Assembly: GCA_008632985.1 (NCBI GenBank) | Contig: QPGO01000066.1 | Span: 389,771 to 437,525, forward strand | From: Psammoneis japonica | Lineage: Eukaryota | Reading direction: 5' to 3' | DNA length: 47,755 nucleotides | Shown here: in pieces, positions 1-47,755 of the stretch | Numbering within the stretch: position 1 is the first letter of the stretch | Layout of the letters: the number at the start of each line of letters is the position of its first letter | Notes under the pieces: model-generated | The model's input: the letters and a program-made list of their open reading frames with translations, nothing else | Databases searched by the model: none | Told to the model about the DNA's origin: nothing | Translations under genes and position numbers: made by a program

Positions 1-359
1 ACCACAACAATGCAATAAATGTTTTCCAACATCGAACAAACAGTGAGTCTACTCGTGAAATTTCTCGACAACGTCATTTGGGCAGGATGGACACCAAACA
101 ACACACACAATGGACATTTCATTCACTGCCCGCACAGCTGCAAAAACAAACAGCAATGGTGTGAAACAGCAACCCATGTCAGGAGTGCACCATTGTCGTC
201 GACAGAGCAGCAAAGTTCACTGTGCAAACGCTCTCTGCCGGTGATGTCGACAATGCGAAAAGAGGAGAGTGTTGTGTCATCAGTGGCAGAGGATCCCTCA
301 CAGCCTGAAAGAGATTTCTGTGTGCATGTGGCGGGGGCGATGCTGCTGCTGCTGAGAGC

Positions 360-624
360 NNNNNNNNNNNNNNNNNNNNNNNNNNNNNNNNNNNNNNNNN
401 NNNNNNNNNNNNNNNNNNNNNNNNNNNNNNNNNNNNNNNNNNNNNNNNNNNNNNNNNNNNNNNNNNNNNNNNNNNNNNNNNNNNNNNNNNNNNNNNNNNN
501 NNNNNNNNNNNNNNNNNNNNNNNNNNNNNNNNNNNNNNNNNNNNNNNNNNNNNNNNNNNNNNNNNNNNNNNNNNNNNNNNNNNNNNNNNNNNNNNNNNNN
601 NNNNNNNNNNNNNNNNNNNNNNNN
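360..624. other. Assembly gap (run of N)
   Basis: Uninterrupted Ns; ORFs that cross it are artefacts. Confidence 0.99.
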
Positions 625-749
625 CTGGCCATCTCACTTGCTGCCCGTGAAGTCAATGCAGCATTGGAGTGAAACCCCATTGCAGCCAATTCAATGGGAG
701 GAGGTGCAAAGGCAAAAGAGGCAACGGCGTTGCCTGGCTCATCTGACTG

Positions 750-1110
750 TGCATGAGTCCAAGATGCGCACTGGCGTGTCAAAATTTCCGTTGTTGTGGC
801 CAGCCGGTTTTGTCTTGCATTGCCAATTGCTTGATGCAAGCCCCATTTGCCAGCATGCAGACAGCCAATCTTGCACATCAAATCATGGCACAATGTTGCA
901 TGTTGACTCGCAAGCTGGCTTGTGCAAAACACAGTCTTGTCACCTGCCACGTGTTGCTGCCACAACGTTGCCCACCACAATGGCTTCTCTCTCTTGCTTC
1001 CTTTGCAACACAAACAATGTCTCTTTTCTTTGCCATCACAAATGACTGTCCTGTGTGTGGCAAACATTTGCTCCCAACTGGTCTTCAACATCACCTCAGA
1101 ACTCTCACTT
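750..1110 (-). mobile_element. Degenerate fragment homologous to 21560-21900, probably the C-terminal part of a Plavaka/CACTA-like transposase
   Basis: The reverse complement of ~1021-1103 (agttctgaggtgatgttgaagaccag...gcaaagaaaag) aligns by eye to 21591-21670. The family assignment is inference. Confidence 0.45.
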
Positions 1111-1344
1111 GCCTTGCAAATGCTTTTTCAGTCAATGAGTCAAAGGACGATTGTGGCAAACCACCGCCAACAGCAGAACCCAAAGAACCTGGCAACGCCA
1201 CTCCCTCCTCTGCCATCCCCCCTCCCTCCATCAAATTTAATGCCATGGGTTCTCACTCCAACACCGGGTCCACTCCACAAGTTGCAGTGCAACACAATCC
1301 CCGTCCATTGAGATCCACTCGTGAAGTGGCCCCAGTGTGAGATC

Positions 1345-1566
1345 TGACAGGATTTGAACAAGATTTTAGTTTGTCACACACAATTGTGTGTGCTTTTAGT
1401 TTCACGTGCGATGCAGTTTGCTTTCAAAAACAACAGCCACAGTGCCGACATCATGACGCCAGTCTTTCGGCTCCTGCAACGGTCTCTGCACGGAAACTCA
1501 TCTGCCATTTGGATGGCAGTGAGGAGCCATTGTTTTCTTCCACCCAGTCATCTTCATTTTCTGTCA
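1345..1566 (+). repeat. 5' LTR of copia copy 1
   Basis: Starts TGACAGGATTTGAACA, ends ...CTGTCA, shares blocks with the copy 2 LTR (ggctcctgcaacggtctctg), and is followed by the same PBS-like gattgacagtct. Confidence 0.75.
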
Positions 1567-3175
1567 GATTGACAGTCTTGGCCAATGTCCACCCATTGAG
1601 CCATCATCATTGTCATCGAGAAAATCAACAACGTGCACCAATGGCGGCGGAAGCATGTGCCTGCCACCTTCACTGCTGGGTGTTGGATTGGATGTGTGCG
1701 CTTGGATCTGTCCAATGCATCCAATCGCTGGACATGTTCATTCAACGGACATTTGTTTGGTCAGGAATTTTCGCATTCTCAGGCATCTGAGATTCTGGAT
1801 TCCTTGCAGCGGATTCCACTCCTGTTGGCAGATGGACAGACCCCATCTGCACACGTTGGCGCACACACGAGACACTGCCACCCAACTCTGGCCCTGCTCC
1901 ATGCAAGCCAAGTCTGCTGCCACCCATCTGCACTGGATTGCTGGTCTTCTGCAGTTCTCCAGCCTGCATTGGGGTGAGGGTGCTTTTCCCACATCTGTTC
2001 ATCCCTCCACAGTGCCAATTCTGGCCGGCCTGATCGGGTTGTCCAACCAACACAAAACAAGAAAGCTTTGGAGGTCTTGTCCACCTCCAGCCAGCTTGTC
2101 AGCAGGGGTTTTTAACCTGTTGCTCCACTCTCAGGCAACCCAAAGCACATCGCCAGCTGCAGATTCGAACATGCCGGAACAACTCTGCAAACCGGACAGG
2201 AAGCTCAGCAATTGACTGCAAATGGGGCATCACAGCCTGGCAGCTTCTGACTTGTGAGACACTTCAAGACTTCAAGTCAAGTTTCAAGTCATTTCAAGTT
2301 CACTCTCCAACTCCAGTCCAGGCACCCAATCAGTTGCACACCATGGTTCTCACCAGGCAGCAACAAATCAATGGCTTTGAGCACATCTTGGGCGCTGTTC
2401 TGAATCAAGCTGCAGACAGCCCACTGCACTCTGCCCTCAGCATTGACAGCAGTGACTCATGCCAGGATCTCTTCATGTTCAATCCGTTGCAACTTGATGC
2501 CCTGGTTTGCAATGACGGCACCAATCAAACACCTTTGCCCCATGGCTGCAAAGCACAAACAGCTGCTTTGATCAGTTTGTGCATGGCAAAAGCGCGCAGC
2601 GGCACTGACGTTGGCAACAACCCCACCTTGTTTGCACATGAGGAGTTTGCCAACTGTTGCCTTGGCCCCAAGCACGTTGCATCCCTCTCCATGGGTGCGG
2701 CACACCATCTGCTCCTGCTCCTGGTTCATTGCCCCCAAAACCACGTGAACCCATGCATGACTTTGAGCAAGGCATCAAGCACGACCCACTTGCCTTCACG
2801 ACTCTCAAGTCAAACAAGCAGCGGCACATGTGGCGCACCTCCATCGTTGCACAGGCCCACTCCCAGGATGTTGATCGGCTGCTGAGGACAAGGCCTTGTT
2901 TGCCAAACAACAGAAGCACATGTTTGCCGCATTTGAACACATCTTGCAAAATGACAAAGGCAAGGCACTCTTTCATGAACATGTTGGCTCCTCTGATGCC
3001 CAAGCAGTGCATCGCAAACTTTCCAACTGCATCCTTGCATCCATCCGTGCATCCCTGGAGTCCTTGACCCTTCTCACGTGCCTTGCCACTGCTCGCCTTG
3101 GTGATGGCAACTGGAAAGGCTCCACCCATGCCTTCAAACTCTCCACTGGCAGGACCAGCTTTGCAAGTGTGAAGC

Positions 3176-3571
3176 GACGCGTTCCAGACGTAGGTGGGAA
3201 TCCGTGTGACATTGGGACCGTAGACTTCTACGTGCGAGCTCCGTAGTAAAATTATACGGTAATTAAAATGTCAATGATCGCCAACAGAAAATGAGGCAAT
3301 TTTGCGAACGCACAAACTCGCCCATGATTGAAGTGCATTGTTTTTTACTTAGACAGTTACATTCTTCAGACATTGAAGAATGTAACTGGCGCATTATTGT
3401 TTCTATAATTTCGTTATATAAAACGTCTGGGGCTTCGCAAAACAGCAATTCTAGACAATTTTTTTTAAATGTCACACGTAGAAATCTACGTGCGAAACAT
3501 ACGACGGATGACAAAAATTGTTTGTGTCACACGTCAGTGCTACGAGCTCCCACCTGGGGCTGGAACACGTC
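3176..3571 (+). mobile_element. MITE type A (396 bp), least-mutated copy, inserted in copia gag
   Basis: TIRs gacgcgttccag / ctggaacacgtc, extending imperfectly to ~24 bp (aggtggga). 4-bp TSD aagc at 3172-3175 and 3572-3575. Removing the insert rejoins gag sequence that is contiguous in copy 2. Rich in TA. Confidence 0.92.
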
Positions 3572-6500
3572 AAGCTCTCATCCCAGAGATGGAAACGCTT
3601 CATGCTCAAGAACGCCATTGATCCTGTCAAAGAACTTTGTTCAGCAAAGAATCAAGCCGATCAATTTTGCACGCTGAATGGCACAGGTCTTTCATGTGAG
3701 CAGTGCTGTGGGCTCCTGCTTTCTGTGGCGGCACAGAGCAACAGCACTTTCACCCCCAAGACAGCCTCACGCTCTGCACCACGCCATCTGTGAACATGAC
3801 CTGGCTCCTGACGACCCTGACAATGACGCACTCTACAACATCGACAGTGATGTTGACGTCATTCAGGCTCATGCTGCTCAGACTCGTGGCAACTCCCTCA
3901 CCAGGGAACAACGGCGTTGCATCCTGCCGGACCACCAGCGCATCTGGGACACCTTGCCTCAGTTCACCAAGGCCATTGCGCTTGGTTTGCACACTGCCCA
4001 TGCCGGCAATTGTCATGACTTGACAGCAGTCAACCTCCACGACCTCCGTCTTGGCAGCAATGGTGACGCGCCAACTTGTTGGCCAATGCTCGTGAGCGTC
4101 TGCCTCTGAACCACCTGATGCTGCAGCTGACCCAGTTGATGCTGACCCCATCCTGGCCCACCTCACCAAGCGCAAGCCTTTGCCACCCAGTTGTCTGCAA
4201 TGTCTTCTCACACCCAAAAGGCCGCCCTCGGCCTGCTCTGGCAAGAAACCTCCCTGATCTTTGTCCTCCCGCCACACCAACACTGACATTGAGATCAATG
4301 GCCACACTTGCCATTGCGTCAACAACCACAACGTTGTCTGCTCTGCCTTGTCTCATGCCTGGACTTGCAAGGGTGCTCTCGTGGATTGTGGTGCAAACAG
4401 TGGTGTTGCCGGTGACAATGTTTGTGTTGTTGCTTGCACTGATTGTCAGGTTGACACACAAGGCATCAACAACCATCAGCTTTTCAACACCCCCATTGTC
4501 GCTGCCGGTGGTGTCATTCACATGCAATGCAGACCTGTGATTGCCATTCTTCACCAGCGTGTCTGCACTGGGAAGGGCAAGACCATCCACTCTTGCAGCC
4601 AAAACAAGTGGTGCAAACATGACACAAATGACAGGTCCATCAAGGTCCCCAATGGTTTGCAGCGCATCACCGCCATTGATGGATGCGTCATTCCTGTTGA
4701 CATCAAAGGCAGCCTTCCGTACATTGCCACATGCCTGCACTCCAATGCCAAATGGGACACCCTGCCTCATGTTGTCCTCACTGGCAATGACACCTGCAAC
4801 CCATCTGTCCTTCACCACCAGTTCACCAATGATGAACAGTGGCACAATGCTGTGTCCAACCTCCAAGACGGCTCAACTGCCAACCCATTTGACAAGTTCC
4901 GAAACTGTCGTCACCGTCATGTTGTCAACAGTGCAATGCTTGCAGACTCTGTCCTGGATGACCACCTCATTCCAACGTCCAAATTCTTCTGCAAATGTCA
5001 TGAGCGTGAGATCAACCCCAACAAGGATTCCGACTGCGAGTCTTTGCGCCCCTGTTTTGCTTCCTCTCCAATGACACTGTTTGCCAAACTTTTGACTGCA
5101 TGACACAGTGCACCCGCATGCTTGCCAGCACACACCTGAAAAAGGCGCACAAGTCACCCAACCTGGCTCTCAATGTCCGCCGATGCAACAAAACTGTTGC
5201 CACCAATGCGGTGCACTCTGACACACCCACCATTGACTCTGGCTGCATCAGTGCACATCTCTTTGTTGGCACAGAACCCCTTGTCACTGACATCTGCAGA
5301 ACCAAGACTGACAAGGAATTTGTCAACACACCTTGAAGACAACATCCACATCTGTGGTGCTCCCTCCAAGCTCATCAGCGACCGTGCTCAGGTTGAAATC
5401 AGCAACAAAGTTCTTGGCATCCTTCGTGCTCTCTTCATCTTCAGCTGGCAAAGCAAGCCCCACCAGCAGCACCAGAACTTTGCTGGGTGCCGCTGCCAGA
5501 CTGTGAAGACCATGGCCAACACCATCATGGATTGCTTTGGGTCTCCCGCTCCCACTTGAGTGCTGTCCGGTTCTGCCCCCAACATCAGCCCGCTCCTTGG
5601 CTTCCAATGGTGGGAACCCATGTGCTGCCACTTGGATGATTCCAACTGGCCTCCCAAATCCCGTGAACTCCGTGGTCAATGTGCTGGCATTGCCGAGCAC
5701 GTTGGTCATCAGATGACATTCAAGATTCTTTCTGACAACACTCAGAAGATTCTTTGCTGTTCAAACGTTTGTTCCGCCTGCAAACCATCCCCTCCAAACC
5801 TCCATCTTGACCCTCCTGACAAAGGATCTGGCAAACCTGTCATCAAATCCCATCACAACTCTGAGGACTCCACACAGATTCACCAGATGACAAGACAATC
5901 AGGATGCCCAAAATGCCGGTCTTCAATGCTGAGGACATCATCAGACGTTCCTCATGAAGCCGCAAGAGGACGGACAACACCACAGAGCCTGCATTGTCAA
6001 AGCCATTGAAGACCATGATTGGGAAATCAGAGACAACCCGGAACTGGTCAAGTTCATTTGCTCTGTCAACAATGACAAATGCAAGGAAGTCCTCCTTGCC
6101 TGCAATGATGTCATGCACCACATCAAGCAAGAAGATGAGGATTCCACCCTCTGGAAGTTCTGACATTTTGTCTCTCACGAAGGACCATTGAGGCCCCATG
6201 ATCCATCTTAGAAAGGCTCAAGCTGCAACATCATGCTTGAGTGGGAGAACGGGGAGATCACGTCTGAGCCCCTTGCCATCATTGCCAAGGATGATTCCGT
6301 CACTGGTGCCATTTGTGCATGTGAGCATGGCTTGCTCAAGACCAAAGGCTGGAAGCATTTCCAGACCACAGCTTGGTGCCAGAAGAAGCCATTCTGCATG
6401 GCCAACCAAGCCAAGTTGCGCTCCTTTTGCACCACACACCACGATGCAAGCACAGTTTTGAAGTGCCCCGGGACTGCAAGCATGCCTTGACCCTTGACAA

Positions 6501-7892
6501 ATGCAATGGCAACTGCAAATGGGGAGGCACAACAGACCTTGAGATGACTCAGCTTGACAAGTGCAAGGTCTTCCACGACTGTGGGCACTGCAAAGACTCC
6601 AGTGCTCCACCAGGACACAAGAAGATCAGGGTGCATCTTGTCCACAAGATCAAACACAATGGACGGCACAATGTCCATTCTGGAGTGGTGTTTGTCCATG
6701 GCCTGCGCATGATGATCTTCCTGGCAGAACTCAATGACCTGGAGACCTGGACAACCAACATTGGGAATGCCCATCTGAAAGCCACCACCAAGGAGAAACT
6801 GTGCATTGTGGCAGGCCCTAAATTTGGCAAGTTGGAAGGACACATCCTTGTCATCCACAAGGCTTTGTGCAGACTTTGCAGCTCCGGTCTCAGGTGGCAT
6901 GAATGCTTTGCCAATTGCTTGCATGCTGAAGGCTTCTTCCCGTGCCGCGCCAAACCTGACATCTGGTTGCGCAGAAATGGCAATCACTGCAAATGCGTGG
7001 CAGTGCATGTGGACAACCCAGCCTTTGCCATGAAGAACTCACAAGCATTTGCGGACACTCTCATGGAGAAGTGCAAGTTCAAACTCAAAGGCACTGGACC
7101 ATTGGCGGAGCTCCACCTTGGTTGCGATTTCACCCATGATCCAGATGGCACCCTGTGTCTTGCTCCCCGCAAGAGCATTGAGTGCATGGTGGACAACTGC
7201 GCACCCCTCTTTGGGGAGAAACCTTGCTCTGATGTGCCCTGAGCTTGACACCTCTGAACTGCTTGAACCAGATGGCATCCACCAGCTCCAATCCTTGATT
7301 GGCTCCCTGCAATGGGCTGCGTCCCTCGGACGCATTGACATCACTGCGGCCGTCATGTCCCTGTCTGGCTTCCACACAGTGCCTCACCAAGGCCGCTCAG
7401 ACCGTGCCAAGTGCATCTGCAGATTCCTCTCCAAGATGCAACATGGTGCCCTCTGAGTGTGCACCAAGGAGCCTGACTGTTCGGACCTTCCCAAGCTTGT
7501 GTGTGGCTGGTCCCAGTCCATGCACGGGGAGGTGGAAGAACTGCTCCCACAAGATGCACCTGAGCCACTTGGCAAGTTCGTCACTGCAACCCAAAGTGCT
7601 GACACAAACTTGTTCCATTGCATGGCATCCCACATTTCCTTAACAAGTTTCTGGCTGATTGGCTCTCCAAGAAACAAGCAACAGTTGAGGCTGCTGCATG
7701 TGGATCTGAGTTTGTTGCCACAAGGACCTGCACTGAGCAGATCATTGATCTGCGCATCACTGTCACCCTGACAATGTGAAGATTTTTTTCTGACTCATTT
7801 GATGATGCAGCCTCTCCCCTTTTGTTGACCAGTTCACTGCCTCTCTCTTGTTGAATCTGATGCCAGAATTTTGTGGTTCCCAAAGTGCACAA

Positions 7893-8235
7893 GATGCACT
7901 CTAGACATGGGTGACATTGGGCACATGGAATTCTGCATTCAAGCTCCACAGCAAAATTGCAAGGCAATGAAAATGTCAATGATCGCCATGATTGAAGTGC
8001 ATCATTTTTTGCTTGGCCAGTTGCATTCTTCAGACATTGAAGAGTGCAACTGGTGCATCATCATTTCTGCAAATTTGTCATGCAAAACGTTTGGGGCTTT
8101 GCAAAACAGCAAGTCTGGACAATTTTTTTGGAATGCCACACGCAACAATGTGCACGTGAAACATGCGATGGATGACAAAAATTGTTTGTGTCACATGTCA
8201 GCACTGCGAGCTCCCACCTGGGGCTGGAATGCATC
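7893..8235 (+). mobile_element. MITE type A, old copy with internal deletions
   Basis: Degenerate TIRs gatgcactctag / ctggaatgcatc; TSD acaa at 7889-7892 and 8236-8239. Body aligns to 3176-3571 with TA->TG/CA changes. Confidence 0.85.
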
Positions 8236-8320
8236 ACAATGGCAAGACCATGTCCATGGTTTGCATGTTGAATTTGTGTCACTCCAAGGGTGCCCCAATC
8301 AGCATGACTGATGAACTTCT

Positions 8321-10130
8321 TTGAACTGTCCAAGAGGAGTTCTTGAGTGGCGGGTTGTCAGCCAACCGCCAAATCCCCTCCTCTTGAACTTTTGTCTCAA
8401 AGCTCAATTGAGTGTTGCCCAGCATTGTCGCTCTGATGTTGAAGTGAGTCCCCTTGAGTCTGTGTCCATTGTCGGCCAACCAAAAAATGACAAACCAACA
8501 CAGCTGTCTCCCGGTGTCCCTGTGTGCAACTTTTCTCTCCAGCTTCAGGACTTGTTTGATGATCCTCTTTTTGCAGACCTCTCCAATCTTGACATTCCTC
8601 CTGAGCCACACTGTTCTCAGGTCCCATCCAATGAACCCATGCCAGACATGAATGGAGACTGGTGACTTTGTGATTGCACAGAAATGAAGGACAGAGAGAC
8701 TTGCAGCAATTGCTTGCATGGATTCTGTGATCCAGCTCTCCCTGCATTCTTTCCTGTTTTTGTCGTGCACTGTGCTGACAAAGCCGGGAAAGGACAGGTT
8801 GCCCCCCACATGATGGGTCCATTTGTTTTCTCTGTGACCATTGTCAAGGCAGGTGCATGGAGGCATTTTGAAGCATGGCGCCCTCTGGGCTTTGTCATGA
8901 AATTCACTGGCCACAAAACTGAGAACGCTGTTTTTGGCACAAATGGAGCCATTTGTTTTCTCTGTGACCATCATCAAGGCAGGTGCATGGGGGCGTTTTA
9001 AAGCATGGTGCCCTCTGGGCTTTGTCCCAAAATTCTCTGGCCACAAAACTGAGAATGCTGTTTTTGGCATGAATGTCAGAAATCATCATTGCACTGCATC
9101 CGTCATTCTTGCATCTGCAGCTGCAGTGCCAGAATTGCTGCCAATGTGCCGCATCTGACTGGGAGACCAGTGCTGTTCCAAGCACATGATTGTTCACAGC
9201 ATCACTTCAATGGGCAACGCCAAAGTCACTGGCCGTGTTTCAGGTTGCAAAAACACTTGTTGCATTGGTCATGCGTGTCTCACATCGTGGGGTGTGCAGC
9301 GACCAACCTTCACATTGTTGCAGGTGTTTTTTTCAGGAAGTGATGAAGTGTCTTACGGTGGCTGCTCTTGGACCACCTCCTGGCTCCACCAACAGTCTGT
9401 GGCATTTGTGAATCAAGTCAACAACTCCAGCTGTGGTGTCAAAGTTGAAAGCAAAATCTTTGTTTGCTGGCATGTGGCGCTGTTGTGCAACACATGGACA
9501 TTTGTGCCACCACACTTCACAAGGTGTTTGGTCAACACATGGCAGACAATGCATTCTCTCCTCTTTGGATGCTTGGAGACAACCATCAGGGAATGTTTGG
9601 TTTTGCCTCACCCAATCCAATGCACATTTTTCAAGGTGCCACAGTCCCCCAGTGGCTTTCTGTGACACTTGACAATTTGCCCGACTCCACGGAAGGACCG
9701 CTTGACGATCTGGCCATTCGTGTGTTTGGATCTCAGTGGTGCAGGCCCACCCAGAGATCAAACTTTCCACTGGTTGTCCTTTTGCACCTTGTCCAGTTTG
9801 ACCTGTGACCAAAAAATGGGCAAGCTTTTTGCACTTGCACTGGCGGGTCAAACCAAGGAGAGGTGCAGCATGCTCCACCTTTGATGTCATCCTGACTTTG
9901 ACAAGACAAAGAAAAAGTGAGCCTTTCAGTTTGATGCCGGTCACCCCAAGTGTGGATCACAAAAGAATGGGTGACAAACTCATGGGACAGTGATGTTGCT
10001 TGCTGTTGCAAAACAGCCAAAACAAAGCAGGCAATGAAGAAGGACAATTGAAAATTGGGTGAGTCTTCAAACAACATGGAAAATGAAAATGAATTCTGCA
10101 TGATGAATGATGCGCCAAAACAAAGCTGCA
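8321..10130 (+). mobile_element. Degenerate Plavaka/CACTA-like transposase fragment
   Basis: Frameshifted ORFs carry motifs such as LQDLFDDPLFADLSNL, DMNGDW, PVFVVHCADKAGKG..MGPFVFSV and SMGNAKVTGRVSG. These resemble diatom Plavaka-type transposases from memory; an HMM search is needed. Confidence 0.5.
8811..9070 (+). repeat. 130-bp tandem duplication (2 copies)
   Basis: ccatttgttttctctgtgaccat...ggccacaaaactgagaa.gctgtttttggca occurs at 8819-8939 and 8949-9069. Confidence 0.9.
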
Positions 10131-12175
10131 ATCAAGGCAATTGAAGAATTGTTGGAAGGGGACTGCAGAAGTGATTCATGTGACAATTGCCCCAAACAAA
10201 ATTTTGGTTTGTTGGCAGGAGTTAAGAATTTTTCCCTGCGCTTGCAAAAAAAAGGCATTTCATCCAAAAACTGAAATGGGTGGCAAAGAAAGAGAGAGAG
10301 AGCTGGCAATTGCAGGAAGAACAGCAAGAGAAAACAACCATGCCTGTGTTGCCAGGGTTGTGCTGTCAATGCCAGAAAACAGGTGAGCAGGGAAACCTTG
10401 CATTGATGGAGAGCATCTTGGACTGTGCATTTTTGCAACACACGGCGCACACTTTGAGATGGACAGTCACACAGAAAAGTGCTCCTCATTGAGAGATTGC
10501 GGGGATTCATTGAAATTTTCACTCACTGGAATTTACACAGAGAACTGAACAAGAGCAGGCCACACTGCTGCGGGTGGATGGCTGGCCAGATGCAGCAAAA
10601 TCACCTGATTTTGGCAAATTGAGAATCCCAACATCCGGGTTGCTTTGGGCGGGTTGGACAGCCACCACCTCCTGGTCACTTGAGGTTCACACATCATCAC
10701 GCTGTGCATCACGTACGAAGCTGCGCATTGTTGTGGCGCATGACGTGGCATTTTGAAGTTGCGTCCCATGCAATGCTCAGAACAACAAAAAAACACCGCA
10801 TCTCCCACCATGGGACTTGATCGTTTGTAGATCAACGGCCGCAACGTCGATCAAGATGAGAGTGCAGTCACACCACTGTAAATTGTTGCTTGTTTTGATG
10901 GTTGCACCGGATTTCTCGGCACTGTTGACCATCATGCCGTGTTCAGACATGCCAACAGGCAGTGTGTTTGCTGACTTTTTTCTGCAGGGCTCTCACGACC
11001 GCTGCGCAAACAAGTCTAAAATCACTGGGTTCATTTCTGCTGTAGATGCAATTGTCAGTGTCTGAGGAATGCACTCGTGTGGATGGCGTCATTTTTGTTT
11101 CTGCCAGTTTCCCATGACAGATGCAGAAAATTGCTTTCTGATTTCCAACGTCGACAATGCACCACGCATGATGCAGAAGAGGAACAATGGGATGTTTTTT
11201 TTTCCAAAGAGAGAAGAGGAGCTAAATTGTGTGGCAAATGCAGTCATTGGATGCTGCAAACAATTGTTGGTGCCTTGTTTGGAACATTTTTTGCTTCCTC
11301 GTCAAAGCGACAGTGGCAATCATGACACCTTGCTCATTTTCGCCCCATGGTGTCAATGCAGCTTGGTTGCGTGATGTGGCACATGGTGTGCTTTGTCACG
11401 GGACAGTGCGTGAAACCAAAAGTGCAATGGACGGGAGCTCCGAACCATCGGCAATCGGATCTATGACCAGCTCGTTGAGCTCGTTCCAAATCCGTGCTCA
11501 AATGGATCAGAGCGGCTGTCCTTCGCTGCGTCTGCACATCGTGCGCACGGAAACTTGTTTTGCCACCAGCGGACACTCTAACTGGCCAACCACCCCTGCT
11601 GTCAAAATTTCAATTTTTGCATCCTTGTGGGATGGCTGGACATGAACAGACATGACTTTGACAGATGGAGAATGCCAAACATTGTGGAAGGGTGGGTGGG
11701 TCAGAGCATCACATGCTGTGAGGAGATTTTGGACCAAGCAACTTTGTTGCTCAGTTTCAGCCACAGGAAAATGACCAGGCACGTGCACCACCAGGGTTGT
11801 CTGCCATCTGCCATTGTGGTGGCATGCAAGTGTGGAGACCGGGCTTGTCAATTCCCAAGAAGCACCAGCATGATGCGTGGTGGATTGACAATGACCAAAC
11901 TGGGTTGGGCGCAGTGAATCTGCAAATGCACGAGAAGGGATGTTCGTTGAACTGGCAGGATTGCAACTCATGGCCTCCATTGGCCAGTGGAGACCTGGTG
12001 TTTTCCAAAGAGGAAAAGCTTGCCAGGCTGACCGTTTGTTGTTCTGGTGTCCACACTGCAATGGAGGGACATTGCAGGGGACTGGATGCTGCGTTGAAAC
12101 ACTTGTTTGAAGAACACAGGGGACGATGGGCCAAGACAAGTGCAAGGAAGATGGGTTGGAGGTCAGAGACCAGAT

Positions 12176-12453
12176 TGACAGGATTTGAACAGGATCCAGG
12201 TGCACACGAAATGTTGCGCGCTGTTTAGTTTGCTGCGCACAGTTTTGTGTGCTCTTCAGCTCCACGCGCATGCGTGCGATGCAGTTTGCTTTTGAGCCAC
12301 TCGGCTCACAAGAGTGATGACAGTGGCCCGATTGTGCCGACTCACATGTCTTTTGGCTCCTGCAACGGTCTCTGAGCGGAGACTCAAATGCCACTCAGAC
12401 AGCAGCAAGGAGTTGTTGTTTGAATCCTTGCCATTTGCCTTCAATTTCCAATG
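12176..12453 (+). repeat. 5' LTR of copia copy 2
   Basis: Colinear, same-length match to 19421-19698. Confidence 0.93.
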
Positions 12454-12468
12454 GATTGACAGTCTCGC
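12454..12468 (+). promoter_or_regulatory. Putative primer-binding site gattgacagtctcgc
   Basis: Directly follows the 5' LTR and is conserved at the same position in copy 1 (1567, gattgacagtct). Confidence 0.6.
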
Positions 12469-14481
12469 TCATTGTCAACCCATTGAGCAACCGCCATCGT
12501 CGTCGTTGATTTACCAACGATGCTTTTTCCAATTCTGTGTGGACCTCCGTGCACATTCTACGTGCACATCGGCAAGTCCACGTGCATTCAATGCCAAGCA
12601 TCAGCAGGAATTTAACGTCGCCGTCAAGTCTCCTTGCCGCTGGACATCTGGATTGATTGCACTGCCTTTTGTCGCTGAAGACACACATTCAATGGTTGCA
12701 TCCAAGTCCATCCTTGATCCTCATCCCTTCACACACCCATTCAATGGCAAACGGTCAAGAACCCTGCATGTTCAAAGTTCTCCGTCGCTGAAGACAAGTC
12801 TGTTGCACCTGATCTGCCCTGGACTGCTGGTGCTCCACAGTTCCACCAGGTCCACGAGGATGACTGTGAGAGCAAGCAGCCATGATTGCAGCCCACGTTG
12901 GGGTGAGGGTGTTTTCCCGCGTTTGTTTGTTCGTCCACAGTGCCCAACGTCTGCGTCAACTGGCCAGCCTGATCGGGAAATCCAACTGACATAAAATGAG
13001 AACAGTTTGGGGGTCTTGTCCACCTCCAGTCAGCTTGCCTGCAGGGGTTTGCAACCCGCCACTCTGCTCGCAAGCAACCCAAAGCGCCGCCAGCTGTGGG
13101 TTCGGACGTGCCGGCACAACTCTGCGGACCAGATGGGAAGTTTAGCACTTGACAACAAACGGGATGGCACAGCTTGGCAACTTCTGATTTTAAGACAGCT
13201 CAAGATTTCAAGTCAAGTCTGTTTCAAGTCAAGCCCATTCCCACTCAAGTTTCAAGTCTGCCTCCGCGTCCTGACAAGAATCGCTTGCCCTGACACCATG
13301 TTTGTCTGCCATGGTTCTTGCTCGTCAGCAACAAACCGATGGTTTCGAGCACGTTGTTGGAACCGTGCTTGCCCAAGGTGCTGGAAGCCCTCTTTGTTTG
13401 GCTTTGACCCATGACGGCACGGACTCGTGCCAAGAACTGTTCACGTTCATGCCTTCCCAAATCGACGTGCTTGAGTGCGACAACGGCACCAATGTGATCC
13501 CATTGCCCCGAGGTCATGAGAACATGTTGGCAGCTCTGGCCAGTCTGCACATTGTCAAAGCACACAAAGGCCTTGATGTTGCCAATGACTCCTCGTTGTT
13601 CACGCATGATGAGTTCCTTGCCTGCCGCCTCAGCCCCGACTGCATGTCTTCTGTGTCCATCGGCAGCTCACCTCTTGCACCTTCGCATGTCACCAACCCG
13701 ACCAAGGCACGCGACCCAGTGCGTGACTTCAAGCAAGGCATCAAGCATGACCCCAATGCTTTCACGGCTCTCAAATCCGACAAGCAGTGGCACACTTGGC
13801 ACACCTCACTTGTGGCACAAGCCCATGCCCAAGACGTCGAGTGCATTCTAGACTCGCCATGCAAACCGACCAGCCCCGAAGACAAACTGCTCTTTGCTGA
13901 ACAGCAAAAGCACATGTTCGCCGTCTTCAAATGCATCCTTCTCACCGACAAGGGCAAAGCTCTCATTCGCAAAAATGTGGGGTCTTCTGACGCCCAGACC
14001 ATCTGCTGCACCTCAACCGAGCATGCGCTTGCCTCCACCCGCGCATCTGTCAAATCCTCCACCTTGCTCACGCACCTCACCACCGCATGCCTTGGTGATG
14101 GTGCTTGGAAAGGTCCAACCCACGGGTTCATCCTTCATTGGCAGGATCAGCTGCGCAAGCACGAGGCACTCATCCCGGCCAGTGACCACTTCTCTGAAGG
14201 ACAGAAGCGCGTCATGCTCGAGAATGCCGCACATCCTGTCGAGGAACTCCGTGCCGTCAAGAACCAAGCTGATCAACATTGCACGCAGAGTGGCAGGAGC
14301 CTCACACACGATCAATGTTGTGGCTTGCTCCTCTCCGCGGTGGCTCAATGCGACAGCATGTTTCAACCCAAGACAACACCTCAAGCTCCCCACTGTGCCA
14401 CATGCGCACATGACGTCTACTCCGAGGAACCATCCAATGATGTGTTGATGACATCGACAGCGACACTGACGTCCTTCAGGC

Positions 14482-15048
14482 GACGTGTTCCAGTCCCAGG
14501 TGACACACAAAACGACAATCGATTTTGAACACAAATTGTGCATCTGTCAGTGCACGAAGCATTTTCACATAAATTGCTTGAGCGGATTGGCTTTTGCAGG
14601 TGTCCAGAGCATGAACAATTATGACGAATTAAACAGTTTTTTGTGGGGCATCAAATTCCTCATGGGACATGTGTCACAAACTTCCTCAGCAGGCTCAATG
14701 CTGATTGTGCATCAGTGCTCTTCACACAAAACTTTCTTCGTAAGTAGAAAATGTGCCAAAATGCATCGTGGAAAGATGTGGTCAGTTGACATCCAAATGA
14801 CGGCAACAATTTCGCCGAAAACCATCCGTTGTGTTACGATTCGTTTGGCGCAATGAAAAACATTGATGGCACAATGACAATGATTTTGCAACACTCACAC
14901 GAGTCTTGTCAGTGTTGCAAAACATTAGAATTTGAGTGAATCTATGCTTTTGGTGGTGAAAAACCGTTCGCAAGTCAGAGACCGCGCAAAAATTGCGCAA
15001 ATGTCGTTTTTGTTGCACCATTTGGGTCACGTGTGGCTGGAACACGTC
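14482..15048 (+). mobile_element. MITE type B (567 bp) inserted in copia copy 2
   Basis: Perfect 12-bp TIR gacgtgttccag / ctggaacacgtc; TSD aggc at 14478-14481 and 15049-15052. Internal sequence differs from type A. Confidence 0.93.
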
Positions 15049-18000
15049 AGGCCAATGCTGTCTGCACCCACGGTCCCAGCCTTGCCGGCGCCCAATGGAA
15101 ACGTCTCCCTCCCAACCACCAACGGATTTGGGATTCGTTGCCCAATTCCTCCAAGGCGATCATCCTTGAGCATTCTCATTTGCCTCCTTGCAACCATGAG
15201 TCCGTTGCGGTCAACCTTCACGACCAACAACTTGGGAGTGACGGTGATGTCAACTTGTCTGCCACAGCTCTTGCTGACTCTGGTGATCCTGCTCTGAATG
15301 TGGGCGCCACTTCAGACAATCCTGTTCTGGTGCATCTCACCAAGTGCAAGCCACTGCCACCCGGTGATCTGCAACGCCTGTTGTCTCCTGGCCAAGCCCC
15401 CAAAGCCAGTCGACCAGGCCCATCCGCCACTCCCTCTGCCTCACCTGCTCCTCCAGATGACACAGAACTTGACGGCTGCACTTGCCGCTGTGTCAATGAC
15501 CACAATGTCATTTGCTCTGCCTCCGCTCATCGCTCCACATGCACTGGTGTTCTAGTTGATCGTGGAGCCAACGGCGGCATCGCTGGCAACGACGTTCGCG
15601 TCATTGCGCGCACCTCTTGCCAAGTCGACGTTCAGGGCATTGACGGCCATCAATTGGTGGACATCCCCATTGCCACCGCTGGTGCCGTCATTGAGACACA
15701 GCGTGGTCCCATCATTGCCATCCTCCATCAGTGCGCATGCACGGGAAAGGGCAAGACCATTCATTCCTGCGGCCAGCTCGGGTGGTGCAAACATGATGTC
15801 AACAATTGCTCTGTTAAGGTGCCCAACGGCTTGCAGTGCATCGCCACCCCTGATGGCCATGTCATCCCAATTGACATCAAGGGTGGCCTGCCTCATGTTG
15901 CCATGCGGCCCTGCACTGACGATTGATGGGACACCCTGCCACATGTCATCCTCACTGGTGATGACACATGGGACCCTTCCGTCCTCGATCACTCTGTCAC
16001 TCACGACGACCAGTGGTGCGACGCGATCTCTGACCTGCAGGACGATCCCACTGCCAACCCATTTGCCGAGCACGGCAACTGCCGTCACCGTGTCATTGTC
16101 AACAAGGCCATCATGTCCACCTCCTTGTCCGCCAATCACGCATCCGCCCTTGATGACCACCTCATTCCGAATGAAGACGTGTTCTGCGAGTGTCATGTGC
16201 GCGCAATTGACCCCAAGGGCAACGACGTCCCACCTCCAGAGTGCAGTGTGCAGCCCAAGGACCCCCCCCACGAGTCTCTTCATCCCTGCTTTGGTTTCCA
16301 ACCTGCTGACACGGTGAGCCACACTTTCGACTGCACCACGCAATGCGCCCGCATGCCCGCCGGCACGCACCTTAAGAAGGCCTGTAAATCGCCCAACCCC
16401 GCCCTCAATGTGCGCCGCCGCAACAAGCCCATCGCCACTGACACCGTTTGTGCCGACACCCCGGCCGTCGACTCTGGTTGCACCAGCGCCCAACTGTTTG
16501 TTGGTGCCAAGTCTGCCGTCACTGACGTCTGCAGCACCAAAACCGACAAAGAGTTTGTCAACACACTTCAGGATCAGATCCGTGAGCGTGGTGCTCCATC
16601 CAAACTCATCAGCAACCGTGCTCAAGTTGAGATCAGCAACAAGGTGCTTGGGATTCTACAAGCCCTCTTCATCTCCAGCTGGCAAAGCGAGCCTCACCAA
16701 CAACACCAAAACTTTGCCAAACGCCGACACCAGACCATGAAGCGCATGGCGAACACCATCATGGACCGTTTTGGTTCACCTGCCCACACATGGCTGCTGG
16801 CGCTCATGTGCATTTGCTTCATGCTCAACCACACAGCGTCCCCACGTCTCCACTGGCGCACGCCCCTTGAGTCTCTTGCTGGCTCCACCCCGGACATCAG
16901 CCCATTGCTTTGCTTTCACTGGTGGGAACCCGTGTGCTTCCACCTCAATGACTCCAACTGGCCGTCCAAATCCCGTGAGTTGCGTGGACGCTTTGTTGGC
17001 ATTGCTGAACACGTTGGCCACCAGATGACCTTTAAGATTCTTTCTGACAACACTCAGAAGATCCTCTGCCGGTCCAATGTACAATCCGCTGCTGCCAATC
17101 CTTCCGTTTGAAACCTGCATCTTGATCCTCCTGATGGGGAGCCACCTGAACCCATCATCAAATCTTGCCATGACGACAACCCCGTCGATTCACCTGATGG
17201 GGAGCTCAGGACACCCAAGATGCCAGTTTTCGATCCGCAAGACATCATTGGATGCACCTTCCTCATGCAGCCACAAGAGGACGGACAACGCCACAGAGCT
17301 TGCATCGTCAAGGCCGTCGAAGATCATGACTGGAAAGTGAACGGCAACCCCGAGCTCACTGAGTTCGTCTGCTCTGTCAACAACAACAAATGTGAGGAAG
17401 TCCTGGCCTGCAACGACATCATGAATCACATTGAGCAAGAAGACGAAGACACTGCTGTTTGGAAATTTTGACGCATTGTGTCACACGAAGGACCTCTGAA
17501 GCCTCATGCTTGAATGGGAAAGTGGGGAGATCACATCCGAGCCTCTTGCCATCATCACCAAGGACGACCCTGTCACCTGCGCCATCCATGCACGAGAGAA
17601 CGGACTTCTCGACACTGATGGCTGGAAGTGGTTCCGCACCATTGCGAGGCGTCAGAAGAAGCTGTTCCGCATGGCCAGCCAAGCCAAGCTTTGCTCCTTC
17701 CGCACTGCACCTTGCTGCAAGTGTGGATGCGAAGTTCCCCAGAACTGCAAACACCCATGTCCCCAGACAAATGCAATGGCAACTGCAAATGGGGAGACGC
17801 AACCAATCTCGAGATGGACCAACTTGATGAATGCGAAGTCTTTCATGACTGCGGGCCCTCCAAGTCTTCCACTCCTCCTTCGGGACACAAGAAGATCCGA
17901 GTGCACCCAGCGCACAAAGTGAAACACAACGGTGGCCACAAGGCACGACTCGCAGCCAATGGACACCTCACGGACGTACCCATTGACAGTGTCTGCTCTG

Positions 18001-19420
18001 GAGCAGTCTCCCTTTGTGGCCTTCGGCTGATGATTTTCCTGGCCGAACTCAACGAGTTGGAGACATGGGCCGCCGACATTGGCAATGCCTGCCTTGAAGC
18101 CACCACCAAGGAGAAGCTGTGCATTGCAGCTGGACCCGAATTTGGCAAACTCGAAGGCCACATTCTTGTCATCTACAAGGCCCTGCATGGACTGCGCAGC
18201 TCCAGCCTCCGCTGGCACGAGCGCTTTGCCGACTGCCTGCAAGCTGAAGGTTTCTTCCCCTGCCGCGCGGAACCCGACATTTGGACGCACAGGAATGGCA
18301 ACCACTGCGAATGTGTTGCCATTTGTGTGGATGACCTTGCCATTGCCATGAAGGATCCTCAATCTTTCGTCAATGCTCTCACGGAAAAGTGCAAGTTCAA
18401 GCTCAAGGGCATGGGACCGATTGAGTTCCATCTAGGCTGCGACTTCTCCCGGGATCCTGACGGCACCTTGTGTCTGTCTCCGCATGGTTGACAGCTGCAC
18501 ACGACTGTTTGGGGAGAAACCTGCCACCAACGTCCTGTCCCCTCTGGAAAAGGGTGACCACCCCGAACTGGATGCTTCCAAACTGCTGGGGCCCGATGGC
18601 ATTCAACAGCTCCAGTCTCTTGTTGGTTCCCTCCAGTGGGCAGTGTCTCTTGGTTGAATTGACATCACCACAGCTGCCATGTCACTCTCCGGCTTCCGAG
18701 CTGTGCCCCGTCAAGGCCACTTGGATTGTGCCAAACGTGTCTGTGGGTGCCTCTCCAAGATGCAACACGGCGCTCTCTGCGTTCGCACAGAAGAGCCCAA
18801 CCATTCAGATCTCCCTGCACCGGCCTGTCAATGGATGCATTCCGTGCATGGCAAAGCAGAGGAGATGATCCCAAAGGACGCTCCACCACCCCTTGGCAAG
18901 TTTGTCACTGCCACCCACTACGTCGATGCAAACTTGCATCATTGCATGCTCACCGGATGCTCTGTCATGGGAATGCTCCACTTCCTCAACAAATTCCCGG
19001 CTGATTGGTTCTCTAAGAAGCAAGCCACCGTGGAGACTGTGACCTGCGGGTCTGAATTTGTTGCCGCAAGGACTTGTGTTGAGCAGATTGTTGACCTGCG
19101 CATTGCCCTGCGTTGCCTCGGCATCCTGATCCGTGACATCAGTTTCGGTGACAACAAGTCAGTTGTGAACAGTGCCACCATCCCACACTCCAAGTTACAC
19201 AAGCGATGCACTGCTCTGTTGTTCCATCATGCACGTGAGGCGATTGCCTCTGGTTGCCTTGAGTTCCACTTTGTCGAAGGCTCCCGCAACCCTGCTGACA
19301 TTCTCAGCGAGCATTGGGGTTGCTCCCAAATCTGGGACCTTCTCCGTCCCCTTGTGTTTTGGAACTTCATTCCATCCAAAGGTGAATCTGTTTCTGTGAC
19401 TCCTCAAGCAAACTGGGGAG

Positions 19421-19698
19421 TGACAGGATTTGAACAGGATTCAGGTGCGCACGAAATGTCACGCGCTGTTTAGTTTGCCGCGCACAGTTTTGTGTGCTCT
19501 TCAGCTCCACGCGCGTGTGCACGACGCAGTTTGCTTTTGAGCCACATGGCTCACAAGAACAACAACAGCAGCCCAATCACACTGACTTGCATGTCTTTCG
19601 GCTCCTGCAACGGTCTCTGAGTGGAGACTCATCTGCTGTTTAGACAGCAGTGAGGAGTTGTTGTTTGAATCCTTGCCATTTGCCTTCAATTTCTAACG
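19421..19698 (+). repeat. 3' LTR of copia copy 2
   Basis: Follows the polypurine tract and is followed by the TSD cagat. Confidence 0.93.
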
Positions 19699-21216
19699 CA
19701 GATCATGAGAGACAGATGAGAGCACACAGGCCTGGAAATCAAACCATGAGCAATGCAAAAAAACACAGCAGACCATTTGAAAAATTTGGCATGCAAAAAG
19801 TGGCAGTGATGTTGTTGTTCTTGGATGCAATGCACGACAGTGAAAATGCAAATGTGGAGGTTTGAAAGGTGCAAACTGCCACTCAAGCAAAATGCCACAA
19901 TGCACGGATTGATGTCAGGAACTGAATCATTTGAAAAATTTTGCATTCAAAGAGAAACAGCAAAAAATGAGACAGGCCAGTGGCACGCTGGTGGGTGCAA
20001 TTGGCCTGCGTCGGAGTGGAGGAAAGAAAATTTGTGCACAGTGCACTCTGGTGGAAGATGCACGGGCAGTCATGTCAGCTCAAAATGACTCATCAGGTGT
20101 GTGCAATGGTGCAAGAACAGCAGCCAAGACAGACCCGGGCATCACTGCCAACACAGATTGTGTCTTTTGTTTGCAGTTGGCACACATGACATGGCAGAGA
20201 CTGCATGCCAGAATGTGGAGATTGTGGGGATGTCTCAGTCATCAGCATGGAGGAGGCAAGAGGTCAAATGACCAACTGTGCAACAACAGCAGTGCACCCA
20301 AAGACCAAGTTTGTGACACACAACAATGTTGAATTCAGAAAAAGGTTTGCAAGCACCTCAATGTGGCCAAGAGTGACTGTGCAGTTTGGTGGGAGCAGAA
20401 AAAGGAGAGGGTGAGGAAGAGACTAAATCAGAGATGAAACAACAGACAGGAGGCATTCAAGGAAGAAGATGGCAGGTGTGCAAAATGGAGGTGGCGTGCA
20501 AATGACATGAAAAGCAGTTCTCACAAATTGATTCTTGGTTGGCCATGGCCAGGCACAAAAGACTGCATTCTGCAGCACACATTGAAAAGGGGAGGGTGTT
20601 GCCACAAGTGCACTTGATTGGCTGTCAACAAGCATGGAGGCTTTTTGCCAGGCTCATCTGCGACAACTGCCACAAGATGGAAATGGCGGTGGCAGAGAGA
20701 GAAAACCAACTCAAGGAGGAGAAAGAAAAGGAACAGCAAACAGAGCCAGTGCCACCACCAAGGTGCACATTCCGGGGAAAAGGAGCAAAGAGAAATCAAG
20801 GATGGAGCCAGAGTGGAATCCAAAAGTGCTGTGCAAGCTGCACGATGCGGTGGTGGAGGAGAGGATGGAGAAAGCCAGAGTTGATGCACACTGCCTGCTG
20901 CCAAAGAAATTGGAGAGTGCTTGGGGGAAAGAGGAAGATGAAAAAAAGGACAGCAACAAGGGGTGGGCAGCTCCAAAAACAGATTGGAGCAATGGTGAAG
21001 AGGAAGCAATCAGAACATGCAACCAAGGTCAGAACAGTGAGCTCGGGACAAGGCAGAAGGCGAATGACTGGCAACATGCACTGGCAAACAGAGCACAATG
21101 ACAACAGCAAAATTGACCATGCAGAACAAGTGCAAACCAGATCAGCAACAGGATCACATTTGAGTGTCAAAACAAAATTTGCCTCAACTGAAAAGTGAAA
21201 CAAGTTTGCACATGAT

Positions 21217-22270
21217 GTGAGTTGGGGAGTGACCGGGAAGTTGTTTGTTGCATGGCAAACAGCTGAGCAGCCTGAGAGTGATTTGTTGCACAGAGAAGAG
21301 ACAAGTGAACAGAAGGCAATTTGTCACATGGTGAAAAGCAACATGGTGTTGCACTTAAAAATGTCAGGAACATTGTTGGTGTGCTCATCACGTTTGAATT
21401 TTCTCACATGGCATGCAAGAATTTTCAATTTAAAATCAAGACACATGAGCCAACAATGTCGTGCGCCCATTTGCGTGCGATGTCAGATCATTGCCCCACC
21501 AGATGTTCTTCAGATTCTCCCATTTGCCAATGTTTGCCTCAAGTGTCTGTCAACAGATGCATTGAGAAAGGAGAGTTTGCAGGGAAAACAAGTTCTGAGG
21601 TGATGTTGAAGACCAGCAAGAAGGGAACATTTGCCATGCATGGGACAACCATTTCCTGCAGCAAAGAAAGCATGATTGCCCATGTCACAAAAAGAGATGG
21701 AGGTGAGCGGGAAGCAATGATGAGTGATGTGAGCCATGTGGTGAAAGCAACACCTGTCAGGGGACAAGATTGTTTTGGATCAGTCAAGTGTGAGTTGACA
21801 TGCAACATCATTCCATGAGTTGGTCTGCAAGATTGGTTGTCTTTGTGCCAGTCTGGCAGGCTTTTGCACCAAGAAATTGACAATTTAAGACAAACCTGAC
21901 TGACCACAACAACAGACATTTTGTCATGCTGGTGTGCATCTTTTGCTGGCATGGAGCCGGATGACCAGAAGTGGTCAAATCTGGGTTCCACCAGTCTGTC
22001 ACACAGCAGTTTGAGGTCATGCTGAGCTCACACTGGGATGGTGATCCAACACCAGTGCCAGAAGCCTTTGGAGGATGTGTGTGTGGCTTGCATGGTGATG
22101 GCTTTGTTGAGTGCCACAGTGGTGTGCAGCAAGAGAAAGATGCCTGTGGGAGTGACACAAGAGGCTCTGCAGATGATGCCCATGAGTTGCACCATCTCTC
22201 TGGGGGTGCATCACAGATGGCCTTTCTCCATGCAAAGCTTGTGGCCAGGATGCATCAGAGGCCCATTTAA
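21217..22270 (+). mobile_element. Degenerate coding fragment, probably the C-terminal part of a Plavaka/CACTA-like transposase
   Basis: TA-depleted overlapping ORFs with a second diverged copy at 750-1110 (-). The family call is inference. Confidence 0.35.
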
Positions 22271-22488
22271 ATGAATTGCCTTGTGGTTGGACAAATGGAC
22301 AATGCTGCAGACAGCATGTGTGAGTGTCATCACACAAATGTGTTTGTGATGAATCATTGCCATTTGACACAAATCACACCTGTTTGCCACAAACAGGTGT
22401 GATTGAAAACAAACAAATGTCCATGCAAACCAGCAAATGTCTGGTGATCTCAACACACAATCATTGATCCCAACAAGTGAGGTGCAAC

Positions 22489-24172
22489 TCAACAAGTTTG
22501 TGACTCCAAACCAGTTGCTTGGCGGGATTTCATTTTGCTTGTTGTCACCAACTGGGTGTTGACCAAATTCAGCGTCAGGACTTCCAGTTCATGGATTTTG
22601 GCACAGTTGACCTGGTGGTCATCTTCATCATCCAAGCCGTCCTGTGCTTCTTCTGCTGCCCGTTGATCTTGATTGGTTGTTGTGACAGCTCTGTGGAGCT
22701 GTTCCTGCCACCCAAGTTGTCCGCTTGCAACATCTTGCTTGATCTCCATGACCATTTCAACAAAGAACTTGTTGGCCTTTGGTGACCACCCTTTGCTCTT
22801 CCTTGGTGTCTTGTGCTTCCTTGGTCCCATGTTTCCATCTGTGTCTTTTGGCTTCACCGCTGTGAAATGCTTGAGTGTCCTGACAACCTTTCTCTTGTTG
22901 CTGGATGAACCTGCATTGTTTTGGATGTCAGTGAGTGCTTTCACAGCATTGGCCAGAGCTGTGACTTGTGCTGCAGTCTTTGGCTTGTCTCTGATCTTCT
23001 TGACCATTGAATCCCATCTTGTGACAGACTCTTCTTTTGCTTCTTTGAACTTCTGTTTCAGCTCTTGCGCTGACAAACCCCTCTCCTCTGACTTCTGTTG
23101 TTGATCTTTCTGCAGCAGCACAAGCATGCTCTTGTCCTGGTTGTCCATCTCCTTGGCCATTGCGAGGTCTGGCATGATCATCTTGCACAAGTTGTTGCTT
23201 CCCTCTTGGTCCGCCGTGCCTCCATCATCAACCAAATCCACATTGCAATCTGACATCAAAGGCCCTTCGTCCTTGTTTTGGCTCTTGCAGAAGGCATGCC
23301 ACACATTGCAGTTGTTCTTGAGGAGCATGTGGGCAAATGCCTTGGCACATGTGCTGTGCCCATTCTCTTGTTCTTGGCAATGCACTGTTTCCACCGTGTG
23401 TCTCCAACAATCAGATGGAGCATGCAGTCACAGAACACCATCTGCAAAACCAGGTTTCACAAGCAATCTTGGAATCTTTCTGTGGACAGCAAGATGCAAT
23501 TGTTGTCATTGCAGCATGCACAAAGAACTTCATTTGGAGCAGGGAAAGCAAGTGATGACACTGTCAGCAACTGCAATGGCTGTTCTTGTTGCACCCTTTG
23601 TTTGCACTCACTGTGGAACTTGTCCTGCTGCACCTGGGACACACTCAACCTCTCAATTGCTGGCCACTCCTGACACATCTTTTTTTGTTTCATTGCAAGC
23701 CACAGGTGGTGCAGGTGTGTTTTTTGCTCCGGTTTGGGCAAATGTTGCAGCATCCTGTCCACCATCTTTGGGTCACAGTTGTGCTCAAAATCCTTGCAGA
23801 GCACGCCTGTTTCCTCCATTTCCTTGTCATTGAAATGAGTGTGACACTGAGGAACAATGTTTTCTTAACATGCTCTCTCACCTTTGCCATGTCCTGCATC
23901 ACCTTGGCATGATCCGTCATCCAATTGGTCAAACTCATGCCCCGCTTCACAATGACCATTGTCCTCTGCTGCTGCCTCAGTTCTTTTTCTGGTGTGTGCT
24001 GAAGTGATGTGATGGATGCAGTTGAGTCTTGCGGATGATGTGCATGAGACGGTTGTCTTTCTTCCTTCTGTGATTTTTTTTTTTGCTTGCCTGAGTGGGG
24101 TCTTTTCCCTTGTTTTTTTTCTTTGCATGTGCGCCTGCCTTCCAATTTAAACGGATCCTCCCTCCAATTCAA
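22489..24172 (-). pseudogene. Degenerate transposon accessory ORF
   Basis: Frameshifted ORFs of 160, 120 and 301 aa with AFAHMLLKNNCNVW (= AFAYMLLKNNYNVW) and KGWSPKANKFFVEMVMEIKQD, then an acidic tail. It resembles the second ORF accompanying Plavaka/CACTA-like elements (inference) and is divergent from the fragment at 24419. Confidence 0.5.
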
Positions 24173-24418
24173 AATGTCTCATCTTAAATGTCTGAACATG
24201 TGTTTGCCACAATGTCCAATGTCTCTTTGCAGCCAACTCTCCAATGGCCATTGCTGCCATGCACCAAGTGACTCCCACTCAAAAATCAATCAAGTCTTCA
24301 CTCAACAATTTGATTCAAAAATTGACACCTGTGTGCCAACAAGTGGTTGTGAGCAAGCATCCAACCACCTCATTCTGCTTCCGCTGCCTTCCTTTTCTAA
24401 TCGGACTCTGAGCTTGGC

Positions 24419-25230
24419 ATGCATTTTTGCCGCCGTTGCTGCCAATGCCAGCAAAATGCACCGCGCCTCCAGCGCATCTGCCACAACCAAATTGAGCCAG
24501 CTGTCACAAGCCGCTGTTTTTGTTCTCCAAGAACAGCAAATTGCTTGTCAGTTGTCCATTTCTGCCTCCAAGAGAAAGACAAAGCAGCAATTCCTGGCAC
24601 TCACTCCAGCGCAGATGAGGATGACGACCCACCCAGTTTCCCACTTGCGGAAGACCCGGAGCTGTTTCCCACACCCAAAAAGGAAGCAGAGGAGGAGGAG
24701 GAGGACGATCATGATGACAACTCCTCTCATTGCGAAATGTTCCCTGGCACTCTTGCTGCATCTTTGTCCTCTCCTTTGGATGAGACATCTGAAGAATCCA
24801 CCCTGCCCCCGGATCCACCCACTGTCCCTCCCACCACTGCCAACCCGGATCCCTTGCATGTTGAGGCATCTGATCCACCAACCTTTTCACTTGAGGAGGA
24901 AGCTTTGCTGGAGCTGATCCTGCTGTGTGACAATTCCAGTGCTGCCTGTCAATTTTGCAGTCAGTTGCTCACCCTCTTGCGATGCTTTTGCAAGAAGCAG
25001 AAGCTTGATTGTCTTCAATGTCTTGGAAGGGACTTGTTGGCAAAGAAACTCTGCAAGAAGGTTTTCCTGCCCCAGCCTGGCACTCAGATCATTGGTGGAT
25101 GGGAAGTCACTTGATTCCGCATGCTGGACATGTTGAGAGATTTGCTTGCCCACTCAATGTTTGACAATGAGCACAATCTCAATGTGAGCAAGTCCATGAG
25201 TGTGATTGTGCTTGGCATCACCTTGGGTTC
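24419..25230 (+). mobile_element. N-terminal fragment of a Plavaka/CACTA-like transposase
   Basis: Cys cluster, acidic/Pro-rich linker, LLELILLCDNSSAA, then LRDLLAHSMFDN, which is similar to LQDLFDDPLFAD at ~8540. Confidence 0.4.
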
Positions 25231-27468
25231 ATGAGAAGCACAGATGAGGGGTGGGGCAAGTTGCTTGCTTGGTTTGGTTTTGCCCATTTGGGGATTCCCC
25301 AAAATGGCCAGGGCAAGGGGGAGTTGCCTTGTGCTTTTGGTGGAATCCCAGGAAATGAGGGCAACGCCTGAAAGGGCTCAGGGGAGAGGAACAAAAACAA
25401 ATGGAATGCAGTGATGTCCTGCAATCACACTGGGCGGGTGCTCTTTTGTCACCATGATGACCGAGCGAGCAACGCGATGCGATGCACAACAATGATTGCA
25501 TCAACACATTGACGCAAAGCAGCCCCTTGTGATGGAGCAAGGAAAAAGAAACTTTGCACTTGAGGGTGGTTGGTTGCCACTTTTTTTGGCTCAAATTTGG
25601 TCAAACAGCTTGTGGTTTGTGCATGATTTTTCCTGAAATTCACCGTGCTTCACCGTGGCAAAAACAACAAGCCACAAGTCTGTGACAGAGGTGGTCTGTC
25701 TGCCAACTCTCATTTGTTTTATGTTTGTCATGTGTCAAAGATTGTGCGTGCATGAAAAGTTGACAGACAGCACGCTGCATTTTTGAGAAATGTCACAATG
25801 ATTGTCATCATCGTCGACTGGGTGTGACCATGAATGATTCTTACATTCAAAAATTGACACTGTGAAAAACCTCATTCAAGTGCAATGGTGATTCCAGGAC
25901 AAACACGGGGATGACTCCCCCCAAATCTGCCATGTTGATGTTTGCTTGTGTGTGTTTTCATTTTTGCCTTGTCCTTTGCTCCAGAGCCCTTGTGGTTTGC
26001 ATTTGTGAACATGCGACACAACAAGAAGGAAGGAATGCATGACACACTGCGTTCTGCAAACAAGATGCTTCAAAGGAATGACAAGCATGACCACTCAATC
26101 TGACATGTTTTTGTTGGCCGTGTGAGGTTCCACTTTTGCCTGAGCCTTTGCTTTGGACCTCTCATGGTTTGCATTTGCAGCTGCACAAAAGCATCACTCT
26201 GAACATGAAATGTGTCAATTGGAAAAATGAGCAAGACCATTCAATCTGCCACATTTTTGTCAGCCATGCACGGCTCAACTTTTGCCTTGGACTTTGCTGC
26301 AGATGCCACATGGCTTGCACTTGTGGCCACACAACAAAAGAGCAAGTGCAACAATTTGAGCTGTCGATCGCAATGTTGTTCACTTGATTGACTGGCATCA
26401 TCATTGTTTGACAAAAGCCATCACAAATGTGGTGCGAGCACTCCATGGCGTGTTGCCCATTTTTGTTGTGGCCAGTCGATTGTTGATTTGTGCATCTGCG
26501 GTGTGTGGTTGTGCAAGTGCCGGCGCGCAGAACACATGGAAATGTGCAAGAGGGGAAGCACGGGGAATTGCCAATGCGTTGTTTTTTGTTCATGTGTTGA
26601 GCACACATGTGACAAAGCGTCACTTGTGCTTTTTCCCCAGGAGGAGCTCACGCTTCCCATGGAAAAACACAGCAAAAGGTGGCAAATGCCAGGGAATTTG
26701 AGGAAATCCATGGCAAAACCAAACCAAGCCTCACTGCGCTTGTCCTTCAAATGTGCAGAGCTGTGTGCAGTCACTCAAATCAACATTGCCCAGGTGGCTC
26801 ATTGCTTGGATTGCCCTCAAGAATGCATGTCTTGACCTCTGCTCTCTTCCAAAAACACCAAATGAAATTTGGCCCATTTGTCAATGCCTTTTTCATCTTG
26901 TTTCACCAAGACAGCTTGCTTGGCAGCCCCCCCCCCTTGTTCTTTTCATTCAACCAATTGCAGATGGCAGCACCCATGATCTTCAAATTGTCCTCAATGC
27001 CCAGGACAACTGGCCAATGTTGTTTCTCAATGTGCAGTTGCCAGGTCTTCCTGCTCCAATGCAGGACCATTGTGGTGCAGTGCAGTTGCCGTGCTCAGCA
27101 ACTCATCATCAAAATTGCCTTTTTTCTTGCAGGTGACGACTTTTCAGCTGACTTTTCAAGGTTTGGCCCTTTCATTTTTGACTCTGGCCAACTGGCTCTC
27201 TCTTTCCTCCTTGTCTGCAGAAACAAGTCCTCGATGCATTCCAGGTGCAGGTGGGAATCCCTGCAACATTGGGCGCCCATGGAACACTGCGTGTGCAAGC
27301 TCCAAAATTGTCAGGCAACAAACACATCAATGATCGCCAACACAGAAAAGAGGCAATTTTGCGAATGCACAAACTTGTCCATGATTGAAGTGCGCCATTT
27401 TTTACTCAGCCAGATGCATTGTTCAGACATTGAAGAATGCACCTGGTGTGTTTGGGTGAAGTGTTCCA

Positions 27469-28428
27469 GACGGGTTCCAGCCCCAGGTGGGACTTTTTGT
27501 GACATTTGGCCCATGGAATTCTACGTGCGAGCTCCGCATTGTGAGAATTTAATTGATGCATGTTTTTATCTTCAACGTCAAACAAATGACGTGTTCCAGC
27601 CGCACGTGACCCAAATTGTGCACAAAAACGACATTTGCGCGATTTTTGCACGGTCTCTGACTTGCGAACGGTTTTTCACCACCAAAAGCATAGATTCATT
27701 CAAATTCCAATGTTTTGCAACACCAACAAGGCTCGTGTGAGTGTTGCAAAATCATTGTTGTTGTGCCATCAATGTTTTTCATTGCGATGAACGAATCGCA
27801 ACACAACGGATGATTTTCGGCGAAGTTGTTGCCGTCATTTGGATGTCAACTGAGTGTGTCTTTCTACGATGCTTTTTAGCATGTTTTCCACTTTCGAAGA
27901 AATTTCAGCATAAAAGGTGCGCACGTGCAATCAGTGTTGAGTCTGCTGAGGAAGTTTGTGATGCACATCCCATGAGGAATTTAACACCCCACAAAAAACT
28001 GTTTGATTCTTCACAACCATTCACACTCGAGACGCCCATCAAAGCCAATCCGCTTGAGTGTTTTGTGTGAAAATGCTTCACACACTAACAGACACATGAC
28101 CCATGTTCAAAATTGATTGTCGTTTTGTGTGTCACCTGGGACTGGAACACGTCAAATGACCAAGTTTGTGGTGCAATTGTGGCCATTGCCGCTTGACGTT
28201 TTCGGCAATCCACCTGCCCTGCGCCATTCTTGAGACAATTGCAAATGGTGCAGAAGAAAAAAATGTCAAAAGTTGTTGGACGGATCGCTCAACAAGTGTG
28301 CCACAAAATGACACAAAATTTCAGAAAAGTCGCGCACCTTTCTACGTGCGTGACATGCGGTGCGATCCAAAAAACTGTCGATGTCACAGTTCAGCAGTGC
28401 GAGGTCCCACCCAGAGCTGGAACGCGTC
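27469..28428 (+). mobile_element. MITE type C (~390 bp without its insert), third layer, inserted in the left TIR of layer 2
   Basis: Ends gacgggttccagcccc / ctggaacgcgtc; TSD tcca at 27465-27468 and 28429-28432. Confidence 0.85.
27588..28153 (-). mobile_element. MITE type B (566 bp), innermost layer
   Basis: Perfect TIR gacgtgttccag / ctggaacacgtc; TSD aaat at 27584-27587 and 28154-28157. Reverse-complement homologue of 14482-15048. Confidence 0.93.
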
Positions 28429-30151
28429 TCCAGACGCAGGTGGGAATCCGTGTAACATTGGGCCCGTAGACTTCTACATGCAAGCTCCGCAGTGAAATTG
28501 TGTGGCAATTCAAATGTCAATGATCGCCAAAAAAAATGAGGCAATTTTGCGAACACACAAACTCGCCCATGATTGAAGCACATTGTTTCCATGAACTCGT
28601 CACATGAAACGTCTGGGGCTTCGCAAAACAGCGAGTCTGGACAATTTTTTTTAAATGTCACACGCAGAAATCTGCGCGCGAAACATGCGACGGATGACAA
28701 AAATTGTTGGTGTCACACGTCAGTGCTGCGAGCTCCCACCCAGGGCTGGAACGCGTCGGGTCCCCCTGCACTTTTGTTTGACAAAACATCTGGGGTTTTG
28801 CAAAACAGCGAGAGTCTGGAACAATTTTTTGGAAGATCACACACAGAAGTGTGCGTGCAAAACATGATGTGATGGTTGATGAAATGTGATTGTGTCACAC
28901 GTCACTGCTGCAAGCTCCAACCCAGGGCTGGAACGTGCCCCTCCATCAAACAACTCTCTCCATTTGCCAGGCAGGTCTGCATCATTTTCACACAGAGCTG
29001 GCCTCCACTTGTCTTTGGCACCCTCACCCACCCCTTGCCATCAAATGTGCAGAAGGATCATGGGCATGTGTTCTTCATGAGAGCTGCCCTTTTGTGCTTC
29101 AACTTTGTGCACAGCAACCCAACAAAATGGCCCAGCAGCGAGTGCACACATGCCTGCAGAGACTGAATGATGCCACCACCTGTTTTGACAAAAACACGCG
29201 GAGGTAAAAGAAGGAGCTTTTCTTCAAGGGAGCCTTGGCACTTGCTGCTTTTTTGACACTTTCCAAGCATGGAGCTAGCGCAACAAGTCATTGGTTTGTT
29301 TGCCTCTGCTCTGTGCAACAAAAATGTTCTTTGACAAATGTGGTTGTGGAAAATTCCCAGTTCGTTGTTTGTGCAGCACACCCAAGTTTTTCTTGCACAG
29401 AAAAAAATCATTGCCATTCTTGCGCAAACTGCTGTGTGCTTTCGTGACCGTGAACGACATTGATCAAGTGAGATCATCGCTGAAAACCGTCGTTGAATTG
29501 AGCGTTCTTCATTGTTCGCAGAGAGTCACAATTCAAACCTGTGTGTCATCATGCAAACGGCAAAAGTTCTCTTTGAGTGATAGCAAGATTTTAATTATGG
29601 TCATTTTCTCTGTTTGTTCGATGTTGGAAACATTTATTGCGTCTTTCTAATGTCCATCCTACCTTGAATTTCGTATGCTGTAGAACGATGAGATTTTTCT
29701 CACTCAACATTTATTGCGTTATTGCAGTGTCCATTCTACATGAAAAGGACGTAGAGCAGAATAATTGCGCAGCTTCCATTGTCTGTTCAACTGCCTCAAA
29801 TGACTTTTCGGAGAAACAACACGAGGAAGGCATAGACAAAAAAGCCTTACACATGTTGATCAGTGACATTCAGAAACACTCATTTAACAACATCTATCAC
29901 TTTTGTCGGAGAGACATCTGCTTGGATGTCCCTATTTTGTCTAGTACAAAGATTTCGTAGAATCTACGCAAGGGTGGTGCAAACATCCGGATCTCACTTT
30001 CGTGACAAACGGTATTGGCGGTGAAATAGGGTTCGCACTTCGCACTGTACTGCATCACGCAGAATTGTACGAAGTAAATCACCAAAATTTCAAAAGATCG
30101 CATCACAAAACACATGATACAACACAAACTACGATACGATAAGACTTCCCC

Positions 30152-33100
30152 ATGATGAAAACGACTACGGCATTTAGCGCTTTGGCGCTCATAGCCCTCC
30201 AATCATTCACCTCGGTGCATGGAAATCTTATGGTAAGTGATGTGTGGCACTGCGCCTTGTCAAAACCGTCGTTTTTCCACTTTTCACAGTACAGTTCTCA
30301 TGGGGGACAAGGGGGAGGAGCAGCCCGATCACCCTGTACTTTTCACCGTTCTGCCCTATTGCTCTTGTATGATGGCACCCAAACGCTTTAGTAGCGTTCT
30401 GGTGACTTTGCGCATTGTCAAACTTGTCGTTTTCCCCTGTTTTCCCCAGTTTTACGTGGAAAATCAACGATCCACCCTGCATGATGTGTCGTCGTTCTTT
30501 GTTGTCGTGCGTGTATATCGCCACTGCATTACCCCATTGCATGATACTATTTCTGTATCTTTTAACTTATGAATGGGGGATGCATCTGGTATTCTCAGCG
30601 TCCATACAAGAGGCGTTTCCGGCGTCGAACGCCATGGTCGTTTGGAACGTTCTCAATCGAATCAGTCAAAGAAATTTCCGTTGACACGATGGCTTCTCAT
30701 CCATCACCGTGACGTCAGCACAGAAAATTCTACGATTACTGTGTCTTTGTCTGTGTGGTATCGTGGTGCCCGTTCGGATGACTTGCCGAAGTCGTCGACC
30801 GACCGCCGACCGCCACGATGATGACGGATGACGGCTATGACGTTGTTGCGTTGCATTGTTTGATCGACTCGAGGTACTATCACTCATCATCATCATGTAT
30901 TACTATATCAACTCTCATCATGTATTGTCCATACTCTCATCCTATGTAGACTCGCTTCAGTAGTCTTTGGCGTGATGATCATATTGAAGAGCATCATTTG
31001 CGTGCGGACGAAGCGCATCGTCATCAACCCATCAACGTCAGTGACGGAGTCGTCGTCAAGAAGAAGACGGGAGGAGAGGAGCACGCGCAGTTGCGTGGCG
31101 TGGAGGATTGGTTGGTAAGTCAACTGCACAGTAGTGGGTTCTGTTTGTTATTGTGGAAAGAAACTCACTTTTTTCAAATAAAATACTGGTTACTTCAGCA
31201 GGGCGATTTTGTCCGTCGCGCTGGGGAGGCGGCTGAAAGCGAAAGCCGCGTACTCGGTGGTAGCACATTCTATCCGGTTGGCGACTCGTGCACGGACGAT
31301 AACAATTTCGTTTTTACCTATGTGGGATACTATGATGATGGTACCAATTATCGTTTTAAATATAAAATCTGTGGAGGAGGGGATAAGGCGCTCAGTCACT
31401 GGAACATTGAGATTGGTCAGGCCGATAAATGTTTCATTGACTCTGATGTCGACTGTCATTTCGGTGATTTCGATGGAAATTCGGATGAGAATACTTGCGG
31501 TCTTACAGTTCCTGGCAACTCTGCAAAGTGTGACACGGAGGGCTGGCCCGGCAACGCTCCGGACCAGTGTGATAAAATGACACTGACGTTTCCGAAATGC
31601 GAAATCTCATCGCCAACAGGAGGAACAGCGGTTGGTTACTCAAAGCCAGGTGGTGGGCAAGGTACCTGTAATGCAGCCATCGCTTGCTCAGTAGACGGAC
31701 CTGTCTGCGGCGACTGTGGTGGTGGACCGACGTGTCCTGATAGTTGTCCCGTTTGTCAGATCTGTACTAACCCTGACGATGGTTGTGTGAATATTGATAA
31801 CGCTGCGGGCACCGCTTGTGACCTTGATGGCGATGGAATCAATGATGGTTGCTGCGCTGACGTTAACGGCGACACGCTATTAACTTGCGAGACGAACCAA
31901 GTGCCCGACCTCGGCAATTCGGGCTCTTGTACAGCTCCGTGTCCCGATACTTGTGACCCTTGCCAATATTGCAATGATGAAAATACCGACTACCTGTGTG
32001 TCCCCGATCCGGACCAGTATGGTGAGGCTTGCACGGATGGTGGAGAAACTGGATGTTGCCCTGGAACGGGTGCCATCGGCGAAGGCACTTGCGACACGAC
32101 TCAAGTGCCCGACCCCAACAACGAGGGTGTTTGTACGGATCCGTGTCCTGCTACTTGTGGCCCTTGCGAATATTGCAATGAATACACCGGCTACATGTGT
32201 GTCCCCGATCCGAGCCTGTATGGTGAAGCTTGTACGGATGGTGGAGAAACTGGATGTTGCTCTGTCGGTGCAGGTACTTGCGACACAACTCAAGTGCCCG
32301 ACCTCGGCAATCCGGGATCTTGCACAGCTCCGTGTCCTGATACTTGTGACCCTTGCCAATATTGCGATGATGAAAATACCGACTACATGTGTGTCCCCAA
32401 TCCGATGCATTATGGTGAAGCTTGTATGGATTCAGAAGGAAATTATGGATGTTGCCCTGGAATGGATGCCCCCGGTGAAGGTACTTGCGACACAACTCAG
32501 ATTCCCAACCACCCCCCGAACGATCAGTGCCGAATTCCTGGCTGTCCTCCTTGCGGTGAATGCGAGACATGCAATGATGTCACCTATCTGTGTGAATACG
32601 ATCCTTCACTGGAACCCGTCATCGACAATGATGCAATGGACATGACTGTGCAGTGCGACGGAATGGGTAACACTGCGGATCTTCACGATTGGCTAAACAG
32701 TTACGGCGGCGCGACGGCGACTAACCCGCCTCACGAATGGAGCAACAACTTCGATAAACTGTCTTATGCTTGTGGTGGGACTGGATCGGCTACGGTTACG
32801 TTCACGGCGACCAACGACTGTGGTGAGGCATCCACTACCGCGACGTTTACCATTCAAGACACTAAAGCTCCGACCATCACGAAACCCGCAATGGATAAGA
32901 CTGTGGAGTGTGACGGAGAGGGTAACACGGAGGCTCTTCACGCATGGCTAGCCAACAACGGCGGCGCCGTGGCGGATGACGCTTGCGGTGATGTTACTTG
33001 GACAAATAACTTCTCCCATGTTGTGCTATCTGATGATTGCCCTGAGATTGGATCGGCTACGGTCGACTTTACCGCGACTGATGAATGTGGCAACTCAGCC

Positions 33101-36100
33101 ACGACGACTGCGACGTTTACCATTGAAGACAAAACACCTCCGAAGATCACGAAACATGCAATGGACATGACTGTAGAGTGTGACGGAAAGGGTAACACGG
33201 AGGAGCTTCAAGCATGGCTAGAGAACAAGGGTGGCGCCGTGGCGAATGACGCTTGTGGTGGTGTTAAATGGTCCCACAAGATCATCGATGAATCTGACGA
33301 TTGCGGTGAGACTGGATCGTATACGGTCACATTCACCGCGACTGATGATTGTGGCAACTCGGCAACCACTACCGCGACGTTTACCATTGAAGACACCACA
33401 CCTCCGGAAATCACGAAACATGCAATGGACATGACTGTAGAGTGTGACGGAAAGGGTAACACGGAGGAGCTTCAAGCATGGCTAGAGAACAAGGGTGGCG
33501 CCATGGCGAATGACGCTTGTGGTGGTGTTAAATGGTCCCACAAGATCATCGATGAATCTGACGATTGCGGTGAGACTGGATCGTATACGGTCACATTCAC
33601 CGCGACTGATGATTGTGGCAACACGGCAACCACTACCGCGACGTTTACCATTGAAGACACCACACCTCCGAAAATCACGAAACATGCAATGGACATGACT
33701 GTAGAGTGTGACGGAAAGGGTAACACGGAGGAGCTTCAAGCATGGCTAGAGAACAAGGGTGGCGCCATGGCGAATGACGCTTGTGGTGGTGTTACTTGGT
33801 CCAATGACTACGATTCGAGTCAGTCTGGTGCTGGTGTGTGTGGTGCAATTACCGTTGTGTTCACGGCTACCGATGAGTGCGGCATGACGTCATCGACATC
33901 TGCGACCTTTACTATCAAAGATAGTTCTCCTCTTACAATCAAGAAAGATGCAGAGGATAAGACTGTGGAGTGTGACGGAAAGGGTAACACGGCGGCTCTT
34001 AACGCATGGCTAGCCGACAACGGCGGCGCTCATGCAAGTGATGCTTGCGGCAGTGTTGATTGGACCAACAACTTCTCCCATGTAGGGCTTTCTGATGATT
34101 GCGGTGAGACTGGATCGGCTAAGGTCAAGTTTACCGCGACTGATAAATGTGGCAACTCGGCATCCACTACCGCGACGTTTACCATTCAAGACACCACACC
34201 TCCGAAAATCACGATGGATGCAGAGGATGTGACCGAGGAGTGTGGAAAGGGTAACGCGGCGGCTCTTAGCGCATGGCTTGCCAACAACGGTGGCGCCGAG
34301 GCGGATGACATTTGTGGTGGTGTTAAATGGTCCCACAAGATCATCGATGAATCTGACGATTGCGGTGAGACTGGATCGTATACGGTCACATTCACTGCTA
34401 CCGACTCGTGTGACAAAAAGTCAACAACGACTGCGACGTTTACCATTCAAGACACTACACCTCCGATCATCACGACACATGCAAAGGATAAGACTGTGGA
34501 GTGTGACGGGTCGGGCAACCAGGCGGAGCTTACCGCTTGGCTGAACAGCAACGGTGGTGCAGTTGCGACCGATGCTTGCGGTGATGTTACTTGGAAAAAT
34601 AACTTCTCCCATGTAGGGCTATCTGATCTTTGCGGTGCGACTGGATCGGCTACGGTCGACTTTACCGCGACTGATGAATGTGGCAACTCAGCCATGACGA
34701 CTGCGACGTTTATCATTGAAGATACTACACCTCCGAAAATCGAGCCAGGTGCAATGGACATGACTGTGGAGTGTGACGGAGAGGGTAACACGGCGGCTCT
34801 TAACGCATGGCTAGCCGACAACGGCGGCGCCAAGGCGACCGATGCTTGCGGCAGTGTTTCTTGGTCCCATGAGTTCTCTGGTCTATCTGATGGTTGCGGT
34901 GAGACTGGATCGGCTAATGTCAAGTTTACCGCGACTGATGAATGTGGCAACTCGGCATCCACTACCGCGACGTTTACCATTGACGACACTGAACCTCCGG
35001 AAATCACGAAACATGCAATGGACATGACTGTAGAGTGTGACGGAAAGGGTAATACGGAGGAGCTTCAAGCATGGCTAGAGAACAAGGGTGGCGCCATGGC
35101 GGATGACGCTTGTGGTGGTGTTAAATGGTCCCACAAGATCATCGATGAATCTGACGATTGCGGTGAGACTGGATCGTATACGGTCACATTCACCGCGACT
35201 GATGATTGTGGCAACTCGGCAACCACTACCGCGACGTTTACCATTGAAGACACTGAACCTCCGGATATCACGACACAAGCAATGGACATGACTGTAGAGT
35301 GTGACGGAAAGGGTAACACGAAGGAGCTTCAAGTTTGGCTAGACAACAACGGCGGCGCTCATGCAACCGATGTTTGCGGCAGTGTTTCTTGGACCAACAA
35401 CTACTCCGTACTATCTGATGGTTGCGGTGCGACGGGATCGGCTACGGTCACATTCACTGCTACCGACTCGTGTGGCAAAGAGTCAACGACGACTGCGACG
35501 TTTACCATTAAAGACACTACACCTCCGAGCATCACGACACATGCAAAGGATAAGACTGTGGAGTGTGACGGGTCGGGCAACCAGGCGGAGCTTACCGCTT
35601 GGCTGAACAGCAACGGTGGTGCCGTTGCGACCGATGCTTGCGGTGGTGTCATGTGGTCCAACAACTTCTCCGAACTATCTGATGATTGCGGTGAGACTGG
35701 ATCGGCTACGGTCACGTTCACTGCCACCGACTCGTGTGGCGTAGCTTCAACGACGACTGCGACGTTTACCATCGAAGATACGAAGGAGCCTGCTGTTAAA
35801 GGTGTCCCTGACGACGAGTCGGTAGTTTGCGAAGGTATCCCTGTAGCTTCGTCTAATGTAATCGCGTCCGACGCTTGTGACGATTCTCCCGTGGTCTCGT
35901 GCGAAGACGTTTATGCGGACGCGGTCTACTTCCCTGGAGTGATCATTACTCGCACGTACACTGCCACGGATGATTGTGGTAATTCTCACGACGCTGACGT
36001 CCAGACGATTACAGTTGTGGACACGTGCTCGGCGGACACGGCAGATAGCTTTTCTGGTCCGTGGGTCAAAGTTTCTGTCGAGATTACGAACGTCTTGGTT

Positions 36101-36589
36101 GACGGCGTAGCCACTTCAGTCTGCATGGAAGTGAGAGTTGTTGATCAACGCACTGCCGACATTCGCGGAGTCTTTTTCGAGACCGCCAAGTGGTCTGATT
36201 TGGACGACACCAGTGTCACCGCGACTCTTTTGGAAGGCACTGTAAACGGTAAACCTAACCCAGGCTACCCTGTCCGTGGACAAGTCGCGTACGGAGCAAA
36301 AATCGATCGTGTGAGCAGGGATGTCACCATGAAGGGAGGCGGCAGGAATGCTCACACGTACAATGTTGGAGTAGAGACTGGTTCACCGGGAAAATCGAAG
36401 GACGACATCCAGGCTGTTTTGGTGTGTGTCGACGGTCTGACAACGGATGACATTCACGGTGAGGTCGGCGTCCGCATGACCAGTGTCACTGACAGGAAAG
36501 GAGGCCGCGAAGATAGCAGCAAATCCTTTGGGCCCGTTGATTGTTGCGTCACCGGAGTCGAACCAACGGTGAGGGCCTGTCCTGTATAA
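30152..36589 (+). CDS. Large secreted Cys-rich / HYR-like repeat protein (~1,880 aa), putative adhesin or extracellular-matrix protein; exons 30152-30232, 30950-31114, 31199-36589
   Basis: Signal-peptide-like start MMKTTTAFSALALIALQSFTSVHG. GTAAGT donors at 30233 and 31115; acceptors AG at 30948-30949 and 31197-31198, the second with a CTCAC branch site ~31164. All junctions are phase 0 and in frame with the 1863-aa ORF. Architecture: pro-region (LRA/LRG, RVL), Cys-rich domain, 3-4 ~65-aa Cys repeats, 12 ~88-aa repeats plus one divergent unit, C-terminal globular domain, TAA stop. TA and CG content is normal. Confidence 0.88.
31890..32600 (+). repeat. Intragenic Cys-rich tandem repeats (~65 aa; CPDTCDPCQYCNDENTDYxCVPDPxxYGEACxDxxxxGCC)
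   Basis: Three near-complete units plus partial flanking units are visible in the translation. Confidence 0.85.
32620..36025 (+). repeat. Intragenic array of ~264-bp HYR-like repeats (12 full + 1 divergent)
   Basis: Unit DTTPPxITxxAxDxTVECDGxGNxxxLxAWLxNxGGAxAxDxCGxVxW...SDxCGxTGSxTVTFTATDxCGNxxTTTATFTI. Units starting near 33130, 33394 and 34985 are almost identical at DNA level. Confidence 0.95.
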
Positions 36590-36916
36590 GATGGAACTGA
36601 TGATGAGTGAGGATTGGATTTGATGGACGGAGCGGCGGCTCGAGTGGAGGATACACATTTGTGCATGTTTGAGAGAAAGATGGTTCGGCGGAACATCAGA
36701 AGAAAAGAGACCAGATGGCAGACGCGTCTTTGTTGTTGCATATCACAGGAAAGCCTAAGCCTTGGTCCGTGAGTCGAACACAAAAATTATTGACACATGG
36801 AAAAAACAAAAAACTCATGGATGCAAGAGAAAAACCAACTGTACTTGGATAGATAGAGTTAATATCTAACAGGAGCTTGGTGCGGTTGAAACATGGTGTG
36901 TAAGTAGAAACATTGT

Positions 36917-39700
36917 GACAGTTGGGAAAATTCTACTCGGAGCACGATTTTCTGCGACCTCGCGACCTCGCACTTTCGGACCTCGCACTTTTCTCTGCGC
37001 ACGAGCGCGCGAGCATTCGCCTTGGTGGCGCCCGCCGTTGTTCCATTGTTGCTTTGACTGCTGTCGTTCCATTGTTGGTCACTCGTTCCATCACATGAAT
37101 GTTGTGGAACGACAGGGCCCTGCTGACACATCACACTTGCGTTGTGTTTGTTTGTCACAGCCTCCAAGAACCGGCCTTGCCAAGCTGGGTGAGCATTTTC
37201 TTCGTGGAAACCACCAAGTTTCGCACAGGCTCGATGGTCACCCCACCCAGTTCACACATGGCAAAATCTTGCAGCATGTGGTGCTGCGCCTGTGGTGGCC
37301 AATGAGGGTGGCAACGCCGGCAGTGAATGTGATTGGGGTCATCACTTTGGCCTCAAGATCGACAAGAGTGGGTTTTTTTCAAATGGGCGTTTCGTCGGTG
37401 CTCATGGTGATGATGGAGGTTGTGTGGCAGGGGAGCAGAATTGCGGAAATGTGGGCACCCCCATCCCCTGTTGACAAGCAAAGTGAAATGTGTGTCACGA
37501 GTTGCGATGGAACCTGCTTGAACTTCAGCGTCAGTGGACTCGCTGTCACTTGCGGCTTTGCAGCGAAGATGAAGGGTGGAAACAGCGGCAATTTCCATGA
37601 GTGCGGTCCTGGTTGCACTTCCAACACACTTCTGCTTGAATCTCTTCCAAACAGTCAGGGTGCCACACTGGGGCTCAGCCACCTGATGTTCTGCTGGGAG
37701 GATTGTGATGGTGGCTGCGACTGCGCTCCTCTCCCAAACTTTGTGGCGCCAGCTGACGACACTGTTGAATGCTGCAAAACAACGGACCCTGCAGAAGAAG
37801 GAATCCACAATGAAAATGATGGTTGTGATGTGGGAGGAACAATCACGTGAACATGCTTCAACACCGTGGTGGATGGAGATCTCTGCTCTGGCAAAACCAC
37901 CAAGCAATTCTAGAATCTAGCCTTTTCTGACAAAGAGACTTGTGGTGGAGTTCATCCAATGATGCAGACTGTTGAGGTCAATCCGGACAAAATGCCGCCA
38001 ACAATCTCTTGTCTGCCCCAGGTTGAAGTCCCCAAAGAGTGTTGTCTCTGCAAAATGGGTGCTGAATGTTTGGCAGATGCGGCAGCAGAAGATGCTTGCA
38101 ACCCACCCGTGGCCATTGCCAGCGACTTTGCAGCGTTCACCTGTGCTGACACTGGCACTCCAATCTCTGACACTGGCATGATGCACATTGTAACTTGAAC
38201 GGCAGTGGACTGTTGTGGCAATGAGGCCACATGCAACCGGTCAGTCATGATTGTCAACTCTGCACCAACGCTTGAAGATCCTCCTGCTGTCCCGACTCTG
38301 AAGTGCAAAGATCCTGTTCCTGCTGCAGGTCCACTGAAGGCGATGGACACATGCGATGGTGATGTGCCAGTCTGTCCAGACAAGAAAACAGACAGTGCGG
38401 GATGTGACTGCATGCACAGTTGCACATGGACCCATGTGGACACACATGCGGCAAAGCTGCAGAGAAAAAAAGCAGGTTGTCAAAGTTTGCAAGGGCACGG
38501 ACGACCCATGCTTCACTTCTTGTCCATCCCAAGTCATTCAGAAAGAGCATTGAAAGTGAAGAAGGGTTGACGACTGCTTTGGAGGAGATTCAACAGCAGA
38601 AGACATTTGCGACTCAAATGTCAACATTGCCAGTGACTTCACGCCGTTCAACTGCTGTGCTGACGTTGGTCACACATGTGAAGTCATTGCCAACTCTGAG
38701 CCAACACTTCCAGATCCTCCTGTTGACATGGATCTTGGGTGCAACGCAGATCTTCCACTGGCAGATCCACTGACTCCGACAGACACATGCAACAAAGACA
38801 TTCAGCCAGTCATGCCAACTGAAAAGGAAGAAAATGCAGGCTGTGACTGCAAGTGTGTGCTTGCACATGGGCCTGTGTGGATGAATCCTTGGAAACAGTG
38901 AAAAAAAAACAGGTTGTCAAAGTTTGCATTTATGATGAGGATCCAATCTCCCTGCTGAGCCTGGGGACCTGGAGGTTTGCAAAGGTGATCGTCCATCTGT
39001 GCCATTGCTGATGGCAAGCAACAACTTTTGATGAGCCAATCTCTGGCATCTCAATGGAAAACATCAAGCTGGCTGGTTGCCGCGACATGGTCATGCACAC
39101 CTGGACCTTTGCGGATCAATGCAGCAACTCAGATTCACTCCATCAGATCATCTGGTGGGCACTGCAGTCATCCCTGCTTTGACAAGGGTTGTGATGATGG
39201 AGAGTGCACTTTTTTTCTGATGGTGGGTCCAAAATCCCAAGCACGTGCTGAGGTGAACATCACAAAGCTGAAGAAGATGACAGCTCCTGTCTGGTGGACT
39301 TCAAAGGGCATGCCAGCAAGGCCCAGAATGACCCTGAGAAGGGTGAGCACTGGAGAGGCAGTGCACGAAGATCTTTCTTCTGTGGTCATTGAGGAGAGGC
39401 ACATCCACATCAGCACCAAAGTTCCCACTGCTGGCAAAGGGAAGCCTGCCTCTGCTCCAGGAAGGCACAAACAGGAAGGTTGTGAGGGGGATGGAGTTCT
39501 TGCTGGGACATGTTGCACCATTGTCCACTGCGTTGTCCATTTCCTTTGCAACATGAAGTTGACGGAGTTGTTGCATCTTGTGCACTCTTTCAATTGATCA
39601 TGAGTGAGGTGGTTTCTGTTTTGTCATTGAAGGAATGACAAGAGTGTGGTTGTGGTGCAGTGTTTGGTGGGTGGATGGCAGGTTTGGAAACCAATGCGCG
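36917..39700 (+). repeat. Segmental duplication, copy 1 (paralogous to 45063-47625)
   Basis: Colinear shared blocks: cagttgggaaaatt, ctgctgg..ga.tgtgatggtggctgcga, gacagtgcgggatgtgac, cacatccacatcagcaccaaag..cccactgctggcaaagggaagcctgc. Confidence 0.88.
37383..39560 (+). pseudogene. Pseudogene of a secreted HYR-like repeat protein
   Basis: Frameshifted pieces PNFVAPADDTVECC, DKMPPTISC..AEDACNPPV, AVDCCGNEATC, APTLEDPP..LKCKDPVP..MDTCDGDV and TWTF(A/V)DQCSN show the 4-Cys HYR-like pattern. TA-depleted. Confidence 0.65.
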
Positions 39701-39705
39701 ATTGG

Positions 39706-40087
39706 TTGTGCCCCATGCAAAAATGGGGTCCAAGTGCTTGGTCACAAAGAGGTTGACAATTCGTGTGTTGCGCAAACCACGAGACTGTTTTGCGCAGAGT
39801 GTGTGCACGTGCGACAGCAAGACATGCCGTGTCTTCAGTCCCTGCGCGGAACCAATCACACTCGGCACTGCGCACATCCTACGCAGTCCCTTCGTGCAAG
39901 GTGAGTCACGCACGCGATGGCCAGTCGTGCCGGTCTCAGTCGTGTGGAACTCCCGCAGCCCTTCGTGGGTCTCATGCTGAGAGTCGCATTTCCTGATGCG
40001 CGCTTCTGTGGGATCAGCATCGCTGCGGACAGCCTGCAGACACAGGAAAGTGGCATCAACGGCAGCTGCGGCAGGGATGCCTGCTGC
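39706..40087. repeat. ~380-bp repeat, second copy at ~43580-43962
   Basis: Near-identical translations (KRL.IRVLRK.RDCFAQS..SKTCRVFSPC.EPI.LGTA); function unknown. Confidence 0.85.
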
Positions 40088-40129
40088 ACTCACCCCTGTG
40101 ACAAGGTCGTGCGAGTGACAGAAGGGTCC

Positions 40130-40560
40130 CACAGCTGGAAAAGGACATTTTTTGTTGTGTCCAAAAAACCAGCATGCCTTCTCGTGCACGAAGGATGACA
40201 TTTTCATTGACTTGAACAACTGCAGCTGGCCCTGAACAACAGTTGTCGGTGCCGCCATTTGTCCGTTGTTCGTGCTCAATTCTCGCGCTTGTCTGTCAAG
40301 TGGAACATTTTCTGATTTCTGTCTGAGACATGCCTCCACTTGTTGCAAAAGGCAACAGACAATCTTGTGTCACGCCCGAAGACTAACTGCATCGGAGTTG
40401 CCTTGGCAGTGGTGTGCACAGTTGCACAGCAGAAAGTTTCAGTCCAAGGGTCATCTTTGCCTGACTCCATGTCTTGCACTTGGAGCACTGTGCTGAGAAC
40501 GTGCATGTGCCGGTGCGGCAGCATCAAGTTTCCAATCGTCTGATGTGCGCGTTCCATGAT
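40130..40560 (-). mobile_element. Ty3/gypsy integrase C-terminal fragment
   Basis: ERAHQTIGNLM...DDPW...ATVHTTAKATPMQLVFGRD...W..V..RNQKM...KREN matches the end of the gypsy integrase core. Confidence 0.8.
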
Positions 40561-41649
40561 GGAGTTCGACCTGGGTGAAAAAAAAAAAGGAAAAAAGGCA
40601 GTGCATCGACATGTGTGCAGAGTTGATCAGGCTCCACTTTCTGTCATGGCAACACCCCTTCTGTCTTTGACAGGCAACAGACAAAGCAAAAAATTTTTGC
40701 TCGTGTCACATTCTTTCACCTTCACGGAAAGAACGCATCAAATTTGCATTTGAATGGCGGGCCTTTCGTCACAAAGCTCTTTTTACGCCAGCTCGGGTTG
40801 TTTTTTGAAGTTTGCATGCCTTTTTGGGCATTTTCATGCCTTTTTCCAGGCATTTTTATAACTTTTGCAATTTTGTAGCCGAAGTGTCATGTCCTCACAT
40901 TCAGCGTTTAAAAACGGCATTCTTTCTTTCCGTTTGTTGAGTTCGTCAAGTGGGCGCACCGGAGTTTTCGGCCCGCTCACTTTCTGCGTAGCCTGGCACA
41001 ACCCAAATCTGTGTAGATTCAGCACATTTTGCCCTGCAGAACAGTTTTTGGGAGTGTTTTCTGGCTCGCGGCTCAAAATGACACACAAAACAACACGGAC
41101 AATGGCGTTTCACCGATTTGAAAAATGCGATCGTCTCTGAGGTTGGAAAGATGCGAGATGAGCTTGAGAATGTCCAGGTTCACATGGGTGGATCATGGTG
41201 CAATTTTGACCTGAAGATTGGTGTTGACACCGCCGCTTTTGTTGCATCAACACGCAACTCATGCATCACCATTCATGCTTTGCCTTTTGTTGAGTGCTCA
41301 CACGTTCACATTCTTTTCACTTGCGTGTGTCTTGTCTTTCCTCATTGTTGTTTTGTTCTGCAGGGTCTCTCTTGCCGTGAGCCATCCTGAGAGAGAAATG
41401 CTTGCTTTGCAATTTTGCCGCACATTTGACCTGCATCCAGAAGGTGATGCGGAGTTTTGTTCGACAGAGAAACGCACCATGGCAATTGTGAAGGGTTGGA
41501 TTGTTTCTTTGTTCTACAAGGCAGTTTACAAGCTAGAAACATGTGACTTGTTTGCCTGCATTGTCAGCCAGTGCAACAAATTTAGAGGTGACAGGTGATG
41601 CACCATGCACAAACAACGAACCAAGCCTCAAAAGCACAGCAGGCCAGCT

Positions 41650-42045
41650 GACGCTTTCCAGCCCCAGGTGGGAGCTCGCAGCACTGACGTGTGACACAAA
41701 AAATTTTTGTCATCCGTCGTATGTTTCGTGCGCACATTTCTGCGTGTGACATTTCAAAAAAATTGTCCAGACTCGCTGTTTTGCGAAGCCCCAGACGTTT
41801 TACATGACAAATTTGTAGAAACAACAATGCGCCAGTTACATTCTTCAATGTCTGAAGAATGCACCCAGCCAAGCAACAAATGATGTTCTTCAATCATGGA
41901 CGAGTTTGTGCATTCGCAAAATTGCCTCATTTTCTGTTGGCAAACATTGACATTTTAATTGCCTGATGATTTTAACACGGAGCTCGCACGTAGAATGCTG
42001 CGGGCCCAATGTCACACGGATTCCCACCTGCGTCTGGAACGCATC
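41650..42045 (-). mobile_element. MITE type A (396 bp), intermediate mutation load
   Basis: Ends gacgctttccagcccc / ctggaacgcatc; TSD agct at 41646-41649 and 42046-42049. Same length as 3176-3571. Confidence 0.92.
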
Positions 42046-43965
42046 AGCTGGAGAGTTTGCGCCAACAGGAAGAACTGGCTTTGCTGTTTGTCACAGGACA
42101 GCAGATTTCACTTCATTGGGGCAACAAGTCTCCATTGCTGTTCTAGAGTGACCAGCATTGGTTTGGCCGCTGCAGCCTTCATGGATGCCCGCCTCTTGAC
42201 AATCTGTTTTATTTTGAGATTGTGCAATGAAAAACCTTTGTTTGCAACATTCCATCACAAGAGAGAGCTCATGGGCTTTCCTTGGCCCTTTGAAGCGATC
42301 AGGCAAGTGAAAGAGGAGCCAACAGAAAGACACTGACGACGACAATGAACGACGCCATTTTGATGCACTGTCGTCTGGTGGTGTCGTTGATGGAGTGCCG
42401 TGCTTTCTGTTTTGTGCTGCTGCTGTGCAGGAATGTGCATGCTTGGCTCTCAGGCAGTTCCCACATAAAAAGTGCACCAGGCCATCTGTGGACCGCCCTC
42501 TTGAAGTCAGCCAAACCGAATGGTCTGCAGCCCGTGAGCGGCCAAGTGCTCTCAGTTTTTAGTTTTTAGAGCACATTGGCTTTTGCACGCACCACTTGTC
42601 ACATTTTGGTTTTTTTCATTGCACTCTGCCGAGCGTTTCGTCACACAACGGCTCATTCAGCACTTTTTTAGTTGGCAGAGGAGAGCATGTGTGCACAGCA
42701 CTCCTGTGTGCGCACACTTTTCTCGCATGATGGGTTTTTCCCTTTGAACCCTTCGAGCGTCACATCAATTAACGTCTCACATCCAAATGTCAGCGCATGA
42801 AGTCATTCTTGCTGCGCGTCATTGTTTGTGTGCGGCAGGCCTTTCGTCTGACATGCTGTTCGGCCTTGATGTTTTTGCGCAGCGGACAGCATCTTTGCTG
42901 CTGTGGTCATTCTCACATTTGAGTGTCAACAAATGACGTGCACATGACACTGCGCCCAGGATTGTTTGCGTCCAGTGCGAGCATTGGCTCTGGGCCATTT
43001 ACAGGCCTTGCAGAAATGTTGTGTCTATTCCACATTCCTGAGACGTGAAAAACATGCCACAGGCGTTGTCACAAGTCATTTTCTGTTGACTGGGCCGTTT
43101 GGAATGTCTAAACTGCCATTTTTGCGTAGTTTGCAGCACTGCAGCACCTTCTTGGCAGTCATCGGTGTCAGCATCTTTCTTGCCGGCAATTGATGAAATT
43201 TAGAACAAGATTCTCAAATTGCTCACGAAACGCGACATCTGCGGTTTTCGTGTCAAGCGTGTTGAATCTTGGAGTTCTCTTCTTGCACTGACATGCACGA
43301 GGTCTGTCACTTGACGAGATCAATTTTCTCATCATTCGGCAGTGCATGCGGTGCATCACCGCCATTGTCAATCGTTGAAAGTTCTGAAAAGACACTCGCA
43401 CGCGTTCTCATGGCACGATTGCCATTTTGGCGAGTTTTGCTTTCTGCTGTCCTCCCAATGAAACAGTCACAGAGAACAGGAAAATGACATTCTGTTGCGT
43501 CCCACTCTTCTCTGTAGAACGGCTGACAGTCATGGTCAGTCAAACAAAGGGCATTCTTGCACTTGCTGGGAGCAATGTTGCTGTGCCCTGTGCAAAAACA
43601 GGGTCTGAGCACTCAGTCACAAAGAGGTTGATGATTCGTGTGTTGCGCAAATTGCGAGACTGTTTTGCGCAGAGCATGTGCATGCGCGACAGCAAGACAT
43701 GCCGCGTCTTCAGTCCCTGCATGGAACCAATCATGCTCGGCACTGCATGCATCCCATGCAGCCCCTTCACACAAGGTGAGTCACGCATGCGATGGCCAGT
43801 CGCACCGGTCTCAGTCGCGTGGAACTCCCGCAGCCCTTCGTGGGTCTCACACTGAGAGTTGCATTTCCTGATGCGCACTTCTGCGGGATCAGCGTCACTG
43901 CGGACAGCCTGCAGATGCAGGAAAGTGGCATCAACGGTGGCTGCGGTGGGGATGCCTGCTGCAGT

Positions 43966-45085
43966 TGGGAGGAGGAGTGTTGCACAGCATTTTTAGCTTG
44001 CACAAGTGAGAGTGCTCCAATTGCTTGGCATCTGTGGGCAAGACGAATGACCTTCAGAGGAAAGAAAAAAAACAAACCCAGTTTTCAAGTGCTGTCACTC
44101 CTTTGCCAGCTGGGCTGGCGCACCGGCTGACCCACACTTCCAGTGCACCACAAGGTGCGGCAGAAGTTGTCCGTGACTGGCCAGGATGGGCATCACCAGA
44201 AGGTGACGCCCCACCAAAATGACTTGCAATCAAGCAAAATTGTTTTTCAAGCTGTCTTTCATGCATGGTTCAATCATTGCAACCCAATTTGGGACTCGCA
44301 ATGTTGAGCAACTCATGTGTTCATCCGCTGACTCCAACAGTGCATCGCAGTCACGTGCAAGATGCTCCTGGTGTTTGTTGCAAATGGCAGCAAGTTCAGC
44401 TTCCGCCTGATGCTGCAATGAAGACTTCCGGGAATTTGTGTCATGTCCGTGCATGGCTGCATTGTGCTGTTCCCAAAGCTCCCACCACACTTTCCAAATG
44501 CAAGTGCCAATTTGAAAAGACCATGCCGGAGGGGGCCCATTTTCCTGGCGGCATTGCTCCAGCTTTCCAGTTTCTCGGAGGTGTGTCTCTGGGCAGACAT
44601 TCCATGACTTGGAGAATCTCCTGTCAAACACTTGATGCCATCCAATGTCAGTCTGCTTGTGCCACAGTGTGCAAACACACCATGGCACCCTAGAGCCAGG
44701 CCTCTGACATGTGCAGAAGAAAGTCACGCAAAGGGGGCATTGTGCCCATCTTGTCACAATGTCATCAAAGACCTTGCAAGAACTTCCATCTCCAAGGCTC
44801 ATTGTTTGGACACCAAAGAATGTGGTCTCAATCCTCCATTGGGTGTTCACAGGCAAGACAGTGATGAGGATGCACCGGGTTGCATCTGTTCGCGATTTTG
44901 TTCACAGGCAGCAATTTAAGTGGGAGCTTGACTGTGGAAACATGTTTCTTCAAGAATCGTTGAATGAGTGTGGCATGGACTGGCCAATCAATTGTGTCAG
45001 CAGTGGTCTCGTCCCAAACTTTCCACTCCCAGATGTGGGCCAACAAGGCTGGTGTGCAAGCAGAAACAGTTGGGAAAATTCCACT
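43966..45085 (-). mobile_element. 3' fragment of a non-LTR (LINE-like) retrotransposon
   Basis: IDWPVHA..., LLPVNKIANR..PHHCLACEHPMED*DHILWC (CCHC-type knuckle), QTDIGWHQVFDRRFSKSW and IWKVWWELWEQHNAAMHG match the C-terminus of diatom LINE ORF2 proteins. Confidence 0.7.
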
Positions 45086-47625
45086 CTCTAGAGAGCTGGA
45101 GGAGCAGTGCGATTTTCTGCAACCTCTTGTGTGTCGCGACCTCGCACTTTTGGACCTCGCACTTCTTCTCTGCGCAGGAGCGCACGAACATTCGCCTTGG
45201 CGGCAACCTTTGTTCCATTGTTGCTTTGACTCACTCCATTGTTGGTCACTTGTTCCATCACATGTCATGGAATGACACTGGCCTGTCACACTTGCGTTGT
45301 GTTTGTTTGTCACAGCCTCCAACCGGCCTTGCCAAACTGGATGAGCATCTTCTTTGTGGCAACCACCACCTCGTTTTTCACAGGCTCAATGGCCACCCAA
45401 CCGAGTTTCTGCATGGTGGCATTTCACAGCGTGTGGTGCTGATGGCGCTGATGGAGGTTTTGTGGTGGGGGAGCAGAACCACAGAAATGCAGGCACCCCC
45501 ATCCCCTGTCAACAAGCAAAGCAAACCCACTTGAGCTTTCATGTCAGTGGACTTGCTGTCGCAGCTTTGCAGCAAAGATGAAGGGTGGAAACAGTGGCAA
45601 CATCTGTGACCACGGTCGTGGCTGCACTTCCAACACACTTCGCTCAAATCTTGTCCAAACAGAGTCAGGGCTCCACAGCGGGGCTCAGTCACCTGACATT
45701 CTGCTGGAAAGAATGTGATGGTGGCTGCGATTGTGCTCCTCTCCCAGACATTGCAGTGCCAGCTGACGACACTGTTGAATGCTGCAAAATGACAGACCCT
45801 GCAGAAGATGGAATCCAAGATGAAAATGATGGCTGTGATGTGGGAGGAATGATCACGTGAGCACACTTCGACGCCGTGGTGGATGGAGATCTGAAGGCAA
45901 TGGACACATGCAATGGCGCTGTGCCAGTCCATCCAGACAAGGAAACAGACAGTGCGGGATGTGACCGCACATGCACCCACACATGGACCCATGTGGACAC
46001 ACATGCGGCAAAGCCGCGGAGAAAAAAAGCAGGTTGTCGAAGTTTGCAAGGACACGGATGACCCATGCTTCACTTCTTGTCCATCCCAAGTCATTCAGAA
46101 AGAGCATTGTGAGTGCAGAATGGTTGACGACTGCTTTGGAGGAGATTTGGCAGCAGAGCTCAAACGTCAAAGCTGCAGGTTGTCGAAGTTCGCAAGGACA
46201 CGGACGACCCATGCTTCACTTCTTGTCCATCACAAGTCATTCAGAAAGAGCGTTGTGAGTGCAGAACGGTTGATGACTGCTTTGGAGGAGATTTGACAGC
46301 AGAGCTCAAACGTTGACGCTGCCAGAAACTTTGCGCAGTTCAACAGCTGTGCTGATGTTGGTCACACATGCGATGTGACTTGGACAGCCAAGTGCGATTG
46401 CGACAGTGAGAGGACCAACGCTTCCAGATCCTCCTGTTGACGTGGATCTTGGGTGCAGTGCCGATCTTCCACTGGCAGACCCACTGACTCCAACAGACAC
46501 ATGCAACAAACACGTTCAGCCAGCCACGCCAATGGAAAAGGAGGAAAATGAGGGCTGTGACACACGGGCCTGCAAGCATGAACAATGCTTGCAAACAGTG
46601 GAGAAAGTGGAGCAGGTTGTCAAAGTTTGAAATGACATGGATGGCCCACACTTCACTTCTTGTCTGTCCCAAGCCTTGCAAGTGTGGAATGGTCAATGAT
46701 GACTGCTGTGGAGTCGATTTAACAGCAGAAGACGTTCGCGACTTGAAAGGAAGAAAATGAGGGCTGTGACTGCAAGTGTGCTCGCACATGGGCTGATGCA
46801 GATGAGTGCTTGCAAACAGTGAAGAAAGAGCAGGTTGTTGAAGTTCACGTGGATGACGAGGAGCCAATTCTCCCTGCCAAGCCTGGGGACCTGGAGGTTT
46901 GCAAAGGTGGTCGTCCATCTGCGCCATTGCTGATGGCAAATGACAACTGCGATGAGCCAATCTCTGGCATCTTGGTGGAAAACATCAACCCGCCTGGTCG
47001 CTGCAACATGGTTGCGCACACCTGGACCTTTGTGGATCAATGCAGCAACTCAGACTCACCCCATCAGGAGATCATCTGGTGGGTGTTGCAGCCATCCCTG
47101 CTTTGACGAGGGTCGCAATGATGGGGAATGTGTTTTCTTTTCTGATGGTGGGTCTGATGTCACAAGGCCAAAGAAGGCAACAGCTGTCTGGCAGCCTTCT
47201 TCAAAGTGCATGCTGGCAAGGCCCAGAGTGACCCTGAGAAGGGCAGACATGTCAGCAATGTGACTTTGAACCTTTGCATGGGATTGGCAGTGCATGAAGA
47301 TCTTTTGTCTGTGGTCACTGAGGAGAGGCACATCCACATCAGCACCAAAGTCCCCACTGCTGGCAAAGGGAAGCCTGCTTCTGCTCCAGGAAGGCACAAG
47401 CAGGAAGGTCGTAGAGGCAATGAAGTTCTTGCTGGGACGTGCTGCGCTGTTTTCCACTGCGTTGTCTATCCAACTCCTTTGCCACATGAAGTTGATGGGG
47501 TTGTTGCATCTTGTGTGTCATTTTTGTTGATTGCACATGAGGTGGTTTCTGTTTTGTTGTTGAAGGAACGACGAGAGTGCGGTTGTGGCATGGTGTTTGG
47601 TGGGTCGATGGTGGGTTTGAAAACT
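45063..47625 (+). pseudogene. Segmental duplication copy 2, carrying a second HYR-like pseudogene (~45440-47500)
   Basis: Colinear with 36917-39700, with different internal deletions and duplications. Contains PDIAVPADDTVECC, PTLPDPPVDVDLGCS..TDTCN and AHTWTFVDQCSNSD. Confidence 0.75.
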
Positions 47626-47679
47626 GATTTGATTGGTTGGGAGGAGGAGTGGTTGCACATTGCACAGCATTTTTAGCTT

Positions 47680-47731
47680 TTGGGGTTGGGGTCAGGGTTG
47701 GGGTCAGGGTCAGGGTTGGGGTTGGGGTTGG
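47680..47731 (+). repeat. Degenerate interstitial telomeric tract, apparently derived from (TTAGGG)n
   Basis: Eight full hexamers in register (TTGGGG x5, TCAGGG x3) plus a partial TTGG. Confidence 0.85.
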
Positions 47732-47755
47732 CAAGACGAGTGACATTCGGAGGGA

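Follow-up and report, generated by a model that had tools for sequence, protein, structure and literature searches.

The window analysed here, a stretch of 47,755 nucleotides of Psammoneis japonica DNA, carries a pattern that most probably (a probability of roughly 0.8) is the footprint of a DNA-level mutator that acts on TpA after integration, in a silenced transposon domain, and spares an embedded transcription unit. Change runs from TA to TG or CA, is specific for TpA, arises independently in different copies and stops at sharp domain borders. Its effect would be to inactivate mobile DNA permanently, because all Tyr codons and all Ile, Leu and Val codons that contain TA are changed.

TA is nearly erased from two domains that flank a spared block

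Across the whole window, the observed/expected ratio (o/e) of TA is 0.15, and the dinucleotide profile divides the sequence into three parts.

1..29580, no strand assigned: left TA-depleted domain, made up of degenerate mobile DNA; TA o/e mostly 0.00-0.14, CpG o/e 0.10-0.83; a run of N lies at 360-624
29581..36934, plus strand: TA-normal, CpG-normal block comprising one transcription unit, defined by dinucleotide profile, open reading frame (ORF) and repeats
36935..47755, no strand assigned: right TA-depleted domain, defined by TA/CpG profile, repeat pairs and read depth

The initial annotation, made from the sequence, had described TA as nearly absent outside approximately 29.6-36.9 kb and the youngest MITE copy, with TG and CA in large excess, and both statements hold. 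The depleted part outside 29,581-36,934 (39,631 bp) retains 153 TA, far beyond chance when compared with 200 mononucleotide shuffles of the same sequence (mean 2,450, sd 41, minimum 2,334). This corresponds to an o/e of 0.06, or near-total erasure over approximately 40 kb, and every 1-kb bin outside 29-37 kb has a TA o/e of 0.00-0.16 except the bin that holds the young MITE. TA-free gaps in the window reach 1,631 bp and eight exceed 1 kb; for comparison, 80 related copia loci from metagenomes have TA o/e values of 0.31-1.00 and a longest TA-free gap of 378 bp. The losses of TA (-2,296) and CG (-1,298) in the depleted part total 3,594 and are nearly balanced by gains in TG (+1,832) and CA (+1,721) that total 3,553. 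CpG o/e is 0.48 in the depleted domain versus 1.09 in the gene block. Since stop triplets that contain TA are scarce there (TAA 125 and TAG 89 versus TGA 1,863, both strands), long ORFs are present in all six frames, with 75 of at least 150 amino acids and 233 of at least 90.

The process had also been described as repeat-targeted, a term that the data do not bear out. They reveal a mutated domain with one transcription unit left out of it, and part of the mutated DNA, at 37.0-39.7 kb, has single-copy read depth. The right domain contains diverged duplicates (36894-40088, 45050-47639 and 43582-43963; 75-90% identity).

A MITE family gives the direction and context of change

Copies of one MITE family differ greatly in their TA content.

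3176..3572, plus strand: young copy with terminal inverted repeats of ~25 bp; 25 TA in a 397-bp island
7888..8236, plus strand: decayed copy; no TA left at the sites where the young copy has it, TG or CA at nearly all of them
27232..28935, plus strand: cluster of decayed copies and fragments (27232-27446 and 28356-28935)
41649..42045, minus strand: partly decayed copy; 7 of 25 TA kept

Summed contig depth at the last of these copies reaches ~109,000 versus ~55 in unique DNA, so the genome holds very many copies of the family. The young copy keeps all of its TA although it is set within TA-free DNA; the process is therefore slow or episodic rather than immediate. Substitutions were polarised against this copy. 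At the 81 site-copies where it carries TA, which are not independent events because the siblings share common ancestry, the siblings carry TG at 33, CA at 28, TA at 11 and another dinucleotide at 9. The reverse direction, in which a sibling has TA and the young copy TG or CA, accounts for only 2 of 178 cases. Transversions at TA are rare. The TG or CA outcome differs among copies at many sites, demonstrating that the hits are independent and later than copying.

The context-polarised spectrum that the initial annotation had proposed as a check yields a sharp result in this family. A>G change occurs at 35 of 82 sites (0.43) when the preceding base is T, and at rates of only 0.008-0.08 after A (1/132), C (7/88) or G (2/84). 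T>C before A occurs at 29 of 81 sites, and all transversions combined amount to 53 of 1,278. Likewise, ten repeat pairs hold 218 CA/TG discordances versus 1-33 in each of seven other double-transition classes. Conversion of TpA to TpG or CpA on both strands, at the DNA level and in silenced mobile DNA, therefore survives polarised tests.

The flanking bases suggest that the mutator favours TAY over TAR, a bias that is new here and that is drawn from the sequence of one MITE family, 18 Tyr codons and the spectrum of surviving TA. Strand-resolved MITE hits affect TAC at 31 of 47 sites, TAT at 12/31, TAG at 9/36 and TAA at 9/48; CTAC became TG seven times and CA never, and GTAG became CA nine times and TG three times. 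Among 130 surviving TA, TTAA makes up 21% versus 5% in the gene block, CTAA/TTAG and CTAG are also enriched, and ATAT (0) and ATAC/GTAT (1) are nearly gone (chi-square p = 7e-14 for the survivor spectrum). The best context differs by data set, with MITE hits and TA survivors disagreeing on TAC or TAT. A preference for G at the +2 position was looked for at the TAC sites of the MITE and none was seen (TACG 19/31, TACA 5/6, TACC 4/4).

Conserved tyrosine codons are lost from two copia copies

1960..7757, plus strand: copia-type LTR retrotransposon copy A, internal region, identified by an RVT_2 ORF (6325-7239), motifs and Tyr columns
12173..19696, plus strand: copia-type copy B, identified by an LTR-like direct repeat, an RVT_2 ORF (17619-18488) and Tyr columns

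All of the peptide motifs quoted in the initial annotation as having Tyr turned to Cys or His were found at the expected codons: HVDN (7006) and CVDD (18324), KALCRL (6859) and KALHGL (18177), GNAHLKA (6763) and GNACLEA (18081), KLCI (6796 and 18114) and HKARL (17937). Among columns where at least 70% of 115 homologs have Tyr, copy A retains the residue in 0 of 10 (5 Cys, 4 His, 1 Ser) and copy B in 0 of 8 (6 Cys, 2 His), such that Cys or His occupies 17 of the 18 pooled positions and none remains Tyr. The codons now present are TGC (9), TGT (2), CAT (4), CAC (2) and AGC (1), and four of the eight columns that the copies share have Cys in one and His in the other. Conserved F, W, H and I columns are all kept, and L columns nearly all. 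The LTR-like repeats of copy B (12173-12451 and 19418-19696, 86% identity) are set apart by 35 transitions, among which are 10 CA/TG discordant dinucleotides, and by 4 transversions; this divergence is mutation after insertion.

The claim that all element classes are affected stands for copia and one MITE family, and is unsupported for gypsy, LINE and DNA-transposase elements, whose domains were not found in Pfam scans of 383 ORF entries of the window (20 entries from the first scan overlap with those of later scans). The only matches in these scans were RVT_2 (copia reverse transcriptase, RT), in two ORFs, and HYR_4C, below threshold, at 46,747-47,103.

The spared block is a single transcription unit

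The block consists of 571 bp of upstream sequence, a putative exon 1 at 30152-30232 (MMKTTTAFSALALIALQSFTSVHGNLM, then GTAAGT), a putative intron, a 1,879-codon open frame at 30950-36589 whose product is a protein with tandem 88-amino-acid HYR-like repeats, and 345 bp of downstream sequence. TA o/e ranges from 0.44 to 0.70 within it (upstream 0.60, putative intron 0.68, coding 0.62, 3′ 0.44) and falls step-like to 0.04 on the left flank (28,936-29,580) and 0.00 on the right (36,935-37,600). Because the non-coding parts are as TA-rich as the coding part while the flanks are so depleted, codon selection cannot explain the sparing. This exact coincidence with one transcription unit, non-coding parts included, is new here. 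The right flank has 0 TA in 666 bp, yet its CpG o/e is 0.82; TA loss is separable from CpG decay, TA being erased where CpG is nearly intact.

Possible mechanisms

In the reading that we propose, A:T>G:C transitions on one strand or the other turn the palindromic TpA into TpG or CpA; the strands are hit separately, preferentially the one carrying 5′-TAY-3′ (TAC best), and the target is a silenced, CpG-decayed domain of transposon remnants, with the embedded transcription unit left untouched. As for the chemistry, we tentatively infer, at somewhat less than even odds, that a candidate TadA/ADAT2-type deaminase, guided by its target's silent-chromatin or small-RNA state, may convert adenine to hypoxanthine in DNA, which would be read as G at the next replication. 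Because TA is palindromic, sequence cannot tell whether A or T is attacked; the window appears to fit adenine and thymine chemistry alike, and nothing in it discriminates between them.

Thymine modification is the main rival to a DNA adenine deaminase, and we consider it rather unlikely. With a TET/JBP-type dioxygenase, the thymine of TpA steps in silenced DNA would be oxidised to 5hmU and further to 5fU, and mispairing of the oxidised base with G, or error-prone repair, would give T>C at TpA on either strand. The data are equally readable as 5′-RTA-3′ with T>C. T before A is the preferred place of base J in trypanosome telomere repeats and of 5hmU in dinoflagellate DNA, and 5-formyluracil pairs with G. 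However, 5hmU itself pairs normally with A, and a modified base here would be a candidate only, taken from the palindromic reading. The authors of a preprint on Bigelowiella natans prefer a deaminase and report an ADAT2-like candidate (Mettrop et al., bioRxiv 10.64898/2026.01.13.699255).

The remaining alternatives are far less probable. Pol-eta-type error-prone repair (WA>WG), recruited by 5mC deamination in methylated repeats, had been listed as a candidate in the initial annotation and is now strongly disfavoured. TA and CpG are depleted in the same domain (Spearman 0.78 for residual TA and CpG over 38 1-kb bins), but this correlation is also expected from shared age, WA includes AA, where A>G is nearly absent, A>T and A>C at TA are rare, and TA is gone from the right flank, where CpG is nearly intact. 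Even less credible is a sequencing or assembly artefact, such as a heterochromatic modified base misread as G or C. Some platforms do make systematic miscalls at modified bases. Nevertheless, the TA-free sequence recurs in contigs built from DNA run X1, whose pieces each show 0-2 differences from 36,000-39,738 and whose depth is 53-63 on both sides of the border, although X1 may be the sample behind the assembly and its agreement is then no independent support. Moreover, paralogous copies are fixed for TG versus CA at the same site, which is unexpected from read-level error, and environmental copia proteins in other data sets have the same Tyr>Cys/His pattern.

Similarly implausible is RNA A-to-I editing of double-stranded transposon transcripts by an ADAR-like enzyme, or RT error, fixed by retrotransposition. 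ADAR does favour U 5′ of the edited A (bioRxiv 10.64898/2026.01.13.699255), and the hot spot of wild-type ADAR is 5′UAG (PMC10661471). However, TAG is a poor context here, opposite to the 3′ preference of ADAR, both strands are mutated, and the B. natans mutations arise in integrated single-copy DNA, as described in the preprint. We reject these explanations, as the initial annotation had done, since the MITE, a non-autonomous DNA element, is mutated as strongly as copia and the two LTR-like repeats of copy B came to differ by CA/TG discordance once the element had inserted. Least probable of all is that the elements were TA-poor from birth, or that TA was removed by selection or biased gene conversion. 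No point in favour was found, and the data contradict it: the young MITE is TA-rich, all 80 related copia loci have a TA o/e of at least 0.31, and 115 of the 120 RT homologs among the matches listed have normal Tyr content (>3%; 4.7% for the 120 together). Furthermore, decayed pseudogenes are not under selection, and gene conversion is not TA-specific, whereas A>G after other bases is infrequent here.

Comparison with known systems

Fungal RIP likewise inactivates mobile or duplicated DNA by irreversible transition hypermutation, and its dinucleotide footprint extends over kilobase domains. It differs in being C:G>T:A, mostly CpA>TpA, and so makes TA and lowers GC, whereas the window loses TA and its GC rises; RIP also requires duplication and a premeiotic stage. 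Decay of 5-methyl-CpG yields TG and CA and is visible in the same domain, but is insufficient, as had been argued initially, because it can neither remove TA nor make TGY or CAY from TAY. TA loss is also faster than CpG decay (MITE siblings keep 14% of TA versus 56% of CG). AID/APOBEC enzymes share enzymatic DNA deamination, a short sequence context and action against mobile or foreign DNA; the base that APOBEC targets, however, is C (C>T/G>A), in intermediates that are single-stranded, unlike the A:T>G:C change in integrated DNA of both element classes.

TadA/ADAT2 and TadA-derived adenine base editors, like the window, have U or T before the target A, and in the MITE family TAC is the context hit at the highest rate. 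The bacterial TadA editing motif UACG (PMC10027721) is only half matched, because the window has no +2 G preference, and TAT is also a good context. Fungal mRNA editing, which has been likened to tRNA (ADAT-type) editing, prefers A or G at +1, opposite to the window (PMC10027721). A TadA/ADAT2-type enzyme acting on DNA in this organism is an unproven candidate.

The closest match is the alga B. natans, for which the process is already in print; that 2026 preprint is so far its only report. Mettrop et al. (bioRxiv 10.64898/2026.01.13.699255) describe hypermutation at TpA in NCLDV and virophage DNA that has become integrated. Of 231 mutations that arose in two viral regions of their mutation-accumulation lines, 230 were A>G or T>C, every one of these on TpA, and a subset of predicted coding sequences with a TpA frequency of 0.0018 is enriched for RT, endonuclease-RT and DDE domains. 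As in the window, the changes are almost exclusively A>G/T>C, confined to TpA and yield TpG/CpA, and clustered 1-kb stretches lose TpA as they gain CpA+TpG; a deaminase is suspected there. That work centres on two viral inserts in which depletion is only partial (Rho TpA 0.45 for the NCLDV), whereas the window contains copia and MITE remnants at the far lower o/e given above. Relative to the abstract, Results and Discussion of the preprint, the window adds the +1 pyrimidine preference (TAY over TAR), the border that spares exactly one transcription unit and the loss of TA where CpG is nearly intact. What was caught de novo in B. natans is a process of the same kind, and the window can be viewed as its footprint over the long term.

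TA erasure across the window

The base composition of the 47,755-bp window is near-equal, and its overall observed/expected (o/e) dinucleotide ratios are 0.15 for TA, 1.70 for TG, 1.61 for CA and 0.58 for CG. Per 1-kb bin, TA o/e ranges from 0.00 to 0.16, save at 29-37 kb (0.30-0.70) and in bin 3,001-4,000 (0.41). Bins 1,001-29,000 and 37,001-47,755 combine TA o/e values of at most 0.41 with mean TG/CA o/e values of approximately 1.5-2.0, ratios that were possibly computed otherwise than the Rho of a preprint on TpA hypermutation in Bigelowiella natans (Mettrop et al., bioRxiv 10.64898/2026.01.13.699255). The window holds 434 TA dinucleotides, 279 of which lie within 29.5-37.0 kb and 25 within a 397-bp island at 3,176-3,572. 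The depleted part, which comprises the 39,631 bp of TA-poor DNA on either side of a TA-normal block at 29,581-36,934, carries 153 TA (a frequency of 0.0039), while 200 shuffles gave a mean of 2,450 (sd 41, minimum 2,334). The near absence of TA and the large excess of TG and CA described in the initial annotation are therefore borne out in a striking manner. The dinucleotide balance shows deficits of 2,296 TA and 1,298 CG, with gains of 1,832 TG and 1,721 CA.

One consequence is evident in the stop triplets, which number 1,863 for TGA, 125 for TAA and 89 for TAG when both strands are counted. Because TAA and TAG are nearly gone, long reading frames are abundant: the whole window has 233 stop-to-stop ORFs of 90 aa or more and 75 of 150 aa or more. 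Long open frames occur in all six frames of the TA-free DNA at 1-29580 and 36935-47755, and a 265-N run (a scaffold gap) is located at 360-624 within the left repeat domain. Gene predictors would call false genes in such DNA, which may be relevant to the numerous ‘CDS’ lacking annotation that the preprint lists within TpA-depleted clusters of B. natans.

Outside the window, the 80 best-matching metagenome loci with related copia reverse transcriptases (RTs), a set made up of loci other than those of the Tyr-free environmental RT proteins P0048 and P0099, have TA o/e values of 0.31-1.00 and include no TA-free locus. No TA-free stretch in these loci is longer than 378 bp, whereas the window has gaps of up to 1,631 bp, eight of which exceed 1 kb. 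Together with the TA-rich state of one copy of a miniature element (MITE), these values argue that the elements were not devoid of TA from the start.

Mobile and duplicated sequences

The following features were identified.

Repeats and element remnants in the window
1,960-7,757: copia-like element (copy A), by self-comparison
6325-7239: copia-type RT (RVT_2) ORF, by Pfam
12,889-19,103: copia-like element (copy B), by self-comparison; ~66-69% identical to copy A
17619-18488: copia-type RT (RVT_2) ORF, by Pfam
12,173-12,451 and 19,418-19,696: LTR-like direct repeat bounding copy B, 86% identity
3,176-3,572: MITE copy, TA-rich
36,894-40,088: segment repeated at 45,050-47,639 and 43,582-43,963, 75-90% identity, by self-comparison
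46747-47103, + strand: weak HYR-like remnant in the TA-free right flank duplicates, sub-threshold Pfam HYR_4C match (E = 3.4e-5)
46747-47103 and 38064-38306, + strand: weak HYR-like remnants, tblastn E = 0.24-0.36

Mobile sequences among the targets are thus the copia RT elements and the MITE family, the same target class as in the B. natans process. Gypsy, LINE and DNA transposon sequences, which had been reported from the sequence alone, were not confirmed: among 383 ORF entries searched against Pfam there were no gypsy, LINE or transposase domains, and besides the two RVT_2 domains only chance-level weak matches and the sub-threshold HYR_4C match were obtained. Likewise, no viral genes were found within the window, and Rfam and tRNA scans gave no match.

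The MITE family has terminal inverted repeats of ~25 bp and is represented by five copies or fragments in the window. Summed contig depth at the copy located at 41607-42140 is ~45,000-109,000 versus ~55 in unique DNA, and the family must therefore be very abundant. In its other copies, the host repeat is represented by contigs that omit this MITE exactly (joints 41647>42046 and 41648>42051), indicating that it was inserted into an older repeat. The HYR-like remnants may be decayed paralogues of the adjoining intact gene, in which case duplicates other than transposons would have been mutated as well.

Polarity and specificity of the change

The TA-rich MITE copy served as the reference for polarisation. 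Compared with four siblings, its 25 TA sites yield 81 site-copies, which are related by descent and do not represent independent events. At reference TA, the siblings carry TG 33 times, CA 28 times, TA 11 times and other dinucleotides, including transversions, nine times, such that 61/81 are TG or CA. The reverse is rare, with a sibling TA at reference TG or CA in only 2/178 cases. At reference CG (77 site-copies) the siblings have CG 43, TG 17 and CA 12, and the other dinucleotides, those overlapping TA excepted, are 77-98% unchanged. Changes of A to G occur after T at 35/82 positions (0.43) versus 1/132, 7/88 and 2/84 (0.008-0.08) where the preceding base is A, C or G, respectively, T to C before A occurs at 29/81, and all transversions amount to 53/1,278. 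The expectation that TA to TG/CA changes would far exceed other A:T transitions holds for this family. At many sites the copies have different outcomes (such as TG/CA/CA/CA at 3,191 and TG/CA/TG at 3,417), from which we conclude that the copies were mutated independently.

Tyrosine codons of the copia RTs provide a second polarised data set. Of 937 homologs, the 120 matches listed have a combined Tyr content of 4.7%, and columns were scored on the 115 that have more than 3% Tyr. Of the columns with Tyr in 70% or more of these homologs, copy A retains 0/10 (five Cys, four His, one Ser) and copy B 0/8 (six Cys, two His), as had been noted by eye for several conserved motifs. Other conserved residues are retained in copies A and B, respectively, for Phe (7/7, 6/6), His (6/6, 7/7) and Ile (6/6, 5/5), and Trp is retained at 4/4. 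Four of eight shared Tyr columns have Cys in one copia copy and His in the other. The copies also exhibit Arg to His, Cys or Gln and Asp to Asn changes, as expected of CpG decay.

The two members of the LTR-like pair of copy B, which were identical at insertion if they are genuine LTRs, are now separated by 35 transitions and four transversions, and 20 of these transitions form 10 CA/TG discordant dinucleotides. Over ten repeat pairs, CA/TG discordance was counted 218 times versus 1-33 times per class in the remaining seven kinds of double transition. Such pairwise counts are only supporting evidence because ancestral TA and ancestral CG are mixed in them, and the polarity is therefore taken from the MITE and the Tyr codons.

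Sequence context of the targeted sites

Strand-resolved MITE changes were observed at TAC in 31/47 cases, at TAT in 12/31, at TAG in 9/36 and at TAA in 9/48. CTAC sites became TG seven times and CA never, and GTAG sites became CA nine times and TG three times; the strand mutated is the one presenting TAC. Former Tyr codons are now TGC in nine cases versus CAC in two, and TGT in two versus CAT in four. Among 130 surviving TA in depleted DNA, TTAA accounts for 21% versus 5% of TA in the gene block, CTAA/TTAG and CTAG are also enriched, and ATAT (0) and ATAC/GTAT (1) are nearly missing (p = 7e-14). The most inflated TGN triplet in depleted DNA is TGC (2.11 versus 1.06 in the gene block). There is no preference for G at position +2, as TACG is changed in 19/31 cases versus 5/6 for TACA and 4/4 for TACC. 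The context rule is TAY over TAR or, if T is the target, RTA over YTA.

A single gene is exempt

The TA-normal block at 29,581-36,934 is one gene, and the HYR-repeat protein that it encodes is the only intact coding content of the window.

The HYR-repeat gene
30152-36589, + strand: gene for a secreted-looking protein of ~1,880 aa in which ~11 HYR-like repeats of 88 aa follow one another; DNA identity between repeats reaches 93%
Putative exon 1: 27 codons, signal-peptide-like as judged by eye rather than by a prediction tool, followed by GTAAGT
Open frame: 1,879 codons, containing about eleven 264-bp units in tandem that code for HYR-like domains

The best database relatives of this protein are metagenomic and 35% identical, and several have Pfam domains of the Por_Secre_tail or CHU_C type, typically found in surface proteins of bacteria. 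Given the putative intron and putative signal peptide, the gene may represent an adhesin gene of bacterial type that a eukaryote has domesticated. No close paralogues of it were found in the flanks, where the best tblastn matches have E values of at least 0.24.

TA o/e within the block is 0.60 in the upstream 571 bp, 0.68 in the stretch after the donor site, 0.62 in the coding part and 0.44 in the 345 bp at the 3′ end, and falls to 0.04 and 0.00 in the adjoining flanks. Since the non-coding parts of the block are TA-rich like the coding part, selection on codons cannot account for its exemption; what is spared is the putative transcription unit as a whole. The right border lies no more than 40 bp from the start of a duplicated segment, and the TA-depleted DNA at 37.0-39.7 kb has the read depth of single-copy sequence.

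CpG decay is also visible, as had been proposed, with CpG o/e at 0.48 in the depleted domain versus 1.09 in the gene block. Residual TA and CpG are correlated over 38 bins (rho 0.78), as shared age would give. TA is lost faster, however, as evident by the fact that MITE siblings keep 14% of TA versus 56% of CG. The stretch at 36,935-37,600 has 0 TA in 666 bp and a CpG o/e of 0.82. That a TA-intact MITE resides within TA-free DNA implies that the process is slow or episodic.

Evaluation of sequencing artefacts

DNA sequencing run X1 contains 75% of sampled window words, and six pieces of its contigs match positions 36,000-39,738, where their differences from the window number 0, 0, 2, 0, 1 and 0. 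Run X1 is possibly the assembly's own sample, and the match thus excludes a consensus error but not a chemistry-wide one. Read depth is 53-63 on both sides of the right border. The only two differences in the unique TA-free stretch, at 38093 and 38216 within one piece, have TG in the window and CG in run X1, and represent either CpG/TpG polymorphisms or differences between alleles of a methylated-looking domain.

Paralogues with fixed discordant outcomes argue against a read-level artefact, as do Tyr-poor RT proteins from several environmental data sources. Among the 120 listed environmental homologs, four keep no more than 50% of conserved Tyr residues (P0048 0/9, P0099 0/10, P0071 4/10 and P0080 4/10), and the others at these positions are almost all Cys or His. 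Hence, the same Tyr to Cys/His footprint is also present in metagenome assemblies, a hint that the process operates in wild populations.

Mechanism and alternative explanations

The MITE, Tyr-codon and LTR-like data support, at the level of process, the proposal of a DNA-level TpA mutator that acts on both strands of silenced mobile DNA. This process is post-integration, specific for A:T to G:C changes at TpA on either strand, prefers a pyrimidine at +1 and is confined to the silent domain. An intrinsically TA-poor composition and GC-biased gene conversion are contradicted, like the pol-eta and RNA-editing rivals below, by the MITE, repeat-pair, 80-locus and border data.

Regarding the chemistry, we tentatively favor, at somewhat less than even odds, an enzyme of the TadA/ADAT2 type that would deaminate the adenine of TpA, because T at −1 and C at +1 agree with UAC, the core of the sites targeted by bacterial TadA. 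A serious rival is oxidation of the thymine at TpA by a TET/JBP-type enzyme, which would leave an identical sequence footprint and which we regard as unlikely. Error-prone repair of the pol-eta type (WA to WG), a candidate of the initial annotation, is contradicted by the data: it predicts that A is mutated after A too, where only 1/132 changed to G, and a share of transversions, whereas only 9/81 TA outcomes are neither TG, CA nor TA. Also contradicted is ADAR-type RNA A-to-I editing fixed by retrotransposition, since MITE copies are mutated as well, the LTR-like repeats diverged after insertion, and a 3′ G is expected by this route when TAG is in fact a poor context (9/36).

A more far-reaching reading, to which we assign a probability of approximately 0.35, is that the source of the window is not the preprint's B. 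natans strain, or is an unexplored part of that strain's genome, and that TpA erasure is a standing, domain-wide genome defence rather than an occasional attack on two viral inserts. In a lineage of marine protists, whole transposon landscapes would have been sterilised by a DNA adenine deaminase of natural origin, in a process that follows the TAY strand rule and stops at the edge of a transcribed gene. RIP and APOBEC would then have an A-side counterpart in this enzyme, which would amount to a natural ‘adenine base editor’ of relevance to both genome-defence and base-editing research.

In addition to RIP and APOBEC, a TA-specific A:T to G:C mutator directed against mobile DNA constitutes a third kind of mutational genome defence. 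It opposes the universal GC to AT mutation bias, and one preprint stands behind it so far. Its long-term outcome in the window is transposons without Tyr codons and without two of the three stop codons, whose GC content is raised by several percent. The window adds an independent footprint on transposons that is much more complete than the one in the preprint, and gives three leads on the mechanism, namely the preference for TAY, a border that coincides with that of a transcription unit, and TA loss that is uncoupled from CpG decay.

Comparison with known systems

Fungal RIP converts C:G to T:A, with CpA becoming TpA and TA becoming enriched, whereas the polarity in the window is the opposite. 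RIP is also triggered by duplication of a sequence; the proximity of the right border to a duplicated segment would agree with such a trigger, whereas the single-copy depth at 37.0-39.7 kb and the single-copy NCLDV target of B. natans would not. TadA editors have a ‘YAC’ preference, for which our literature search found no support. The T at −1 and C at +1 of the TadA context (UAC) are present in the window (TAC 31/47; CTAC to TG only). Bacterial TadA targets are UACG (PMC10027721), and this G at +2 has no counterpart in the window, where TACG is no better than TACA or TACC. Neither the UAG hot spot of ADAR (PMC10661471) nor the preference of fungal editing for A or G at +1 (likewise in PMC10027721) fits the window context.

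No report of TA to TG/CA hypermutation other than Mettrop et al. was found in our full-text searches, and searches on B. natans methylation and transposable elements returned nothing informative. The suggestion that the process is of an unprecedented kind has been overtaken by that 2026 preprint (bioRxiv 10.64898/2026.01.13.699255). According to its accessible portions, 231/302 nuclear point mutations in B. natans mutation-accumulation lines fell in integrated NCLDV and virophage sequences, and 230 of these 231 were A to G or T to C, all 230 on TpA. The same portions describe the mutations as confined to some lines and the NCLDV target as a single copy, and name an ADAT2-like candidate. They also list 324 predicted CDS with a TpA frequency of 0.0018, enriched in RT, endonuclease-RT and DDE domains. 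As far as these portions of the preprint go, the B. natans process resembles that in the window in its near-exclusive A to G and T to C changes on TpA, and the TA frequency of the depleted part is of the same order as that of the B. natans CDS.

Follow-up and report, generated by a model that had tools for sequence, protein, structure and literature searches.

The question raised by this locus is how TA has been removed from most of its DNA while one short repeat, lying inside a stripped retrotransposon, has kept it. In the window, i.e., the whole 47,755-nucleotide stretch of the Psammoneis japonica contig QPGO01000066.1 that was analysed, the observed/expected ratio (o/e) of TA is 0.15 overall and falls to about 0.02 in the majority of 1-kb bins, the TA-depleted share amounting to about 80%. 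The initial annotation had compared matching segments of repeat copies and read them as a time series of TA loss; the five strings it quoted begin exactly at positions 3241, 28487, 7946, 3345 and 8009. We consider it likely that the window records hypermutation at the DNA level aimed at transposable elements, in which TpA is converted to TpG or CpA after insertion and genes are spared.

The TA-stripped element copia 1 (Ty1/copia, RVT_2) occupies positions 1960-7764 on the forward strand, with an LTR-like stretch at about 1365-1618. Its polyprotein homology, followed by tblastn, ends at 3141 and restarts at 3581, so that the TA-rich repeat, copy A, lies within it, as had been reported; the flanks of copy A hold 0 TA in the left 1000 bases and 1 in the right 1000, against 25 in its own 396 bases. 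A further element, copia 2, spans 12173-19696 (forward strand; LTRs at 12173-12451 and 19418-19696). Another LTR retrotransposon is found at 39709-43963 on the same strand, with LTRs at 39709-40088 and 43584-43963, TG..CA ends, a target site duplication (TSD) GTTG and a paralogous empty site near 47639.

The repeat family to which copy A belongs is MITE-like, 396 bp long and non-coding, and BLAST and MAFFT returned seven copies or fragments in the window. Both ends carry imperfect terminal inverted repeats (TIRs) of about 27 bp (GACGYGTTCCAG...), and all five complete elements, the sub-family described below included, are bordered by perfect 4-bp TSDs (AAGC, ACAA, AGCT, AGGC and AAAT). With TIRs, a TSD of fixed length and a short, non-coding, multicopy sequence, these repeats have the features of MITEs, that is, of non-autonomous TIR DNA transposons. 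Copy A (3176-3571, forward strand) is unmutated, with 25 TA (o/e 0.75) and 25 CG (o/e 1.44); its TSD AAGC stands at 3172-3175 and 3572-3575, and at least 20 contigs of a public run break at its left end, position 3176, with unrelated flanks. Repeats of these kinds are abundant in that run, with 2279 pieces among its contigs.

The other copies differ widely in their TA content. Copy B (7893-8235, forward strand), which has an internal deletion and the TSD ACAA on both sides, is fully stripped, with 1 TA and 6 CG; this sole TA is private and new. Copy D (28422-28757, forward strand) is intermediate, having lost 14 of 17 ancestral TA and 6 of 28 CG, while copy E (28772-28934, forward strand), partial and only 15 bases from D, is fully stripped (TA lost 9/9, CG lost 11/15). 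Copy F, full-length and intermediate, lies on the reverse strand at 41650-42045, inserted into the LTR element 39709-43963 and bordered by the TSD AGCT; it has lost 16 of 22 ancestral TA and 8 of 29 CG. Copy C is partial and old (27232-27446 plus a fragment at 27469-27536, forward strand), and fragment G, which represents the 3' part of a further copy, abuts D at 28341-28428 on the forward strand. A second sub-family of 567 bp shares the TIR termini of the MITE and is represented by an element at 14482-15048 (forward strand; 8 TA left; TSD AGGC), nested in copia 2, and by another at 27588-28153 (reverse strand; 6 TA left; TSD AAAT).

The meaning of these differences depends on which state came first. 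Repeat-induced point mutation (RIP) acts by C>T change at CpA and makes TA, leaving TA-rich copies beside CA/TG-rich ones, and under this view copy A would be the mutated member of the family. However, at 21 of the 25 TA sites of copy A either another copy has TA, or one copy has TG and another CA, and a split of the latter kind cannot be produced by a CA-to-TA change. The coding sequences agree with this polarity: on comparison with ten outgroup polyproteins, only 2 of 66 conserved Tyr codons (TAY) are kept in the two copias and 55 have become Cys (TGY) or His (CAY), while nearly all columns of Phe, Trp, His, Cys and Ile are conserved. Moreover, it is the TA-poor state that is degraded, the TIRs and the TSD of the TA-rich element being intact. 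One site points the other way, the TA at 3452-3453 of copy A being TG in all 40 other family contigs of the public run, and this TA is probably derived. The family site support and the Tyr comparison thus refute the reversed polarity, which we regard as practically impossible, and TA is ancestral, as had been proposed. Ascomycete RIP, with its C>T at CpA and rising TpA, was also considered as the process at work, and was rejected on the direction of change, which here runs from TA to TG or CA.

Loss is concentrated at TA. At the 25 TA of copy A, differences are seen in 18/25 sites of F, 17/20 of D and 25/25 of B, whereas between 0/16 and 9/39 of the dinucleotides touching neither TA nor CG differ between copies. 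The lost TA became TG or CA in 16/16 cases in F, 14/14 in D, 22/22 in B, 10/13 in C and 8/9 in E. A second view is offered by the LTRs of single insertions, which are identical at integration, so that any difference between them arose afterwards. The LTR pair of 39709-43963 shows 34 differences, namely 16 TG/CA, 1 TA/CA, 15 CG-derived and 2 other transitions, with 0 transversions over 382 aligned bases; the 17 TA-derived events against 2 other transitions confine the change to TpA, and the 15 CG-derived changes form a second, C>T class. The CpG loss in this young pair is itself very fast. The copia 2 pair gave 29 events (10 TG/CA, 11 CG-derived, 2 TA/CA and 6 other). As nearly all differences within both LTR pairs fall on TA- and CG-derived sites, the claim that the change follows insertion holds. 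Where the two copias share a homologous Tyr position, the product agrees in 13 of 22 cases, about the expectation for independent events, and the TA changes arose separately in each copy after insertion.

In animals, retroelements are known to undergo A-to-G hypermutation through RNA editing, and an ADAR-type editing of transposon transcripts, fixed through reverse transcription, was considered; it requires an RNA intermediate and would place the changes before integration. The same signature, however, occurs in DNA transposons with TIRs and TSDs, it separates the two LTRs of single insertions, and it affects both strands within one element. RNA hyperediting is thus refuted for the elements studied, and as a general account it has next to no credibility. 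The five elements with TIRs and perfect 4-bp TSDs also bear out the statement that non-coding DNA elements are affected with no need of an RNA intermediate.

An estimate of the rate was obtained from the LTRs of 39709-43963, in which no more than 1 of about 66 TA site-copies is left, compared with 2 background events over 2 x 382 bases. The resulting TA loss, by our own arithmetic, is about 1600-fold over background (rough range 400 to 13000), or of the order of 1000-fold, a value that indicates hypermutation and not a slow clock. The same pair has 0-1 TA left and 18 CG still common to both LTRs. TA loss is therefore faster than CpG decay, and about three orders of magnitude faster than ordinary substitution.

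The MITE copies could be ordered, the series being based on 4-6 copies. The losses of TA, CG and background positions are, respectively, 5%, 17% and 3.1% in A, 73%, 28% and 4.8% in F, 82%, 21% and 6.1% in D, and 100%, 76% and 7.2% in B. In all three nestings, namely copy A inside copia 1, copy F inside the LTR element and a 567-bp element inside copia 2, the inserted repeat has kept more TA than its host. These data support a fresh state (A), an intermediate one (F, D and the 567-bp sub-family) and an end state (B and E). The neighbours D and E stand at different stages, and it is the element itself, not its neighbourhood, that sets the stage of TA loss. The idea of a progressive time series thus stands as an ordering, with intermediates, 3/3 nestings and TA lost before CG, but not as a clock, since a background divergence of about 0.5% suffices for TA loss to be complete. 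For a plot of TA loss against divergence at sites outside TA and CG, as the initial annotation had suggested, this axis is no valid measure of age because the background divergence of the MITEs consists largely of transversions and probably predates insertion.

Whether the loss is gradual or comes in RIP-like bursts, struck when an element is recognized (for instance in rare sexual cycles, or on silencing) so that the copies would have had zero, one or several of them and would not form a time series, is a closer question, and we hold the episodic course to be quite possible, if somewhat short of an even chance. Completion at such low background divergence favours it. In the public-run comparison, which covered 40 of 284 variable places, copy A has about nine private differences from the family majority and has lost at most 1-2 TA; under a steady process this untouched state fits only if the private differences came from the source copy. 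Along repeat pairs, outcomes on the same strand are clustered (53 runs vs 64.9 in shuffles, P = 0.013), a result driven by the copia 2 LTRs (7 then 3). The element 39709-43963 has lost more TA from its LTRs than from its interior, with 1 TA in 760 LTR bases vs 24 in about 3.1 kb of interior, copy F excluded, and in Bigelowiella natans hypermutation was seen in only 11 of 15 lines (bioRxiv 10.64898/2026.01.13.699255). On the other hand, partial states exist in which the surviving TA are scattered and not in tracts (6/22 in F, 3/17 in D, 6 and 8 in the 567-bp copies), and the orderings by CG loss and by nesting are consistent. Partially efficient bursts would give the same picture, and the two kinetic models are therefore not separated in this window.

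The window also contains a TA-normal and CG-normal island at 29581-36934 (forward strand; first to last TA of the dense run), which holds a 1879-aa ORF at 30950-36589. From 29450 to 36589 the o/e of TA is 0.57-0.62 and that of CG 1.1. With about 80% of the window depleted and its sole large TA-normal block holding a long ORF, a neutral genome-wide bias against TA, with purifying selection keeping TA in genes and transposons not targeted, might be envisaged. Nevertheless, a non-coding stretch of 1.5 kb that precedes the ORF on its upstream side is unstripped as well (TA o/e 0.57, CG o/e 1.13), and the right edge of the island falls 40 bases inside a repeat starting at 36894, from where onwards the o/e of TA is 0.06. 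The intact copy A amid 2 kb with one TA and the different stages of the adjacent D and E likewise speak against a neutral bias, which we judge very improbable. Host genes and their non-coding flanks are spared, and transposons are stripped.

The pattern might also come from sequencing or assembly, for instance from a modified base at TpA miscalled in heterochromatin. The sole run with the locus may be the source sample of the assembly and thus no independent proof, and contigs are unable to show strand disagreement. Still, contigs built from exact 31-letter words of that run match the stripped flank over 155 bases with 0 differences, the outcome, TG or CA, is fixed per site and differs between copies, and the stripped copias carry the matching amino-acid replacements next to a gene with normal TA and normal Tyr. 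An artefact is, in our opinion, scarcely conceivable.

The choice between TG and CA was compared with the neighbouring bases. At the MITE sites, xTAC gave TG 20 times and CA once, while GTAy gave TG 5 times and CA 18 times (Fisher 5e-7), and the majority outcome per site was never opposite to this context rule at 14 MITE sites. Tyr codons of the copias behave in the same way, xTAC having become Cys in 22 cases and His in 3 (binomial 1.6e-4). The rule was not reproduced in 29 sites of old repeat pairs in which one of the two members keeps TA (xTAC: TG 1 vs CA 3; GTAy: 3 vs 3); this set is small and its polarity ambiguous. The altered base is preferentially the A of 5'-TAC-3' (TAC to TGC), and this preference is new here. 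Read from the other strand, this signature appears as T-to-C at GTA; it is strand-symmetric.

The context suggests a candidate chemistry. Adenine would be deaminated to hypoxanthine and then read as G, and the putative agent, judged from the signature alone, would be a TadA/ADAT-like deaminase. Such enzymes have U33-A34(-C35) of tRNA anticodon loops as their natural substrate, and this would explain the restriction to TpA as well as the preference for TAC. Such an enzyme might be directed to silenced, methylated transposon DNA and work in repeated rounds, so that copies would pass through partial states. In agreement with this, TadA edits within UACG, where UAC to UIC recodes Tyr to Cys (PMC11472039), and the target of TadA and ADAT2-3, an A after U/T with the core UAC(G), resembles the TAC to TGC bias described here (PMC11472039, PMC6506237). 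Unlike the proposed agent, the natural enzymes have RNA loops as substrates; chromosomal DNA has been shown to be a target only for evolved editors and, according to citations in the Bigelowiella preprint (bioRxiv 10.64898/2026.01.13.699255), for the ADAT2 of amphioxus and trypanosomes. We put forward tentatively that a TadA/ADAT-derived, transposon-directed DNA adenine deaminase provides a heritable "inverse RIP" defence, which would keep the U33-A34-C35 taste, strip TpA from every mobile element very soon after insertion and perhaps drive the rapid CpG loss as well, and would be old or widespread in eukaryotic algae, the signature being found also in a chlorarachniophyte. The change could alternatively start from thymine, a modified T at TpA (for example hydroxymethyl-uracil-type or glucosylated), deposited on silenced DNA, mispairing with G and giving T-to-C at G-T-A. 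TAC>TGC equals GTA>GCA, and the window does not tell which base is attacked. No enzyme that modifies T with a preference for G-T-A is known to us, and a TA with a preference for a following C matches the U-A-C(G) specificity of TadA-type deaminases (PMC11472039); thymine chemistry is thus the unlikely option.

So far, TA-erasing hypermutation has been reported in a single preprint, of 2026, which concerns a different alga. In Bigelowiella natans, Mettrop et al. measured A>G/T>C hypermutation restricted to TpA, at a rate about 1000-fold above the baseline, where integrated giant-virus and virophage DNA is targeted and an ADAT2-like deaminase was proposed (bioRxiv 10.64898/2026.01.13.699255). 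The two cases share change that is almost exclusively A>G/T>C and occurs only at TpA, on either strand, with mobile or foreign DNA hit and host genes spared, and A>G/T>C transitions, TpA confinement, a local rate excess and aim at mobile DNA were all found here. They differ in that the Bigelowiella changes were measured directly in mutation-accumulation lines and ours are deduced from fixed differences, in the targets (viral insertions there, retrotransposons and a MITE family here), in the extent (two viral insertions still holding TA, Rho 0.45, against a TA o/e of about 0.02 over most of our window) and in the accompanying CpG loss, a feature of this window. The main text of the preprint mentions neither flanking or trinucleotide context nor diatoms; the TAC bias and the present host are thus additions.

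RIP, the system of Neurospora and other ascomycetes (PMC2621366, PMC3318451), also consists of heritable, DNA-level, dinucleotide-specific transitions that inactivate transposons after insertion and skew the index of TpA vs CpA+TpG, but its chemistry and direction are opposite, as A>G at TpA here destroys TA. RIP is triggered by sequence duplication above a length threshold; here copy A is unmutated although its family is very abundant (2279 pieces of these repeats in the run), and the LTRs of 39709-43963 have lost more TA than the interior. If true, our reading would add to RIP another mutational genome defence of opposite chemistry, one that affects retrotransposons as well as DNA transposons and is strong enough to strip almost all TA from most of a genome. 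The MITE family offers before, during and after states at single sites, with a testable TAC motif pointing to a specific enzyme family, and a natural deaminase acting on A in double-stranded chromosomal DNA would interest base-editing research. In practice, Tyr codons and the stops TAA and TAG disappear with TA loss, so that long false ORFs arise; the dating of repeats by LTR divergence is distorted, and repeats escape similarity searches.

Finally, CpG decay by deamination of 5-methylcytosine acts on the C of CG in methylated repeats. It affects the same elements and also feeds TG and CA, and it was used here as a slower ordinal clock, the loss of TA being the faster of the two; TA loss and CG loss may nevertheless not be two separate clocks. 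Among 93 bins of 500 bp, none combined a TA o/e of at least 0.1 with a CG o/e below 0.3.

Across the window, the observed/expected ratio of the TA dinucleotide was 0.15 and fell to about 0.02 in most 1-kb bins, while CA and TG stood at 1.6-1.7. Normal TA was confined to copy A of a MITE-like element with terminal inverted repeats (TIRs) and to a block at 29581-36934. The initial annotation had placed a TA-rich copy inside a TA-stripped copia, and this was confirmed by tblastn, in which the copia polyprotein homology stopped at 3141 and resumed at 3581; the flanking kilobases of A contained 0 TA on the left and 1 on the right. The 1.45-kb stretch around A was also compared with the contigs of a public sequencing run, 40 of the 284 variable places being listed. 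In the copia flanks the contig majority restored TA at only 2 of the 31 differing places listed, indicating that other genomic copies of this element (copia 1, 1960-7764) are stripped too.

Family members were identified by BLAST of copy A against the window followed by MAFFT alignment, which yielded seven copies or fragments: the full-length copies A (3176-3571) and F (41650-42045, minus strand), the internally deleted copy B (7893-8235), the partial copies C (27232-27446 and 27469-27536) and E (28772-28934), the 3' fragment G (28341-28428) and copy D (28422-28757), which abuts G by its 5' end. All five strings quoted in the initial annotation began at the positions it assigned to them (3241, 28487, 7946, 3345 and 8009). 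With the 3' end of the MITE corrected by one base, copies A, B and F and two members of a sub-family of 567 bp (14482-15048 and 27588-28153) were found to start with GAYG.GTTCCAG and to carry its reverse complement at the other end, with TIRs of about 27 bp; a perfect duplication of 4 bp lies on either side of each of the five (AAGC, ACAA, AGCT, AGGC and AAAT). The locus was matched by contigs of one public run, with no RNA run among the matches, and 2279 contig pieces aligned to the 1.45-kb stretch. The summed word depth, which is not a copy number, was 40,000-285,000 over the element versus 60-7,900 in the flanks, and 20 contigs broke at the left end (3176) with unrelated sequence preceding it. 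The TIRs, the duplications and the contig abundance therefore mark a non-coding TIR element that is abundant and moves by cut and paste. Two conserved blocks of the MITE, scanned against metagenomes, returned 0 matches each. Joints skipping from 3175 to 3591/3592 were considered as an empty allele of A and rejected, because they come from paralogous copias with 80% likeness.

The 567-bp sub-family has the TIR termini and the 4-bp duplication in common with the 396-bp element and a different interior; its two copies differ by 22 TG/CA and 11 TA/x differences and still have 20 CG in common. The segment 27232-28934, where five or more copies or fragments of TIR elements (C, a 567-bp copy, G, D and E) are inserted beside or into each other and the 3' TIR of G runs straight into the truncated 5' TIR of D, looks like an insertion hot spot.

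The 25 TA sites of A differed at 18 of 25 positions in F, 17 of 20 in D and 25 of 25 in B, versus 0/16 to 9/39 across copies for dinucleotides overlapping neither TA nor CG, bearing out the expectation that TA sites diverge faster than others. The direction of the change, with TA as the ancestral state, was verified on two grounds. At 21 of the 25 sites, TA occurred in another copy, or one copy read TG and another CA; since TG and CA each lie one step from TA but two from one another, a change of the type of repeat-induced point mutation (RIP) cannot yield such a split. Moreover, when copia 1 and copia 2 (LTRs 12173-12451 and 19418-19696) were compared with ten full-length copia polyproteins of other origin, only 2 of 66 conserved Tyr positions were still Tyr, with 40 Cys (TGY) and 15 His (CAY), whereas the conserved Phe, Trp, His, Cys and Ile columns of the RT domain were almost all kept. 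The split sites and the outgroup test thus rule out the reversed polarity, from CA or TG to TA. A single exception is the TA of A at 3452-3453, which is probably a private G-to-A change, because all 40 other contigs read TG there.

A sense-strand asymmetry was seen in copia 1 and copia 2 (12889-19365), whose lost Tyr codons read Cys 40 times and His 15; where one member of an old copia pair retained TA, the other had CA far more often than TG (15 to 3 in the 'neither' context, all pairs). A strand bias linked to transcription, or new TA produced by C-to-T changes, may account for this.

The two LTRs of one insertion are identical at integration. The LTR retrotransposon at 39709-43963 is bounded by LTRs with TG..CA ends and by a GTTG duplication, and its empty site is seen in a host-repeat paralogue near 47639. 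Over 382 aligned bases, its LTRs differed by 16 TG versus CA, 1 TA versus CA and 15 CG-derived events, 2 other transitions and 0 transversions, with one TA remaining in 760 bases; the copia 2 LTR pair gave 10 TG/CA, 11 CG-derived, 2 TA/CA and 6 other events. These differences, mostly TG/CA and CG-derived, confirm that the change occurs after insertion, and its presence in MITEs flanked by TIRs and duplications confirms that it acts on non-coding DNA elements lacking an RNA intermediate. RNA editing fixed through reverse transcription was thus ruled out, since edits preceding reverse transcription leave no difference between two LTRs and MITEs do not pass through RNA. Where copia 1 and copia 2 have homologous Tyr positions, the product agreed in 13 of 22 cases, about as expected for independent Cys-biased events.

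Of about 66 TA site-copies in the young LTR pair, no more than 1 survives, against 2 background events in 2 x 382 bases. Simple arithmetic on this pair places TA loss at roughly 1600-fold the background rate (rough range 400 to 13000) and at least 10 times faster than CpG loss. TA loss is therefore hypermutation, of the order measured in Bigelowiella. The interior of the same element, excluding MITE F, retains 24 TA over about 3.1 kb, 7 of them bunched at 40784-41014, versus the single TA of its LTRs; either younger insertions lie inside or duplicated ends are hit harder.

The initial annotation had read the MITE copies as a progressive time series. Losses scored against the inferred family ancestor, with divergence as background, were 1/22 TA and 5/29 CG in A (background 3.1%), 16/22 and 8/29 in F (4.8%), 14/17 and 6/28 in D (6.1%), 22/22 and 19/25 in B (7.2%), 13/15 and 16/22 in C (23.5%), and 9/9 and 11/15 in E (19.7%). 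The order against background is consistent, yet only four to six copies are usable, and the background differences, largely transversions, probably predate insertion and make a poor measure of age. Better support comes from observations independent of background. Nested insertions retained more TA than their hosts in three of three cases (A in copia 1, F in the LTR element, a 567-bp element in copia 2). Copies D and E, separated by 15 bases, are at different stages, so that the stage belongs to the element and not to the region. None of 93 500-bp bins combined TA o/e >= 0.1 with CG o/e < 0.3, and CG was >= 0.6 in 12 of 13 TA-intermediate bins, as two ordered decays, TA first, would give. The interpretation is thus supported as an ordering under a very fast process, and not as a calibrated clock, TA loss saturating far below 1% background. 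No excess pointing to shared history of B and E was seen, their products agreeing at 8 of 8 sites, of which 4 were context-predicted and the remainder within chance; uniform-product sites across copies numbered 8 versus 5.5 expected.

The product depended on the flanking bases. In the MITE alignment the product was TG in 20 cases and CA in one at xTAC sites (x standing for any base but G), versus 18 CA and 5 TG at GTAy sites (y for any base but C; Fisher 5e-7). With every site counted a single time, 6 of the 7 xTAC and 5 of the 7 GTAy sites followed the rule, the others being ties and none opposite. In the independent set of Tyr codons, xTAC gave 22 Cys and 3 His (binomial P 1.6e-4), xTAT 8 and 6, GTAT 2 and 3, and GTAC 8 and 3. 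The fraction of TA lost was independent of context at the saturation level of the MITEs (44/53 vs 31/35). Among surviving TA in stripped DNA, TTAA, CTAA and CTAG were enriched and ATAC and ATAT depleted; CTAC was not depleted, so that the survivors support the TAC rule only in part, and the rule failed at 29 sites with TA kept in one member of an old repeat pair, a small and unpolarisable set. Judging from these contexts, the preferred target would be an A after T and before C, matching the preference of TadA-type deaminases, whose edits fall within UACG and change UAC from Tyr to Cys (PMC11472039).

Some data point towards a process that comes in bursts rather than continuously. Copy A differs privately from the family majority at about 9 places, yet has lost one or two TA at the most, and outcomes on the same strand form clusters along repeat pairs (53 runs vs 64.9 in shuffles, P = 0.013); the Bigelowiella process is likewise described as episodic in the preprint (Mettrop et al., bioRxiv 10.64898/2026.01.13.699255). 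Within individual MITE copies, inspection by eye revealed no strand runs. The LTRs of copia 2 show 7 TG/CA discordances in one orientation followed by 3 in the other (P ~0.018), which hints at strand-coordinated hits over patches of about 100 bp. The private differences of A at non-TA, non-CG sites (3217, 3225, 3353, 3409 and 3449) are transversions in 5 of 5 cases, odd for ordinary decay.

The attack falls on transposon sequence and not on non-coding DNA as such. The TA-normal block takes in 1.5 kb upstream of a 1879-aa ORF (TA o/e 0.57, CG o/e 1.13) and ends 40 bases inside a repeat starting at 36894, the next TA lying at 37911; non-coding DNA as such is therefore spared. The ORF itself (30950-36589, plus strand) has normal TA and CG, plentiful Tyr, an N-terminal part rich in Cys, and HYR/Ig-like repeats of 88 aa, about a dozen in tandem, with a 264-bp period in self-BLAST; Pfam returned HYR_4C and several bacterial Ig-like families, and the look-alikes of its C-terminus in the protein atlas, all <0.9, were bacterial HYR/Ig-like clusters. 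Elsewhere, a 265-N assembly gap (360-624) lies within a long apparent minus-strand ORF; long stop-free frames are common across stripped DNA, since the erasure has removed TAA and TAG.

A literature search found TA-erasing mutation of transposons described nowhere besides the Bigelowiella natans preprint, the closest known case, which is alike in chemistry, rate class and foreign-DNA target, proposes an ADAT2-like enzyme and contains no flanking-context terms in its text (bioRxiv 10.64898/2026.01.13.699255). Features added here are transposons, including a DNA transposon family, as targets, near-complete TA erasure over most of the window, CpG loss alongside it, and the TAC bias. RIP of ascomycetes is the functional analogue, with the opposite chemistry.
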